Shown here: positions 1-64,000 of the stretch, piece by piece
How positions within the stretch are numbered: position 1 is the stretch's first letter
How the letters are laid out: each line of letters starts with the position of its first letter
Translations under genes and position numbers: made by a program
Notes under the pieces: model-generated
The model's input: only the letters and a program-made list of their open reading frames with translations
Databases searched by the model: none
Told to the model about the DNA's origin: nothing
Origin: Bilabrum cf. latius
Lineage: Eukaryota
Direction: 5' to 3'
Assembly (NCBI GenBank): GCA_965178125.1
Contig: OZ237767.1
Location: 124,001 to 188,000, forward strand
Length of the DNA stretch: 64,000 nucleotides

Positions 1-740
1 TCAAGGCAAGCAGCGATCCAGGGATCAGCTGCACCGCGAGGCTCTCGTGCTGAGCCAGCACGAGGCCAGTACATGGCCGAGCCAATCAAGGCAAGCAGCG
101 ATCCAGGGATCAGCTGCACCGCGAGGCCAGTACATGGCCGAGCCAATCAAGGCAAGCAGCGATCCAGGGATCAGCTGCACCGCGAGGTCAGTACGTGGCC
201 GAGCCAATCAAGGCAAGCAGCGATCCAGGGATCAGCTGCATTGCGAGGCCGGTACATGGCCGAGCCAATCAAGGCAAGCAGCGATCCAGGGATCAGCTGT
301 ACTTTGAGGCCAGTACATGGCCGAGGCAATCAAGGCAAGCAGCGATCCAGGGATCAGCTGTACTTTGAGGCCAGTACATGGCCGAGCCAATCAAGGCAAG
401 CAGCGATCCAGGGATCAGCTGCACCGCGAGGCCAGTACGTGGCTGAGCCAATCAAGGCAAGCAGCGATCCAGGGATCAGCTGCACCGCGAGGCTCTCGAG
501 ACGAGCCAGCACGAGGCCAGTACATGGCCGAGCCAATCAAGGCAAGCAGCGATCCAGGGATCAGCTGCAGTGCGAGGCCAGTACATGGCCGAGCCAATCA
601 AGGCAAGCAGCGATCCAGGGATCAGCTGCACCGCTCTCGAGCCGAGCCAGCACGAGGCCGGTACATGGCCGAGTCAATCAAGGCAAGCAGCGATCCAGGG
701 ATCAGCTGCACTGTGGGGTTATCGAGCCAGCACGAGGCCA
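1..740. repeat. Tandem satellite, 61-bp unit (gaggccagtacatggccgagccaatcaaggcaagcagcgatccagggatcagctgcaccgc), about 11 copies, some with a ~20-bp insert; runs off the window start
   Basis: The unit recurs at 61, 122, 183, 244 and onward. Variants carry an extra gctctcgagacgagccagcac-like segment. There are no unique spacers. Confidence 0.95.
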
Positions 741-1261
741 TCATGCGATGGGTGAGGAGCGTAGGTCCGTGATCGGGTGTTGCCGATTGGTGGAGCGTAT
801 GCTTGATAGCCTTTCGCAGCGGATGCTTGCTGCACAAGACCCTTGGCGTTTCCCGGGACTGGGCCAGCGACCGCGTGGCATGCGGCCCGGTTGCAGACCG
901 CATTCCCGTTATGGTGCGTCCCGCATTGGCGGACCCAGGGTCCAAACAAGCGCCTGATACATTTTTGACATGACCGAACGTTTCTGTGGCTAAGCGCCGT
1001 GCCAGGTGCGCAGGGTGCGACAAAAGGGGGTAAGCAACCCCAGCCGCCCAACAGAGGAATTATTTACACGCTATCATAGCGGTATTTGAACCCGAGGTTC
1101 AGCGGCTGGCACCGTGGTAGGCGCACAGCCGGGCTACGGACCGGCACGGCCCGATAGCTCAGAAATGTGTCTTGTAGGTAAGAGTGGCACGAATGGTCCG
1201 GCGTGCTTGGCTCGGAAAACCATGCAACGCCAAACGCATGCTGAAGTCAAAATAACCCGAC

Positions 1262-1642
1262 CCATCCTAGTACGGACAGGGGCACAGCGGCCAGGGAACC
1301 TCGGGGCTAAGCGCGCCCATGCAGGGAGTCGAGCAGGGAGGCTGGGAGTCGAGTCTAGCATGACTCCTCCACAAACCATCACCACAAGAACACCATTTCT
1401 AGAAAATAGAACCCAATCCATCCTAGCACGGACAGGGGCACAGCGGCCAGGGAACCTCGGGGCTAAGCGCGCCCATGCAGGGAGTCGAGCAGGGAGGCTG
1501 GGAGTCGAGTCTAGCATGACTCCTCCACAAACCAGCACCACAAGAACACCCATCCAAAAATAAGTAGAAATAGAACCCAATCCATCCTAGCACGGACAGG
1601 GGCACAGCGGCCAGGGAACCACGGGGCTAAGCGCGCCCATGC
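1262..1642. repeat. Direct tandem repeat, ~156-164-bp unit, two full copies and one partial
   Basis: ccatcctag(t/c)acggacaggggcacagcggccagggaacc starts at about 1262, 1418 and 1582. Confidence 0.9.
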
Positions 1643-4600
1643 GAAAGCGGAGCACAGAGCTACTGAAACACACGCAATCTCGGCCCGCAGGGCCGAGCAC
1701 AAACAGACAACCCAAGATTAATGAAGGCGAAGGGAATACACACGACATGTTGACCCCCATGCCTTACCTTTGTACGGCTGGGGTCTGCTGTATTTACGAA
1801 GGAGTGGGGCGCGCAGGGTTAGTGCCTGCGTAAAGTAACGTGCCATTCCCTCTAGAATGCAATATAGCCTACAGCGATAAGCACCTCTGCCGCGGTCCAT
1901 GTAGATGAATCGGTCGTTTTACTGCATCAATGCGTTTAACTACTATATTTGTATCGATTAGCTCCAGGAATCGATTCAGGGTTGTCGAATTCGGTCAGGT
2001 GCCGCCGACCGCACCCGAGAAGCCCCTCTTGTACGACTGTGTGAAATTGTCTATAGGCCACAATCTCAGAGCGGAAGTAAATTGTAATAAGTATTGCCGT
2101 GGGGGGATTATCAGGCCCTAGTACCATGCAGGTATTGCGCACTGGCCCTCTCCAGCTAGCTCGTCCAAACGCGCTTGCGGCCGTCTGCAGGCGCCCACAG
2201 CGGCTGCGTCCGCATGCGCATGAGTGGAGCCTGTTTTGCAATCGTATATCTATCACATGAACCGCATGGGCGCCCCCGACCGGGCGAACGAGTGCGAGGC
2301 TTTCCCCAAACGGCCCCGCAAGCTCGATGCGGCCCTGGCAAGCCGCGCCAGGCCGTCGCTCCCGCGCCCCCCAGAGCCGGCATGGCGCTCAGTGGCCTCA
2401 ATCTAGGTTTAGCAGCAAGGGGGGCTTCTTCCCTTAGATCGTGTCGAGCGCCTAGAGCTGCTTGCTGGCCAACACAGCCGCCGCCGTGGCCGCCCGAGGC
2501 TCGTCCTCCGCGTCTTCCCCCTCGGCATTGATATTCGCCTCGGAATCGGGAATTTTCTCGCGAGTCGTATCGGGGGCGGTTTCGCTGCCGTTTTCAAATT
2601 CCTCCATCGTGGCCGCCGCGCCCTACTCCTCCTTGTCGCCCCCGTCGTAGCGCCCCCCCCCCCGGCCCTCCGCTATGGTTCTCGCAAATTGTGTCTGGGT
2701 ATTCCACTGCCTATCGCGAGAGCACCCTCATTCGGGCAGATCTGCGAGAGGACCAGCGCATGGGGTCGGACCGCTTCGAGGCGTCCGCTGGGTCGTACTC
2801 GTCCTCGCAGGACCCACCACATGCCTTGCCCGCCACGGCTAGTCGCCCAATGCTCCCGCGACGACAAGTCTAGATCCGCAGGCCCATCACCACGGTACCC
2901 ACCAGATCCTGCTGGAGGACTGCCGTGCGACGCGCGCCGCTGCCCGCCTCTTCTGCCCCTTCATCGCTGACAGTAGCAAAAACTTGGGCACTTTGCTGCA
3001 CACTGAGTACTGAGGTTGGCAACGAGGCCCTGATCGCTCAATTTCGGCTCTCCGCCAGATGGACAGGTCGAGAGCGGGACACAGAGTGCAATATACCAGG
3101 GGGAAATGAGCCATTAAAGCACGTCATGTCCAAGTCAGCCATGCACACTCAGAGAACCTGTATATTTGGCTTGCGGGGGGCTCCCGGGGCTCTGATCAGG
3201 AAGTCACGTTCCGACGTTTGCCTAATCCAGTTTGAGGAAAATTAGGACAAAAGTGCTTGCAATCTAAGATGACTGAACACGAAAAGAAAATGGGACGAGT
3301 ACACTGTCTGGAACTTCGCTGCAGCGTGCGTGGGAGCGGAGACAAGCACCGTTTGGCCGGCCGAGGCAGCTCGGTCCCCCGTGCGGCCACCTGCCAAACA
3401 TGGCTTCGCGCGCAAACGTGCGAACACGATTATAAAACTAAATTAACTCATGTTGTCGCAAAATAATCACCATAACCCCATCGTGGACTGACCTGGAGTG
3501 CTGCAACGACAGATTCCTGTGCGGGGCCGCCAAATTAGGTTCCGTCGGAAGGTTCTTAGCTGAACTCCGAAATCGCCGATTGGGCCCTCCTCGCGGGGCC
3601 TTGTACAAAGTACCAGTAAGCATTTTTGAGTATATGATGACCTATATCAATAAATATTAGGTTTTTTATCATGATTTTGTGGTCTAATTTTGCCAGAAAC
3701 ATCTAGAAGACGAGATATCTGGGCCCAAAGAGAACTGTTTTGGCCTCGACCGCCGAATCTGGAGCGAACCTCTGGTGGCAGGCGGCATAGCTGAACTCCC
3801 ATTGTTCGCCCCCTTTCTTGTCTGTTTATGGGATTAAGCCTCCAATTTTCACAAATTTATTAGATATAGGGTTAATTATTCATGTCAGCAATTGTTGATA
3901 CTTATACGGTGGTCGGAGCCCATCCACATTCCTTGCCCGGTCAGTCAGAATGCGCCGCCGCTTTCCGGGTCGATCCACGACCTTACTATCCGCTTTCTTG
4001 CCCCATGCAACACAACCACAATAATTTCCTTCTATTGGCTTGTATTACTTTCCCCCGCTTTCAGCTCGATCGACCTAGTCGGTGTCCAGCTCATTTTATC
4101 ACGCACGGCTCTTCAGTGCCTGGACCATTGCGCGCTGCCCCAACAGCTCTGCCTCGACCTTTTCACGCGGTTCAATGCTGCACGCTTTCCTTTCCTCTCA
4201 CACTCAATCTGTTTGCGCAGCTCCTTCATCTACCAGTCATTAAATGCCTTTTTGCCCTCTTTCGATGCCGAATTCGCCTGCTTCTGTTAGCCCTCTCCTG
4301 GATCGCTTTCCGCTCGCTCAATACAGTACTCTTTGCCGCGTATAACTCAAAACCCCCCTTATCTTCCATTTTTGGGGGAGAGCTAGCGCGGTTCATGAAG
4401 TGCCGCGCACCCTCTGCCGCCGTCAATGCAGTAGCGATGGCACCAGCCTGCATCGTCTGAACATCATCCCACGTAGCTCATCTGCTCCTCTGAAGAACAT
4501 AATAGCTTGAGTCCGCCTGGATACACTTTATAATGCTACTGCCTCACTCAGGAAGTGACCAGAATTCAGACTAGCACCCAGATCGCCCAATTTCACCCTG

Positions 4601-5125
4601 AGGCCTGCCCTACCTCCCGGTGCCTTGGCTGTCGATCCGGGCCGTGGGGTAGTCCTGCTGGCATGCTTCCCGCTGACGTTGGATGAACAACTGCTTGATA
4701 AAGTGATGGGTAGCCTTTATATCTACCCCATATCGCCTCTTTGCCCATGATTGTATTAAATAAGCTGACGAAGCTACGCGGAGGTTGGGTTCTGGGTCCC
4801 AGAGTTGAGTCGGTGCGTCTGGATCTCGACCACCTCTAGCTGCCGCCTTACACGCAGCGCCTCTCGGGCGCTTTTGAGCGCCTTCCGAACCTTGCCAATC
4901 GCCTCCGCCTCACCTTTCTCCTGCTTGTTCTTGAGCCGCCTGGACGTGGTCGCGACGTTCTGCTTGGCCTCCCGGTCGCACGGAGCACCAGCTTGAGTAT
5001 CTCGAACACTCTCACTCCGTCTAGTTCAACAGTCTATCCGCTCCTTGCTACTTGTCCCCGATAGGCTTGGTACCAGCCAAGCTGCAGCCACATCCTGCTG
5101 ACCAGCAGCACTGGAACAGCAGGGG

Positions 5126-5177
5126 GAGTCGGAGTCGGAGGAGGAGTCGGAGTCGGAGTCGGAGTCGGAGGAGGAGC
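5126..5177. repeat. (GAGTCG)n/(GAG)n microsatellite
   Basis: gagtcggagtcggaggaggagtcggagtcggagtcggagtcggaggaggag is directly visible. Confidence 0.85.
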
Positions 5178-6098
5178 AGTTAACACCCTTCAGACATGTC
5201 CTGCTCTCCGGTAGCCCTCAGTTGCGCGATGGCATGTCCCTACAACCTGTGGCCTCCGCTGCGGCTGCAGCAACACTTGCTTCGGCAGCTGCGGCTTGCT
5301 CTCTCTCCCTCTTTGTCACTTTCTCGCCAGCCTAGAATATAAGTATACTCATGGTTGTTAATTAAGCGCCTCTCACGATCAGGAGGAAAGTAGCAGTCTG
5401 TTCCAGTCCGGCCGGTTCCCGTACACGTAGGACAGCTCCTTCCCGCAGATGACCGCGTCCACCGAGCGGTACGGTTGCAGTATAGTCAGATTAAAACTGA
5501 ATCCTAGATCTATACTTTCCTTGCCAATGTTTACCCGGCCGGTCATTGGTTACACAGTGGTGACCATGCCCAGCCCGGCCGTTGTGAGGGCCGTGAACCA
5601 TAGTGAGGCACATACCGTCTCGACAGACAGTTTCGGCTGCCCTTTCCAAAAATTGCGAATCTCTATATGCATGGATGCCCAATGAGGCTGCAGGATGAGA
5701 TCCTCGCACCATTTCTGCGTCACTTCGAACAGACGTACACCTTCGACATGGGCCTCGGCTGCCGCCACAACTCGCCTCAACTTAGGATCTCTCGTGCCTA
5801 CACAGGCAAAGAATTTTTAAAATACTGTTTATTGTTGTAGCAAAGTTGGACTTCCAATTAATTCGAAATTCATGGAGGTATTCGGTGATGAAGTCAGAGT
5901 TCAGCTATGCCGCCTGCCACCACCGAAAGTTCAGCTATGAACCTTCAGACGGTTCCGCAACTTGAAAGTTATGCGCGCGGCGGTGGCGGCACGCGGCGCC
6001 ACCGCAGGGTTGTTGCGAGTGGAGTCGAGCGTAGGCCACACGCAGAGCCGTTTTTTCTGTGTTTATCCTACGTATAGTCTTACTGGATACGTGTAGAT

Positions 6099-9000
6099 AT
6101 GGCAGATGTCCAATCAGCATCTTTCGTGTCTCCCAAAAACCAGCTGTTTGACCGAGAAAAGCCGAGGTGAGTGCCACGGTGACACACGCAGTTGAGCGTG
6201 AATCCTTCGCATGGCTTCTAGGTTGGCTCCATTACTTTGGAATACGTATACAATACGTATGATCTGTACTTTCACGAGGGCACACGCGATATTTTACGAG
6301 TGCATGATGAGGGATTGGTCCCAGCCAATCACCTGACATTTTCTGTTTTGACCTTTCCCGCAGCAACAGCACCATCACGGTGAAGGTAGAAGGAGCAAGC
6401 GCTGTTCGCCTCGCAAGCTCTACGAAAGAAGACGGGAAGTCCAAGCGGAAGGCCGCCGGGTGTTGGGGCACTTGGTGGTGCCTCGTGCTTGGAGCAGGTG
6501 TGCTCGCGCTCGCGCTCGCGCTCGGAATCACCCTCTTCTTCGTGCTGGGCCAGGGAGCAGATGAAGACGCACCCATAGGCGACACCTCCGCTGCACCGCT
6601 GCAAGGTGCATCTGGAGGAGCTGGCCTCGACGGGGTCCGCAACGTCTCAGATGCCTTCAGCCAGTGCGCCGGTCACGGCCAACGGTCGCTCGTCGACGCC
6701 GCCTTGGACGACCAGTACCAGGGCTTCACGGTGGCGTCGTTCGGATTCAATGCCACGGGCATCGACACATCCACGCGGTGCAACGTGAGCCAGGCGATCG
6801 CCGAGGGGGCCCGCGCCCGCCTGCCCGCGCAAGGCGATGGCGGGCCGGGCCGGGACATCTTCGTGAGCCTGCTGGGCGGAGAGGGACACGGCGGGTCGGG
6901 GGTAGGTCCCACGGGTCCCCTCGTGTACACGCCCATGGTGGCCACGATGGCCGTGATGGTCTCGAGCGAGAGCGATGCGGTGGCCGTGGTGGACACGCTC
7001 GGGTCCCAGGCAGCTGGCCGGGAGCTGGTGCTGGGGCCCATCGAGCAGGCCCCGGGGCTGGGCGTCTCGGCTAGCAATGCCACTGCGGTGCCTCCTCCAC
7101 CAGCGGTGATGGAAGCGCTGCGAGCCGCCGATGAGGACGAGGAGGCTGATGATGCCGTGGGTGGCGGCGGGCAGGGCACGGCCACCCCCGGGGCGGGTCC
7201 CGTGCTGCTGGACCTGTCCCCGCTGAGGAGGCAGCAGGCCAGCGCGGCTGCTGCCGGGACTCCGCTGCCGTCAGCATCGGGTACGCCCACGCCATCGACA
7301 ACTCCTTCCACGTCTCCGGTAAGGCCTGCATTTCTTGACCGGATCTGACTGACTCTCTCTGATCGGTAGGACCTCCAGTATCGCCCAGCATAGCCTGCAA
7401 GTGCTCGTTCTCATCTATATTCCTCGCAGACTCCGAGCAACAGCCCCACGCCCAGCGTCACGGCCAGCCCCAGCAACAGCCCCACGCCCAGCGTCACGCC
7501 CAGCGTCACGCCCAGCCCCAGCAACAGCCCCACGCCCAGCGTCACGTCCAGCCCCAGCAACAGCCCCACGCCCAGCGTCACGGCCAGCCCCAGCAACAGC
7601 CCCACGCCCAGCGTCACGCCCAGCGTCACGGCCAGCCCCAGCAACAGCCCCACGCCCAGCGTCACGTCCAGCCCCAGCAACAGCCCCACGCCCAGCGTCA
7701 CGGCCAGCCCCAGCAACAGCCCCACGCCCAGCGTCACGTCCAGCCCCAGCAACAGCCCCACGCCCAGCATCACGCCCAGCGTCACGGCCAGCCCCAGCAA
7801 CAGCCCCACGCCCAGCGTCACGGCCAGCCCCACGCCCAGCATCACGGCCAGCCCCAGCAACAGCCCCACGCCCAGCATCACGGCCAGCCCCAGCAACAGC
7901 CCTACTCCAGTAAGAACTAGAACAATATCGTTGCTGTGTCGCTGGTAGCTCGCTTAGCGACTCACCACGTATCGAGTTGCAGTTCCGCAGGTCCACCCTC
8001 TGTGTATTGCGTCCTTCGTGTTGCCCTCTGTACCGTCGCAGTCCATCACACCATCCGGCACCCCCTCACCCTCGGCGACCCCCCAGTCGTGGGGCTACCT
8101 CGAGCACACGTCCAACCCAGGCCGGTTCATCCCGTACGAGTTCACGCCCATGGGAGACGAGATGTTCTTCCGGGCGACCGACATCGATTCCAACTCCGAG
8201 ACGGGTCTGTACTCGTGGGACGAATCGAGTGGCATCCAGCTGCGGGTGGATGTTGCCACGGGGGGTAGCATCCCTCAGTAGTTTACTCCCTGGGGTCAGG
8301 ACAGGCTGGTCTACTGGTCTACCGTGCAGGAGGCTGGGCAGTCGGTGATGCGAATTGTGGTGTACAACACTACCAGCGACACAGTGTACGTCGTGCCAGG
8401 CACCAACGGCGTCGGTGAGGACATGCAGGCATCCGGCACACGCATGCTGCTGGACGAGGCAGGCGGGCGCATGCTCTTCTTCGGCAAGCCCGAGGGATGG
8501 ACGGACTCGGGTGCCGTCCACCGCTGGTACTACGGAGCGTACTTCCTGTACTCCGACATGACAGTGCAGCGGGTGTTTGACATGAGCCCCTACATGATTT
8601 CTAATTCATGGCGGGATGAAGACGGCTTCATGACCATGTTCCAGGGGGACTGCTACGTGGCGCTGTCGGGGGAGACGCAGTCCGTGGTGAGGGTCAAGGC
8701 CGGCACGCACGATGTAGACGTGATATACGACTCGGGGAGGACCAGGAGCAACCTGATCATGTTCCGGCCATTGTTCGAGTTCAACAACAAGCTGTACATG
8801 GTGGACTGGAGCAACACAGACTACAAGATCCACACGTACACTGGGAACGGGACACCGACGCGGCTCTTCCCACCTTCCGGTGGTGCGGCTGATGCCCTGC
8901 GAACCATGTCCAAGCCCACCGTGCACGACGGCAAGGTGTACTTCATGGGTTCCGATGGGTCCACCTGGAACTTGTACACGTATGACGGGGCCACGACGGT

Positions 9001-9277
9001 GACGGCCGTGTCGGGGGCAAGCAGCATAGATGCGAACTACAGACACACGCAATTCCCAATCATGGATGGCGAGCTGTACTTTCCGAAGAAGCCTGCTGAC
9101 TTTGAGCTGTGGCGGGTGAGTGCATCCACCGGGAATGCCGAGCTTGTGCTGGACACGACAGGCACGGGCGGGAACTGGTTCGGCCTCGAATGGATGATGC
9201 CGTTCAAGGGATACATCTGGCACCTCACTTCGATATCATCAAATGAGGCGATGGCTTGGTGGTACAAGCTAGGCTGA
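6099..9277 (+). CDS. Type II membrane surface protein: N-terminal TM helix, Ser/Thr/Pro mucin-like stalk, C-terminal beta-propeller-like domain. Exons 6099-6166, 6364-7318, 7430-7909, 8042-9277; one in-frame TAG (8279-8281)
   Basis: Three GTRAG...CGCAG introns join the exons in phase. Hydrophobic segment WWCLVLGAGVLALALALGITLFFVLG; SVTASPSNSPTP repeats; beta-rich repeats (PYEFTPMG / PQ*FTPWG, WNLYTYDG, FELWRVS). Ends in TGA. Confidence 0.8.
7436..7909 (+). repeat. Coding minisatellite (36-bp unit, SVTASPSNSPTP) forming a mucin-like stalk exon
   Basis: agcaacagccccacgcccagcgtcacggccagcccc is repeated with variants. Confidence 0.9.
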
Positions 9278-9602
9278 GAGCAATGACGGTCGGCAGCGCC
9301 GTCTCTGTGGTCTTTCGGGCTGTCCGACCTTAGAGCGGTGCCTACTACAGTATGAAGGCGCAAGTATGGACCCCGTGCGGTCGTCTATACGCTAGTCTAT
9401 CCGTCATGTCCATTTAGAAGTGCTCGCAACTCAATTATAAAATACAGAATCGCGGCAATTATAGTTTATTGAACCTGAGCAAGATTAAGTTGATTTTGTG
9501 CAATTTTTGTATCACCCGTATTTTAAGTAGGCGTCAAGTTAGAATTAGCGCAGCGTGTAAGCGTCATAATCATCCCCCTGTCTGCCAATTGCCACGAATC
9601 AA

Positions 9603-12600
9603 ATGGAGCAATTGCACACGTGGCCTTGGCTCGGGAGAGTGATATCTTCGGTCACATGTATCGCTGTATTTTCGATATTCATGTAGACGTTACATTCAAG
9701 TATCCCTGTGAGTGCAGTAAATATTGGCAGGGATGCGTATGGGTGTCAACTGGGCAGACTTGCACTTTGAACCTGCTGTTGTACGTCTTGACTTGGTCGC
9801 AGGGAGGTGATAGCGGAGAGATCGTTGCAGAGGGGTGCAACTTTGGAGTGGCACATCCGCCTGGATATCCTCTGCAAACTCTGCTTAACTATCTCGCCTC
9901 ACGGCCAGCACTTTCTTCTATTGGTACTCCTGCGAGGCGAGCAAACCTGCTTTGTGCCGCCTTTGGGGCCGCCGCGGTGTTTTGGCTGGCCCGTGCAGGT
10001 CAACACGGTGCCAATGCAGTCCTAATGCAAGCTAGCAACGCAGGAGTCCCCTTTGGACTGGCCGTCGGCAGCGCACTCGTCACAAGTGCATGCGCCGCAT
10101 GCTGGGGCCTGGCGCCGGTGGTGTGGCGGTACAGCGCGGGAGCAGAAGTATTCGCGCTGAACAACGCGCTGTGCGCCGCGCTGCTTTGGATCGCATGCCG
10201 TGCAGTCGAGGTCACCCGAAGGATTGAGATGGAGATGGAGCAGTGGCAGGCTGGTAGAGAAGCCACAGGAGCAGGAGCAGCTGCGGGAGCAATAAGTGCT
10301 GCCGGGCAACTAGAGAGTGGTAAGGACAGCATACATCCCAACTCAAGTAAGGATTATTGGGCTGGCTCAAACACTGGGCGGGTCACCCTTGCTGAGCGAG
10401 TGGCTGGCGGATGCAACGCACTGTGGTGGCATGTCATTGGCGGTGCACTCGTCACAGGGCTGGCGCTTGCCAACCAGCAAACGGCCGTGCTGCTCGCAGC
10501 ACCCCTCGTCCTGCTGGTGGCTGGTGTGACGAGTGGGCTGCGGCTCGCGGGCGGGGCGCCCACGCTTGGCTACGCAGCTGCTGCAGGATTGGCCGGACTC
10601 TCTAGCTATGGCCTGCTCCCCTCTTCACACCTGCTCGTCGGCGTGCAGGCGGGGTCCTGGGGCAGCGTGGGGAGCATTGCAGGCTTCTTGCATCACTTCC
10701 GAAGGGCAGATTACGGCAGCCTGCAGCTGTACAGCGGCGACGATAAAGGAGCGGAAGGTCCCTTTGAGCGCACTCGGCTGATGGTTGTCGACTGGGCTGG
10801 GGAACAAGGGGCGGCCGTGGTGCTGGGGCTGGGCGTGCTGGGGGTGCTTGCGTGGGCGCTGCTGCAACTTGTTGAAATGAAAATGGAGCGGGAACGTTCC
10901 ACAGGGAACGTTGCTGGCAGTGGTTTGCACGGTCTGCCGGACTCTAGCTCGGGTGACTCTGGCACGAACCTTCTCTCCCTTGCAGAACTGCATTGGTCGG
11001 GGATGGGCGAGGATGCGTCGAGCAGAGGCCAGAAATAGAAAGGTAAGGTCAGTGATGAGTGTGGGGCGGGCTCGGGGGAGATCAAGGACGGGCCAACGGA
11101 TGTCAAAGACGACAAGCACCAGCAGCACCAGCAGCACCAGCAGCAGCAGAAGGTGACCGGTCAACCGGGTCAACCAGAGTTGGATTCAGTGCAAGGGGGG
11201 AGTGACAGGGGTGGTCTACGAAGGAGACGAACAAAACTAAAAGGTCGCAGTTTGGGAGAGCCGCACAACGGGTCTCGAACCGGGGACTCCCGCGGTGGGG
11301 AGCAGACCGGCTAGCCGCCCGCAGCACTTGCTGTCTCGATGGCGCCCCTGTTCGTGCCCTTGCCCGCCAGGTGGGCTCCTCTCCTTTTAGCGTTGGTCTT
11401 GGTCTTCTACCCCGCCGTGTTCCACTCCCTCTCAAACATGCCGCTGCAGTCTCCGCTGCTGTACGGGGTGCACCAGAGGTTCTGGATGCAGCCGCTGATG
11501 GTCGCAACGGTGCTCGGTGGGGTGGGGGCCGCTGCGGTGGCGCGGTGCATCGGTGCACTGCACTGCAATGCCAAGGGAGCCGGTCATGGCACTCGTCACA
11601 CCGCTGTTCTGTCCCTTCTGTGGCTTTTCCTCAGCGGGTGCGCCGTTCTCGGCCCACTGGTGGCACGGACGGCACCTCCAGCACTCGCCTCTGCGCTGGC
11701 GCGGCCACTGCTCGGCGCGGCGATGGACAAAACCATCCTGGGAATAGCGTCGGGCACCACCAACGAGCGCTACGCCGGAGTCCCGCCGGCCAGCCACCCG
11801 CTCGCCCTGACCGGTCCCGCGAGCCACACGGCGATTCACGCTCTGAGGGCGGACGCGTGGCCCGGACTGCTGCACCACGAGCAAGAGGACGAGGGGCTGC
11901 TGCGGGCATTCCTCAGGGAACAAATGGCCTTGCAGGACACGACAATCGACGAAGACGAAGGTGTGACGAGTGGGGTGGTGAAAGTGGCGCTCAGGCAGGA
12001 CCTGGCCATGGGGCCGGGTGCAGTGCTGCAGATGCCCCTGTCGGATGCGGTGCGCAGCAAGCGGCACAGGCCGGGTCTAGGCAGGACCACGGCGCCGTGG
12101 GTGCCTCGCGGTGCCGCCTTAGGGTACCCACTGGGCTCGTCACACCCCGAAGCAGCTGCACCTGGGGACTGGTCGGGGGCAGGGCAGCGGGGGCGAAGGG
12201 TCCGCACATGGGGCGGCATGATCCGATCCTGGTTGCGACCGAGATGGAGGCAGCGTGACGAGTCGGGGAACAACGTGCTGGCGAGGTATGCCCACGCGCT
12301 GCTCGCACCGGTGCCGGCGGCCTCCGCACTCGTCACATCCTACGACATGCAGTGGACGGCGCTGCGGTACGTAACCGCGTGCGAGGGACACAGGGCCTAC
12401 GTGGGAGAACAATCATCCAGGGAACAAGGGAACCAGCCACCGGTTGTGCTTCCCCCCAGGTCAGCCCGGCCTCACCTGCTCAACGCCCCCATGATGACCT
12501 TCAAGTGGCATGAGCACTACAGGAAGGCCTACTCGAGGCTGGCCACGCCTGGGCTGCACATGTGCAAGCCGCTGACGGCGCACCACAGGGACGGCGGTTT

Positions 12601-14317
12601 CGCTCTGGAGGACATGGTGGAGGCCTCCTTCGCAGCGGCGGCCGGGGAGGCCATCGCCGCGGAGGAGGCGGTTGCAAGCAGCAAGCGAGAGGGGGTCTCT
12701 GAGGTTGCAACCGGTGCGAGGAGCACGGCGGTCCGGCTTGCCCGTGCTATGGCTCGAGGCGTGCCCACCGTGTACGAGGGCGTTGACAAGGCCCCAAAGC
12801 TGCCGAGCAAGGCGGATCGAGGCGTGCTGAGGCAGGCGGCAAAACAGCTGATGCTGCAGGTGTGGGCTGAAGTTCCCAGGGTGCATCGCATTGGAGTGCA
12901 TGCATAGGACGACATCCAGCGTGCTGGGGCAGCGGGGGGGGTGCCTGGCTCAGAATCAGGAGTCCCGGGACCAAACCTCACTGTGGCTCCGTGGCACATC
13001 GCCGTTCCGGTTGAAAGGGAGCTGGGGGAGTATCAGTCTTCATCTTCATCTTTGGTGGGCGCAGGCGGCAGCAGCAGCGAGGGCCAGTACTGCCGATGGA
13101 CGGGGCGTGCCCGAGGGCCGCGATCCGCCGATGCCGCGCTCGCTTGGGGCGCCCGATGCCTGGACGTGCAGGGTCTGCCCTCTGTGCTGCCGGGGACTGT
13201 CGTTCTGGGGAACAACGACAGGCGGGGTGCGCGGCTGGGTGCATCGAACTGCACTGCAGAGGAGCGATACCGCAAGTACGGCGGAGGGACCGTGTTCCGG
13301 TTTCCCAGGGAACAGTGGCACGAGGCCGGCGGGGAGCCGCTCTCACTGCTTGGGATGTGGTACGCAGGCGAGCCCAACCAGCCCCCCGACGGTGACCGGG
13401 TGCTGCGGGTGCCCATGGGTCTCGGCAGGCTGCTGCTGCCTCGGCCCGTGGTGGACGCCGTGGGCGAGCGGGCCCTGGCTCCCCTTGCCCTGCTCGCTTG
13501 GCGGGCCGTGGAGGCCTCCTTTGTTCCCCCGAGCAGGTGGGAGCACGGGGCGGATACGTGGGAATGGACCACCCAGGAGGACTACTGGACTCAGGCGGCG
13601 GAGGCGGCTGCCTGGCTGCTCGATGCCTCCACGCAGCCGGCGAGCTGGGGCCCAGGGAACAAGGGACCAGGGAACAAGGGTGATGGGGCGGGTGGGATCC
13701 TGGCATGGGTGACCGCGTCAGAGGAAGCTCTGGCGAAGCTAAAGCTTCCCTCTACCCTGCACGATCCGGGGTCCGAATCCGGGTGGGCCCCCGGCGTGCT
13801 GGAGGCGGCTCGAATTTTGGAGCAGTGTGTGGCTCGGCTGCTGTCCACGGGGCGGGAGCCCCCCGCGGCCATGTGGAAGAACCTGGGACTCGCATACGCG
13901 AAGGTGGTGCAGAAGCACCTCCCGTGTGACGAATAGGCGCACGTGGGGGGGCTGGTGCGGTATAGGCCGCGGCTGCCTTCGCTCGAGCTCAGGGCGGGGG
14001 TGGAAGCTCTGGGGCACTGGGCCAAAGGTGCCGCCAGGGAGGCGCAGGCGTGGCTCAACGGATAGATCGGGGAGGAGGGTGTGACGAGTGACCAGATCAC
14101 GCCAGCCTGGGTCGCGGCGCAAGCCCCCTTGCCCCCGCTAGGTTCCGCAAGTAGCGCGGCGCCCACTGCGGAACAGCTGCGCGACGCCATGGCAGGACGG
14201 GTAGTGGAGGCGTGGGGCAGGTTCCTTTTGTGCCCCGAGGCGAAGCAGGACGGGAGCTACCAGGGCATCAAGCAGGTCGTGGATCGGCTGTCCAAGGTGG
14301 GCCAGGGGAGGAAGTGA
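9603..14317 (+). CDS. TMEM260: TMEM260/DUF2723-family multi-TM protein (GT-C type O-mannosyltransferase family), ~1539 aa. Exons 9603-9707 and 9803-14317; six in-frame TAGs (9684, 11036, 11312, 12905, 13934, 14063)
   Basis: The spliced N-terminus reads IFM*TLHSSIP|GGDSGEIVAEGCNFGVAHPPGYPL, the family signature. Also AEVFALNN, SWGS...GFLHHFRRADYGSLQL and RFWMQP. Four supplied ORFs share one frame and are separated only by TAG. Ends in TGA. Confidence 0.85.
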
Positions 14318-14509
14318 AGTGAAGCGGTGAAGGGTGGGGGGGGGGGGGGGGGGGGACAGTGAAATGCATGCAGCTGGAAGGATGGCAATATAGCGGCTCA
14401 TAAATTGCGCGGCGCCGTCCTACGGAGACTCGGTAGCGGAACAACTAGACTACAGGCAGCGGCAAGCTTCGCACAACACAATCACTGTACGAGTTTCCAC
14501 AGTCACAGC

Positions 14510-15804
14510 ATGCGATTGATTATTCAGAAGGATCCTAGCGAAGTAGGCTCATGGGTGGCGAATTACATCGCTGAGCGGATCAGGAAATTCAACCCCACAG
14601 CTGCGAATCCATTTGTGCTGGGCCTGCCGACCGGATCTTCACCCCTTCCGGTTTACAAGAGGCTGATTGAACTCCACAAGGCAGGTCAAGTTAGCTTTAA
14701 ACATGTTTGTACCATCAACATGGACGAGTATGTCGGGCTGCCCCGTGACCATCCGTGAGCTTCAATTCCTGGAATAGTTGACATTTTGCTCGCCTAGTCG
14801 CAATGCTGGTTCACCAAGCCCTGAAAATGCATGCATGATTGTAATTTTAATGCATCGCAGCGAATCCTATCACTCTTTCATGTGGAAGAACTTCCTCAAG
14901 CACATTGACATCGATCCTCGGAATGCCCACATCTTGAACGGCAATGCGGAGGATTTGCAGGCCGAATGCGACGAGTACGAGCGCACGATCGCTCGTCTGG
15001 GTGGTATTGAGCTGTTTCTTGGCGGAATCGGCCAGGATGGCCACATCGCATTCTGCGAGCCAGGCTCGTCGCTCTCAAGCCGCACTCGGGTGAAGACGCT
15101 CGCATACGACACGATCGTCGCGAACAGCAGGTTCTTCGACGACGATCTCGAGAAAGTGCCTAAAATGGCTCTTACGGTTGGAGTTGGCACCGTCATGGAT
15201 TCTCGAGAGGTCATGGTCATCGTCACGGGTGAGCATCCATAGCCAAAAGAGTCGCGAGGCGACTGCCGCTGCCAAATGCCATTACATGCCTCATGGTTCT
15301 CTCGCGCACGTCAATACAAACTACCGCTGTAATTGATTATTCTCGCAGGCGTGCGCAAGGCCCTTGCCCTGCATCACGTGGTGGAGCAGGGAGTGTCTCA
15401 TATGTGGACGGCGTCGATGCTGCAGATGCACCCTCGCGCATGCATCGTGAGCGACGAAGACGCAACGGCCGAGCTGAAGGTCAAGACGTACCACTACTTC
15501 AAGCAGCTGCAGGAGACCCAGGCCCAGCTCATGCACACTTCCCAGGGTGGTGCCATGGCAGGGTACGAGGGCGGGGTGGTGAGCGGGGCGGGATTCGGGA
15601 TGGCGAGTCTGCTCGACCCAGCCATGCTTGGGGCGGCAGCTGCCGCGGGTGGGAGGCTGTCCGCCACCCAGCTGCAGGATGCAAGCAAGAGACTGGCGGC
15701 TGCCGCTGCAGCCCGCCAGGAGGCCGAGGCGGATGCTCGCGCCAAAGCCAGGGCTGCTTCCACGTCTCCCTCTGGGGCAGGGGCAGGGGCGGCCAGGGGC
15801 GGTG

Positions 15805-15835
<31 letters not shown>

Positions 15836-16019
15836 GTCGTCATCATCGGTAGCAGCCGTGGCCGGCACTGAGATGCCGGAAGAAGAGCCCGTGGTATTCG
15901 CCGGTGGTGTGGCTGGAGACAAGAGGGCGAGGACGGAGCAGGACGGCGCTGGCGGGGCGGCCAAGCCAGTGGCGAGCAAGGAGGAAACTGCGCCCGCCGC
16001 CAAGAAGGCGCGCACGTGA
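14510..16019 (+). CDS. GNPDA: Glucosamine-6-phosphate deaminase with a low-complexity C-terminal extension. Exons 14510-14754, 14861-15228, 15349-16019; no internal TAG
   Basis: MRLIIQ...[89 protein letters not shown]. Two in-phase GTGAGC...CGCAG introns. Confidence 0.95.
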
Positions 16020-16210
16020 TGGGTTGCAAGTCTGGATTCATTCATGTAATTGCTTGATTGCACTGACGCTGCGAATATGCGGAGTCTTGGTCGCACCGTG
16101 TGGCCAGTGGCGTGACGAGCAGAAGCTCGCAGTCCCAACCTCGCGGTGCTTGTGACATAGCTACACCAAGCTAGCCACATTCGCAAGTATTTGTACCCAA
16201 TTGTATCACC

Positions 16211-19200
16211 ATGGATCCTCCTAGCAACATGACGCCAGCGGAAATGGAAGAGGCCCGGCGCTTTGCAGCCATTGCAGCCAGAGCTGAACGCAGAGCTGCG
16301 GAGAGAGCGAAAGCCAGGGGATCGAAGCAAGGCACACCCGCCACAGCATCGACAAACGCAATATCTGGAACTAGTTCTGCTCGCGGAGTCAGTAACTTTG
16401 GCACTGGGTCACTTAGCGCAGGATATGCCCACACATCCAGTGGCCGCCAACAGTCCACCGCTGGCGGCAGCGTTTCAGCGGTTCAGAGGCTGATGAAAAC
16501 TATGCGAAGTGATTCTAGTAGTAGACGATAGAATGTGCAGCAGCCGAAGTCAACTGCTGGAAGCCAGGGTAGGGGTGGCACTGGCCTGTACTTGGATTCG
16601 CTGCCGGCCGACCAGAGAGCAAAGGAGCTTGCCTTGGCGAAAGAGCGGTATCTTGGAAGTCGAAATGGATAGGAAGAGAAGGATGCAGCCGCTGCGTTGG
16701 CGGAAGGCAGCCGGAAGCGCAAGCGCAGCGGACCGAACCGGCAGTCGCTTCGATTCGAGTGGGATGCAGGCGATGACACATCTGCCGCTGCGGGCGGAGC
16801 AGGCAAAGCAGCCTTACAGGACAGCAGCAGGTCTGCATAGTTTCGATCCCTGCAGGATCACCAGGAGCGCGATCGGTGGGGCATGTCGAGCAATCATCAC
16901 GACCACGGGCGCGGCGCCTCCGGGTCGGGAGCGAGCAGCGGGCACCGAAGGGGGGCACAAGGGGACAGGGGCCAGGACAGGGACTGGAGAAGAGACCCAT
17001 ATGGTGACTCTCGCGGGAGCAGCGGCCGCGACAGCCGGAGAGATGACAGGCGAGACGATAGGCGAGACGATAGGCGGGGGGGACGCGATTGGGGCCGGGA
17101 CAGGGGTGGGCGCGACGATCGGAAGGACTGGCGAGGCGGCAGCGGGAATCGATCCCGGGAGCCCCGCGGTGCCAACCAGGCGGTCGTGGCCGCCTCCCTT
17201 GCAGCCAGCACCCCCCTATTCGGCCGGGGTGCCATGGGGGGTATGGACCCCAGCTGGGGGGTGTCTCGGCAGGGCCGCGATGCTTCCCAGGCACGCATAG
17301 AGGCGAGGCGGAAAGAGGCAGCGAAGGTCGAGGAACGTTCGCTGAAGGCGTTGGAGGGCGAGAGACAGGCGAAGCGGAGGAGAGTCGAGCAGGAGGACCG
17401 GGAGAAGAACACGAAGATGGCGAATGAGCGCATGAAGAACGGTGGTGGTGACCAGTCCGCGGCTGCGATGAGCGGCGGCGGCGGCGGTGATGCCGGACTT
17501 GTGGGCGGTCGATTCCGAATCTTGCGACCAGAGGAGATCGCCTAGAGTGCGGGCCAGCAGCCCAGCACGAGCTTGGGAGGCGACAATGGGGCTGGTGGTG
17601 ACACGGGCAGCAGCAGCTCTGGTGGCAGTGCAGGTGATGCGGAGGCATCCAAGCCAACAGCGCAGGAGCCAGGGCAGGCAGCAAGCGCTGCGATGAAATT
17701 AGGCGGCAAGGGCGGTGCTGCAGTTGCTGACGATGCAGCTGCGATCGTTGCTGTTGATGTTCCTAGGCAGGAGCAGGACGAAGACGAAGATGAAGATGAG
17801 GATGATCTTGCGCTTTTGTCGGCACGGCAGTCTCAGGTGGTGAGGAAGAGGAGGAGAAAAGCCATCGATACGCGGCACTGGACGGAGAAGAAGAGAGAGG
17901 AGATGACGGCCAGGGACTGGCGGATCATGCGGGAGGACTACGACATCAGAGTGCGCGGCGCCGGCGGGCTATCGGTTCCGCTTCCGCTCCGCGAGTGGAC
18001 GGAGGGCGGGCTGGACGAAGGCATCATGCAGGCCATCAGCGAAAAGGGCTACGAGAAGCCTAGCGCCATCCAGAGGCAGGCCATCCCCATCGGGCTGGAG
18101 GGCAGGGATCTGGTTGGAGTGGCTGAAACAGGCAGTGGCAAGACGGCGGCCTTTGTGATCCCCATGCTGCAGAGGCTGGCGAAGGCGCCCAAGGAGGTGC
18201 GGGAGGCATGCGCGACGGACGGGCCTCTTGCCCTGATCCTCGCACCGGTGAGAGAGCTGGCCCAGCAGATCTTCGCGGAGGCCCAGGAGCTGGCGAAGCA
18301 CAATGGGCTGCGCGCTGCATGCGTGGTGGGCGGGATTGACATACACGAGCAGGCGTCCGTGCTGTCAAAGGGGGTGGAGGTGATTGTCGCTGCGCCAGGA
18401 AGACTGCTGGAGTGCATCAACAAGAGCTTCGTGGTGTTCAACCAGTGCAGGTACATCGTTCTGGACGAAGCGGACAAGATGATCGATCTCGGGTTCGGGC
18501 CAGAGGTGGAGCAGATCATGGATATGATGGCCGGTGATGGGGCAGTAGATGGTGCCGCCGCTGGGACTGCGGCAGCAACGGGAGCAGTCTCGGCCAAGAC
18601 AGGACAGGCGCCGATGCAAGGGACCCAATCGTCAGCACCGTCTAGTGCAGCAGGAGCCGCATCAGCAAATCAGGACGAGGATTCCCAGCCCGCGTGGCTC
18701 AACACCCCACCGCACCTGCGCCGCACGACCATCATGTTCAGTGCGACCATGCCGCCCGCCGTCGAAAAATTGGCCAGATCCTACATGCGGTAGCCTGTGT
18801 CAGTCAGGATCGGGGACCAGGACAGCGGGAAGAACCAGAGGATCAAGCAGACGGTCACGAAGGCGCCCTTTGGCAGGAGGTCTGGCAAGCTGGCCGAGGC
18901 GTTGCGAAGCTGTCCTCGCCCAGTGATCGTCTTCGTCAACATGAAGAAGACGGCGGATCTGCTTGCCAGGGAGCTTGAGGGCCACGGACACGCGGTGGTT
19001 TGTCTACACGGTGGCAAGACGCAGGTGGAACGCGAGCTCGCTTTGGCCGCCTTCAAGAGCGGAGAGGTGGACGTGATGGTGGCCACGGATGTGGCAGCAA
19101 GGGGGCTGGACATCCCCGGCGTGCAGTACGTCATCAACTACGAGCTGCCCAAGCTCTTCGACAGCTACACCCATAGGATCGGCCGGACGGCGCGCGCAGG

Positions 19201-19354
19201 CACAGAAGGTGCAGCGCTGTCGTTCTGGTCTGACGACGACGCCGACGTGTTGCCTCAGCTTAAGGCCCATCTGGAAGGGACGGGGCAGAAGGTGCCTCCG
19301 GATCTAGAGAAGGCAGCGCAAGGCGCAGAAAAGGGCGGTGCCGGGGGGAAGTGA
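16211..19354 (+). CDS. DDX23: DEAD-box splicing helicase DDX23/PRP28, single exon, ~1047 aa; five in-frame TAGs (16529, 16670, 16838, 17543, 18791)
   Basis: PRP28-specific motifs KERYLG, RFEWDAGDDTS and RHWTEKKREEMTARDWRIMREDYDI. Q-motif PSAIQRQAIP, AETGSGKT, DEAD, SAT, ARGLD, HRIGRTAR. All fragments are in one frame. Ends in TGA. Confidence 0.93.
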
Positions 19355-19708
19355 AAGCGGTGCTCGGTGGGTCGAGCTTGGTAAACACGTAATCTGTTAG
19401 CTAACATAGATTCAAGCACACAAATACACTAGATCTAAGTTCTAACGTGGACGCCGGGACCGATGCAGGCATCCAGGATCAGCCCACCGACCAGTCCGAC
19501 TCGTCGTCCCCTCCCCCCTCCGAGCCGCTGCTTCCGCTGGTTGACCCGGAATCAGAATCCGAGCCGGAGTGCTCCTCGCTGCCATCACGAGGCTTTTGCA
19601 CCCTCCGTCTTTTGCCAGGCCTGCGCCTTTGCGGATGTTTGGCCACCTCAAGATCCGATCCAGACTCGATATCCTATGCAGATGCCCCGCTGCTGTCTTC
19701 GCCACTAC

Positions 19709-20749
19709 TCAATTCGATCTCTTTGGGAGCCCTCTGTGCTGATCGCTTCCGTTTCGTGCCTATTGCAACGGAGGCCGCCCCATCCCCCTCCTTTTCCTTT
19801 TCCTTTTCCTCCTCCTCTCCTCCTCCTCCTCCAACTGCTGCTGCTGCTGCTGCTGCCTGGACGACTGGTCCCCCGGTTGTGACCTCTGCTTGCGCTTGTG
19901 CCTGGGCCTTGATTTCGACTCAGAGTTATGATGGGTCCCGATTACGGTCAGCACATCCCGGCCGAGAGCCACGTCGACCAACCCAGCTCTGCCCCTCCCC
20001 CTGCCCCTGCCCCTGCCCCTGCCCATGCCCATGCCCATGCCCATGCCGGGCCCGTCTTCACCTGCCGCTTCCTGCATGGACTCGCGGGCCGCTTGCATCG
20101 CCGCTCGGCGTGGTCGTCTGCCTGGTGACGGTTCGCTCGCTGATGCTGAAGAGGGCTGAAAGGAGGGGGTGGCCGATGAAGCAGCAGATGCTGATGCTGA
20201 TGACGATGACGATGATGACGGTAAGGACGGCGCCTCGTAGGCTCGTCCGCTCGCCTCTTGCGTCTTGTGGATGTATTCCAGCACGGCCTTGCTCGGGTTC
20301 ATGACCTTTGAGAATACGACCACTCCGTCGAACACGTCTTGAACGTTGGCCGATCCCGACGATGCTCGCCTGCCTCCGGGAGCTCGCCCGTGGGCAGCAT
20401 CATCGTATGGGGACCAGCCAGCAGGGGCGCTTAGCTACAATGTTAGCAATGGCTGCTTGCATGGAAGGACCTTTCCTTCCAGAACGATGCACCGGCCTTG
20501 CTCCTACCCGCTGCCACCTCCAGAATCCAATGGCGGCAACGCCAAGGTTATTTCTGGAGCTGAGGTATCCATTTTTCGTATAGTGCCTATTTTCCCACCA
20601 GACAAAGATGATAATACCCCGGGCAGAACCATTAGGTACCTTCCTTTTCTCCTGGTGCCTTTTCTCAAAACGTCAGCTCCAGAGAGAGATCCAAAAAGAG
20701 GCCCAGCGGACAATTCAACAGGAGCTCGGCCAAGCTAGGAGCTATCCAT
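19709..20749 (-). CDS. RHL1: RHL1-like DNA topoisomerase VI accessory subunit, ~346 aa; four in-frame TAGs (20735, 20504, 20435, 19760). The C-terminal end is uncertain: an alternative acidic frame runs to ~19479
   Basis: DVLRKGTRRKGRYLMVLPGVLSSLSGGKIGTIRKMDT...GRCIVLEGKVLPCKQPLLTL*L...QDVFDGVVVFS resembles the plant RHL1 core as I recall it (K.RFLFSFPGLLAP..GGKIG.L..L.T...G..VYPKNRYLTLQF...DYFDNMIVFS). Confidence 0.75.
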
Positions 20750-20919
20750 TATATGCGCAATTAAAACGAGAGTTTAAATGACAATTCACAGGTGGGAGAT
20801 GCAGGCGAATTCACCCTGTTTTCAAACCGCGGAACCAAGTTCCCGCTGCTGCGCGCGGCGCCGGCTATCGGCAGAGGTGAGCGCGAAACCAGACTGCGCA
20901 AATACTGTGCTAAACTCGT

Positions 20920-23022
20920 ATGCAAGTAACAAGTTTCGGCATGAAACCTGCAAATGACTCTTTGTATGAGATCATGACAGAAAGATCTGTTGATATTAGG
21001 CCCGATGTGGAAGAGGACACACGCGGTACCTGGCTTGATATTCCCGATCCACCGGCTGTTGGCCCGTCGAGCAGCGTCCCAGAGCTTAAAGAGTTCATTT
21101 TAGAGAACATAAGTATTGGAATAGACGATGATTCTGATTCTAGCGAAGGCGAATCGGGACAGATCGCGTCGTACACCTCACGGCCTGCATCACGTCTTGC
21201 TGAGCACTCCTCAAATCGTGATGGAAGCTTGGCACAAAACGCGCTCCAATTAGGTGCAAAAGGCCCTTCATACACGTTGAGGAGGATAGCAAGCGCTCCT
21301 AAGCTGAAAAAGTATGCTAGACGAGTTTCACAGGTATTCGGAAAAGCAGCGTACGTTAATAGTCCATCTGCAAAAGAAGCAGCACCGGGGCGTGGAAACA
21401 GGTCAGCAGCCAACGAGAGCGGAGCATTAACAACCAGTGGAGCTGGCTGGATGAACCCTGCCGCGCTTCTTGCTCTGGAAGGTGAAACAGATTCGCCGCC
21501 CAGCTCGCGTGCCCGGTCACCAGCTGCTGTTGGCGGCAGTGGCAGAGCCTCGCGATTCAGTTTTTCCCGGTCGAGCGGACAAGGTATGGCTGAGCACGCA
21601 GAGTCCACGCTTTTCCAGTATAGTGCGGATTCAGCCAGTCCATCTGCCACACCACATGCGGCCAAGCATCCAGGCGGGGGAAACAGACCAGGCCCACAGC
21701 GGCCGAGCCGAAGCCGAAGGCACCCCACAACCACACTGCTAGACGCAGCAGCAGCCAACAATAGAAAAATACAGTAGGCAAAACAACAAGAGTTGGCGAG
21801 GTGGGCATAGTGTCCCGAGGAGGTTTGGATGGCGCTCGCTCCGCCGGTCGTGAGGAAGCAACTGCTCGCACAGGCTGCAGAGCAACCAGGTGGGGGCAAT
21901 GTGATACCGGCCTCAAACACTCGTTCCGAGCCTACAAACAGCCATGAAGAGTAGAAAACGTTGGAGAAATGGGCGCGTAAGGTTCGGAAGGAGCCCTCAG
22001 ATATGGTGGCTCCAGACGGTTCCCCCGTCACATCGCACTCGTCACATATGCCGTCCGGAGCAACTTCAGAGCGGTATTCAATCGAAACCCTCGCCAGGCT
22101 TTCCCAGGGAACTATAACCCGAATTGGAGACAGGTGCGCCCCTGCAGCACAGCGCCAAGCCGAAGCCAGCGCATTGGCAGCTGTTGCGACTGGCAAGGAG
22201 CTGGAGCCCTGGGTAGTGCGAGCCACTGCCCTGGGACGGCTGTCCACACTTATGCACGCCCGACCAGCTCTTGCATGCCAAGAAGTGCAGGAGCTGAACT
22301 GGCATAAGCCGGCCGTGAAGATGAGCAGCGATGAACCTGTCGCCGGGGCAGGTGCCCCCATCGCCCGACCAAGCGCATCTAAGGGTTGGCGGGAGGTGCT
22401 CCACGTGTTCAAAACATGCCTCGATGCAATCGGAGCTCGTGATGCTGCGGAACCAGCGGCGCTGCGCATTTTACCCCTGCTCGCTTGCAGGCCGCAGACG
22501 GACCGACTGGCGCTGTGCCAGGGCAGGTGCGTCCAGCACATCCTGTCGATCGCCGCGGGTCGATGCCACTCCGAGACCATGTGCGTGCTGGTTGAAGTCC
22601 TGCACCTGCTGACTTGCGGCACCGACTATGCCTCACGGGTCGCCCGATCGGAGCTGATGGAAGCAGGTGGGATCGAGCAACTCGCGGGCTGGCTAGGTGC
22701 CAGCACCATGCCCCCTACCAGGCTCGTGCTCCGAGAGATTCTAGAGATTCTGGCCGCATTTGCGGAGGGAAGCCGACCGGGAGACGGGGTGCGAGATAAG
22801 CTTGAAGCAGCCAGACTGCCGCATGTGCTGCACAGCATCCATGCGGCTGTAAGCATGACGGATGTTGAGGTCAAGGCGATGCAGAGGGTTTTGTTGGCAG
22901 TTGCGGGCGGTGTAAAGAAGGAGGAGCAGTGGAGGAGAGAAGCAACAGCGAGATAGGATATTCGACGCAGGCAAATCGAGCTGCGGGTCCATAGATCAAA
23001 TGAAGCCGGCAACGGGCGCTGA
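20920..23022 (+). CDS. Hypothetical protein, ~700 aa, with a disordered N-terminal half and a helical (ARM-like) C-terminal domain; four in-frame TAGs (21775, 21808, 21952, 22954)
   Basis: ORFs 20920-21777 and 21961-22956 share a frame and are separated only by TAGs. RSELMEAGGIEQLAGWL is ARM-like. Ends in TGA. Confidence 0.7.
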
Positions 23023-23316
23023 ATTAGTCTCGCTATTGGTCTTGCTCCCGGCTGTACCGGTGACACGTCCATTGCGCAAAAAGAATACAATATCAAATTT
23101 CCACTTCAGAATTCGATCGTAGCGATATATGTAACCCACAGCTATGAGTGTGGGCCTCCGGACCTGAGCGCTTGCCGAAAGGCAACTCAAAAACCGGAAC
23201 TTCAAACCGCCACATCAGCGTGTGCGGTGTGGTGTGGTGGACTCAATTGCGTCCTTGGCACGAGCATAAGCGACACATAACAAAGAGTTACTCGCAATAC
23301 GTAATTATAATTCTGC

Positions 23317-26109
23317 ATGGGAGGAACAAATGATGATGTGTAGACGGATGCTGGAGGCACGGAAAAGGAGCCCGGCGCGGAGACACCAGTCTGGCAGAAA
23401 GCCTTGAGCGTAGTCATTGGGACAATTATCAGCTCTATAATTTATCTTATCTTCATGCTAACTGTTCTGTATCAGAGCACCACTTCCGGGGTCCCTGTAA
23501 ATCCCAACGAGTGGAAGGTCGAGGTACAGGGCTGGTCATGGATTGTCGGACTGTGCATTTTCCTGGCTCTATTTGTATTTCCATTGTCGTTGCTTGGCGT
23601 TCAATCGAAATCCTCCAGTGGCTGGACACCGTTGGTTAATGAGTACTCAGGGTGGCTGTACGCGTTCATCGGGGTTCTACTAGTGATCCAGCTGGCGACC
23701 ATTTACTACGCTTACTTGCGACCAGAGCTACGGAAGGTGCGAAAATTGGACGCGCGATTCAGGTATGGTCGATGCTTCAACGGGGCGTGCGGCTGCCACC
23801 GAGGGTTCTGGCGAAGAGACGGGAGAGGCATCCGGAGGCGGGGGGTCACCGGCGGCAAGCGAGCAGCCGGACTCGGAGAGGCGGCTTCACGAGGTGATTG
23901 GCAGTCTGCAACTTCTTCAGGAAGGGATACCGTGCCTGGGTCTTAGAAGTCGAGTGCGTCGAAAGGGCCGCCAAGTATTCCTCCTGTAGCAGCAACGACG
24001 AACTCACGTGACGCGAGCACAGCCGTTCCGTCGGTCCATGATGCAGTCGGATCAAGGCGATTCTTGATCGTAGGAAGAACGGACCAATCGCCTACATCAG
24101 CAATAGATAACTTGCCTTAGGTCTAGACCTCATCAGACGTATCGAGCCCACCGGGTGCCCCATGCGAGGACCCATCGGACCAGGATGCCCGAAGTGCCGG
24201 GGGTGGTGCTCAGGAAAGTCGCCCGTCGAGGCGCCTGTCCTCGCAGTCTCGGCTGCTGCTCAAGTCCAGTCGACATCTCTTTCCACCGACTAGTGGATCG
24301 CGATTGAATAAGGATGCATGCGAGGGCGAGGAAACCACACAGAACAAGTGCGCCGGTCCGAACCGGACAGAGACCTCCCCCCGCAGCAGCAGCAGGCAAC
24401 TGCGGCGGCAGGCCAGGTCAGCTAGCAACGTGTTGGTCGTGCTCACTGCAGCAAGCATTAGCGATGCCCGGGTACAGACATCTAAACTCCATAAGTGTCA
24501 CGAGGCTGCGCCCACCTCCATGCCTGCCCTCAAGTCCCCCGATTCAAGCTGTGGGAGAGGCATCAACGTGTCACTGTCCCCCGCCGCCGATGAGATCGCC
24601 GCAGGGCCCGGGCGCGCTCAAAATGATACCGCGGCAGTGCCACCTGCCAGTGGCAACTTGCATGATAGTGATGCGCATTCCACACACAGAACCAGTGGTG
24701 ATGCTGCTTCCGATTCCGATTCCGAGGACGAGGATCTGCCCGACGAAGGTGGGGGCAGCAGCGTTGAATCCAGCAACCACTCGTCGCCGATGGGCAGCTC
24801 GACCCGAGAAGATGTGCAACGCGACTCAGTGCCGGTCTTTCAGCTGCAACGAACTGAAAACCCGTTGCTAGCTCAAGCTGGTCCCGGTACCAAGGCGAGT
24901 CTTGAGTGCAAAGAGTTCCCACCAAAGGCGAGCGAGCGGTTGCAGTACATATCAAAGCAACCTCGCAAGAGCATGTTTGCTCTCAACGGCGGCAGCTACC
25001 TCGCATTGGTAGGCGACCCATCTACCCGAAGAGTTGATATCTACCGTGAAGCAGACGCCGGCGCACCGCCCGTCGCGCCGTGCTGCCCCAACCCAGGCGG
25101 AGTATCCGTTTCAGAAGTGCCACTTTCGCAAGGCGGCAACCGCACCGATATCCAGTCGGGCAAGCGGAAGCCCCCTCGCTGGGTGGAGCTGAGGTATGCG
25201 GACGGCAGCACCCCTTGCATGGTGTGCCCGTGCAGCCTGGCGCTCTGGAGGAACTGGCTCATGATCGGCATTGCCAGTCTGGAGCTGCTGCAGCTTACTT
25301 CGCTGGGGCTCAACTGTGCACCTGAGCTGCTTGACAGCCTGGGCGAGACATTACCACCTGAAGTGCTAGAGTTGCCCCGGAAAGCGGCCGACGTGTTCTT
25401 CCAGCTGGGAGGGGGTGGAGACGGCGATCCAACGTTCGTGCCGTTCGTTGGTAGCGTGACCTTTTCTGGAATGTACGTGATCATCTCCGGTATGTTCATC
25501 GCACTTGACCTAGGCCTTGATTCGTTCGTGGCCCCGCTGCTCTTCTCCCTGTTTGCTGGCGGATTCTACGTGACAGTGACTGCCACCCTACTGTTTGTGA
25601 TCGCGAATACGGAGCGGAGAGCGGAGGCAATTGCGTGCGCCGTGTGCCTGCTCTACTACAGCAGCACGGCGGTGTTCATGTCCATCTACAGGGGTGATGG
25701 CGGTGCGATGGGGTCTCACGTCGCGGCTCAGGTGTCAACCATCCCGCTGTTTCTTGCCGTTGAGCGTGTGCTGAAGGGGGTGTTGTCGTCGGCATACGTG
25801 CTGATTGAAGATGATCTTGCTCGCTCCGCTGCCGTTGTGGCCATTCTGACCTTGCACCTTGGAGTGATGGTCTCGCAGCGGCCAGTATCCAAAGCCTCCA
25901 TGTCCGCGATCCGCATCGGAACCGGCATGGTCGGATGGTGGGCAGCGGTCGTTGGTCTAGTCAGCGTGGTGGGCTAGGGCTCAATCAGTGCCATGTTTCT
26001 GGCTGGCACGCTGGTTGCGGGTTGGATGGTTGTGGTGCTGAGTATCGCAGTGTGGCTGGGGGTGAGCTGCGGCCACACGAGGGACGTTTTGTTGCCTCTG
26101 CCACTGTGA
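23317..26109 (+). CDS. Uncharacterised multi-pass membrane protein, paralog 1 (~930 aa; N-terminal TM bundle, long disordered linker, C-terminal TM bundle); five in-frame TAGs; 3' end uncertain
   Basis: Single frame joined across TAGs at 23341, 23944, 24118, 24124 and 25975. Both TM blocks are homologous to the minus-strand gene at 26429-30271. Confidence 0.75.
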
Positions 26110-26428
26110 CATGTCGCACGGAAGCGAATTTAGTAGCTACCGTAGTAGAGGCCGACGAAGTCGTCCTGGGTATGTTAACACGCAAATTAGTTACATCAGT
26201 TACATCAGGTGGCTCCGAGTGCCACCGCTACCCTCGCTGGGCGGGCCTGTGGCCCCCCTTCAACGATGTAGGTTGCACTCGGTTTAGCCTAACAGGTACT
26301 ACCCCAGATGGCTGATTGTGACTGCTAATTAGTGGATCTAATAAAGTTACGCTGACATGAAATCGAGCAAATACACAATCTGGATCATTTGGACAGACCG
26401 TAGCGGCCTGACACGGGATCCGCCTTTG

Positions 26429-29400
26429 TCACACCATGTGAGCCTTGGACTCGCTCTCTCTCTCGCAGATCTATGAGGAATTGCCCCCGGGTGATCCCAC
26501 AGGGACAACAGCGGATATCTTGATGCTGTTGCTTCGATGCACGGAGTTGGTCGAGTTGAAGCCACCAGCATCTTGCTGATCCTTGGTTTGGTCTGTTCTA
26601 GACCTGCGTGTACCGAAGTCATCCAGCTCAACTTCTGCATGCCGCACCACCACACAGACTGTACTGCAGTGGCCGCAACTTACTCCCACCCAGGACCACA
26701 CCGCAATGCATGCCAGACCCCACCCAGCGACAAGCATCCACGCAAGCTAAGCACCCGTCAGATTAGTGCCGGCCACTGCTAGCAGGGCGCATGTTGCTGC
26801 CCAGAGCCCCATTCCTATACCAGCAAGTCGCGCCGCGCTGAGAGCATGCACCGACGTTGGACGAAACACAGCGAATAACAGGAAATATAGACCAATGATG
26901 GATGTCACAGCTGCAGACCGTGCCATATCATTGGCAATCAGCACGTACGCGGAAGCCAGGGCCCCCTTCAGCACACGTTCAACGGCTAGAAACAGAGGGA
27001 TAGTTGACACCTGTGCCGCAGCATGAGCGCCCACAGCGCTCGCATCCCCCCTGTAGATCGACATGAACACCGCCGTGCTGCTGTAATACACGAGACACAC
27101 GGCACACGCGATTGCCTCCCCACGATCCGCAGTGTTTGCGATCACGAACAGCAGGGTCGATGTGACCGTCACGTACAATCCGCCCGCAAACAGCGAGAAG
27201 AGCAGCGGGGCCACAAACGAATCAAGGCCTAGGTCAAGTGCGATAAACAGACCGGCAAGAAGTACGTACACGCTGCAGAACGAGACGCACACTCGGAATG
27301 GTAGTGAAGTCTCGCTGCCTCCGTCACCCCCCAGCTCGCTCCCAAGCTTGAACAGCACGTCTGCAGAGTCAGCCACAAACTCAGCCAGCTCCGCCGGAAT
27401 GATCCCCCGCAGGTGCATGAGCAGCTCTGGGGAAGAATTCATGCCCATGGACACGAGCTGCAGCAGCTCCAGACCGGCGATGCCGATCATGAGCCAGTTC
27501 CTCCAGAGCGCCAGGCTACACGGGCACACCAAGCAAGGGGTGCTGCCGTCCGCATACCTCAGCTCCACCCAGCGAGGGGGGGTGCCTCTGCCGTGTCCTG
27601 CAGTAGAGGCAATACCATGGCCATTAATATCGACACGAGACAGAACTGGCTCATGCGTTGGTCTTGACGACTCCAGCACTACTGTGGCTTCAACGCAGCA
27701 CCATCTGCAGACAGGCAGCCTCAAGCAAGTCCAACACGATAGCGGTGGAACTTTCGAGTCCATACCTCGATACATATCCACCACATTCGAGATTGATGCA
27801 GGCTGAGCGCCAGAGCTCGAGCCGTCCTCCGTACCAGCGGTGCTGTTGGTGATCGAGTGGTGGCTGGCAGTCGATGCTCGCATGGACACTGGCACAGGGG
27901 CAGGAGCAGGAGCAGCCATGGGTCCTTCGACAGGCTCTCTCGCCTTTAAAACAGAGCTGTGACCCGATGCAACAGTCAGTGCTTGGCCAGTTCCGGAGTG
28001 TCTGCTGCTAGGTATGATCAGCGGTGGCCGTAGTGCATAGAACGGCTGCTCGTCCGGAAGATCAGCGGCTAGGCACATCTGCTGCACCTGATCCTGGTCT
28101 TGCTGCAGCTATACAGATGCAGCAAGACTATTCTGAGTTGTTTGTGGTAAGATTAGATCTTGAGACGCACCCATAATATTGCAGTGCGGCCCCCCCAAGC
28201 TGGCCTGGGGCTGGGCATGATACCCCGGTTCTAGCCCAAGCCCCATCTCTGAGTCGCTGGCGCCAACTTCCTCTTCCTCGTGCAGCTCTCCCGGTATGGG
28301 CGTGGCCGGCTCGTGTATGTCACCTGTTTCGATGCGCTGGCTATGGGTAGGCACTGGTAGGTGAGTCGTGCCAATGCGGCTATCGCTGGCAACTGGAGTT
28401 GGAGTGCCATGCACCACGGATAGATTGCCTCGCATCTGGTTGCTCGGAGCAGGGGATTCCAGGGCTATCTTCAGGCCTACATCGCCGGTTGGAGATCCAT
28501 TTTCTTCTGTGCCGGGATTGCCTTGAGCTACATTGTCTGTGACTGGGCTAGCACCTGGCACTGAAACATGAGCGTGGCCGCGGCCTCGCGTGCTGCCATC
28601 TTGACTTTGCATGCGCCTATGCGATTCCACAGTCATCAATACTTGAGTACCTGCCATCCGTTTGGGAGTGGTTTCTCGCTACACCTTTAGAACTGCGTGT
28701 CCCGATTTCGGTTGCAGGGCGGTGACAGGTAGTGTCCGGCAGCTGGCAACAGATCCACGTAAAATCGAATGTCTGGGCACTTGCCGAAGGTGTTGCCGCT
28801 GGATGTCTGCCTCCCTGTTGCTACCGATGTGGCGACTAGAATGAGCCATCGTGCTAGTCACACCAGCACCAGCAAATGGCTTGCGCTTGTCTCGTTTGAC
28901 CCGCACGCCGTGAAAACCGACTGCTGACAGCAGTCGGGGGATCACGCTTCCGGAGTCATTGGAGCCAGATGATAGTATTCTATTGCGGTGCAGAGAGGGC
29001 AACGGAGCTACACCGTCATCTCCCAGCGGCTCGGTGGGTCGTGCACCTGCATCGTTGTGTTGCGATCGGTGTCCAAAGGGTCCTCGCTAGTTGTGGTCAT
29101 GTGCTGTGGCAGTCGGTTGTTGAGAGGTGGATGTGCCGCTCGCATTACTCGTGGATGTCGCGTGTGCCAGCACCATCACCGAAGTGGACCCCTGCTACGG
29201 CTGTGCATCCTCAGATTGGCGGATCTTTGATCCTGTTCGGACTCGTGCGTCGTCGGGGTGCTCATGCACTTGAGGCAGTGCACCCGCCCCTGTCGGTGTC
29301 GGTGGAGCATCCTTGGCAAGCCTGCTGCTGCTGCTGCTGCTGCTTGCCGAATGCGGGGCCACTGCTGTGGCTCCTCTCTGCGTGTCTATTTCTTCACTCG

Positions 29401-30271
29401 TCACACCTTCAGCTGCGCTACGACTCGCCAACGCGACTGCGTCTTGCCCGCTCTCCTGTGCTGGTATGTCGCCGCGTCCGGTGCTGTTTGCAGTGAAATC
29501 ATCACACTTCTGAGGTATGCTACCAGTCGCACGGGTGCTGACTCGACTTGTCACACCGTCTCGCCTCCAAAAGCCCCGGTTACACGGGCACAGGGATGCA
29601 GGGCACCTGCCATACCGAAACCGAGCATCCAACTGCAGCACCAGCCCTAGGTCCTTCCGCAGATAAGCGTAGTAAATCGTCGCTAGCTGCACCAAAAAGA
29701 TGCAGAATACAAACGCGTACAAAGCAACCACCCAATCGCCCTCTAGTGCGGAGTCGCCAGTCTGCGCCAGGGTGTGATTCGCTTGCGAGCCCATGGTGCG
29801 GTTTCCGGCGTGATCAGCCCCAGCCGCCGCGTCCGAGTCGATGATTGCTGGCGCTGCAGGGCTTGTGAGCAATAAAATCGGCGATGCGAGCAGAACCAAA
29901 AAGACAGCTAGAGCCGCAAGCCATGAGTTGCACGAGAGCTCCTCCTGCCACTGATTCGTGTCCACCGGCCAGCCCTGCCAAATGCTTTGTGCCAATACCG
30001 CTAGCATGAATAATTGGTATATCACTGCTGATATCACTGTACCAATCGCCAGACCAAGCGACTGTCCCATAATACTCAGACACGAGCTCGTTGGGTCGAG
30101 GTCCTGCTAGCCAGCATCAACACCCCTCCGGGATACACCCCGGGGGAGAGACGCACATGCTGAACTAGCGCTGGCGTCAATTCTTTCGCTGCAATTGGTA
30201 TTTTCATGTCTATGGGTCTCCAGATGCGCAGCGTCACACAGTGCATCATCTTTTGGTGTTGCTTGCTACAT
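26429..30271 (-). CDS. Uncharacterised multi-pass membrane protein, paralog 2 (~1280 aa); eight in-frame TAGs; termini approximate
   Basis: Five supplied minus-strand ORFs (30070, 29002, 28657, 28087, 26737) are all in one frame and all end in TAG. Shares QLATIYYAYLR..LDARFRYGRC and PPRWVELRYADGSTPC.VCPCSLALWRNWLMIGIA with paralog 1. Confidence 0.75.
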
Positions 30272-30779
30272 TGCAAGTCAGCACTCAGTTAGGCTACTGC
30301 TACTAACAGCTGCAGTGTATCTAAGTGTTGAAATAACACTGCACGAAGCTGCGCAACGCGCCTCGAGTTTTACCAACAACAGAATCCTCAAACCAATGAA
30401 CACGTCACCAAGGCGCGATATGCTTCGCAGCGTCCACCACGTACCAGCGTGCTAAGGCAGCGATATCACCACGCACAAACACTTCTATATCTCAATGTTT
30501 ATGTGGAAGCGTCCAAAGTCGCGATTTCTGCGGAACACTGCTAAAGAGGAGCCTGATAAACGGACGGAGAGTTGCTGTTGGAACAAATCTTCTTCTTCGA
30601 AATTTGACATGGTCGCAAAATCCTTCATTCCCATGAGCATGTGTAGAGACATGTCGGACGTGTATCAGTGGCATGTCTTAAGATGGCAATGCATCACTGC
30701 CATGCCTAGCCGCCCATGGGTATACCCCGACGAAACCGTTGCGCACACCACCCGATTTGATATGTGACGCCAAAAATCC

Positions 30780-31017
30780 CCCCAATCTGGTTCACCTGTA
30801 CGCCTTCCTCTCAAGCAGCCCCAATCTGGTTCACCTGTACGCCTTCCTCTCGAGCAGCCCCAATCTGGTTCACCTGTACGCCTTCCTCTCAAGCAGCCCC
30901 AATCTGGTTCACCTGTACGCCTTCCTCTCAAGCAGCCCCAATCTGGTTCACCTGTACGCCTTCCTCTCAAGCAGCCCCAATCTGGTTCACCTGTACGCCT
31001 TCCTCTCGAGCAGCCCC
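30780..31017. repeat. 39-bp tandem repeat, six copies, covering the last codons and stop of the SLC35A gene
   Basis: ccccaatctggttcacctgtacgccttcctctc(a/g)agcag x6. Confidence 0.95.
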
Positions 31018-32497
31018 TTGTCTTCCTCTTCTTCACCCTCCTCAACTGAGGCCCCCTGTCGCCTCGCCCGGTCACCGACGTCCACTCCGGCCGAGGCGCC
31101 GCCACTATTTCCACGGCTCGTCCCAGCGCCCTTGCTACCCCCCTCTACCATCTCAGTGCCGGTTGAGCCACCCCCGGCCTGTGCCTTGGGCTAGGCAGGC
31201 GGCTGAAAGTACGAGAAGCCGACAGTGGCGGCTAGGACGAAGAGCGTGCCTGCCGCGAACTTGCCAGAGGGCATGCCTCCCCTCCTGATTGCTGCGGTCA
31301 GGGCGGAGAGAAGGACGCTCATGCTGATCGAGAACCCTTTGGCCACGCTGGACGCGTATTTGACCACCATGGCCACCGCCAGTCCCCCTATGGATATGTC
31401 CATGACGACGCCCCACACGAGGGGGGTGAAGCCAGCTAGGAGCCCTCGCTCAGCGACCATTCGGAACTCTTCCGGCCGGAACAGTATCCCACAGGTGCCG
31501 AATATGATTCCGAATAGCGCCAGCTGCACATTTCTCGTCCACAGGCCTGTGTTTCCGCCCTTGATAACCTTCTCGAAGTACACGCCCGCGAACCCGCTGA
31601 GTGTTGTCGCGGCCATGACGGCGAGGAAGCCCACCCACTGCCTCGACAGGCCCATCGTCCCGCTCATGTCGCCCTCATCGTCCGTAGATTCACCACCGAG
31701 AGAAGACACCCCGGCATTGGCCTCCTGACGGGCCTCCTCGGCGGCTCTCGTGGCGTCCTCTCCGATGCCTTCGGGGGTATCTGGCAGTCCAGCCGATGCG
31801 TCCCCTGCTTCCAGCTCGGCGGGTATGCCGTCCTTGGTTGCTCGCTCCAATGCATCTGCTTCGATGTTCCCCAGCTGTACTAGCGCGACTCCGGCTGTGA
31901 GCAGGACTAGGCAGCCCCATTGGATGGCGCTCAGCGTGCGTCCGAGCATGGTGACGGAGAATACCGCCGTGGTGAGGATCTTGGCCTGGTACAAAACCTG
32001 CACGATCGGAGCGTCCAAGTACGTTACTGCAACGTACATTAAACTATTCTGCGGTATTTGAGCGTGATAAGCACCAACATGAGGAGGGTTGGATGCCAAG
32101 CTGGAAACGTATTGATCGCCGCATGCAACATTGGGCCGCGACTGAGACAGATACACACGGGAGCTCAATCATGTATGTTTCTTACTTGCAATGTGTACAC
32201 CAAACCAGGCACTGCAATCTTCATGAGCTCCATTGGCTGCTCTACGATGTGCTCTCGCAAGGTCGCAATGGCCTTGCTCAGCGATGCACCGCACTCCAGC
32301 CAAAACACCAACCCGAGGGACAATACCAGCTTGATAATCTCTTGAAAAAGCACAGCTGCGCCTGTGCTGTACTCATCGGCGCCGCTCTCCCGACTTAACT
32401 TCATCAACAAGAATTGAGAATAGTTCTGGACCAACAAGACCATGAGACTGAATCTTCCCATCCAAGCTGCATCGCCCAATACAGACGACTGTGCCAT
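30987..32497 (-). CDS. SLC35A: Nucleotide-sugar transporter, SLC35A family (UDP-Gal/UDP-GlcNAc type). Exons 32497-32186 and 32048-30987; one in-frame TAG (31191) in the tail
   Basis: AVLFQEIIKL, IAVPGLVYTLQ|NSLMYVAVTYLDA, QVLYQAKILTTAVFS, SGFAGVYFEKVIK, LWTRNVQL, GGLAVAMVVKYA. GTAAG...CGCAG intron. With TAG read through it ends at TGA. Confidence 0.9.
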
Positions 32498-32716
32498 TGA
32501 GACTTAGAAGCGCTATTTGCTGCGCGATACTCAGTGAATAGCTTTGAACGGATCTGGATTTCTTGAACACCGGAACCGCCTTCAAGTTAGCAAAAATAGA
32601 GTATCTGTTCCCATTCATCAGGCAAGTGCGCGATACATTAACGTCCCTTACCCGGTAATATCAATTTTTTTAGCTCAAAATATCCTGACTGATCGGTTAA
32701 CTGCCCATACATTGTT

Positions 32717-35700
32717 ATGCGATAGGCGCGGCTCCAAGCAGATGGAGTTCCTCCATGGGTAGTGTAGCCACCACCGACGGACAAAAGCGCGCAGCGCACA
32801 ATCGATCAATGTTTGAATTCAAAATTGCAAAAATTCGCGTCGGGCAAGGTGCTAGCTGCCCAAGTCGCAAGTAAAGGAGCTACCGCGCTCCTGGCAACAT
32901 GCGGCTAGTGGGTGCAGCAGATCGAGCGATCGCACGGATGGGCCGCAAGGGCATTGCATCGCGGACGTTTTGTGCAAGCAGATGCCGACCACCTAAACAA
33001 AGCGCTTGGCCAGCTGAGTAACGCGGCATGGCGAGGCATCGGAGCTGCCGCGATGGAATACCCACAGCAAGCAGCCGAGCACCCCACACTCGGGGCAGCG
33101 GCACTCGCAACCAGAATGATAGCGGCTGATGGACAGGCTGCCTCTCAGGCAACGCACAGAACTGTGCATCAGCTCCTTATGGCCACTGCATCAGTCCAGA
33201 GACTCGCGCAGCAGCAGCACAGTAGCCCGGGGATGTTGGGAGCAGGAGGGGCTTCCATCGCGAGAGCCACAGCGGAACTTGTGCAATTGCGCGGCGCCAC
33301 TGCAAACTCGCTGGTCGATGCGGAACTCGCGACCGTGCGCGGCCTCCGAGTCGCGCGGGAGCTGGCCAGGCGGTGCAGGGAGGAGGCACTCTCGGTATCG
33401 AACCTGGGACTGGGCGGACGTAAAGCGGGCAGCAAGTCGGCGGCAAGAAGGCGGATGGCCGCGTTCAGGCTGGTGCTGAGCGGTTTCCTCGAAGCATCTG
33501 CCTCGCAGCTGGGGTGTCACCAGTCCGTGTCGGCGGCGCAGGCAGCTCGCATCATGCAGCAGGGGCGAAGGGCGGGTGCATCGCACGGTGCTGCACCGGA
33601 TGCGGACCGGGCAGAGCCTGGGAAAGGCGGTGTGGACGCCTTGTTCCGGTTTATGGCCGGCACCCACGACTCGCGCTCGCCGCCGCACGTGGGATCAGAC
33701 GCGGTGCGGGCCCTTCTGCGCGATGCCAGCGATTCGCACTCAGATTGCGTCCCAGAGGCCCTCGCGGTCGCCAGAGGCGCGCTTGGTTCGGCAGATCTTG
33801 CGCTGCAATGCGCTGCGTACGCGGGCTGTGACCTGTCGGAATCACTCGGAATAGATTCTCGGTCTGTGGCCAGGCTGGCAGGGCCAGCGTAGGTTCCGCT
33901 GCTGCTTGGCACCGCGCAATCGCTGGCCTCGACCGGGTGTCCGGCGCACGCGGCTGTTGCGGCCGCCGCAAGTGTGACGAGTGGCCTGGGTTGGGGCATA
34001 CCAGCCGCGACGCAAACGGTCCCAGCGGAGAAGGCAGGCACTGGCGAGGGCGCAACCAGAGGTCGGTCGAAGGATGGGCGGGGGACTAGCACGGGCACGG
34101 GCAGGGGCAGGGGCACGGTTAGGGGCAGGGGCAGAGGCAGAGGCAGAGGCGGGGGGGGAGGCAGGGGGGGACCTAAAGCACGGGACAGCCCAAGAAGAGG
34201 CATCGGCCTCAGGCATTAGCTCAAGGCGGAAGGCAGATCGAAGGAGAGCCAAGAGGCCGATACGGAGGAGACTGCAAGCACCGCCAGCACCTCAGCTCGG
34301 GACGGCGCTGTCAAGGACTCGGAGCGGATAATGTGGAGCTGCGGCCCCATCAGGGAACAAGCAGCCCGAATGCTGGGAGCTCTGGTGGGTGTGCTCGAGT
34401 CGCAGAGCAGTGCAATGCACCCCAAGGACGGCACTCAGCAGCAGCAGCAGCAGCCAGTCGTCGACCCCCTAAGAATGGTGGCAACCCTGCAGCTGCTGGG
34501 CTCGATCGATGCCAGGGCGGGCGGTGGTGCGAGAGGAGATGCAGGCAGGGTTAGCAAGAGAAAGGGGCAGCGTAAATCTAGGAGAGGCAGATCGGATCCA
34601 GTCAGGGAACAAAGTTCCAAGGCCTGGGATCTTGGCCTGACGCCGGCATCCCAAGCCGCCCCCCACCGCCCTAGACCACAGGTCCAGCACAAGCCAAGGC
34701 ACAGCCCCATTCCCACGGGATTCGAATTGAAATCAGAGTCGTCAGCAGCAGCTGCTGCAGCACGACCGGCCGCATCCCTTGCGTCAGGAGATGCTGCGGG
34801 GTCTAACACGCCGCTGCTGCTGGCGGACAGAGTGCCCACTGCATTCGCTTCGCTGCCGGTGCCATCCCCTTTGCCGTGCATTCGAGCCGAAGCAACCTTG
34901 CGAGCACACGGTGAAATGCATGGCAGTGCAAAGGGGGGGCATGGCTCTAAGCAGAAGGCCTTGGAGGAGGCAAGTCGGGGCAAGGCGTGGCCTGCAGTGA
35001 CCCTGGACGGCTGCAACGTCCTCGTTCTGCTCTGCGCAAAGGCCGGTATTCAGGTGCATTGCACGGCAATTGGGATGGAGGCTACCAAATAGCACGTAAT
35101 ATCGGCGATAAGTCAGACCGCAAGCAGGGAAGACTCTATGCCGGTGCTCGGCGCCAAGGCAAGCGCGGACCGTGGCAGCTCGCAGCCGGCAAAAGCGATT
35201 CAGAAGAGCAAAGCCAAAGGTGGATCGGGCGCCGGGTCCTCATCGAGTCGTTCTGGCCGGTCACACATGTCGTGGCAGGAGACCCAGAGACAGGGACAGA
35301 AGAGTAAAAACAGGAGGCTGCCGGGCTAGGTGACGGCTGCCCTGGCGCGGGCTCACGAGGGCCTCAAAACCAGCGGCCCCTGGCTGACAGCGGCTGCATC
35401 TGCCCTACGCTGCAACGTCCTCGCCGCCTGTTTGGCGGGTCATACCGGCGTGAGTCACGCACAGGTGGAAGGCATGGACCTGCTAGACAGGGGCGCAGCG
35501 ACGGCAATCAGGGGACTGTCCGTGCGTGCCGCCCTGGTGCTTGGGGGCCTGGCCTCTGCTTCCAGGCGGATGGCCAGCTAGCTGTAGCACCTCAAAGAAA
35601 TCTCGGCGCAGTGCCGCCGCTGCCGGCCTCTGAACCTGCTCATGGCAGGCTGCGACCGCTTCGCCGGGTCGGTCGAAGCCTCACTGCAGTGGATGAGCGC

Positions 35701-38700
35701 GGGTGCGAGCCTGGATGCAGCCGTGATGCTGGGCGCGGTTCTTCAGGCAGGGAACAAGCAGCAGAGGTCCGACGCGGCAGACGTGGCGAGGCCCGTGCTC
35801 ATGCTCGCTGGCGTGTTGTCCGGGTGCGTGGCACAGCTAGTCGATCAGAAGAAGTGGAATGCTGCTGATTCTGAAGGCGGGGCTGCGGGCGAGGGTGGGG
35901 TGGTTCCGTTCCGGGTGACCGCCGGCAGGGAAGCTCCGAGCGCCGTGGCCGGAGTGCTCCGAGGATACAACGCCAGCGTTGATGACCCGGTTGCAACCGC
36001 CAAGCAGGCGGGGCCTCTCCGCATGGCGCTGCTGGCCTCCCAGGAATTGCTGCGGGTTGCTCTGCCGCTCGCCGTGGGGAGTCGGGCGGCGGGGGAACCC
36101 GAGCTGTCGCTTCTGGCAGCGAGCGGCGTTGGTGGTCCCGCCGATCTGCTGAGGGCATGTGGGCTGCCGGTTCCACCGAGCGTGCTGGCAGGGCGCTTTT
36201 CGGGCCCTCTAGACCCCTACCTATCGGTTTGGCCCGCCGGGTCCACCGGGCAGGACCTGCAGCGATGCCTCAGGGAGTGGGTGGACGGCCGCGTGAGGTG
36301 TGTGTCACTAACTGGCGTTCTGTTTTATGCTCCGAAACAGCTGCCGGCAAGGACCTGGCCTGCACATGGAACTGGTGCGGCAGGCGTAATTGCTGGAAGA
36401 GGAGGAGGAGAAGGAGGAGGCGATGCTGCGGGGGGGCCCTCGAGTGGCCAAGGTGTCCTCGCTTCCGGGGGGCGCGCTCGAGAGCCACAGGCGGGTGCAG
36501 CGGACGATGCCGAACAAGATCCAACGATTGCACCCGGCGCTTCACCCTCCACTGGATCAGCGAGCGGGCGCAGCAAGACTGCTTCGAATGAGCGCGCACC
36601 GTCTTCGGCACCGAAGCAGCGCCACATTGGCACCGCCCAGAGGAGGGTTGCCCGCGCCAGCCTGAGGTACGTATCCATCGACGGCGCCAATGTATTCGAG
36701 AGGGCCAGGCATGGCTATGTGACGAGTGCGGCAGGGGGACGCTCAGGTGGGGGTGGCAAAGTTCCGTTCGTCGATCCCAAGTGGCGGCTGCCCCTGACGG
36801 AGAGGCAGAGGGCAGTGGCACTGGTAGCGGTCAAGGCGGACGCGAAAGGCGCCGAGGGACTGTTGTCTGCGGTGGCCGTGCTTGCAGAGCGAGGGGTGCA
36901 GTGCACTGTGCTGCTGCCACAGGCCCTGCACGATCGTCTGGTGGGGTACAGGAATCAACTCGCACAGCCACAGGCTACATCTGGCGGTGATTCGAAATCA
37001 ACGCAAGAGAAGGAAACGACAAGTCCCGCAGTGAATAGCGTAAAAGCCGTTGCACGGTCATCATCTAACGCTGCAGCGAGTGAAATCGCCACGATCAGCA
37101 CTTTGCTGTCTCTTGACTGCCTGTCTGTGGTGCCTGCTGGGCAGTACGATGACCTGTACGTCATTGCGGATGCGCTCCGGCAGGACGGCTGCGTGCTCTC
37201 CAACGACAGGATGTCGGACACGATCGCAAGCGCAGGCAGGCACGGGAAGAGAGCGAGCGGTGGAAGAGACAGAGGCAGAGGCAGAGGAAAAGGCAGGGGC
37301 TCGGGACGTGGCCGCCGTGCTCACCGCCACACGACCAGGCGCGAGGCAGGCGGGAGCCGGGACGATGAGGACGCACGCAGGGCGGCAAGAATGTGGGTTA
37401 CCGCTCATAGGATCCCGTTCTCATTCTCTAGCGTGGTCAAAGCCGCAGTTTCAGGCGGTCAAACCCGTGATAGCGGCGCAGCAGCAGCAGGGCTTGGCTC
37501 GCGATTGGTTCGGGTTGTCCAGCTCCAGATGGCCCCGGATTTCAGACCGCCCGCACCTCTCAGCGGTCCATCCCGGGCTGCGATCTGCAGGGCGCTGTGG
37601 GGTAGTGACGCAGTACCCGTGCTAGGGCCTGACGAAGAGGGCGCTGGGGATTAGCCCAGAGGCCCCCTCTTGCCCGCCAAGAAGCCCACCGATGGATCCA
37701 CCGGTGGATTCGCCGGGCGGGCTCTGTCATCAGCAGCAGCTGCTGGCGCAACTGCTGGCACAAGTCGCGCCGCCGCCGCCGACAAGCATGGTGCAGCAGC
37801 TCCCGCTGGAAACCGGACGCCGTGGGCCAAGGCTGCCTCTCATGCGGCTGCGGGTCACGTGGGTCCCCCGGCCCGACCCCAGCTCAGGGCGGCACCGCTG
37901 GAAGCACCGCAGCCAGCCAAGAGAGACGCATCCAACCCTACCGGCTGGGAATCCACCGGTGGATCGGGTGCTGCCTCGGCGGGCGATGGTACCGGTGGGC
38001 AGATTGCTGCCATCCGGGAGCGGCTGCTTGGCGCAGGTGCCACTCCGCAACTGGCTGCCCCAAGCGAGGCTCTGCACCCTTCTGCTCTCGCTCATGACGT
38101 GGCGTAGGGAGTCCCTGATGGCTTGGCTGGGGCAGGCAGCGATGCCGGTGCATCTTCGCCTGGTTCGCCTGGAGGTCACACGGCTGCATCTGGCGCAGGC
38201 ATCACAGCCCCGCCAGGCCCTTAGAGAGCGCTCGGGGCGGGGGCCCATCTGTCGGGTGCATTGCACGGCGATGACGCCTATTCGGCTGCATACGCCTACC
38301 ACGAGACGGTTGACCAGTGGGCCAGCGGGGTGCTTAACCTGGGCTAGTGGGCGCCATCGCCGGGTGTCACTGGAGCTTCTGCAGGTGACGGTGGTCAGAC
38401 GGTCGGTCCTGGTCCCGACGACGAAGACCCGGCGCAGCACGAGTCTCTGGATGGCGAGATCGATGGAGATGATGGAGCCGATGAGCATGATGAGTATGGT
38501 TACGGCGATCCCGAGCCAGAGTATGCTGGCGGGGCTCTCTACGGCACGATGTCCCAAGGGCACCCAGGGCTGAGCATGGCTTCGATTAACGCGTCCGCTG
38601 TCGCTGCTGGGGCGGGCCCATGGGGAGCACATGGTGGTGGGGCTTTCTCGCCATAGATGGCCGAGTTTGCCCAGTACCAGCAGCAGGCATTCCAGCAGTT

Positions 38701-39175
38701 TCTGGCCCAGCAGCAGGCCTCGTTCCACGGTGGGCCTGGGATGGGTATCGGTATCGGAATGGGTGGAACTGGCATGGGTGGGCCTGGCATGGGTGGGCCT
38801 GGCATGGGTGGGCCTGGCATGGGTGGGCCTGGCATGGGTGGGCCTGGCATGGGTGGGCCTGGCATGGGTGGGCCTGGCATGGGTGGGCCTGGCATGGGTG
38901 GGCCTGGCATGGGTGGGCCTGGCATGGGTGGGCCTACTATGGGTGGGCCTGGCATGGGTGGGCCTGGCATGGGTGGGCCTGGCATGGGTGGGCCTGGCAT
39001 GGGTGGGCCTGGCATGGGTAGGTCCAATCAGTTCCAGCAAACCAACCCTGGTATGGAATCCTCTGGTTTAGCTAGTGACGGCAGAGGAGGTTTTTTCCTC
39101 GGTGATTCGGGTGCTAGCGTGCTACAGCCGGCCATGCCGTTCACAGGTCAAGCGAATGCTAACCCCGACGGTTAA
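32717..39175 (+). CDS. Large (~2152 aa) protein with an NYN/Zc3h12a (Regnase/N4BP1-like PIN) ribonuclease domain and a C-terminal GGPGM repeat; single frame with 14 in-frame TAGs
   Basis: LRYVSIDGANV...GLLSAVAVLAERG...VPAGQYDDLYVIADA...GCVLSNDRMSD...HRIPFSF (about 36660-37430). Eight supplied ORFs share a frame with no TAA/TGA over 6.4 kb. Terminal TAA. Confidence 0.8.
38759..39019 (+). repeat. Coding 15-bp tandem repeat (ggcatgggtgggcct, MGGPG), about 17 copies
   Basis: Directly visible near-perfect repeat. Confidence 0.95.
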
Positions 39176-39419
39176 CTATTTTCATGGAGACGGTCGTTGA
39201 AGAATCCTGGGATAGCTTCCGAGACTAGGCTTTGCCATGCCTGCTTATCCACTCTGATTCACACCCGCAGTCACTTACAAATCCTTGGGCTGTGTCCAGC
39301 CCAGGGGTCCTGCCGTTTGATCTACATTAGGCTACAGTTATCTAAGGTCTCAAGCAGTCCTGGTCTCGGGTGCCAAAATCGTTAACAGCGTTAACCAGTT
39401 AAGCCCTGATAACGCGATT

Positions 39420-39515
39420 ACGATGGTCGTGTGCCCCGATGACGACCATCGTTACAAAACTGCAACCTAGGCCTGCAGCCGCAATAGCCATACGCTAGGC
39501 CTAGGTTGCAGTTTT
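39420..39515. other. Two adjacent perfect inverted repeats (11-bp and 19-bp stems)
   Basis: acgatggtcgt (39420-39430) pairs with acgaccatcgt (39442-39452). aaaactgcaacctaggcct (39456-39474) pairs with aggcctaggttgcagtttt (39497-39515). Confidence 0.85.
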
Positions 39516-40028
39516 CGGCGTGAATGACCGCTCGATGGACTGGGGCTTCTTGGGCTTGTCTGCGGCAGACAGTCTGCCCCCAGGGAGCTTCCAGCTGCAC
39601 CTTTCATAAGCTGCTTGGCAGCTGTCACTTCTTTGCGGTCCTTCCTGCCCCGCTCGTACGCATCAGGTGGCTAAATGATTCGTAGGGTCCCCGCGTGCAG
39701 AACGTAGACAATGCCAGGGCAGGAGCTCAGAATGCATCATCCGTAGTTCTCGATGAGCCATACTGCACCAAAGTAGCGGGAAACCTCGGTCTCACCGAGT
39801 GCTTTCGTGATCTTGATGCCCAGGGCCTTGATCTTGTCGAGGATTCCACCAGGTTGTATCGCCTGCACACCATGCACGTATGCAGGAGCTTGTCAGCTGG
39901 GATAAAGTTGAACATTACAGCCGCCGCCATCTTGGGGGTGATAGTCATGCTTCTTCCGTTTTCTCGTTCGGCATGGTTTTCGCCAGCGTTGCCAACCAGT
40001 GGCGAGCCGTACTTTCACCCCGTGAGAG

Positions 40029-40450
40029 AAACTGGCGAACGCTGCCCCTCAGCGCCCGAATAGCACGCGGCTTGATTGCCGCTCGAGTCTAATTGTGACC
40101 TCTCAACTTCCACATCCGCATGTGGTCGGTGATCCGATCCCCCTGATCCGAGTCACTCGTCACACATGCCCAACCCACACCTGCCCGGCCTGTGCCTCCC
40201 CCTTCCTATCCGCCTCATCAACCCAATGACCCCACCGATCATCTTCTCTTCCACCATTTCCTCCCCCGTTCCGGTGAACCGTCGTCCCCCCCTCCCTTTG
40301 CTCTACCCTCCCCCCCCTAGCTGCCCTCTCTCTCTCTCTCTCTCTCTCGCACTCCTCCGCATCGCTACGTCGCATCTGAGCCTGCTCCTCGAGCGGGTCC
40401 TGCGCCCACCGAGCGACCTCAATCTCAGAGACCTTGCTGGCCTCACCAAC
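40029..40450 (+). repeat. Left copy of a ~420-460-bp diverged inverted repeat (partner at 44720-45180)
   Basis: aaactggcga...cccctcagcgccc.aatagcacgcggcttgattgccgctcgagtctaattgtgacctctcaacttccacatccgcatgtg is the reverse complement of about 45085-45180. Similarity continues to gcctcaccaa. Confidence 0.9.
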
Positions 40451-41524
40451 TATTTGTCCCTGAGGCAAATGTCCACAATCTGGGTGAACGAACGGAATAT
40501 CCCCTCCAAGCACTTGAAACCCGTGATGCAAGCTTGATATTGTTGCTTGCTGCATAGTCAGAGTAGGGTAGTGCACCTGCAAGAGGGTTAAGTTCATCGA
40601 GGTGGCGCGTGCCATCCAGCTGGCTCTTTGGCAATCTCTTGGCTAGCACACTGATTCCTTGTGCGCCCATGTAACTCAGTTGAGTCATCTATGCTATGGT
40701 TGAGCTCTTTCCGAGCTCGCTTGGTCCTCCTACCCATGTGCTTCCTTCCTGCGTGCCGAGCAAAATCCAATCTGAGGCATCTCGTTCCCGCCTACGCAGT
40801 GCTAATTGACACATAAACACCAAAATCGAAGTTATACAACATACAAATATACCACCCACTTAATTTAAGGCCTACTTCCTTGGTTTTGTGTGGGGAAAAT
40901 TAGATTAGGCTTATTGGAAACCTGCGAGCACGCCGAAATTCATACCAGTTCAGCCAATATGGCGCGTGGTAACTAGCAGCAACCCTCGTGGACTCCAGCC
41001 TCATCCTATCCAAACTTTGGATCTGCTAACCTACAACTCTCGCACATGCATTCAAACTTCAAATCGCCTGCACAAACGCCGCACCGCCATTCTCCACCCA
41101 TCGCGACCGCCGCGCCAGCTCACTAGTCTACACTCTACTCACTACACCTGACCCCGACCGCACGCTCCTTCGCCCGATGCGTCACATTTGTTGTAGTTCC
41201 TCAAATAGCGTCCAACGCGCGATCTCAGAGACCACATTGGCCTTACCAACATATGAGTAGGATCTCAAGTGATAGATCGGAGGACAAAACATCATGATTG
41301 TACTCTACAACTAAGGTATAAAGTAAGCTTGTGATGTTAAATTGTTGAAGGATGCGTAAGCGGTGAGACCAGAGGGGGAAAACGTGTGGGATTCGGACCG
41401 ACAGGGCCTAGCGGGAGATGACTAGTCACCCTAGGTGCCAATGGGTGGAGGGCCATTAGTGGGTGGACACACTGTGACAGTCAAGATTCTTTCACTTTCG
41501 TGTTCATCGCAGCCAGAGGCCAAC

Positions 41525-44500
41525 ATGATCTCTGAAGATGGAATACTTCCAACTCAAATAAATCCTATGAGGGTAAATAAAACCAATACTGTTGCGCCAG
41601 ACACTAGGGTACCTGTAGCTGAGAGGGCGGGGAAACGTCCAAATATCGTTGGCTGCCTTGCCGTGATCGTTTCTGGGCTGCTCATGGCTGCCATTGCCAC
41701 TGCAATAGCTATTTCTGTAGGTTCAAATGAGAACGCTTCAATTGGTCTCGATTAGGAAGAAGAGACAAGTCTGACGGGCTCCCAGCTGCAAAATGCATCC
41801 TGCCCGTCAACAGCGGATCGAGCTTCCAAGTCTATAATGTACAGCGCATACGTGCGTGTGCAGTACACAATTGAAGGCAATACTACTGGATGCAACGATA
41901 GCGTTGTAATTGCAAACGCCAGCGCAATATCCTACGAGGTACCAGAAGACCGGATTCTTGTCCAGTTCACCCATGGCACTACTAGTATGTCGCGTGTGTT
42001 ACGAGCGCCTCGTCGAGCTCAGGAAGGTGCAGACGCAAATCTCCGCATGATCTAGTATATCCTTGCCACTGATCAAGATGAAGCTTTCGCTATTCGCGAG
42101 CGTGTACAAACCGTAATTCAGGATGGCACAATCGCAGAAGCATTAGCACGAGTCCTACCAGGAACCACATTCCGAGGGACAAACGACGAAGGCAAACTGG
42201 ATATTACAAACGGGACGGTAGTAAACAACTTATCAGATTCACCACGTGCCATATCGAGTCCCAACAGCTCAAAATCGCCCAACGTCACGGCCAGCCCCAG
42301 CCCCACGCCCAGCCCCAGCTACAGCAACAGCCCCACGCCCAGCGTCACGGCCAGCCCCAGCTTCAGCAACAGCCCCACGCCCAGCGTCATGGCAAGACCA
42401 AGCGTCACGGCCAGCCCCAGCTTCAGCAACAGCCCCACGCCCAGCGTCACGGCCAGCCCCAGCTTCAGCAACAGCCCCACGCCCAGCGTCACGGCCAGCC
42501 CCAGCTTCAGCAACAGCCCCACGCCCAGCGTCACGGCCAGCCCCAGCTTCAGCAACAGCCCCACGCCCAGCGTCACGGCCAGCCCCAGCTTCAGCAACAG
42601 CCCCACGCCCAGCGTCACGGCCAGCCCCAGCTTCAGCAACAGCCCCACGCCCAGCGTCACGGCCAGCCCCACGCCCAGCGTCACGGCCAGCCCCAGCGTC
42701 ACGGCCAGCCCCACGCCCAGCGTCACGGCCAGCCCCAGCTTCAGCAACAGCCCCACGCCCAGCGTCACGGCCAGCCCCAGCTTCAGCAACAGCCCCACGC
42801 CCAGCGTCACGGCCAGCCCCAGCTTCAGCAACAGCCCCACGCCCAGCGTCACGGCCAGCCCCAGCTTCAGCAACAGCCCCACGCCCAGCGTCACGGCCAG
42901 CCCCAGCTTCAGCAACAGCCCCACGCCCAGCGTCACGGCCAGCCCCACGCCCAGCGTCACGGCCAGCCCCAGCTTCAGCAACAGCCCCACGCCCAGCGTC
43001 ACGGCCAGCCCCAGCTTCAGCAACAGCCCCACGCCCAGCGTCACGGCCAGCCCCAGCTTCAGCAACAGCCCCACGCCCAGCGTCACGGCTAGCCCCAGCT
43101 TCAGCAACAGCCCCACGCCCAGCGTCACGGCCAGCCCCAGCTTCAGCAACAGCCCCGCGCCCAGCGTCACGGCCAGCCCCAGCTTCAGCAACAGCCCCAC
43201 GCCCAGCGTCACGGCCAGCCCCACGCCCAGCGTCACGGCCAGCCCCAGCTTCAGCAACAGCCCCACGCCCAGCGTCACGGCTAGCCCCAGCTTCAGCAAC
43301 AGCCCCACGCCCAGCGTCACGGCCAGCCCCAGCTTCAGCAACAGCCCCACGCCCAGCGTCACGGCCAGCCCCAGCTTCAGCAACAGCCCCACGCCCAGCG
43401 TCACGGCCAGCCCCAGCTTCAGCAACAGCCCCACGCCCAGCGTCACGGCCAGCCCCAGCTTCAGCAACAGCCCCACGCCCAGCGTCACGGCCAGCCCCAC
43501 GCCCAGCGTCACGCCCAGCCCCACGCCCAGCGTCACGGCCAGCCCCAGCTTCAGCAACAGCCCCACGCCCAGCGTCACGGCCAGCCCCAGCTACAGCAAC
43601 AGCCCCACGCCCAGCGTCACGGCCAGCCCCAGCTTCAGCAACAGCCCCACGCCCAGCGTCACGGCCAGCCCCAGCTTCAGCAACAGCCCCACGCCCAGCG
43701 TCACGGCCAGCCCCAGCTTCAGCAACAGCCCCACGCCCAGCGTCACGGCCAGCCCCAGCTTCAGCAACAGCCCCACGCCCAGCGTCACGGCCAGCCCCAG
43801 CTTCAGCAACAGCCCCACGCCCAGCGTCACGGCCAGCCCCAGCTTCAGCAACAGCCCCACGCCCAGCGTCACGGCCAGCCCCACGCCCAGCGTCACGGCC
43901 AGCCCCAGCTTCAGCAACAGCCCCACGCCCAGCGTCACGGCCAGCCCCAGCTTCAGCAACAGCCCCACGCCCAGCGTCACGGCCAGCCCCAGCTTCAGCA
44001 ACAGCCCCACGCCCAGCGTCACGGCCAGCCCCAGCTTCAGCAACAGCCCCACGCCCAGCGTCACGGCCAGCCCCACGCCGAGCGTCACGGCCAGCCCCAG
44101 CTTCAGCAACAGCCCCACGCCCAGCGTCACGGCCAGCCCCAGCTTCAGCAACAGCCCCACGCCCAGCGTCACGGCCAGCCCCAGCTTCAGCAACAGCCCC
44201 ACGCCCAGCGTCACGGCCAGCCCCAGCTTCAGCAACAGCCCCACGCCCAGCGTCACGGCCAGCCCCAGCTTCAGCAACAGCCCCACGCCCAGCGTCACGG
44301 CCAGCCCCAGCTTCAGCAACAGCCCCACGCCCAGCGTCACGGCCAGCCCCAGCTTCAGCAACAGCCCCACGCCCAGCGTCACGGCCAGCCCCAGCTTCAG
44401 CAACAGCCCCACGCCCAGCGTCACGGCCAGCCCCAGCTTCAGCAACAGCCCCACGCCCAGCGTCACGGCCAGCCCCAGCTTCAGCAACAGCCCCACGCCC

Positions 44501-44716
44501 AGCGTCACGGCCAGCCCCAGCTTCAGCAACAGCCCCACGCCCAGCTTCAGCAACAGCCCCACGCCCAGCTTCAGCAACAGCCCCACGCCCAGCGTCACGG
44601 CCAGCCCCAGCTTCAGCAACAGCCCCACGCCCAGCGTCACGGCCAGTCCCAGCTTCAGCAACAGCCCCACGCCCAGCGTCACGGCCAGCCCCAGCTTCAG
44701 CAACAGCCCCAATTAA
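41525..44716 (+). CDS. Type II membrane mucin-like protein (~1063 aa): TM helix, small extracellular domain, ~2.4-kb Ser/Thr/Pro stalk; two in-frame TAGs (41753, 42053); possibly 3'-truncated
   Basis: IVGCLAVIVSGLLMAAIATAIAISV TM segment. The frame continues across TAGs into the SVTASPSFSNSPTP array. TAA follows the last repeat immediately. Confidence 0.75.
42283..44710 (+). repeat. Coding minisatellite, 42-bp unit (SVTASPSFSNSPTP) with 24-bp variants, ~2.4 kb, nearly homogeneous
   Basis: agcgtcacggccagccccagcttcagcaacagccccacgccc repeated more than 50 times. Confidence 0.95.
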
Positions 44717-44719
44717 GTT

Positions 44720-45180
44720 TGTCTTTGGTGAGGCTATCAATTGCTTTGATATGTAGGACGCGCGGTTTGTGCAGGACCCCTTCGAGGTGTAGGCTCATGT
44801 GCGACGTAGCGATGCGAAGGAGCAAGTTAGAGAGCGCGGCTAGGGTGGAAAGTACAGGAGCGTCGCTGGTGGGCGAAGGGAGGAGGATGGAGCAGGCTCA
44901 GCAGTGGGAGATGTTCTATGGTTCACTGGAAAGGGGGAGGTAGTAGTGGAGGAGAAGATGATCCGGATCGGTGGGGTCATCGGGTCGATACGTTGGATTG
45001 GAATGGGGGGGTACAGGCCGGGCAGGTGGGGGTTTGGGTATATGTATGACGAGTGATTCGGATCAGGGGATCGGATCACCCAAGCACATGCGGATGTGGA
45101 AGTTGAGAGGTCACAATTAGACTCGAGCGGCAATCAAGCCGCGTGCTATTTGGGCGCTGAGGGGCAGTACTCGCCAGTTT
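44720..45180 (-). repeat. Right (inverted) copy of the 40029-40450 element
   Basis: The reverse complement aligns with 40029-40450, near-identical at the outer end. A further short fragment lies at about 45256-45284. Confidence 0.9.
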
Positions 45181-45921
45181 TTGTTATACGAACCCCTTGC
45201 TATACCATGGATTCAAGTAAGGCATCGTAACTCCGCACCAAACGGAAAAATCTGAGTTGGTGAGGCCAGCAAGGTCTCCGATTGTACTCCGCACTGAGAT
45301 ATCCGGATCCGAATCAAACCTACCTACGTTTTGCAGCTCCGGAAATTGGTAACCATTACCATTGGCCCATTACCACGGCCTGCTTGCCGCGGCCACGAGC
45401 CCGCCGTCCTCTGTCGCGTTCGTCCTCCAGATCAATCACGACCAGCAAGCCCGCATCGTCCGTGCTGCCTCACTCACGTTCACCTTGGCTCCCGCCCTCA
45501 GCCACCACGTGTGTGCGTGCACGCTGACCATCCTGCCCACTCACACGCTGCCCCAGGCAGCCCTTTGGTACTCGCTCGTCATCGCTCGTCCCCCCCGGCT
45601 GATCTGGATCTCCAGTCTTCAGTCTGAGTGGTACGGCGAGTGTTAAAGTCACCCCTTCACGTTGTCACACCCACTCTCGGTGCCAACCTTCCTGTCAGCC
45701 TGTCCACCACCGGATTTGCTGCTCAAGACCACCTCACTGCTTCCGTACCTGCCCTGCCCCAGCGCTGCCAGCCGCCTCGACTGAGCTCGCCACGAGCGTT
45801 AAACCTGTCTACCACCAATTCGGATCTACCCGCCTGCACCCGCCTAGTCTGCACCAGCAGACTGTACCGTTACCCTGCCAAAGAGCACTCAGCGTCGATC
45901 ACATACCTGAGCCTCCAACCG

Positions 45922-46159
45922 TGGACCTGGCATGGGTGGACCTGGCATGGGTGGAACTGGTATGATTGATGGAATTGGCCTGAGTGGGCCTGGCATGGCT
46001 GGGCCCGCCCAGTCCCAGCAAACCAATCATGGCAGGGACTCGTCTGGTCCAGCTAGTGGCGGTAGGGGAGTTTTATGTCTCGGTGAGTCGGGTGCTAGCG
46101 TGCTGCAGCCGGCCATGCTCTTCACAGGTCAAGCGAAGGCCGACCACAATGGGCAATGA
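45922..46159 (+). pseudogene. Diverged duplicate of the 3' end of the NYN-domain gene (about 38730-39175)
   Basis: GMGGPGMGGTG...QQTNHGRDSSGPASGGRGVLCLGESGASVLQPAMLFTGQAKADHNGQ* versus QQTNPGMESSGLASDGRGGFFLGDSGASVLQPAMPFTGQANANPDG*. Confidence 0.85.
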
Positions 46160-46414
46160 TTTCGGTAAAAATTAGATCTATTTAGCCGTTAACCAGTAGA
46201 CTATCCGGATTGGGCTGTGTGAATTTGGTCGTTGATCCGCTGATCCGGATAGATCTGGAAGAGTTGCTATTCCGTGTGCAGGACTAAACAGGTTCCAAGA
46301 TACGGATAGTCTATCCAATTGTCCAATTGGATAGCAGGCCAAATGGTTTTTGTTAATCACTCAGACCGGATTGTTATCTCGTTAGGCTAGCCTATGATAG
46401 CTATCACGTGACAC

Positions 46415-48652
46415 TCAATTGGGGCGGTGGACCGCATGTTTCCATTGGTCCAGCCGCATGATCCGATCCAGTCGCTCTGGTCTGCCAATTGTCACGCCGG
46501 GCATGTGCGTTCGAATTGCCTGCACAAGCGCTGTGCATTCCTTACACAGCTTCCGTGCCTTGTTCTCGATCGATCCGCTCCCGAGCAGCCAATCGTACCT
46601 CAGCTGCCGCTCCCACATACACGTCTCGCTGTAAAACAGGCGCCTGTCACCCCAGCCGAATTGCTCGTACGCATCGAGGCAGCTAAGTGTCCTTGGTAAA
46701 TGGTATCGATGGGTCAGGAGCCCAAATGAAACGCAGGAAGGGGGCCCTGGGGACACATTGTCAGTAGAAACAACAGTCTCCGCCGGGTCGCCCTATCGAC
46801 TGCATGTATCCAGCACACCTGCGGCTTTAATCTGCAAATTGATGAACTGCTCTGCATCCCTCAAAGTGGCCTCATCTTGCTATGCAAATGCTCGAATCTG
46901 TTTCCACGACTGCGGTCCGAACAACAAGACCCGAAGTGCCCTGATAGCAGCCTTAGAGCACAATCTGTCCGTCGGGTGGTCTTCAAGTAGCCCCTACAGC
47001 AGACCCCGCAGCAGCTGACCACCGAACAGGTCTTCCAGATTCTACATCTAAAGTAGATCTTGAGCTATGGCCCTGTGATGAGTCTCACTGTGCTTATTAG
47101 AACGATACTGTCGGGTGATTCGCTACAGCGCGACACTACGATCATGTCCAGGAAGAAGCGGTCGGTCCAAATTACCGGAGAAGTAGCTGAAATAGTTGTC
47201 GGGCGACAGTTCAGTGACTAACTTCGCCGCACTCCAGGCAGATGACTTCTGAAAGATCTCCCGATACGGGATCGGCCGTCGCAGGTCCCGCGCTGCCGGT
47301 GGCTTTGCAATTTCGGGTGCCACCCAGGTCAACAAACCATAGTGACACATGGCGCCACATCCTTGTCCGTCAAATGTGAGGTCCTTAGAACCAAATCCAG
47401 ATCCAGAAAATGGTTCCACGGGGTCTGCGTCCGGCCATTTTGGTGCCCAATCACCAGGCAGATCGGTCAATGGTCCCAAAGGCCAATCACTATCGCTCTC
47501 ATTGGCGCATCCGCTGCCGACCTCCCGAGCGCGCTAGGCCCGATACATTTCAGTCTCGTTGGCCTCTTTGGTGAATACACCGGCTGAGCCATGCGCTATG
47601 TCCTATTTAAAGCTTAGATCATTGTCGATTTTCTCGAGACCTTCGTACAGCTCACTTAGCTTGCCTCCATCGAACACCGGATAGCAATAAGACAGGCCAC
47701 CGAGGACTAGTCTTCCATCCGATGCGACGAATATCGTATCATCCGATATCTTCATGTGCACGACCCCCCTGCCATGCAAGTATTCAATGGCCTCTAGCAG
47801 CTGTAGAAGCCACAAGGCCCGCTCCCTCGGGCTCACCTCAGCGAATTTGCTATGTTTTCCCTAGCTGAACACCCGTCTGAGTGTCACGGTGTGTGGGGGG
47901 CTGATGTACCACGCAGTGTAGGGATGGACTCCATAATGAATCACCACTTCTGGTATCCACCACGGCACAAGCGGGGCAGCAGACCCGATGAATGTCTCTT
48001 GGACAGGCATCACGTTGGCGTGATTCTCAAGAGAAAGGTACCGAAGCAGGGCAACTCGCTCCATTGTATCAACACTAACGAACAGAGACCCTTCACCGCC
48101 AAATTCAGGAAGACCGCTCCGCACCAATACGTACCGAGCTGGGTCTCGAGAAGGCTATGCTTTCTCTGGTCTTCCTGATACCCCCGCCCCGGAGCTTGTT
48201 GCTGTCCCGTCACCCGCACTTGCTTGGCCATCTCCCCGTGATTGATCTGTGGTTTCTGACCGTACCATAACTAAAAAGCTGAACTCACGAGTTGATTTGG
48301 GCCCTGTTCCTTTCCCGGTCGGATTCTCCAGAGGCGGAATGCGACCACTCTCGAGATCGAACAACGCAATCTCGCTCGGTGGAGTTCTCGGCTTAATCGC
48401 CACAGGATCTCCGATGATTCGTTTTCCTTGATCACATTCAATGACTTGAGCACGACCCCCAAGGAGGCCCTGTTCTATTTCTTCGGGTGATGGCACGTGT
48501 GAGAGATCTAGGACTCCTTTCCGCCGATCAATGTACACCAACTTTGCCTACAGGTGGCTCCACCAGTCCGCGTGATCCGTTGGGTCGTGCCTAGCGACAG
48601 TCTTGCACTCGAGCTCAATGGCTTTTGCGTGGTTCTCATATTGCTTGTACAT
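46415..48652 (-). CDS. Protein kinase-fold pseudokinase resembling PINK1/PEAK1-type kinases (~745 aa, start uncertain); about 11 in-frame TAGs
   Basis: Six minus-strand ORFs in one frame, joined across TAGs. HANVMPVQETF, LLQLLEAIEYLHGRGVVHMKISDDTIFV, RLVLGGLSYC, WVAPEI, KSSAWSAAKLVTEL, LL*GLLEDHPTDRL...RVLLFGP. Ends in TGA. Confidence 0.7.
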
Positions 48653-48891
48653 TAGAGTAGAGGCTGAAATGCAAAATCCGTGGATCAAGTGAAACCTTAC
48701 AGTGCAATGCATTTGATCGATGTGCGTCTGCTTCTTGCACGCGACCAATTCCTGTCTTGGGTAGGTGTCAGTTGGCTACAATACGCTCCCATTTGTCATT
48801 AGTGCCTGGTCTCGCTAGTCTATACAACTGCCACACCACACACAGTGTCACACGCCACGCTGCTCACACACCCGCACCACTCATCACACCG

Positions 48892-51800
48892 TCAGTCGTC
48901 CTCCTTCCCCTCCCCTTTCCCCTCCCCCGCGCCACCGCCTGCCTCCCTCGCGAACAGCAGCACCGGCGCCCTGTCCCCGTACCCAGCAAGGGCCACCAGA
49001 TGCTCCGTGGGGTGCCAGTCCACCCCCAGCATGGGGTAGCCCCTCCCGTGACCCACCACGCTCTCGGAGGCACCCCCCGTGGCCTGCGCCGCCCCCTCCA
49101 GCACCACCCCAGTGTCTGCGTCCCACACGCAGATCTCACCGTCCTCGCTGCCACTGGCTAGAAGCCTGCCATCAGGGCTGAACACCGCGTTGATCCGCGA
49201 TGTCTCGCAGGACAAACCGGGGTATTGCCTCAGAATCTGCAGCGTTCGTCCTCGCACCTCTGCGAGGCCAAGATACGACGGCTACCCCAGCATGGCCAGT
49301 TGCGGCCGGGAAGGCCTGGGCACAATGCTGACGAGTGGGCTCTCCTTCATCCCCTCTGGTCTCACGATGGAGAGAGGGACGTAGGTCACCGGGTCCAGGG
49401 CGGATCGCTTGATCTCCTCTCGCGCCTGCCTCCGGGCACAAGGCCCCATGTCCTTTGTTCCACCGCGACCCCTCGCGCGGTGGGGGTCACCCACCGTCCA
49501 GAGAACAACGCAGCCCAGTGCATCTGCGCTCGCCATCCTCCTGCCCCTGCCCGCAGGAGGAAACACCACAGAGTTGACGTGCGACTTGTGAGGCGAGACG
49601 AGTGGACCGCTCTCCTTCCCGCCAGCACCAGCACTAGTACCAGCCGTATTACCTTGGAACGAGTCTGCCTTGACGAGTGCGCCGAAGCCACCTGCCGGTG
49701 CCATGCTCCCATCGCCTCCGTGGGTATGGCCCGCCCTCGCCCTGGCCGCCGCCGCCCCCCTGCTCCTAGTGCGCTCAAGGATCGCCTCAATGTCATCGCC
49801 CCCCGCCCCCGCCCCTCCTCCTCGGCCCCACCCCTTGCCGCCCCTTCCGCCCTTATTGGATGACCCGCCGGATCCTCTGAGCCCATCAGGGCCCACTGCA
49901 ATGCCCTGCAGCCTGCCGGCCAGCGGCCAGGATCTGCTGGATCGTTCCGCGTCCTCCGCCGCCCTGAGCACGCAGAACATCGCCCTCGTCACATGCTTCT
50001 GGTGCCTCCGCTCGGCCCGCGCCTCCTATTCCCGTCTCCTTGCTTCTTCGTCCTCGTCTTGTTCCCCCCCATTAGCATCCTCGCCATTCATGGCCTCGCC
50101 CCAGTGCCCCCTCGGAGTGGCTGCATTGCTGCCCCCGCCCTTGCCCCTGTCCCCTGCGCCCAGGAAGGATGACCCGACCCCCACACCGTCCCCGTCACCG
50201 TCACCGTCCTCGTCCTCGGACGATTCAAACCCATCGTCCTCATCCAACCCATCGCCATCGTCGCCGCCGTTCCCGAGCCTTGGTCGCCGCGTGTATTCCC
50301 CGGCGGCACCCGCCATCCCCCCCTTGTTCCCTGGCTCGGGCGCCCCCGCTACGGGGACACCCGTGTCCCACACCTGCAGGTGGCCGTCACCCGTCCCCAC
50401 CAACACCGCCCGTGGGTTCGCAGGGTGGAAGGCAACGGTGTAGCAGAGGGAGGGGGGCACCGTCTGGAGAACAGCGGCGAGGGCAGGCGCTCGGCTGGCC
50501 AGCCCTTTCGTGAACTCTCCCGCGCGGGGGCCGGGGGAGGGCGCGTCGGGTCTGCCGTTTGCCGCCCGCACCGCTCTGTTGAGCTGTGCGTCCATGGGCG
50601 CGTCTGTCGGTACCATCCACAGCCTGCACGTGCCGTCCGCGGAGGCGGTGAGAAGCCAGTGCCAGGGGCTGGTGCGGGGTGACAGCACGCTACCCATCCC
50701 ACGAGCAGGTTCCGCACCCTGCGCGGCGCCGGCGCCCACCCCTGGCCACCACTTCATGTCGTGCACGAGCCCAGTGTGCCCCAACAGAACCGCACCGTCG
50801 TACCGCCCAGGCGACACCCGCGCTGCACCACCAGGCACTGCACCTCCAACGGTGCGACCCTCGCCGTCGCCGCCCGTCCCTCCAGACACATTTCGTCTCG
50901 CCCTCGCCCTCGCCCGCGCCGCCCGCCCACCGGTGGATTGACGGCCACGGCCACGCCCCGCGCCCCCGGCGATATCGTCATCGTCATCGCCATCGTCGTC
51001 CATGCCCGGTGGCGCATCGTCCTCCCACTCGACGCGGTCCTCCGGGTCACCCTGTGCGGCAATGACGTCAGCGGTCACCAGGTCGTAGATCCTGACGTGG
51101 TGCACTTCCGCAAGCCCGCCCGGCTCCACCACACCCATGGCCCCGCCGGGCCCGGGTCCCTGCCGCGGCTGGGCCTGCGAGGAGCCCTTGGTGTCCCGAC
51201 CCGCGCACGCCACCGCCAGCAGCCTCCCGCAAGGACTAAATCGGACGCACACTGCACCTAACCGCCCGGCAGGCAGCGAGCTCCTGTGCGTGTCCGGCGC
51301 CAGGCACTGCTGCCGCGGGCGGCGCCTCCTCCTCTGCGCTCGCCGCGTCGTCACCCTGACCTGAGGGCTGAGGTCAAGGCCCTGCACGGGGACCACAGAG
51401 CCGCCAAGAATACCGTTCAGTTTCTCCTCCGCCTCAGCGCGGGTGGCCGTGGCCTCCCGGACGGTCTCCTCGAGGGGGTTCTCTTCGATCTCCTCTCGCC
51501 GTTGCGACCGGTCGTCCCCGCGGATGGTCGCAAGGGACAGACCCGGGTCCCGCAGCAGGGCGAGTGATCTGGCCCCCATCGGGAACCGGCGCGGCAGCAG
51601 AGCCCACGAGGGGGGCCCTCTCCGGGGAACAACGGCGGGAATACTCGTCACACCCGTGCCTGCGCGGCCGCTTGCGGAGGTGACAATCTGCAGAGCGCCG
51701 GCACCACCGGACCCCGACTGGAGGGCTGCGTCCCGCTCCAGTCCCCTCGTTGGGGTCACGGGGACGCTCCGGGGGTCGGCCTGGTCCAGACCGTACACGT

Positions 51801-53796
51801 CCGACTCGGCAGTGGCACCAAGCCCGTCACGATCGCCTTCTCGGCGCGGGGTAGTGCCTCCAGAAGTGGGCTATCCACCGGTGGATCGAGCCGCGTCAAT
51901 GTCCGGCTGGGTCACGAGATCAGATCGGTGCGGAACGGCCGCGGTGGCGCTGACGTGGAGGTGCATGGGCAGCTCGTGGCGGCGGGTTATGCGGAACTGG
52001 AGGAACACGCTCGGACTCGGAATCCAGGGCAGACCCGGCTGCCGCCTGCGGTCACCAACCTCGATCGCCCTCGCTGTGACGTCAGCGGCGTGTTCCCTGG
52101 CTTCCTCAGCCGTGGGCTCGATCCACTCGTGCATCCGGATGGGCAGTCGCCTCCCTAGCACGGAATCCGGCAGCACGCCTTCGCCCGGGCCGCCGCCGTC
52201 CGCGTCGTTGTTCCCTGAGAAATCGGTTGCAACCGGGGCGCTCCCCACGTCGAGGTGCCTGGCCGCCGCGTCGCAAGCCAGATCCACCCGTGGACTGCCG
52301 TCAGGAGCGATCAGCCTGAGGTAGCCCCACGCCACTGGCCTGCCCTGCTCGTGCACCTCCTCCGCACCGGGTGTTCCCGGCTTGTTCCCTACGATGCCCC
52401 GGCGGTGGGAGGGCGTGCCTGCCTCGGCGGGGAGGGAGGGGGAGGGATCGATCAGCTCCACGAACAATGTGATTCCAGGGCGCGCCACCCACGGCAAGCC
52501 CGTGAGTTTGGAGAGCTGCTGCTCCCCAGATGGAACCCCGGTGCCGGCACTCGGCGAAAAAGGATCCTATCCGTCCCCACCCTGACCACCCTCGCCGGTT
52601 TGACCACCCTCATCGAGCCCCGCAGCCAGCCTCCCTTCGCTGGCGGCCCCCAGGTCCCACAGCAGGGTCTGTTCCCAGCGCGGATGCCCGCCCAGCGAAC
52701 CCGCCCCCGACCATCCCAACGAGTGGTCATGCTGCGACTGGGAGCGGGGCTGGTAGGCCCCGTAGGTTCCACCAGCGCGCGGCGCCGCTGCTCCCCCGAA
52801 CGACACGGCCCGTGGCATCTTGTCGCCCGCCCCAGACGCTCCACCGAGGGTGTTCCGGACGCTTCGGTCGCCAGCGCGGGATCGATACCCGGTGCCCGCA
52901 GCTCCAATCATCGTGGCCTCGGCCCCGGCAGCGGAACCGGCATTGCGCGCGCCGCTTCCATTGTTCCCTGCTTTGCTGGTGGTGCATGGCATGGTGGCGC
53001 GCGGCGTGGCGGCGTCAAGAAGAGCAGCCCCGATCCCTCCCACGACCGCCTGCGCCCGCGCCCCGATGTGGCCCATGAGAGTGCCGTGAGACTGTCGCAG
53101 CTCGGGTGCAGTGCACTGCTGCGAATGCCGCGTGGGCCGCTTCGATTGCGCGAGTGCCTGCGGGGGCAGGACGGCCCACCGACCGGTGGTCTCGTCCACG
53201 ATGTGGGCTCGCACAAGTGGCTGCCTGCAATAGGGGTCCGAAATGTTGCCGTCTAACCCGTGAATATGCAGCGCGAGTGATCTGCCAGCACCCCTAGAAA
53301 GCACCCCGAATGGATCGGACCACGCTCCAGGGTTTGGTGGTGCTGCGGGCGCTGGCAGTGGCTGCAGTGCAGCGCCGGCCAAGCAGCCGCCCGACAGCAC
53401 TCGCCACGCTCGGCTCAACAAACCGCTGCAAGTGCCACAGCAATCGTATGCGGATCCACAACTATCGTATACGGTACCAGCAGGAGGCGATAATGACGAC
53501 GCTGCAGGCACATTTGCGGTACAGGCTTGTGAATCCGGCACTGGATTCGTCTCGTGTAGTGCCGGTGCGGCCGGACCAGCACGGCCGACCTACTCATCTG
53601 TATAATCCTATGTTGCTCGACCTGGTGCCTATGCATCTGCCGCTGTACTAGCTTTCGGGTAGCTTGCTGGAGCTTGGTGATCTGGTTCTACGGCAGCCGA
53701 TGCTTCGGCAGCAGCGGCACCAGCACCACCATCTCGTGACGATGCTCTCCTATTTTGTAGGCTCCTATCTTTGTCTTTCTTGCCTTGACGCGGCAT
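48892..53796 (-). CDS. AHI1: Jouberin/AHI1-like ciliary transition-zone protein (C2-like domain plus WD40), single frame, ~1634 aa; seven in-frame TAGs
   Basis: LALHIHGLD..SDPYCRQPLVRAHIVDETTGRW, PRWEQTLLWD, LFVELID, VAWGYLRL, LPAGRLGAVCVRFSPCGRLLAVAC, GHTGLVHDMKW, LLTASADGTCRLW, PSLCYTVAFHP, HKSHVNSVVF and FSPDGRLLASGSEDG appear in AHI1 order. Ends in TGA. Confidence 0.85.
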
Positions 53797-53915
53797 CAAG
53801 ATGACCGAAATTCACCTCCCAATCATAACGGCTATCACTTATTTTATACAGTGTACTTAACTATACGAAATCTGAGTTAGGTCCATACGTGGGTGCAAGC
53901 AATTTATATCACGCC

Positions 53916-56592
53916 ATGGGAGCATGTGGATCTAGTCTTATTTCAGGTGCCGACGCATCCGGCAAATATTTTGATCGAGATTCATCCACTGAGGCCAAAT
54001 CGCGCAGTGATATAGATCAAAGCACTTATGAGACTGTTGGGGCCTCGAGCATTTTTGTCACTCCTGTAAGCTATATGCATGCGTTCAAGTGATTTACCAT
54101 CTACTTTTTTGGATGGTAAAAGACGTGACAAATTCTAGACACTCATGCTGTACTTACTTGCAACGCAGGGTACCACGTAGGGAGCTGCCGGTGGTTCAGG
54201 CAGCCGAGGAGATGCGGGTGGCGACGCGGAGCGTACGCTACCTCTTGCAAGGACTAAAGTTCCAGACAGCCCAACGAAACTCCGATTGAATCTGTGGTAG
54301 TCCATGAAAGACACGGCAAGACAAGGCAGCAATAGTACGACCCCACAATGGGAGCAAGATGTCCCCGAGAATTTGTACGACGAGAATGCTGACCAAGGAA
54401 TCATGTGGGCTGACAGTCCAAGGGCTAGTCGACAAGATATTTATAGAAGCGATTCAAGAGGGTCTACAGTATGTAGCGGTGACGTATCCGCGAGACTGTC
54501 GGAATCCCAAGTCGGAAAGCAAGATGCTGCTGCTCTCAGCACAGCTCAGCCCTTCTCTGCCAGGTCGGGGGGCGTATCGGAACCGGCCGCAGCAACTTTC
54601 GAGGCCGAAACAGACGAGTCTTCATCTCAAGGGGGTTCCAATAGCGATGACCACTCGCTTCCAGGGCACGCGCTGCCTGCCAGTCCCAGGCCGAACGAGG
54701 AACATCACGACGCTGTGAGCACCGTACGCGTCGTTGCTGGGGATTCCGAGCACTCTGCAACAGGGAATGCACGTACGAAGAGCTAGAGCGCAGGAAACGG
54801 TCATGCTTTGCACGATCAAGAGCAGCCAGTTGCGCGTGCAAGTGGGCACGTGCAAGCATCCGCAGCAGCCTCGACATCGTCCTCAGCTGGTAGCGGGACT
54901 GCCACTAGCCCACCAGGTGAAGAACAAAGGAAAGAAATGGATGGTGGTATTCAAGTCATCAGCGGCAGTAGCTCGGACGATGAAGAGCTCGATGGCGCCG
55001 TGAATCTCGTCGCCGCGAGCGAGAGCGGGGAAGCCCAGGTGGCGACCCGCGTGCCATTTTCCCCCGTGCAGCCCAGCGTGGAGATCCCACAGCACAGCCA
55101 GCGCGCCAGGGAATACCTTGCACATGGATCTACCCCCGAAACAGCGCACGACTCGGTAAGGAGAGATGGTTCGGCTGGAGCGGCGAGCGGTTCTCACGCG
55201 CATGGGGACGGCCACACTCATATTGCTTTGGGCTCTAGGGGAGGCCCTCACGACATGATGGGCGGTTTTCGGGTGTCGCGGAGAGGCGATTAGGATCATT
55301 GGGGTCCACACGGGGAGATGTTTGAGGCGGGGAGCGCGGAAGTGGCCGCTGCTTCCAAGGCGGACGACGATTCGATCCTCATCGACGCTGGTGCATCCCT
55401 GGTCGCCCTCAAGTCCATCGCCCGACAGCTTGACACGACTATGAAGCTAGCCGACCTTGTTCCCGTCAGGACCATCGGGGTCGGCACGTTCGGGCGGGTG
55501 AGGATGGTGCGGGACAAGAGGACGGGCAAGCTGTACGCTCTCAAGACGCTGCAGAAAGCCAGGATTGTGCGCCTCAAGCAGCAGCGCAACGTCTGCTACG
55601 AGAAGGCGGTGCTTGCTTCCATCCGCCACCCTTTCTTGATCCAGTTGCAGGCCGCTTTCCAGGACGAGGAGTGCATGTACCTGGTGCTGGAGCTGGTGCA
55701 AGGCGGAGACTTTGTGGGGAGACAGGCAGAAGTGGTTGTGTTCGAGGAAGCATCCGCTCGTTTCTACGCTGCCTGCGTGCTGAGCGGGCTGGCCCATCTG
55801 CACGAGAGGAGGATCTTGTACAGGGACCTAAAGGTGAGATGAGTTCTGCGGCTGCCCGTTCCTTCGTGTGCCGACCGTATCACGCCTCCTCCACCCCACG
55901 CTGCTCCCCCTGGATGCCTCCGTACCGCCAACTCTAACGCACATGTTTTGTTGCCTGTACCCTTGCACTATCATCATCCAATCGCTTTGGGACCCCCGCA
56001 GCCTGACAACCTGCTTGTGGACACTACTGGCTATGTGAGGCTGTGCGATTTCGGCTTCGCAAAGTACGTTCCGGCCGGCTCCATGACGCGAACGCTGTGC
56101 GGGACCCCCGATTTCCTGGCCCCAGAGTGCTTGCTGAAGAGCGGGCACCATGAGGGTGCCGATTACTGGGCCCTCGGCGTGCTCATCTACGAGATGCTGT
56201 CTGGTGACAGCCCGTTCGCCTCGGATGACGGTGACCAGGTGGAGACCTTCAAGCGGATTCTGAACTGCCAACGCACTCTCGCGTTTCCCTTGGAGATGCG
56301 GAGTGAACAGCGTGCCGCTGTGAAGCTGCTCACTGGGCTGCTGCAAAAGTCGATGCCGGCTCGTCTCGGCTGCCGCCGTGCAGGCGTGTCTGAGATCCTG
56401 TACCACGAGTGGTTTTCGGCGATCGACTTTGGCAAGTTGCATCGCAGGGAGATTAAGGCACCATGGGTGCCGAAGCTCGAGTCCGAGGACGACACGCAGT
56501 TTTTTGATGACTTCTCTTGTGAAGAGGAGGAGGAGGACGAGGAGGAGCGGCTCAAGCCAGGGACAGACATGGCCTGGTGCAAAGATTTTTAA
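53916..56592 (+). CDS. PKA-catalytic-like AGC kinase A with MGACGS acylation motif and long disordered N-terminus. Exons 53916-54065, 54169-55833, 56002-56592; four in-frame TAGs
   Basis: IGVGTFGRV, YALK, YRDLK|PDNLL, DFGFAK, TLCGTPDFLAPE, DYWALGVLIYEM, APWVPKL, WCKDF-TAA. Confidence 0.9.
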
Positions 56593-56790
56593 GTGGTGGT
56601 ACTGCGTTTACTAGTTGGAACATTTTTAAATATTTAAAAGAATCAATTCTACCCTTCATGCAATATTTCGACGACATCAATCAATAAAGGATCTGGGCAT
56701 AAAGAACGTTCCTTAAACTATTGAATCAGAACGAACCTCTGGAGCCGTGCGTGGTAGTTTACCTTACGTAGGTAGTTCGTAACCATTAAA

Positions 56791-59294
56791 ATGGGTGTTT
56801 GTGGGTCGTCCCTCGCAGTGTAGACAAAACCAGCAGATAATGCTATGCAGGATGGCTCACTTGAGTTCCCTGGCAGCGATGGTCCCCGTTATCGAGGCAA
56901 GGATGTAAGCGTGCTGCTCTTTGCTTGGCGTCTCGCCTGCGCAAGCCGCAATAACCGCCCTATCCGCCATATTTCCTACAATATATTTGCTTAAAATCGT
57001 GTTTTCCCTCCACCGCTGGATTTAAACTTCCCAAGGCTCGCAGGAAGTGGCTCAATACAACACAAGCAAAGCAGGCAGCCTTAGCAACATGGCGACCCGA
57101 CCGCCCAATGCAACCGGACAACGCGCGTGTGGAGCTGTACAACGGATGTAGCATGGCAGCAAAGGTGATACTTATATGCATGACATTCTCGAGCCCGCGG
57201 AGGATCGCACAGGAGAGGTACCAGGCAACGTCAATGCGGAGGCAAGGCCAACAAGCACGGCAAAGTCCGCCTGGCATGATAAAACCAATCGTCATGGCAG
57301 GTCCCAGACTGGTCTTGGTCTGGCTCCAGGAGCAATTAGGGATGGATCATCGTACAGCGGTTTCAGCGATTCGTTTACACGACTTTCTCAAGTATCTGGA
57401 TCCCTGATCGATTTCAAGGTGAGCGTAGCTAGCTCTGCACCATTCGTGGCTGGACACATGCCGTCGCATCGCGTGCGCCAGTACCAGATAAAACAGAACA
57501 CTTCTTAGGGCTAGCTGAACTCCCAGGCGTCTACGCGGACGCTGGGGTCCACATCCTCGGGGTCGAGGTCGCAGACGAGGACGGGAGCTAGCACGCCTCG
57601 GAGCGTCCAGTGGCCGCAATCGAGCATGGTACAGCTACCAACAGCCTCCGACCGCACTTTAGGTGAGCACAATACATCCCAAAGGAGCTCTTCTACGTTT
57701 GAATGCTAAGTTTTGCACCTCAAACACGGTGATTTTGCTTGCCAGGGGGCAGGATCGTGTCCGTGGTATTGGCTTCTATCCGTCTATGAGCTAGCATTTC
57801 TGTATGTGACCATACTTTAGCACTACTGGCAGCTGCAACCCATACAACTGTCCATTGGTCCAGCTCTTGCGCGCAGGTGAGCCTGGTAAAGCACATCACG
57901 AACGCATCCATCGAGGCTCCAAGGCTGCGAGAAGGCAGCGCGAGAAGCGAAACCGCAACATGCCGAGGAGTATGAGCGCCAGAGAGCGTACAATTGCCCT
58001 GGCTGCCGGTGGGTCAGTATCCCGCTGCAGAAAATCGCCGGTGCTGCTCAGCGCTCGCGCCAAGCCAACGGTTGCAATCTCGAGTGGAGCCGGGGTGGGA
58101 GCGGCAGGGGGCGGCGCCGGTCGTGCAGTAGGTCGGCAGGAGGAGTCAATGAAGTCGGAGGACGCTGCAGATGCAACGGATGGGTCTCTGGAGGCCCTCA
58201 AGTCTATCGCAAGGGGTCTAGACACGTCGATGAAGAGAACTGACCTGGTGTCGCTGAGAACCATCGGCGAGGGCACATTCGGGCGAGTAAGGATGGTGCG
58301 GGACAAGAGGGATGGCGAACTATATGCGCTGAAATCCATGACGAAGGCGTCCGTGATTAGGATGTCGTACCAGAGTTACGTCTGCTACGAGAAGGCGGTG
58401 CTTGCCGCCATCCGTCACCCGTTCCTGATCCAGCTGCAGGCCGCTTTCCAAGACGAGGAGTGCATGTACCTTGTAATGGAACTGATTCAAGGCGGAGATT
58501 TGGCCACCCGATTGGGGCACGTAGGTGTGCTGAGCCAGTCGTCGGCTCGTTTCTACGCTGCCTGCGTGCTGAGCGGGCTGGCCCATCTCCACGAGAGGAG
58601 GATCGTGTACAGGGACCTAAAGGTGAGCATGCATGCGCTATTTGAGCTAGCACTAAGTCTGCCGTATCTCGATATGCCTGAACCGTTTGCGCCGATGCCT
58701 TTTTCTGCGCAGCCCGAGAACCTTCTGCTAGATACGAGCGGATACATCCGCATTTGCGATTTCGGCTTGGCAAAGCACGTCCCAGCAGGGGAAACGACCA
58801 ACACGTTATGCGGGACACCTGATTTTGTTGCTCCAGAGTGCCTGCTGGGCAGAGGACATAGTGAAGGTGCCGACTACTGGGCGCTGGGCGTTCTCATCTA
58901 TGAGATGCTCTGCGGGAACACCCCGTTTGCATCCAGCGACGGGAATCAAATCAAGACGTTTAAGCGCATCATTCGAGCTGACAGGTCCCTGACCTTCCCG
59001 AAATTCACCCAGGATGTGGCACCCAACGCTGTCGTCTTGATTCGAGACCTGCTGCAGAAGAATCTAGCGGACCGGCTTGGCTGCCGTCGACCAGGTGTGC
59101 TCGAGATCATCCAACACGAGTGGTTTTCAGCAATAGACTTCGATGAGCTGCTGCAAAAGAGACTCAGGGCGCCATGGGTTCCGAAGCTCACATCGAAACA
59201 AGACAGCCGATACTTTACAGAGTGCACGGCAGAGGTAGACATCAGGGATACCCTCGCTGTTGACGCCGACATGGAGTGGTGCAAAGATTTCTGA
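56791..59294 (+). CDS. PKA-catalytic-like AGC kinase B with MGVCGS motif. Exons 56791-56904, 57044-57662, 57877-58622, 58713-59294; four in-frame TAGs
   Basis: IGEGTFGRV, YRDLK|PENLL (90-nt stop-free intron at the same position as in kinase A), DFGLAK, CGTPDFVAPE, WCKDF-TGA. Confidence 0.88.
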
Positions 59295-59610
59295 TATGCA
59301 CTGGTGACGATTTGGCAGCTGTTTGAGACACTGTGCTTTGGCCACGTATCCAGGATTCCTGCTGTCTATCGATTCGCGTTGCCAGCAGTGTGTACGTACC
59401 CTCTGCTACATACCAAATCGCCAATTTAGCCCTACTAGTGCATGCATTGTCATATTCGATGCAATTAAGATATATTCTTAGATTGAATTCTGCGTTCTGT
59501 TCGTTCAGGCCCTGTCATCGTCACTGTGGCACCCGCTGGGCCGTGGTGACAACGCACTATGTGGCACGAATCGCCGCAGGTAACGTGTGTGTAGTAGCTT
59601 CGCGAGACAA

Positions 59611-61189
59611 ATGGGTGGCATATGCGTGTCGTATCCCGAACAACACGTTGTCGCAGACAATGCACAGTGTACTGCGAAGGTGGCACCAATACAATTACCG
59701 GAGTTCGGCGGCCGAAACATGCAAGCGCCGACGCCAGGTAAGAATGCAAGTACATACCCGTAATTCGCGCTAATCCAGGCTCAGTAAGTCAACAAAGCTT
59801 ACAATGTGATCCTGTTACTTTCGTGCTGCAGATTCAGGTGATGTTCTTGCGCAAAAGGGTGAATCTGGGGGGACTTTCGTGAAATCTGTTCCATTCCCAC
59901 TTTCGCCTCATCGCGTGAGTTTTGGCAGTCTTGAAGATAGCATGGCGCAATTCCTGAAGCAAAACTCCTACTGCACTTGTGACGGCGAATCTGAAGCGCA
60001 GAAACTGCCTGGATCTGCCGACTTCATGCCGTCGGCGCAAGACGTGGGCGTTCCACCACTTGCCGGCGCCAGCGCTGCCGACGTGCCTTCAAGGCGTCGC
60101 TCATCGTGGATCAAGCTGCGGGAGGAGCAAGAGGCGTTTGCTTTCGCGCCCCTTCGCTTGCCTGAATTCGACGATCTACTTGGCCGTGTTGCCACAGATA
60201 TCACTACAGAGGATTTGGTGGCTTCGGTGCGGGCTCGCACATTCAGTCGGCAAGGCTCCCAGAGCTAGCCGGGTTCGGCTAGGTCGAAGCAAACAAGAGG
60301 AAGCCGGCTTCATTGCACAGGAGACTTGCGGACGGCAGTCCCAGCGCAGGATTCGGGGGCTGAGGGAGCAGTCAGCACGGGGCCAGGTTCCATCGGGCGG
60401 CCGCATTCTTGCCAGTGCAGAGCACAGCACCAACACGACTCTCATCCCGGAATTGTCCTTGGAAGCTCTACGAGCGAAAATTTAACCGTGCCTTTAGGCC
60501 TGGGCAAGATAAAATCGCCGGCAGGACTAGATATGAGCAGAGCTGTATTACCACCCGGCGGGGGTGCTCCAGCCTTCAAGCAGACTACCTCGGAGCCGAG
60601 CCTGGAATCGCGGTGGGGAAAACACCGAAGGACATCCGATTCCAATGATGCATGCACCAAATGCCCCGTGCCGTCGCGGTCAGAGACTTCCGGCACACCA
60701 GCAGACCCTGCAGTGGTGGACGCTCGCCTCGCACCGAACGGGAGGCCTAGCGAAGGCGACAACGATCGCCCCGCTCCTCTCCCAGAGAGGCACCCGGACA
60801 ATAGGCGTCCATCGCTAGACGGAATCCTATCGAGATCATTCGAAGCTACGAGTGCAAGGGACAAGGACAAGGGGGTCGATGGCAGCGCTTCCTATTTTTA
60901 GGCACCTTCCATGAAAAGCGCGGACGGAACACAATCCTCATTGTGCAGCCTCTCCCTGGCCACAGCGCAGCTGGATTCCAAGTATGCCAGCGATAACGTC
61001 TAGCAGTAGCAGACTAGTGCGCCCGGGTAGGCGTACCAGTCCGGCGGCAGGAGCACCAGCGGGGCCTCCGTGCTGACGCCAGCGAGCGGAAGTCTGGAAA
61101 GCATGGCCAGGGAGGTAGCCCGGCTGAGGGATCTTTACGGGGACAGCAGAGAAATTGACACGCCAGGGCATGAGATCAGAGGTGTTTAA
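59611..61189 (+). CDS. Disordered protein with MGGICVS acylation-like N-terminus and no kinase domain. Exons 59611-59737 and 59832-61189; five in-frame TAGs
   Basis: In-phase GTAAGA...TGCAG intron. The frame stays open across TAGs at 60266, 60899, 61001, 61007 and 61028 to a TAA. Confidence 0.7.
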
Positions 61190-61541
61190 CGTCCAAGTAG
61201 CCAGACTTCGCAGTGCTGCAGCAGCTGCTAGTCAAATGCGTGCGTGGTGAGATAAAAAATATTACCACAGTGCAGTATGCCGCAAAAGGTGACGAACAAC
61301 TGCTTAGAACTGTATATAACAGACACCATCCGGGTTCTCCGGACTGATCATGTTTCGAAGTTTGCGCAAGTGCACTGCATTTTGGCACCACGTGCACGCA
61401 CGCATCACACTGCCGGCGTCTTCGCCGTCATGCACGTCCGTCAGAGCACTTCAAAATTAAACGTATTGGCCGCACTTGATCTTCCACGAGTGCCACATAC
61501 GCGTTCATATCAAGACACGGACTGAAGGGACAGCGACGTTG

Positions 61542-63957
61542 ATGGGGGCTTGTGGATCGAAAAATGTGCAGCAGCCCGACTTCGATGATCCCTCGGCATG
61601 CCAACCAGTGAGGTACGGGTACGCGGTGGAGATGCCCCCTGCTAAGTCCGCTGTGACTATCAAGTCCGACTATATTGCCTTTCTGACGTCACATGCCCTC
61701 CGCCTATCAAGCAGGGAGACCAGGCACAAGCAGATGAGAATGGTAGTGGCGTCGTGACCCGCGTAGGTACTGGGCTGCCCACAGACCATGTGCCGCGCCG
61801 TCCCATACTGAAACAAGAATGTTGCCAAGACCAATCCAACAATAAGGATGAAGAGGTGGAAAGGTCCGCTGAAGTGCCCACAATCACCCGGTCTCGCACG
61901 CTGTGGGGCAATATGCGAAGGCTCTCTCTGCATGAGCTTCAATTGCCAGAGGACGACCTAATGGCATCAGATGCTACGAATACACATACGCAGACTTCAA
62001 TGGCTACTCCTTTTTCATATACTGGGAAATTTGACACAAAGCTAAGCGTTTCAGGCGCGCAGAGGGGGTTCACGTACTCGGATGCTGCAGGCGCCCTGGA
62101 CCTCATGGACAGTTAGCCTGGCACAGACACAGCTCCCTAGGATAAACCCAGTGAGACAATTTACCATCGCATCTTGAGCGCTCCCGTGAAATTTGTTTGC
62201 GGGCCTTGCAAGGTCAGGGTTAGGGTGAGCATTCCTCGATTCGTTCAAACTCGTGCTATGTTGTTCCCATCCCCTTGCCATGAAAGCCTATCATATTGTG
62301 CAGTACCTCCCCCCGTTGATGACAACCTCAATGACGACGAAGAAGAGCACGAACAAAGTGGCCACGATTCAAGTGACGCTATAGATGTAGTCAGTTCTAG
62401 TAGCGATAGCAGCAGCGTCGGGCTTCAATCAGAAGAACTACAAGAATTGAATGTGAGCGATGGATCGGCTTCTGATCAGCAGGACGGCTCAATTCCAACA
62501 ATCCACGAATCCTGGAGTGATCTAGACCGGCCTGCTTAGGTGGAGCACGGCCACCTTTCCAGGGATACCCAAGGCAATGACGCGCACGAAATGTGCGCAA
62601 CAGCGACATTGTCGGCTGATACTGGAGGCGGCTTGGCAATGCCGGCTCATATGTCTGTAGATAGGGGGCCTCGACTGGAACCAGTTCAAGAGAGCACCTT
62701 TGTTCCGGTTTCGCGGAGGCCGCCGACGTGGGCGCCCGCAACCACAAGGGTGCGCTCTCGTCCCCTGCCCCCACCACCTTCCGTCCTGCCGAGCTTCTCA
62801 CTGCTGGAGCTCAAGTCGATCACCCGACAGCTTGACATGACCATGCAGCTGGCTGATCTGGTACCCGTGAGGACCATCGGGGTGGGCACGTTCGGGCGGG
62901 TGAGGATGGTGCGGGACAGGAGGACGGGCAAGCTGTACGCTCTCAAGACGCTGCGGAAAGCCACGGTCGTTCGCTTGCGGCAGCAGCGCAACGTCTGCTA
63001 CGAGAAGGCGGTGCTTGCCGCCATCCGTCACCCGTTCCTAATCCAACTGCAGGCCGCTTTCCAAGACGAGGAGTGCATGTACCTGGTGCTGGAGCTGGTG
63101 CAAGGCATCTAGATGTCCAGAGTGATCGGGACAGATGAGTTTCATTCCGAATCCCAGGCTCGATTTCTCGGTGCCCAGATGCTCTGCGGGCTTGCGCACC
63201 TGCACCTCCGCCGGGTCCTATACCGCGGGCTCGAGGTAAGAGAGCAAGACTGAATCCTGTCTGCAATCGTGTGGAAAATGCCTATTATTACGCATCACTC
63301 CCTGCTCCCCCTGCCCATGCCTCCTGCCTCCTCTCCTGCTCGCAGCCAGCAAACGCAGTCATCGGACCCGATGGATATCTGAACATGCGAAACTTCATGC
63401 AGTCGAAGCCGCTTCCGGCAGGGGCAAAGACCTGGACCTTCTGTGGCAATCCGGATCGAATGCCGCCGGAGTGTTTGCTTGGCCTCGGGCACAACGAAGG
63501 CGCCGATTACTGGGCGCTCGGCGTGCTCATCTATGAGATGATCTCCGGAAAGAACCCGTTCGCATCGGACGACAGCGATCCCATGAAAGTCTCCCACAAC
63601 ATCATTTTCGAGGATGTGCTCGCTTCAAGAGGTCCGCTTCCCGCCCCACTTGCGGTATCCTCACCTGCTGCGCTGGACCTGGTGCGCGGACTGCTGCGAA
63701 AGTCCCAGTCAGACCGTCTCGGCTGCCACAGTGAGGGAGCAGTCGAGATCCTGTAGCACGAGTGGTTCTCGGCGATCGACTTCGGCAAGCTGCTCCGCAA
63801 GGAGATAGAGGCGCCCTGGGTGCCTAAGCTAGAGTCCGAGGACGATGGCGCACAAGTTTTCGAAGAGCAAGTCGTATACTCGGATGAAGAGGAGGGGGAC
63901 GAGGTAGAGTAGGAGATGTGTACTGGTGAATCCATGGAGTGGTGCAGACACTTTTGA
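61542..63957 (+). CDS. PKA-like pseudokinase C with MGACGS motif. Exons 61542-61607, 61715-62150, 62304-63235, 63346-63957; six in-frame TAGs
   Basis: The N-lobe is nearly identical to kinase A. The catalytic loop reads YRGLE|PAN, DFG is replaced by NFM, and the activation segment reads CGNPDRMPPE. The conserved tail MEWCRHF-TGA lies beyond the TAGs at 63754 and 63910. Confidence 0.85.
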
Positions 63958-64000
63958 GATTGCCTGCCTGAGTGCACTGCAGTTGCACATCGTTGACGTG

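Follow-up and report, generated by a model that had tools for sequence, protein, structure and literature searches.

A probable UAG-only glutamine code in a GC-rich, intron-bearing nuclear genome

Introduction

Reassignment of UAG alone to Gln has been described for the fornicate Iotanema spirale, which keeps UAA and UGA as stops (Panek 2017, PMC5304391; PMC9161772) and whose eRF1 carries a GTS to GGS change (PMC5304391), and for the ciliates Hartmannula sinica, Trochilia petrani and Protocruzia tuzeti (McGowan 2024, PMC11687900). Codes in which both UAR codons specify Gln (NCBI table 6) are listed for many ciliates, hexamitin diplomonads, several ulvophyte orders, Streblomastix and Amoeboaphelidium (PMC11687900). 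UAG alone is reported as Leu in the rhizarian exLh and in TARA phyllopharyngeans, and UAG as Ser in Scotinosphaera (PMC5304391, PMC11687900, PMC8271138), and the ciliate PL0344 is described as reading UAG as Glu and UAA as Lys (PMC10553269). Genetic code 15, in which TAG specifies Gln, is described in crAss-like and Lak phages (PMC9523058).

Here, a 64-kb stretch of DNA (the “window”, to which all coordinates refer) was analyzed. An earlier note had proposed that TAG is a sense codon in this DNA, probably for Gln, with TAA and TGA remaining stops, and had described the DNA as GC-rich and intron-bearing; the window is ∼60% GC and GT..AG introns were found. The proposal is supported by transcript-like contigs, coding signal, domains, Gln at five of six orthologous sites and an in-frame TAA count of zero. 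From a sample of 17 genes in one 64-kb window, we consider it highly probable that UAG specifies Gln, and that UAA and UGA still act as stops, in a GC-rich, intron-bearing nuclear genome.

In-frame TAG codons and gene models

In-frame codons were counted in gene models comprising 19 CDS segments from 16 genes (the glucosamine-6-phosphate deaminase gene is the 17th and is not in the count). The 14,475 codons include 82 TAG, 0 TAA and 0 TGA. At least one in-frame TAG was present in 15 of the 17 gene models. The two off-frames (28,950 positions) contain 210 TAG, 110 TAA and 477 TGA; if these proportions held in frame (TAG share 0.26), the observation that 82 of 82 are TAG would have p ∼1e-47. The in-frame TAGs are confirmed as real and far beyond chance. 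The pattern reported earlier stands with lower counts: 15 rather than 16 of 17 models, and 82 TAGs inside CDS models rather than about 87, some in-frame TAGs lying in probable introns or upstream of the initiator ATG. If TAG is Gln, it accounts for ∼13% of Gln codons (82/621), and Q and TAG together represent 4.3% of residues.

Open reading frames of at least 500 aa sum to 6,654 aa under the standard code, 19,078 aa with TAG as sense, 6,671 aa with TAA as sense and 13,654 aa with TGA as sense. Only with TAG as sense does the longest frame grow, from 887 to 2,161 aa, and six frames of at least 1,000 aa appear under that code, against zero under each of the other three. Reading TAA as well as TAG as sense gives a sum barely longer than TAG alone (21,226 versus 19,078 aa).

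The first feature is the 3′ exon (7958..9277, + strand, stop TGA) of a gene for a Ser/Pro/Thr-repeat membrane protein whose C-terminal part is beta-propeller-like. It has one exonic TAG (8279-8281), and the frame upstream (6311-7957) holds two likely in-frame introns with one TGA and four TAGs. A TMEM260-like gene (9656..14317, +, stop TGA; Pfam PF11028, E=1.4e-16) has five in-frame TAGs (11036, 11312, 12905, 13934 and 14063), not the six counted earlier. The glucosamine-6-phosphate deaminase (GNPDA) gene has three exons (14510..16019, +, stop TGA; Pfam PF01182), GTGAGC..CAG introns and no exonic TAG. The gene for a DDX23/Prp28-type DEAD-box helicase (16211..19354, +; Pfam DEAD and Helicase_C; PDB 4nho, E=9.5e-115) carries five in-frame TAGs (16529, 16670, 16838, 17543 and 18791), the number previously given.

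Two genes of unassigned family follow, one of them tentative (19709..20749, −, four in-frame TAGs, stop TGA) and the other with a helical-repeat look (20920..23022, +, stop TGA; TAGs at 21775, 21808, 21952 and 22954). Two paralogous multi-pass membrane proteins are arranged tail-to-tail, paralog A at 23317..26109 (+, five in-frame TAGs) and paralog B at 26429..30070 (−, six in-frame TAGs), both with stop TGA. A nucleotide-sugar transporter (30987..32526, −; Pfam PF04142, E=7.6e-62) has its stop TGA at 30987-30989.

A 2,152-aa protein of unassigned family is encoded at 32717..39175 (+, stop TAA), with 14 in-frame TAGs as counted before. The gene at 41522..44716 (+), in which a 42-nt Ser/Pro/Thr repeat occurs 57 times, encodes a membrane protein, has TAGs at 41753 and 42053, and ends at TAA; GT comes next, and a splice site at this TAA is possible. 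A kinase-like protein of 794 aa (46415..48799, −, 12 in-frame TAGs, stop TGA) is followed by a WD40-repeat protein of 1,634 aa (48892..53796, −, stop TGA), named AHI1 in the earlier note, whose count of seven in-frame TAGs is reproduced; its Pfam and Atlas matches are to WD40 only. The AGC-type kinase K1 (54079..56592, +; Pfam Pkinase; five in-frame TAGs, stop TAA) has an intron after its YRDLK codons, and kinase K2 (57960..59294, +, stop TGA) has no TAG and an in-frame intron of 87 nt (58623-58709, GTGAGC..CAG). Downstream are a gene of unassigned family (59942..61189, +, five in-frame TAGs, stop TAA) and kinase K3 (61913..63957, +, six in-frame TAGs, stop TGA), which is pseudokinase-like, YRGLEV replacing YRDLKV.

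Retention and probable translation of TAG codons

The TAGs might go untranslated, as assembly or sequencing errors for CAG, as intronic or RNA-edited triplets, or as marks of pseudogenes. Some TAGs do lie in introns: four of the five in the frame 7349-9277 fall in likely in-frame introns, and the GNPDA introns contain TAGs too. Errors are contradicted by four runs from three studies that match the window and agree with it at the TAGs; two differing letters are listed over 20 kb, neither at a TAG, and the miscalling of CAG as TAG, a possibility raised earlier, finds no listed mismatch in its favor. Splicing and editing are contradicted by contigs of runs X5, X6 and X7, in which 23 of the 34 CDS TAGs of 16000-35999 are present unspliced and unedited, without a single differing letter or gap. 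These are contigs rather than raw reads and come from two studies, neither of them the probable source; their RNA status is an automated guess (X5 carries the label “probably DNA”) based on one spliced joint. The earlier note had asked for confirmation of TAG in RNA-seq reads. The joint is at the transporter intron (32049-32185, GTAAGA..CAG), where the X5, X6 and X7 contigs join 32048 to 32186 across GT..AG and the DNA run X1 retains the intron. TAGs covered by these contigs include those at 17543 and 18791 in DDX23, three of four in the tentative gene at 19709..20749 (X7 pieces), all four in the gene at 20920..23022 (within an X5 piece, 20990-23019) and nine in the 2,152-aa protein.

Coding signal also persists downstream of TAG. 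The codon log-odds per codon was +0.104 before TAG (n=69) and +0.112 after it (n=71), versus −0.064 after terminal TGA or TAA (n=17; Mann-Whitney p=6e-5). Conserved sequence likewise continues past TAG, as the earlier note had described for domains and C-termini: in DDX23, the TAG at 18791 is within the helicase core and the frame runs on to a TGA at the homologous C-terminus. Pseudogenes should accumulate TGA and TAA as well as TAG, and both are absent from the 14,475 codons. We regard untranslated TAGs as extremely unlikely.

Termination codons

TGA ends 13 of the 17 genes and TAA four (39175, 44716, 56592 and 61189), the same division as reported earlier. Applying the TAG:CAG ratio to the 164 CAA codons, ∼36 in-frame TAAs would be expected if UAA were also Gln; none was found. 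A code with UAR as Gln (NCBI table 6) fails on this count and on the four genes that end at TAA. The K1 stop lies at a paralog-conserved C-terminus: AWCKDF-TAA of K1 ends in the same column as EWCKDF-TGA of K2 and EWCRHF-TGA of K3, and on this alignment TAA is a true stop at the C-terminus common to the kinase paralogs.

UAG could in principle have a dual meaning, sense inside genes and stop at some ends. Under such a code, two or three TAGs close to the ends of genes, at 31191, at 26471 and perhaps elsewhere, might act as stops. The transporter's only TAG (31191-31193) lies 11 residues past the alignment to a solved transporter and the next 67 codons are unconserved, so that it could be sense or stop; the last TAG of paralog B is 14 codons ahead of TGA; and with 17 genes such near-end TAGs cannot be told from sense use. 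Evidence on the other side comes from K3, in which a TAG 15 codons before the stop is followed by the paralog-conserved C-terminal motif MEWCRHF. Among the 17 genes sampled, none of the ends requires TAG as terminator (p ∼0.006, taking the off-frame TAG share, 0.26, as the expectation). Dual use of UAG is, in our judgment, unlikely.

Amino acid specified by TAG

Related lineages are known only from environmental assemblies, by protein fragments that are 77-87% and 62-69% identical to products of the window. The fragments at 77-87% identity (P0004, P0047 and P0078) cover six TAG sites. P0047 has Q, Y, Q and Q at 35090, 35327, 35579 and 35585, respectively, P0004 has Q at 47603-47605, and P0078 has Q at 49282-49284. 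Gln at five of six orthologous sites has a chance probability of ∼1e-6, given the frequency of Q plus TAG; note that this amino acid call uses six sites from one relative lineage, with one site being Tyr. Standard-code frames of relatives end right before the window codons TAG, CAG, CAG and GAC, three of the four being TAG or CAG. Seven further fragments (P0001, P0002, P0003, P0005, P0076, P0077 and P0079) are 99-100% identical to window products and were flagged as the window's own. Six of these stop one residue ahead of a window TAG, and the seventh, P0003, at the stop codon of its gene. Standard-code gene calls in public data for the source organism are broken exactly at TAGs.

UAG might instead be a sense codon for another residue. 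UAR is Tyr in Mesodinium, and reassignments to Glu, Leu and Ser exist elsewhere; Tyr is the most plausible alternative here. It is found at one of the six orthologous sites, and at one column of the kinase alignment where K3 has TAG, its closest paralog K1 has TAC (Tyr) and K2 has CAA (Q). Distant alignments place a DDX23 TAG opposite Arg in human and Chaetomium, a kinase TAG (“QGGD”) opposite the acidic residue Asp, and one TAG in a membrane stretch opposite Phe. The Asp and Phe pairings could be taken to favor a residue other than Gln; all three are compatible with Gln without pointing to it, and distant homologs are uninformative on this question. If TAG were Tyr, TAG-to-TAY changes would be silent and most orthologous sites should show Tyr, whereas Gln is found at five of the six in fragments 77-87% identical, Leu or Ser is found at none, and relatives' frames twice stop opposite a window CAG. 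One base change turns TAY into TAG, which accounts for an occasional Tyr at TAG sites. On balance, it is very unlikely that UAG specifies a residue other than Gln.

Proposed decoding mechanism

By analogy with known systems, we infer that reading UAG as Gln would involve both a tRNA and eRF1. A tRNA with anticodon CUA, charged by GlnRS, would decode UAG, and the eRF1 N-domain would have lost or weakened its recognition of UAG, keeping that of UAA and UGA (after PMC5304391 and PMC11687900). Such a tRNA would most simply be a mutated copy of tRNA-Gln(CUG), and its CUA anticodon would pair with UAG, not with UAA. No tRNA genes and no Rfam matches were found in the 64-kb window.

Comparison with known codes

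The window is most likely a further case of the rare nuclear code in which UAG alone is Gln, a kind already known. A new and independent origin of this code in a GC-rich, non-ciliate lineage, shared by at least two related lineages and with UGA as the main terminator, is a possibility that we advance tentatively. If true, the capture of UAG would have taken place at a base composition that does not eliminate this codon, an event that the classical codon-capture route, which operates under AT pressure, does not predict.

The codes in which UAR is Gln resemble that of the window in that a stop is reassigned to Gln and UGA terminates; they differ in that UAA is Gln too, whereas the window has no in-frame TAA against 164 CAA. 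In exLh, the TARA phyllopharyngeans, Scotinosphaera and PL0344, as described, UAG is uncoupled from UAA, as in the window. Unlike these Leu, Ser and Glu codes, the window has a close relative with Gln at five of six TAG sites and with Leu, Ser and Glu at none of the six. Phages with code 15 are described as recoding against or alongside a standard-code host (PMC9523058), whereas the window is from a cellular nuclear genome.

With the UAG-only ciliates the window shares a codon table (identical to NCBI table 15), and in both UAG is widespread inside most genes. In the ciliates, however, UAA is reported to end 86.9-98.3% of genes, with UGA rare, and genome GC is given as 27-54% (PMC11687900), whereas the window has mainly TGA and ∼60% GC. 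A 64-kb multi-gene stretch with this GC content and conventional GT..AG introns of 87-137 nt does not look ciliate-like. Like Iotanema spirale as described, the window has UAG alone reassigned, to Gln, in a non-ciliate that retains UAA as a stop. Unlike Iotanema, in which UAA is given as the dominant stop (PMC5304391), the window uses TGA for 13 and TAA for 4 of its 17 gene ends, at ∼60% GC.

In-frame TAG codons

ORFs running from stop to stop were enumerated for every single-stop reassignment in turn, and amino acids were summed over ORFs of at least 500 residues. The sum was 6,654 aa with the standard code, 19,078 with TAG as sense, 6,671 with TAA as sense and 13,654 with TGA as sense; adding TAA to TAG changed it little (21,226). 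ORFs longer than 1,000 aa, six in number, appear only with TAG as sense, where the longest reaches 2,161 aa versus a maximum of 887–973 aa under the other codes. Seventeen gene models were then built, and codons were counted in 19 CDS segments from 16 of the genes. The 14,475 codons include 82 TAG, 0 TAA and 0 TGA, compared with 210 TAG, 110 TAA and 477 TGA in the 28,950 positions of the two alternative frames. At the off-frame TAG share of 0.26, the chance that all 82 in-frame stops would be TAG is ∼1e-47. The earlier note had asked whether internal TAA and TGA might be as frequent as TAG, and they are not.

TAG codons occur in 15 of the 17 genes, and the models end at TGA (13) or TAA (4), as was originally reported. 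The seventeenth gene, encoding glucosamine-6-phosphate deaminase, has TAGs in introns only. The abundance of TAG in the earlier note stands, but its figures (about 87 in 16 of 17 genes) do not. Recounting returned the same values for the 6,459-nt frame encoding a 2,152-aa protein (14; 32717–39175, plus strand), the WD40 gene (7; 48892–53796, minus strand) and the DDX23 gene (5; 16211–19354, plus strand), and lowered that for TMEM260 from 6 to 5. The WD40 gene had been called AHI1; Pfam gives WD40 only, and an Atlas look-up of P0076, a short public protein, gives only generic WD40 clusters.

Note that some TAGs are non-coding. In the frame 7349–9277, four of five lie within two likely in-frame introns, which also contain a TGA, and a few in-frame TAGs elsewhere precede the first ATG. 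An in-frame TGA (7346–7348) splits ORFs 6311–7348 and 7349–9277 and lies, with two TAGs, in a stretch beginning GTGCGC. This stretch is most likely an intron, and the TGA was therefore rejected as evidence of TGA read-through. TAG-NNN-TAG pairs were seen four times (35579/35585, 47050/47044, 61001/61007 and 24118/24124, for example) versus 0.47 expected from TAG frequency; the enrichment of Q-x-Q built from ordinary Gln codons is only 2.2-fold. A relative shows Q-L-Q at one such pair. The +4 base is C or G at fractions of 0.34 and 0.38 after TAG, and 0.35 and 0.32 after CAG, a similarity that fits sense use but carries little weight.

Coding signal and termination

Codon log-odds (in-frame versus off-frame usage, leave-one-gene-out) were computed over 15–40 codons. 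Values per codon were +0.104 upstream of TAG (n = 69) and +0.112 downstream (n = 71), compared with +0.213 before the terminal TGA or TAA and −0.064 after it (n = 17). The after-TAG and after-stop values differ by Mann-Whitney test (p = 6e-5). Conserved domains and C-termini were also found to continue past TAGs, in agreement with the earlier note: the DDX23 helicase core passes through the TAG at 18791, with a TGA end matching the human and Chaetomium protein ends, and the C-terminal motif of the AGC-type kinase K3 (61913–63957), which is common to its paralogs K1 (54079–56592) and K2 (57960–59294), lies 15 codons past a TAG.

UAG and UAA are almost always reassigned jointly. The common code in which both specify Gln was excluded. 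If TAA:CAA matched TAG:CAG (82:375), the 164 CAA would be accompanied by ∼36 TAA, versus none seen. The K1 end, AWCKDF-TAA, shares its conserved C-terminal alignment column with the TGA ends of K2 and K3, and beyond each of the four TAA ends the coding signal falls below zero. UAG may keep a minor terminator role, given the 17 genes sampled. The sole TAG of the nucleotide-sugar transporter (30987–32526, minus strand) falls 11 residues past the end of its alignment with a solved CMP-sialic acid transporter, and in the membrane protein paralog B (26429–30070, minus strand) a TAG precedes the terminal TGA by 14 codons, but no gene end among the 17 requires such a role.

TAG in processed transcripts

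Seven sequencing runs from three studies contain the stretch, none of them recorded as RNA. Contigs (not raw reads) of four runs, X1, X5, X6 and X7, were aligned to positions 16000–35999. X1 is probably the source DNA; X5, X6 and X7 come from two other studies, their RNA status is a guess, and X5 was flagged as probably DNA. Contigs of X5, X6 and X7 join 32048 to 32186; those of X1 do not. The sequence skipped at this joint is a 137-nt GT..AG intron in the transporter gene (minus strand), and processed transcripts are therefore present in these three runs. Of the 34 CDS TAGs in the aligned region, 23 lie inside the listed X5, X6 and X7 pieces, with no other letters and no gaps, and the remaining 11 lie outside any listed piece. 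Two differing letters were listed in the 20 kb, neither at a TAG. For the 23 covered sites, assembly error, RNA editing and splicing are ruled out as causes of the TAGs at the level of contigs, rather than raw reads, and TAG is probably kept in RNA there, which the earlier note had proposed to check.

Protein fragments and the identity of the amino acid

Public protein collections were searched by exhaustive HMMER with a kinase-like protein of 794 aa containing 12 TAGs (46415–48799, minus strand); word-index searches used the same query as well as the 2,152-aa and WD40 proteins. Seven short proteins 99–100% identical to window products were returned. In six (P0001, P0002, P0005, P0076, P0077 and P0079) the last residue directly precedes a window TAG, and P0003 stops where the gene itself does; they represent gene calls made with the standard code and interrupted at TAG. 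A close relative is represented by P0004, P0044, P0047 and P0078 (77–87% identical by BLASTP) and a more distant one by P0080 and P0081 (62–69%). Homologs of the lineage-specific proteins came from environmental assemblies only. Scans of metagenome contigs, using the 12-TAG protein and the alignment of paralogs A (23317–26109, plus strand) and B as queries, found no relative. In a reciprocal test, standard-code ORFs of the relatives ended immediately before window codons TAG, CAG, CAG and GAC. Ends opposite window TAG or CAG are expected if the relatives have TAG there, and thus the relatives probably share the TAG code, with their CAG or TAG deduced from protein fragments.

The close relative spans six window TAG sites and has Gln at five (47603 in P0004; 35090, 35579 and 35585 in P0047; 49282 in P0078) and Tyr at one (35327). 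Since Gln and TAG combined account for 4.3% of the residues encoded here, five Gln in six would arise by chance with a probability of ∼1e-6. If TAG instead encoded Tyr, the Tyr at 35327 would be explained, as would a kinase column with TAC in K1 and TAG in K3 (K2 has CAA), but Tyr rather than Gln would then dominate in close orthologs, and the Tyr cases are accounted for by a single-base step from TAY to TAG. Distant alignments place Arg (DDX23), Asp (a kinase) and Phe (a membrane helix) at TAG, which are compatible with Gln but non-diagnostic. For the 12-TAG protein, remote homologs accepted up to E = 1e-3 have mixed residues at TAG columns (A, T, D, F, H, Q, R, G, V, K, E, L), too variable for use, and TAGs in the alignment of paralogs A and B fall in variable parts.

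UAG lies inside the coding frames of processed transcripts at positions matching Gln, and UAA and UGA terminate. The proposal that TAG is a sense codon, probably Gln, with TAA and TGA as stops was upheld by the close-relative residues, the lack of in-frame TAA and TGA, and the coding signal past TAG. We regard it as very likely that UAG specifies Gln and that UAA and UGA serve as stops.

Gene content and layout

The window (64 kb, ∼60% GC, zero N) is eukaryotic nuclear DNA with tightly packed genes. Products include a TMEM260-like protein (Pfam), the DDX23/Prp28 DEAD-box helicase (Pfam; PDB 4nho, E = 9.5e-115), the deaminase (domain match), the transporter, the WD40 protein, three tandem AGC-type kinases, the paralogous membrane proteins A and B, two membrane proteins with Ser/Pro/Thr repeats and several large proteins without known family. 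Introns are short (87–137 nt), beginning GTGAGC or GTAAGA and ending CAG. A tRNA scan of the 64 kb found no tRNA genes, and an Rfam search matched no family.

Genes form co-oriented blocks (plus, 6311–26109; minus, 26429–32526; plus, 32717–44716; minus, 46415–53796; plus, 54079–63957) with short intergenic gaps across 6311–63957; the sole exception is a tentative minus-strand gene at 19709–20749. No convincing gene was seen in the first 6 kb, of which the first 2 kb are filled by non-coding tandem repeats at 61–740 and 1254–1642 (61-nt and 80-nt units; 156-nt unit). The interval 30780–31017 is an array of 6.1 copies of a 39-nt unit (98% identity). Read on the minus strand, each copy comprises the transporter's final codons (LLERKAYR), the TGA stop and the first bases beyond, so that the 3′ end of this gene is tandemly reiterated downstream. 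Contigs from all four runs start at 30978, the edge of this array. The repeat SPSxSNSPTPSVTA is common to the two Ser/Pro/Thr proteins, as 57 copies of a 42-nt unit versus ∼12 copies of a 36-nt unit (arrays at 42296–44711 and 7436–7902); five of the six frames are open through the long array, which gives rise to spurious Gln-rich ORFs in a different frame. Close to its C-terminus the 2,152-aa protein has a (MGGPG)n stretch, encoded by 17 copies of a 15-nt unit (38759–39019), that attracts many low-complexity database matches.

The kinase genes lie in tandem on one strand (54079–63957), each with an intron at the identical place, right after the YRDLK codons; that of K2 is 87 nt, in frame and without stops. 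K3 has YRGLEV for the YRDLKV of its paralogs and NFM for DFG, with other changes around the DFG region. Judged by these motifs K3 looks like a pseudokinase, yet its frame is open except for TAGs and its C-terminus is conserved.

Proposed mechanism and significance

By analogy with cases in PMC5304391 and PMC11687900, UAG, and not UAA, would be read by a tRNA-Gln with anticodon CUA, which would be one mutation from tRNA-Gln(CUG), and eRF1 would have lost UAG recognition. The Iotanema eRF1 has GTS changed to GGS, and in that of the rhizarian exLh the Leu69 position is occupied by Ala. Lineages that split UAG from UAA are natural experiments on codon discrimination by eRF1 and tRNAs, and this organism is a possible source of a natural UAG-blind eRF1 variant, of interest for amber-suppression engineering. 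Standard-code annotation shatters its genes. Because public fragments already end at TAG, proteome, orthology and phylogenomic analyses of the organism need NCBI table 15.

Comparison with known codes

Fewer than ten lineages splitting UAG from UAA appear in the published accounts consulted. UAG-only nuclear reassignments there are to Gln (Iotanema, Hartmannula, Trochilia and Protocruzia tuzeti), Leu (the rhizarian exLh and three TARA phyllopharyngeans) and Ser (Scotinosphaera), and one ciliate uses UAG for Glu and UAA for Lys (PMC5304391, PMC11687900, PMC8271138, PMC10553269). Full-text literature searches, covering the main texts of openly available articles, turned up no GC-rich non-ciliate lineage with UAG as Gln besides Iotanema. 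The codon table itself is already known, being the same as table 15. The dominant stop of Iotanema and the phyllopharyngeans is UAA, whereas UGA ends 13 of the 17 genes here; together with ∼60% GC and multi-gene chromosomal organization, this makes it unlikely that the organism is Iotanema or a phyllopharyngean ciliate. Due to a composition and main stop unlike those of the described UAG = Gln lineages, the case tests whether such a reassignment requires AT-driven codon loss. Possible novelty lies in the lineage, apparently a small clade, and in its GC-rich, UGA-dominant setting.

Follow-up and report, generated by a model that had tools for sequence, protein, structure and literature searches.

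Introduction

Nuclear genetic codes that separate UAG from UAA were unknown before 2017 and have so far been reported from only a handful of lineages, according to passages of two papers (PMC5304391; PMC11687900). These passages report that UAG alone is read as Gln in Iotanema spirale (PMC5304391) and in the ciliates Hartmannula sinica, Trochilia petrani, and Protocruzia tuzeti (PMC11687900), and that UAG alone is read as Leu in the rhizarian exLh and in uncultured phyllopharyngean ciliates (PMC5304391; PMC11687900). Scotinosphaera is named in sections of PMC8271138 and PMC11687900 as the only green alga reported with a TAG-only reassignment, in which TAG encodes Ser. Table 6, in which both UAA and UAG encode Gln, is assigned in parts of PMC2984419 and PMC8271138 to many ciliates, Dasycladales, Cladophorales, and Trentepohliales, as well as to hexamitid diplomonads and Streblomastix; according to the same parts, a UAG that changes from stop to sense most often becomes a Gln codon. 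Each new split case tests whether UAG can be uncoupled from UAA and which tRNA achieves this uncoupling.

Here we describe a TAG codon in a gene for an RHL1-like protein, located in a 64-kb stretch of DNA (the window, which means the whole stretch analyzed). RHL1 (ROOT HAIRLESS 1, or HYP7) is an accessory subunit of eukaryotic topoisomerase VI. Passages of PMC9665070 describe a conserved central domain of RHL1 that consists mainly of beta strands, report that models of BIN4/RHL1 resemble the barrel of the Ctf8/Dcc1 heterodimer, and report no RHL1 homologue in excavates.

Results

An RHL1-like gene with in-frame TAG codons

The original prediction placed a TAG at 20437-20435 of the minus strand, in the context KQPLLTLXLS (X, TAG), within a protein that resembles plant RHL1 and has the flanking blocks GGKIG and D.FD..VVFS. 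Both statements hold. The TAG is codon 105 of a 346-codon frame, and the likeness, including both blocks, is found with a Turnera subulata protein (P0038) that reads KNRYLSLQFS at this site. The frame contains four in-frame TAGs (aa 5, 82, 105, and 330) and zero internal TAA or TGA codons, and the in-frame stop upstream of its ATG is a TAA at 20776-20774. The coordinates of all features are given in Table 1.

BLASTP aligned the predicted protein with P0038 at E 2e-12, and the GGKIG and D.F...V.FS blocks were both aligned. P0038 carries the database label 'hypothetical protein', and none of the tools returned RHL1 as a name; we take P0038 to be RHL1. The nearest homologue by identity is P0003 (44%, BLASTP E 2e-16). 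A HMMER search against 1.84 billion representatives returned 36 proteins at E <= 1e-3, the best at 4.9e-9 and none at <= 1e-10, so the homology to the RHL1 family is real yet distant. A profile search within the matching length range found 14 proteins, including one land-plant and several brown-algal proteins. All the invariant residues of the family alignment (D7, L20, P24, G36, and P46) are kept in the core. Several other searches with this protein were negative: Pfam gave no family at E <= 1, a word-indexed protein search with the single query gave no match, the ESM Atlas gave nothing usable for a TAG-free stretch of 76 residues, and a PDB sequence search with the RHL1 family profile gave low-complexity chance matches only. 

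The AlphaFold2 model of the core, built from a 19-row alignment, is mostly beta (mean pLDDT 74.4, pTM 0.64), with strands at 19-22, 37-39, 47-52, 67-84, and 119-131 and one C-terminal helix. In this model, codon 105 is two residues past a strand whose end, as assigned by DSSP, is query residue 84. A Foldseek search of the model against the PDB gave nothing at E <= 0.001. The top weak match was a chain of the human holo-PIC (6o9l_T, E 0.022), and other weak matches were chain 8clk_F of the TFIIIC tauA complex, TFIIF RAP30/74 (1f3u_A), and 5okc_H, 5msm_E, and 5oki_D from Ctf18-1-8 or Dcc1-Ctf8-Ctf18C entries (E 0.14-0.2, prob 0.85-0.95). The best matches, all with E > 0.001, belong to the Ctf8/Dcc1-type fold class.

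Plant RHL1 and the window protein share a central beta-strand core with matching blocks and a charged low-complexity tail. They differ in that the land-plant homologue is just 30% identical over 155 aligned positions, the lead before the core is much shorter in the window protein (the core starts at aa 24, compared with aa 62 in the land-plant homologue), and an insert of 29 residues separates the hairpin of the window protein from its last strand. Judged from these alignments, the protein is a member of the plant RHL1 family.

Table 1 Features of the window discussed in the text, with positions counted from the first nucleotide of the window.
Feature	Position	Strand	Remarks
TAG in repeat-built protein (7349-9277)	8279..8281	+	IPQXFTPWG; best internal repeat IPYEFTPMG
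TAG in DDX23/PRP28-type DEAD-box gene (16067-19354)	18791..18793	+	between DEAD and Helicase_C domains
RHL1-like CDS	19709..20749	-	ATG 20749-20747, TGA 19711-19709; 346 codons; no intron seen
RHL1-like TAG, codon 330	19760..19762	-	basic tail, 16 codons 5' of TGA; read-through or true terminus both possible
RHL1 core domain (~aa 24-150)	20300..20680	-	common to RHL1-family proteins; GGKIG and DVFDGVVVFS blocks
RHL1-like TAG, codon 105	20435..20437	-	end of long beta hairpin of core; context LLTLXLS
RHL1-like TAG, codon 82	20504..20506	-	variable loop of core; column is a gap in 26/36 homologues
RHL1-like TAG, codon 5	20735..20737	-	N-terminal tail
TAA stop at conserved kinase C-terminus (WCKDF)	56590..56592	+	paralogues stop there with TGA (59292-59294, 63955-63957)
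TAG in third tandem AGC-type kinase copy	63110..63112	+	QGIXM, versus QGGD(F/L) in two paralogues
TAG in third kinase copy	63754..63756	+	ILXHEWF; paralogue 1 TAC (Tyr), paralogue 2 CAA (Gln)

Residues aligned with codon 105

Opposite codon 105, the land-plant P0038 has Q and P0003 has V. The region is covered by 36 of the 48 homologue rows, and the raw column consists of 12 Y, 10 Q, 3 N, 3 K, and 2 R, with V, W, H, T, M, and S once each. The 12 Y rows represent one closely related brown-algal cluster, and two rows (P0012 and P0019) were judged misaligned. An organism or a name is known for 3 of the 48 homologues. Among the 26 rows used for the tree, the column contains 10 Q, 4 Y, 3 N, 2 K, and 2 R, with V, H, T, M, and S once each. 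Of the 18 rows that group with the query in the tree, 10 have Q, although the support for the split of this side from the Tyr clade is just 61/84, and the query itself sits in a polytomy. The family profile at this position gives Gln 0.13-0.16, K 0.11, E 0.084, and S 0.08. The corresponding odds for Gln are ~4-5:1 over Leu, 3-10:1 over Tyr, and ~40:1 over Trp, but <2:1 over Glu or Lys and ~2:1 over Ser.

In this alignment, codon 105 is a variable polar site at which Gln is a plurality and is not conserved. The claim of a conserved Gln position in the original prediction is therefore not supported, as Gln occupies 10 of the 26 full-domain rows, or 10 of 18 when only the query's side is counted. 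When 20749-19709 is translated and compared with RHL1, the protein does align, and the column contains Gln more often than any other residue, but Gln is not predominant. Gln had also been preferred to Leu, Tyr, Glu, and Trp. The profile odds uphold this preference against Leu, Tyr, and Trp, while Glu is hardly separated from Gln. Tyr, as a rival, is fixed in all brown-algal homologues and absent from the 18 rows on the query's side. Codon 105 had been called the best single-site clue to the meaning of TAG; it is the best available in the window, being the sole TAG for which a family alignment with more than three members was obtained, and is still weak. The RHL1 column agrees with Gln yet does not establish it. 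We note that Ser was missing from the list of alternatives considered originally.

TAG, TAA, and TGA across the window

The genome from which the window comes has a G+C content of ~58%, is eukaryote-like, and is poor in introns. With TAA and TGA as the sole stops, the longest frames have 2160, 1639, 1596, 1282, 1118, and 1095 codons. By the standard code, frame length peaks at 886, 843, and 841 codons, in a low-complexity repeat region at ~42-45 kb, followed by 688, 616, and 614 codons. When TAA is freed in place of TAG, the longest frames scarcely change (891, 844, 841, and so on).

In-frame stops were counted in 18 long frames with 14,965 codons. TAG is not depleted, with 88 in-frame occurrences against 110 and 105 in the other two frames. 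For TGA, the in-frame count is 14, always at ORF ends, compared with 216 and 279 off frame; for TAA it is 4, again always at ORF ends, compared with 57 and 56 off frame. Off frame, TAA and TGA together amount to ~2 per 100 codons. The 14,965 in-frame codons include 168 CAA and no internal TAA. By their ends, the 18 frames comprise 15 closed by TGA and 3 closed by TAA. The frequency of TAG in the long frames is ~6 per 1000 codons, and frames of 1000-2160 codons without internal TAA or TGA hold 5-14 TAGs. In the RHL1 core, two TAGs stand between conserved blocks, and in the DEAD-box helicase one TAG separates the two RecA-like domains; in both genes, homology continues in frame on both sides. 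The conserved terminus WC(K/R)xF of three paralogous kinases is closed by TAA in one and by TGA in two. The result is solid for the window as a whole: TAG has a sense meaning, and termination falls to TAA and TGA.

Few TAGs fall in the most strongly conserved parts of the genes. There is one in the 511 residues of the helicase core, and none in the exons of glucosamine-6-phosphate isomerase, in the two intact kinase copies, or in the conserved part of a sugar transporter, in which a TAG lies 10 codons past the end of the Pfam match. This sparing of the most conserved genes may mean that the reassignment is recent or works inefficiently. ARAGORN found no tRNA gene in the 64-kb window, which also gave no Rfam family. 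Among 79 frames of the window searched with Pfam, neither an eRF1 gene nor a topoisomerase VI domain was found.

Other TAG codons with alignable counterparts

The DEAD-box helicase matches human DDX23 at E 7e-121. Opposite its TAG, human DDX23 and the Prp28 chain 5dtu_A both have R, and yeast PRP28 has K. Within the third copy of the kinase, the TAG in ILXHEWF differs from the TAC of the closest paralogue by a third-position change, with flanking codons otherwise identical. This copy has lost catalytic motifs (YRGLE for YRDLK and NFM for DFG), and its residues may therefore be unconstrained. The TAG of the repeat-built protein faces Glu in the best internal repeat (score 36) and Gly and Leu in two weaker ones. 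Taken together, the residues opposite the five alignable TAGs are a Q-plurality (10/26), R/R/K, D/D, Y/Q, and E.

A crude BLOSUM62 sum over four of these sites (in half-bits) gives Q 5.9, E 3.3, K 2.7, S -1.7, Y -3.3, and L -9.2, which corresponds to odds for Gln of 2.4:1 over Glu, ~14:1 over Ser, ~24:1 over Tyr, and ~185:1 over Leu. Leu is the second-worst of the 12 residues scored, above Trp only. When the repeat site is added by hand (BLOSUM62 Q-E 2, E-E 5), Glu draws level with Gln.

Other comparisons were set aside. The paralogue pair 23311-26109 and 26429-30277 has 13 TAGs in poorly aligned parts, which face G, S, H, T, A, C, P, T, F, or gaps and are uninformative. In an all-versus-all BLASTP of 893 frame pieces, the other letters aligned with TAG came from antisense or non-coding frames, with the exception of the kinase and membrane-protein paralogues. 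The PDB alignments gave no residue opposite TAG for the kinase-like frame at 46415-48847, the WD40 protein, the TMEM260 homologue, and the frame at 20914-23022. For the membrane domain of the 23311-26109 protein, the few labelled members in the ESM Atlas were Preaxostyla (0.92, with recognition below threshold), and this lead was dropped; an oxymonad paper to which it pointed reports only TAA and TAG together as Gln.

Sequence neighbourhood of TAG codons

Within two codons of TAG, Gln occurs at 1.07x expectation, compared with 2.24x for Gln beside Gln, and Glu occurs at 0.88x. No TAG was seen in poly-Gln runs in the translations inspected. A Pro codon directly after TAG is found at twice the expected frequency, and this excess might reflect context-dependent decoding.

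In a context model of three codons on each side, Q ranked behind V, R, L, P, and S, although this model had at first been calibrated in a circular way. On held-out sites, the model ranked true Gln first in 57%; with low-complexity sequence masked, it ranked true Gln first in 10% and true Ser first in 28%. For 65 TAG codons, the masked model fits Ser best, with estimated Ser:Gln odds of ~1.8:1. The model was rejected because it has too little power. In the long Ser-rich repeats, 268 of the 269 Ser codons are AGC and no TAG is present; as these repeats use AGC for all Ser codons but one, the absence of TAG there is neutral on Ser.

Discussion

We read the TAG at 20437-20435 as a normal sense codon within an intact gene of the RHL1 family. 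Gln is our best guess for the amino acid it encodes, with chances slightly better than even, and one RHL1 site cannot prove which amino acid it is. Gln is the commonest residue in the RHL1 column, stands opposite one kinase TAG in one of two paralogues, has the top score over four sites, and is what UAG encodes in four published lineages with a UAG-only change. The evidence on the residue is nevertheless sparse and mixed. TAG is read as an amino acid while TAA and TGA are retained as terminators, and ribosomes thus pass all the TAGs that interrupt the long genes. In the proposed mechanism, decoding would be performed by a tRNA with the anticodon CUA, and the release factor would no longer recognize UAG. 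A change of the tRNA-Gln anticodon from CUG to CUA would supply Gln, and TAG would arise from CAG by a C-to-T change.

The code matters for annotation. Annotation with the standard code would break most long genes of this genome into pieces, and the RHL1-like gene would become fragments of 4, 76, 22, and 224 residues. The choice among Gln, Glu, and Ser alters every predicted protein that contains TAG. The RHL1 site serves fairly to illustrate the altered code, but it does not prove Gln.

Among the alternatives to Gln, Glu would be supplied by a tRNA-Glu with a CUA anticodon, with TAG derived from GAG by one G-to-T change, and we regard this reading as unlikely. One TAG of the third kinase copy stands where both paralogues carry Asp (QGGD), a position at which AGC kinases often have Glu, but this copy has lost catalytic motifs and its residues are perhaps unconstrained, and its other TAG faces Tyr and Gln. 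Likewise, the top-scoring repeat within the 7349-9277 protein has Glu opposite TAG (score 36), while the weaker repeat matches give Gly and Leu. The RHL1 profile prefers Gln to Glu by 1.6-1.9:1 only, although Glu is present in 0 of the 26 rows of the column, and the four-site lead of Gln (2.4:1) is cancelled by the repeat site. Glu is not enriched beside TAG (0.88x). A nuclear code with UAG as Glu exists in one ciliate (passages of PMC11687900), but this sole known case changed UAA too, whereas UAA is a stop here. Ser, read by a tRNA-Ser with a CUA anticodon as in Scotinosphaerales, is slightly less probable again. It occupies 1 of the 26 RHL1 rows (P0036) against 10 for Gln, it faces none of the DDX23, kinase, or repeat TAGs, and the four-site sum disfavors it by ~14:1. 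On the other side, the profile lead of Gln over Ser is just ~2:1, Ser is the best fit of the masked context model, which barely separates it from Gln, and Scotinosphaera has the same stop pattern as the window, with TAA and TGA kept. Seryl-tRNA synthetase does not read the anticodon, so reassignment to Ser would be easy. The RHL1-like protein falls, with weak support, on the side of the tree with the land-plant sequence, and the window has Ser/Pro/Thr-rich repeat proteins, which are associated with green algae.

Tyr and Leu are the remaining published meanings (Leu for UAG, Tyr for UAA/UAG) and are improbable. Tyr is found in 12 of 12 brown-algal-type RHL1 rows but in 0 of 18 on the query's side, and the closest kinase paralogue has TAC where the third copy has TAG. 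Leu would be tolerated in the context LLTLXLS, one membrane-segment TAG faces Phe in a paralogue, and a rhizarian and uncultured ciliates are known to use UAG for Leu while UAA stays a stop, as passages of the papers cited above describe; Leu is nevertheless absent from all 26 RHL1 rows. Neither residue suits the DDX23 site (R, R, K) or the Asp site of the kinase, and the odds for Gln are 4-5:1 over Leu and 3-10:1 over Tyr in the profile, and ~185:1 (Leu) and 24:1 (Tyr) in the four-site sum. It is very improbable that TAG is not translated as a residue at all, whether through decay of the RHL1-like gene, U-to-C editing, or an ambiguous TAG that sometimes terminates. The rarity of TAG in the best-conserved parts would suit such a reading, and codon 330 of the RHL1-like gene and the transporter TAG, both near C-termini, could be real stops. 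However, gene decay cannot account for frames of 1000-2160 codons that contain 5-14 TAGs but lack TAA and TGA, the RHL1 core retains every invariant family residue, and we know of no nuclear mRNA editing on such a scale.

With Gln as the preferred meaning, the Iotanema and ciliate UAG-only Gln codes, whose shape is that of NCBI table 15, are like the window in having UAG as a sense codon and UAA and UGA as stops. Their hosts are an anaerobic flagellate and ciliates, whereas the window carries an RHL1-family gene, and their main stop is UAA, whereas TGA ends 15 of the 18 frames in the window. The code of Scotinosphaerales also has one freed stop and belongs to the green lineage, where the RHL1-like protein loosely groups. 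By contrast with its Ser meaning, the few alignable TAGs of the window face Gln, Arg/Lys, Asp, Tyr/Gln, and Glu, and Ser appears in 1 of 26 rows of one column. Unlike in table 6, TAA is not a sense codon in the window and closes a kinase at its conserved terminus. Unlike in the codes with UAG as Leu, polar or charged residues stand opposite the alignable TAGs. A tentative possibility, which we consider doubtful, is that the window comes from a lineage new to code change, a G+C-rich, intron-poor, and probably green-side eukaryote, in which UAG alone was freed independently and became Gln, in contrast to the Ser reported for the one green alga with such a change. Any lineage other than Scotinosphaerales would represent a new case of reassignment.

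TAG is a sense codon in the window

The window is ~58% G+C and looks like eukaryotic nuclear DNA. It contains genes for a DDX23/PRP28 helicase, a TMEM260-type mannosyltransferase (matching PDB 9rql at E 8e-22), a nucleotide-sugar transporter, a WD40 protein, three AGC-type kinases in tandem, and a glucosamine-6-phosphate isomerase interrupted by introns. The longest frames in the standard code contain 886, 843, 841, 688, 616, and 614 codons; of these, the 886-, 843-, and 841-codon frames overlap one another in a single low-complexity repeat region at ~42-45 kb. With TAG read through, the longest frames reach 2160, 1639, 1596, 1282, 1118, and 1095 codons, while reading through TAA instead leaves frame lengths nearly unchanged. 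Stop codons were tallied for 18 long frames, together 14,965 codons, picked for the absence of TAA and TGA. TAG occurs 88 times in frame, and 110 and 105 times in the other two frames. TGA occurs 14 times in frame (216 and 279 in the other two) and TAA 4 times (57 and 56), each at an ORF end, and the absence of internal TAA and TGA is a result of how the frames were picked. The off-frame density of TAA plus TGA is ~2 per 100 codons, so frames of this length are impossible by chance.

One TAG lies within the DDX23 helicase core; the two domains on either side of it align to human DDX23 in a single frame (E 7e-121). The conserved WC(K/R)xF terminus of the three kinase paralogues is closed by TAA in one and by TGA in two. 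These two independent checks support the reading of TAG as sense and of TAA and TGA as stops. The evidence is therefore strong that TAG specifies an amino acid in this genome and that translation terminates at TAA and TGA, a conclusion broader than the original prediction. Neither tRNA genes nor Rfam families were found in the window; the tRNA that would decode TAG and the release factor of such a code are presumed.

Features of the window, with positions on the forward strand
Feature	Position	Strand	Description
TAG under study	20437-20435	minus	codon 105 counted from ATG at 20749
RHL1-like frame	ATG at 20749 to TGA at 19711-19709	minus	346 codons open
DDX23 gene	16067-19354	+	DDX23/PRP28-type DEAD-box helicase
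Glucosamine-6-phosphate isomerase gene	14363-16019	+	three pieces in different frames; middle piece matches Pfam PF01182 (E 3e-9)
Nucleotide-sugar transporter	30987-32503	minus	at least 2 exons; Pfam PF04142, profile positions 7-96 and 95-312
AGC-type kinase genes	54070-56592, 57810-59294, 61646-63957	+	three in tandem
Long Ser/Pro/Thr-rich repeat proteins	41360-44716, also 7349-9277	+	unit ~SPSFSNSPTPSVTA
Flanks of repeat-protein gene	39948-40557 and 44798-45252		mutual match, inverted; translated, 63-74% identity over 43-71 residues
Multi-pass membrane protein paralogues with PPRWVELRYADGSTPC motif	23311-26109, 26429-30277	+, minus	convergent; 55% identity over ~376 residues
Tandem DNA repeats	1-957 and 30682-31285	+	repeated peptides in several frames
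Final 48 codons of 2160-codon frame	38900-39200	+	69% identical copy ~7 kb downstream, 45900-46250

The gene carrying the TAG belongs to the RHL1 family

Re-reading the minus strand confirmed the position of the TAG, its frame, and its peptide context, KQPLLTLXLS (X, TAG). Codons 5, 82, and 330 of the frame are TAG as well; TAA and TGA are absent from its 346 codons. A Pfam scan of the protein gave no family at E <= 1, and a word-indexed protein search with it as single query gave no match. When residues 20-170 (TAG as X) were scanned with HMMER against all of 1.84 billion representative proteins, 36 proteins were found at E <= 1e-3, with the top match at E 4.9e-9 and none at 1e-10 or better. 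The matches share the pattern G.DI.RKG..RK.(K/R)YL..LPG.L....GGKIG.L...DT..P.L...FP, followed by a hairpin ending in (K/N/R).(Y/F)LTL(Q) and then by (E/K)D.F...(V/I).FS. A profile built from 19 of them recovered 14 proteins. Few of these carry names; apart from one land plant, they come from brown algae: Discosporangium, Choristocarpus, Hapterophycus, and (by gene label) Undaria. The sole land plant named among the 14 is Turnera subulata, whose protein is labelled 'hypothetical protein' in the database. It reads KNRYLSLQFS at the counterpart of KQPLLTLXLS and aligns to the query by BLASTP at E 2e-12 (30% identity, 155 positions), with Q opposite X. The Turnera sequence fits that of Arabidopsis RHL1; the name RHL1 was not supplied by any tool. 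The BLASTP and HMMER matches bear out the claim that the protein aligns to RHL1, and we assign the gene to the RHL1 family, a name that rests partly on this likeness of the Turnera protein to Arabidopsis RHL1.

The AlphaFold2 model of the domain (19-row alignment, mean pLDDT 74.4, pTM 0.64) has a beta core and one C-terminal helix. According to two papers, RHL1 is an accessory subunit of eukaryotic topoisomerase VI with a single conserved central domain, mainly of beta strands, likened to the Ctf8/Dcc1 barrel; its range covers plants, SAR groups, and some opisthokonts (PMC9665070; PMC11302465). The predicted beta core resembles this domain. Foldseek gave no match to the model at E <= 0.001. 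Its best weak matches (E 0.02-0.2) were Ctf8/Dcc1-class barrels, among them TFIIF RAP30/74 and chains of TFIIIC tauA complexes and of Ctf18-1-8 / Dcc1-Ctf8-Ctf18C entries.

The column opposite the TAG is variable

Of the 48 aligned homologues, 36 extend across the hairpin as well as the last block. Opposite the TAG they read Y 12, Q 10, N 3, K 3, and R 2, while V, W, H, T, M, and S occur once each. The 12 rows with Tyr share the sequence GRFFTLY(A/G)DK and cluster tightly together; the word-based search over-sampled this cluster, whose named members are brown algae. For the tree, built with the TAG columns excluded, we left out two homologues judged misaligned (rows P0012 and P0019) and eight short brown-algal fragments. 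The remaining 26 rows read Q 10, Y 4, N 3, K 2, and R 2, with V, H, T, M, and S once each. The query falls in an unresolved polytomy of 19 rows, and support for its split from the Tyr-bearing side is just 61/84. Among the 18 other rows on its side, Gln occurs 10 times, Lys and Arg twice each, and Asn, Val, Ser, and Met once each. The closest homologue (P0003, 44% identity) has Val, and its sister (P0009) has Gln. In the hmmbuild profile of the family, emission probabilities at the column are K 0.11-0.12, E 0.084, S 0.075-0.079, L 0.033-0.035, Y 0.015-0.046, and W 0.004. With Q at 10 of the 26 tree rows and an emission of 0.13-0.16, this is a variable polar position with Gln as its commonest letter, rather than the conserved Gln position originally described.

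Gln is the favored reading of TAG

Single-site odds at this column favor Gln by ~40:1 over Trp, 4-5 over Leu, 3-10 over Tyr, ~2 over Ser, and <2 over Glu, Lys, or Arg. The claim that the site identifies TAG as Gln therefore survives in part: Gln is the commonest residue, but the column is variable and separates Gln from Glu, Lys, Arg, and Ser by a factor of about 2 at most. Few other TAGs in the window are alignable. The DDX23 TAG is opposite R in human DDX23 and in a second Prp28 chain (5dtu_A), and opposite K in yeast PRP28. In the third kinase copy, a TAG in QGIXM faces QGGD in both paralogues, and one in ILXHEWF faces TAC (Tyr) in one and CAA (Gln) in the other; this copy is a poor witness because its catalytic motifs are lost. 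All 13 TAGs of the membrane-protein pair lie in poorly aligned regions. TAG-neighbour statistics gave no Gln signal, and held-out-site calibration showed their power to be too low for a decision.

When BLOSUM62 scores are summed crudely across four sites (RHL1, DDX23, and the two in the kinase), the totals in half-bits are Q 5.9, E 3.3, K 2.7, R 2.6, S -1.7, Y -3.3, L -9.2, and W -9.4. We consider Gln somewhat more probable than all other readings combined. Glu, which equals Gln when a repeat-protein TAG is added to the sum by hand (the best-matching internal repeat has Glu opposite it, two weaker matches Gly and Leu), is unlikely. Ser, negative in the sum and missing from the rivals first named, is slightly less likely still. 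Tyr, despite its brown-algal cluster, and Leu are together improbable, both being negative in the sum and disfavored at the RHL1 column. That TAG is untranslated, through a pseudogene, editing, or an ambiguous stop, is very improbable. The remainder falls to Lys, second to Gln in emission, or another residue.

Other observations in the window

Proline (CCN) follows the TAG in 13 of the 88 in-frame cases, and T is the rarest next base (7/88). With low-complexity sequence masked, proline follows 15.4% of 65 TAGs vs 3-7% for eight amino acids compared. No amino-acid identity explains these two biases. They may reflect an influence of nucleotide context on decoding, or have arisen by chance, given the many comparisons.

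Each kinase gene has one intron, after YRDLK, and that of the middle copy is in frame. In the third copy, YRGLE replaces YRDLK and NFM replaces DFG. Kinase-domain TAGs of the family occur in this copy only, the five TAGs of the first copy all lying upstream of the domain. The third copy is probably either a pseudokinase or in decay.

Ser codons in the 772-codon repeat part are AGC in 268 of 269 cases, and several frames are open across the Ser/Pro/Thr-rich repeats on both strands. The matching flanks may be an inverted duplication around the repeat-protein gene. The tandem repeats have units of ~61 residues at the window start and 13 residues (NLVHLYAFLSSSP) beside the transporter gene, and are probably non-coding satellites. 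The two TAGs in the isomerase frames are both in apparent introns rather than exons. The transporter's one TAG lies 10 codons past the end of the Pfam match and is followed by 67 low-complexity codons and TGA; it could be read through or be a true stop. The membrane-protein paralogues have no Pfam family, and their nearest Atlas clusters are unnamed eukaryotic proteins.

Comparison with published UAG codes

UAG alone is reported to encode Gln in Iotanema, Hartmannula, Trochilia, and Protocruzia, and Leu in one rhizarian and uncultured ciliates (PMC5304391; PMC11687900). UAG encodes Glu in one ciliate, where UAA is also changed (PMC11687900). Searches of open-access papers turned up no green alga or other RHL1-bearing lineage in which UAG alone is reassigned to Gln. 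UAG is described as Ser in the green alga Scotinosphaera (PMC8271138; PMC11687900). Scotinosphaera has a stop pattern identical to that of the window and belongs to a lineage with which the RHL1-like protein loosely groups, which makes it a relevant precedent for Ser.

Follow-up and report, generated by a model that had tools for sequence, protein, structure and literature searches.

Few nuclear genetic codes treat UAG apart from UAA. Two reports (PMC5304391, PMC11687900) list such codes in one fornicate, one rhizarian, one green alga, and a small number of ciliates, and for several of the earlier UAG-only cases only transcriptomes or incomplete assemblies are available. According to PMC5304391, the fornicate Iotanema spirale reads UAG as Gln and keeps UAA as a stop. 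The phyllopharyngean ciliates Hartmannula sinica and Trochilia petrani, as well as Protocruzia tuzeti, also read UAG alone as Gln, and PMC11687900 gives the suppressor tRNA as undetected in H. sinica and T. petrani. The same paper lists the UAR = Gln code (NCBI table 6) for many ciliates, hexamitines, Streblomastix, Amoeboaphelidium, and some ulvophytes. A code in which UAG is Gln and UAA and UGA are stops is thus already known from Iotanema and some ciliates.

Here, we investigated a protein kinase gene (kinase C) of Bilabrum cf. latius and three paralogs (A, B, and D), using a window of 64,000 nucleotides (the whole stretch of DNA analyzed; ~59% GC) together with the rest of the 48.6 Mb assembly (111 contigs). 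A sequence-only reading had proposed that kinase C is translated through two TAG codons into a conserved kinase tail. This was borne out. Readthrough confined to one site of a single kinase does not describe the UAG reading; it is a reassignment seen in every gene family examined. See Table 1 for the coordinates of all features.

Table 1. Features of the 64,000-nucleotide window, with strand and supporting evidence
Feature	Position	Strand	Evidence or remark
Kinase C first exon, predicted	61542..61607	+	MGACGS start, cf. A (MGACGS), B (MGVCGS)
Kinase C exon 2: low-complexity linker, then N-lobe	61715..63235	+	Pkinase E=1.3e-22
Kinase C in-frame TAG, kinase domain (hinge region)	63110..63112	+	GAC (A), GAT (B), GAG (D)
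Kinase C intron, predicted GT-AG, 110 nt	63236..63345	+	Position as in A and B introns
Last exon of kinase C: C-lobe plus AGC-type tail	63346..63957	+	PDB match and dN/dS
Kinase C TAG read as Gln, EIL-Q-HEW	63754..63756	+	Aligned codons: A TAC, B CAA, D TAG
Kinase C second in-frame TAG of the tail, acidic C-tail	63910..63912	+	Aligned codons: A GAG, B GAT, D GAG
Kinase C true stop TGA	63955..63957	+	Homologous to stops of A (TAA), B (TGA), D (TGA)
Kinase A, 801 aa, 3 exons, catalytic motifs intact, stop TAA	53916..56592	+	GT-AG joints
Kinase B, 686 aa, 4 exons, stop TGA	56791..59294	+	Three joints in X5
Spliced gene, function unassigned, 465 aa, 5 in-frame TAG, stop TAA	59611..61189	+	Two joints in X5
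Open frame, 810 codons, 13 TAG	46418..48847	-	Reading-frame scan
WD40 protein frame, 1639 codons, 7 TAG	48895..53811	-	Frame scan and Pfam
Open frame, 2160 codons, 14 TAG	32693..39172	+	Frame scan; no Pfam match
DDX23/Prp28 helicase frame, 1095 codons, 6 TAG	16067..19351	+	Frame scan and Pfam
TMEM260-like frame, 1596 codons, 5 TAG	9527..14314	+	Frame scan and Pfam
Paralogous membrane-protein frame 1, 5 TAG	23311..26106	+	Frame scan
Paralogous membrane-protein frame 2, 8 TAG	26432..30277	-	Frame scan

Kinase C and its paralogs

The predicted model of kinase C, in which no splice joint was seen in RNA, encodes 732 amino acids with six in-frame TAGs and no other internal stop. Its last exon has cGMP-dependent protein kinase 1 as the best PDB match (E = 1e-28), and on the plus strand positions 63745-63957 read EIL[TAG 63754-56]HEWFSAIDFGKLLRKEIEAPWVPKLESEDDG...EVE[TAG 63910-12]EMCTGESMEWCRHF-TGA(63955-57). 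The final TGA sits at the position homologous to the paralogs' stops, as had been proposed, and the paralog tails were also read correctly, as EII(CAA)HEWFS...MEWCKDF-TGA in kinase B and EIL(TAC)HEWFS...MAWCKDF-TAA in kinase A. Both tail TAGs were confirmed, but the kinase-domain TAG at 63110, in the N-lobe, and those at 62114, 62138, and 62537, in the exon 2 linker (predicted N-terminal part), had been missed. TAG 63910 lies in a gappy stretch of the alignment and is spanned by one contig of run X1 with 0 differences. At the column of TAG 63754, human PKG1 has Lys (IQKHKWF), so the column itself is variable; the earlier statement that Gln and Tyr are indistinguishable from this site by itself is correct, and it is the genome-wide data that resolve Gln.

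Kinase A contains four in-frame TAGs (54178, 54298, 54784, and 55291), as does kinase B (56821, 57149, 57506, and 57512). Kinase D lies just past the window end (L052, minus strand) and also has TAG at the EIL-x-HEW site. The domain and tail of all four proteins match PKG1/PKA of the AGC kinase group. Kinase D is catalytically intact and has a cNMP-binding match, the domain that PKG also has; kinases A, B, and C gave no cNMP-binding domain match, and all start with MGxCGS. Unlike PKG, kinase C has lost the catalytic-loop Asp, the Lys two residues on, and the DFG motif (YRDLKPEN to YRGLEPAN; DFG to NFM). It keeps the VAIK Lys (YALK) and the helix-C Glu (YEK).

We then ran the dN/dS check on codon alignments that the sequence-only reading had suggested. 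In the 30 codons 3' of TAG 63754, omega is far below 1 for C against A (0.04, with 10 synonymous and 3 non-synonymous changes; Fisher p = 1.6e-6), and C differs from D by 3 synonymous and 0 non-synonymous changes (p = 0.007). Constraint on the last 32 codons is weaker (C against A, omega 0.44, p = 0.1). The claim that the conserved tail is an internal control stands in part: conservation exceeds chance, but the control is weaker than was claimed, as C and D have nearly the same tail, and a duplication or gene conversion, if recent, could keep it without selection on C. Kinase C alone might be a decaying pseudogene whose tail is a recent copy of D and whose TAGs are nonsense, with the code change still standing. 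We consider this unlikely. The near identity to D (three bases over those 30 codons) and the missing catalytic residues fit such decay, as does the higher non-synonymous divergence of C in the segment with the lost motifs (0.33 for C and 0.15 for A, each against D). However, omega between C and D from the first TAG to the end is 0.28, below 1 (p = 2e-14), the predicted frame has no frameshift and no TAA or TGA, the MGxCGS start and intron position are kept, and kinase D carries the same TAG while catalytically intact. With UAG read as Gln, kinase C is most likely an intact gene rather than a pseudogene with nonsense codons, and it probably encodes a PKG-like pseudokinase that has lost catalysis. 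The decisive evidence for UAG recoding is genome-wide rather than the kinase C tail.

Meaning of UAG across the nuclear genome

All internal stops in the Pfam matches of the genome are TAG, namely 20/20 for dynein AAA1 (in 12 of 28 matches), 24/24 for DEAD-box (in 18 of 43 matches), and 3/3 for a third Pfam set. No in-frame TAA or TGA was found within the dynein and DEAD matches. The main dynein set (19 genes, 61,173 codons) contains 275 TAG, 2215 CAG, and 372 CAA codons, and its TAG columns were judged against 268 homologues. At the 37 TAG columns with at least 70% conservation, the residue is Gln in 26, Glu in 9, Val in 1, Asp in 1, and Tyr in 0; at 90% or more, it is Gln in 8 of 9. Summed log-odds over 194 TAG columns favor Gln (+105) over Glu (-74), Leu (-259), and Tyr (-390). 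By this measure we rejected Glu, Leu, Lys, Ser, Trp, and Tyr as the principal reading. Conserved Gln columns show no shortage of TAG (26, against 27.4 expected), and TAG encodes the Gln position of the Q-motif in three DEAD helicases.

Among gene ends, all 12 dyneins with a visible end stop at TGA (9) or TAA (3). Of the other genes, eRF1 and kinase A end in TAA, and GlnRS, GluRS, and kinases B, C, and D end in TGA, which gives no TAG end in 12 dyneins and 7 other genes examined, a small sample. TAG is still read close to gene ends, 20 codons ahead of the stop in one dynein and 15 ahead of it in kinase C, and over the last 100 codons TAG is not depleted (3/37 against 137/1694 Gln codons). That UAG still terminates some genes would fit with the few ends examined and with an eRF1 that keeps GTS, E55, and S70, but the uniform TAA/TGA ends and the late TAGs make it very improbable. 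On the same small sample of ends we rejected a context-dependent stop/sense code of the Condylostoma or Blastocrithidia type. The UAR = Gln code was also rejected for the host, with no in-frame TAA in conserved matches and TAA at the ends of eRF1, kinase A, and three dyneins. Judged from these alignments and gene ends, UAG is very probably a third Gln codon in nuclear genes, essential ones included, with only UAA and UGA terminating.

Frames of at least 900 codons in the window number 9 when TAG is read through (3 of them in a tandem repeat), 0 under the standard code, 0 when TAA is read, and 1 when TGA is read. The DDX23/Prp28 frame has one TAG between its two helicase domains. No Pfam match was found for the spliced gene at 59611..61189, and the TAG sites of the membrane-protein pair are too divergent for amino-acid assignment.

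We also examined contigs from the sequencing runs. GT-AG joints were seen in X5 (seven, two of them also in X6) and not in X1 or X2. X5 is labeled 'RNA? (probably DNA)' and X6 'RNA?', and no run was found on record as RNA; from the splice joints we infer that X5 and X6 are RNA. Both kinase A introns are the joints seen in X5 and X6, and A and B have joints in these runs at the position matching the predicted intron of kinase C. The spliced contigs, which stem from a second study, carry the TAGs of kinase A (X5/X6) and kinase B (X5) unedited with 0 differences, and one X5 contig spans 11 of the 13 TAGs of frame 46418..48847, also with 0 differences. Over its unique parts kinase C has low depth in X5/X6 and neither predicted intron has a joint, so these runs are uninformative on its expression. 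Contigs of X1 and X2 agree with the window, though the assembly may have been built from these two runs.

A metagenomic relative (L093; 89% amino acid identity, 888 codons) has 12 in-frame TAGs and no TAA or TGA. At the 19 TAG sites compared, the paired codon is CAG at 11, CAA at 2, TAC/TAT at 0, and GAG at 0, with GAG and GAA together at 1; the TAGs of L093 are its own, at other Gln sites than those of the host. We give next to no credence to a standard code under which the TAGs would come from misassembly or be changed by mRNA editing (for example U-to-C or A-to-I). No support for it was found, and it is refuted by internal stops that are exclusively TAG, which assembly errors would not yield, by the agreeing X1/X2 and unedited spliced contigs, and by this independent environmental relative.

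Release factor, tRNA, and synthetase

The eRF1 gene has two in-frame TAGs, both in the stop-recognition domain. One occupies a column where 82 of 85 homologues have Gln; the other is at the Leu69 position, where 4 of 85 have Gln. RGNGTS has become KADGTS, adjoining the GTS loop, and TASNIKS has become TAVNIKS, with rare changes at human-numbered G29, N30, S60, and L69. The GTS, E55, S70, and YxCxxxF are intact. An eRF1 with these three alterations (KADGTS, TAVNIKS, and a TAG-coded Leu69 position) may have lost most UAG recognition. Since its mRNA contains two UAGs, full-length release factor would be made only under UAG readthrough, which might lock the code in.

We found one nuclear tRNA(CUA) gene (G000:C23:907607-907679, minus strand, on a 999 kb contig). 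It folds as a standard RF00005 cloverleaf and scores 69.8 bits, second of 48 Rfam matches (63 of 780 candidates scored). It is identical to the host tRNA-Tyr(GUA) at 50 of 73 positions and to the two host tRNA-Gln at 49 and 48, and it differs from each of these two by more than a point mutation. Six of its seven acceptor-stem pairs are those of tRNA-Tyr(GUA), including the Tyr-like C1-G72, and its anticodon stem resembles that of tRNA-Tyr. The D-stem (8/8) and G73 are as in tRNA-Gln(UUG), and 6 of 7 anticodon-loop bases are common to tRNA-Glu(CUC). Two pattern searches and ARAGORN, which would miss intron-containing or edited tRNAs, gave no second UAG-decoding tRNA.

Several other sources were considered. 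The tRNA-Asp(GUC) found in the genome does not match tRNA(CUA). When viral contigs were searched with 17 bases of the anticodon arm, none of the 3 matches was a tRNA, and on this search a viral origin was rejected. Pyrrolysine-type decoding was also rejected, given the standard cloverleaf and the alignment of UAG to Gln; the 'Pyl' label of ARAGORN follows the anticodon. No nuclear Trp(CCA), Leu, or His tRNA turned up for the ancestry comparison, although CCA to CUA is also a single step.

There is one cytosolic-type GlnRS gene, with Gly at the Arg of 'GFKRL' in human QARS. Plant GlnRS enzymes also have Gly there, so we set this residue aside as evidence. The tRNA(CUA) would pair with UAG and not UAA, and the cytosolic GlnRS would charge it with Gln, as suggested by the protein alignments, G73, U35, and the Gln-type D-stem.

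The Glu residues at conserved TAG columns of the main dynein set (9/37, 2.9 expected; gene-stratified permutation p = 0.0014) exceed the 22/445 at CAG and CAA columns, and in the best-fitting mixture of two residues Glu has a weight of 0.25 for TAG and 0.05 for CAG. Three of the nine are one column, and L093 has CAG at one of the columns. Together with the Tyr-like C1-G72 stem, the Glu-like anticodon loop, and the alignment of 2 of 3 kinase C domain TAGs to GAG in kinase D, this would fit ambiguous decoding, in which Gln predominates but Glu (or Tyr) makes a genuine contribution, by a mosaic tRNA charged by more than one synthetase. We regard this as distinctly unlikely. The frequency of TAG at conserved Gln columns is as expected, the invariant Q-motif Gln is encoded by TAG, and L093 pairs TAG with GAG or GAA at only 1 of 19 sites. 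The Glu excess was not replicated in a second data set of six TAG columns (Gln 4, Glu 1, Tyr 1; Glu 9/44 at CAG and CAA). Tyr has a mean frequency of 0.012 at TAG columns, like that at CAG/CAA. Against a pure Gln reading, one TAG of a divergent dynein falls where Tyr is conserved. A change from GAG to TAG is a one-base path to the conservative Glu-to-Gln change; as the origin of the excess it is unsupported, the TTG/CTG control being without the same first-position bias.

Host lineage and comparison with known codes

In a DNAH6-like tree (one gene, quick search, no bootstrap), the host and L093 are sister to the Cafeteria clade with SH-aLRT 99. The best named eRF1 match is Cafeteria at 69%. 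TGA is Trp in the host mitochondrion, as in that of Cafileria marina (PMC6723347), and the mitochondrial contig is 38.4 kb with 24% GC, compared with 42.8 kb and 21.3% for C. marina (PMC6723347). By these sequences, the host is a Cafeteria-related bicosoecid (stramenopiles), and Cafeteria is its standard-code sister lineage. The code change would date to after the Cafeteria split and be common to at least one environmental relative.

Literature searches found no report of a nuclear code change in stramenopiles. Tentatively, this might be the first, by way of an amber suppressor derived from tRNA-Tyr (GUA to CUA) and switched to Gln identity (Gln-type D-stem, A73 to G73), and not through the mutated tRNA-Gln(CUG) that has been predicted for such codes, with the eRF1 UAGs locking the code and trace Glu/Tyr perhaps persisting. 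As the genome is GC-rich, AT pressure cannot have emptied the UAG codon. Standard-code gene calls fragment these proteins, with P0368 and P0369 beginning directly after TAG positions, and the lineage is therefore mis-annotated in protein databases. The host makes testable which eRF1 changes lose UAG yet keep UAA and UGA, by what route a CUA tRNA acquires Gln identity, and by what means recoding proceeds where GC content is high.

The host adds a major eukaryotic group to the codes that separate UAG from UAA, with a tRNA candidate, release factor, synthetase, and standard-code sister. Its code shares UAG = Gln with table 6 but, unlike table 6, has UAA as a stop. The amino acid differs from Leu in the rhizarian exLh and TARA ciliate MAGs and from Ser in Scotinosphaera, and exLh eRF1 has Leu69 changed to Ala, whereas the host has a TAG (Gln) codon there (for the known codes, PMC5304391 and PMC11687900). 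Hartmannula, Trochilia, and Protocruzia change UAG alone to Gln, as the host does. UAA ends 86.9-98.3% of genes in recoded ciliate genomes (PMC11687900), while TGA ends 9 of 12 host dyneins. Iotanema, from an unrelated lineage, has codon assignments identical to the host's, with UAG uncoupled from UAA. However, in PMC5304391 its tRNA is only predicted, as a tRNA-Gln(CUG) point mutant, and its eRF1 has T32G within GTS, whereas the host has an actual tRNA(CUA) gene and an intact GTS with altered neighbors.

TAG codons within the kinase cluster

Kinase C had been proposed, from sequence alone, to be translated through TAG into a conserved kinase tail. The end of this gene reads EIL-TAG(63754)-HEWFS...EVE-TAG(63910)-EMCTGESMEWCRHF-TGA(63955), and the first TAG site indeed holds CAA in kinase B and TAC in kinase A, with stops at the homologous position in all three paralogs. 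Kinase C has an extra in-frame TAG at 63110, within its kinase domain. Kinase D, the fourth paralog, sits on the minus strand just beyond the window, has intact catalytic motifs, and also carries TAG at the EIL-x-HEW site, matching kinase C.

We aligned kinases A–D by codon using Nei-Gojobori counts, with TAG taken as Gln. The dN/dS comparison proposed with the sequence-only reading came out in its favor: over the 30 codons after TAG 63754, kinases C and A show 10 synonymous and 3 non-synonymous differences (omega 0.04, p=1.6e-6), and C and D show 3 and 0 (p=0.007). For the whole stretch from TAG 63110 onward, omega against the three paralogs is 0.21–0.31, in pairwise counts that do not attribute selection to kinase C alone; over the last 32 codons, C against A gives 0.44, which is not significant (p=0.1). 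As a local control, the paralogs bear out a tail conserved after TAG 63754, with less force than first claimed because the tail of kinase C is almost identical to that of kinase D.

The predicted kinase C gene begins MGACGS, as kinases A and B do, and keeps their catalytic-loop intron; all three (MGxCGS) lack the cNMP-binding match present in kinase D. The ATP-binding Lys and helix-C Glu are retained; the catalytic Asp and DFG are gone, which a gene undergoing decay could also show. We regard decay as the lesser alternative and read the predicted gene as a membrane-targeted, probable pseudokinase, presumably acylated at its MGACGS start. The paralogs are nearly identical in patches, which suggests gene conversion in the cluster.

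Four sequencing runs (X1, X2, X5, and X6) were compared with positions 45200–64000. Over this interval X5 shows seven GT-AG joints and X6 shares two of them, whereas X1 and X2 show none. Because of these joints, we infer that X5 and X6 (labeled “RNA? (probably DNA)” and “RNA?”) are RNA. TAG is the only internal stop in the joint-based models, which give 801 aa with 4 TAG for kinase A, 686 aa with 4 TAG for kinase B, and 465 aa with 5 TAG for the gene after kinase B. Spliced contigs cover three TAGs of kinase A and three of kinase B with 0 differences, and one X5 contig covers 11 of the 13 TAGs in the 810-codon frame. Editing of the mRNA is therefore ruled out at those sites.

Positions of features in the window and the host genome assembly (G000)
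Feature	Position	Description
Window	G000:C33:124001-188000	Assembly of 48.6 Mb, 111 contigs
Kinase C, predicted gene	61542-61607, 61715-63235, 63346-63957	732 aa, 6 TAG
Four clustered PKG-like kinases	53916-63957 and L052:161-4616	
Reading frame, minus strand	46418-48847	810 codons, 13 TAG; kinase-like stretches by eye, no Pfam match
Long coding tandem repeats	42056-44794 and about 7430-7930	SPSFSNSPTPSVTA-type Ser/Pro/Thr units; two putative surface proteins
Repetitive frame	1-954	Weak DUF2735 match, below cut-off
Three dynein heavy-chain genes	G000:C33:672320-769336	On the window's own contig
tRNA(CUA), minus strand	C23:907607-907679 (locus L005)	Second-best genome tRNA match, 69.8 bits
eRF1	G000:C35, L070:1068-2943	Two in-frame TAGs in stop-recognition domain
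Mitochondrial contig	G000:C111	38.4 kb, 24% GC, tRNA(UCA); ARAGORN total only 10 tRNA genes
Second eukaryotic 18S	G000:C95 (17.9 kb; L001, L264)	77-83% identical in aligned blocks to C12 array; probably contaminant or prey organism

TAG as a sense codon across the genome

The effect extends beyond the kinase C locus. With TAG as sense, the window has nine frames of at least 900 codons (three in a tandem repeat); reading through TGA instead gives 1, and neither TAA read-through nor the standard code gives any. Genome-wide, every stop inside Pfam matches to dynein AAA1 (20/20, in 12 of 28 matches), DEAD (24/24, in 18 of 43), and tRNA-synt_1c (3/3) is TAG. Once TAG is read, 18 of 19 fetched dynein heavy-chain stretches form a single frame of >3,000 codons, and one is split in two. 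Their 61,173 codons include 275 TAG, 2215 CAG, and 372 CAA, the TAG share of Gln codons ranging from 0.7 to 27% per gene and peaking in low-GC3 genes. Twelve dyneins end within the fetched stretch (TGA 9, TAA 3), 11 of them at most 3 codons from the last well-aligned column; eRF1 ends in TAA, and GlnRS and GluRS in TGA.

As judged from alignments, the amino acid is Gln. Dyneins were aligned to 268 homologues (120 from one set, 148 of 150 from another), leaving out two near-identical environmental fragments. TAG falls on 37 columns conserved at ≥70% (Gln 26, Glu 9, Val 1, Asp 1) and, at ≥90%, on Gln in 8 of 9; control codons behaved as expected (CAG on Gln 314/402, TAC on Tyr 376/458). Log-odds summed over 194 TAG columns were Q +105, E −74, K −117, S −149, L −259, Y −390, and W −565. 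Scoring the DEAD helicases against DDX23 homologues gave 13 conserved TAG columns, of which 7 are Gln (the Q-motif Gln in three cases) and 3 Glu. One eRF1 TAG occupies a column that is Gln in 82/85 homologues; the other is at the human Leu69 position (Leu 81, Gln 4). The best of 80 loci in a metagenome scan, L093, is a dynein at 89% amino-acid and 76% nucleotide identity over 888 codons, with 12 TAG and no TAA or TGA in frame. At 19 sites with TAG in either the host or L093, the partner is CAG 11 times, CAA twice, and CAT, CTC, GAA, TCG, AAG, and ACC once each. In the cytosolic GluRS (L240), a TAG sits just ahead of EFSRL at a position occupied by Trp in host GlnRS and human QARS; this one site has no obvious fit to Gln.

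Glu exceeds expectation at TAG columns in the main dynein set (9 against 2.9, p=0.0014) and accounts for 7 of the 33 at which the five nearest homologues share a residue; a TTG/CTG control showed no matching bias. Three of the nine Glu cases fall on one column, where Gln is second commonest and L093 has CAG, and at six of nine another host dynein has CAG or CAA. Twenty further stretches gave six conserved TAG columns (Q4, E1, Y1), with CAG and CAA at Glu columns in 9/44. The excess probably does not reflect ambiguous decoding.

A candidate suppressor tRNA and the release factor

The tRNA(CUA) looks mosaic. On the 3′ strand of its acceptor stem it shares 6 of 7 positions with host tRNA-Tyr(GUA), whereas none of the 25 other tRNA types parsed exceeds 4; each strand of its anticodon stem shares 4 of 5 with tRNA-Tyr(GUA). 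Its D-stem, T-loop, and G73 agree with tRNA-Gln(UUG). A point mutant of host tRNA-Gln was rejected, since only 48 (CUG) and 49 (UUG) positions are identical. Eukaryotic TyrRS requires C1-G72 and A73, and GlnRS reads U35. We infer a Tyr-derived or mosaic suppressor that would be charged with Gln; confidence in its ancestry is low because the searches turned up no host Trp, Leu, or His tRNA.

One eRF1 gene was found in the genome, the other family match being pelota-like. One of its TAGs is the last codon ahead of an intron, and with both in frame, full-length eRF1 depends on UAG read-through. Host eRF1 has KADGTS, where 76/105 rows have RGNGTS (18 rows gaps), and TAVNIKS, found in 1 row against TASNIKS in 89/105. 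These changes near Thr32 and Leu69 are plausible candidate causes, because PMC5304391 ties both residues to recognizing the G of UAG.

Timing and relation to known codes

The best named match to host eRF1 is Cafeteria roenbergensis (69%). In a DNAH6-like tree (one gene, 39 rows, quick IQ-TREE search), the Cafeteria clade comes out as the sister of the host and L093 (SH-aLRT 99), in a group that also includes Cantina. Cafeteria-clade dyneins are full-length standard-code translations, and no stop interrupts the aligned parts of three related metagenome loci; the UAG change is therefore later than the split from Cafeteria. The change appears nuclear only, since in the mitochondrial contig TGA encodes Trp and TAA closes the protein frames.

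Nuclear reassignment of UAG to Gln is very probably real. Full-text searches of a collection with few subscription journals found no report of it in a bicosoecid or other stramenopile. Passages from PMC11412368, PMC10120064, and PMC6723347 contain no such report either, and the word “stramenopile” is absent from the main text of PMC5304391, PMC11687900, and PMC10553269; a code table in a supplement could mention the host lineage.

Among other metagenome dynein loci, the distant L129 (48% identity) has 10 TAG in frame and no TAA or TGA in its aligned part, possibly another UAG-only code. L123 and L150 have all three stops in frame (e.g., TAA 31, TAG 31, TGA 27), resembling codes without a dedicated stop. 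The host code itself is a known one, apparently in a supergroup new for it and with an unusual candidate tRNA: Iotanema spirale (PMC5304391) has this code, as do Hartmannula, Trochilia, and Protocruzia (PMC11687900).
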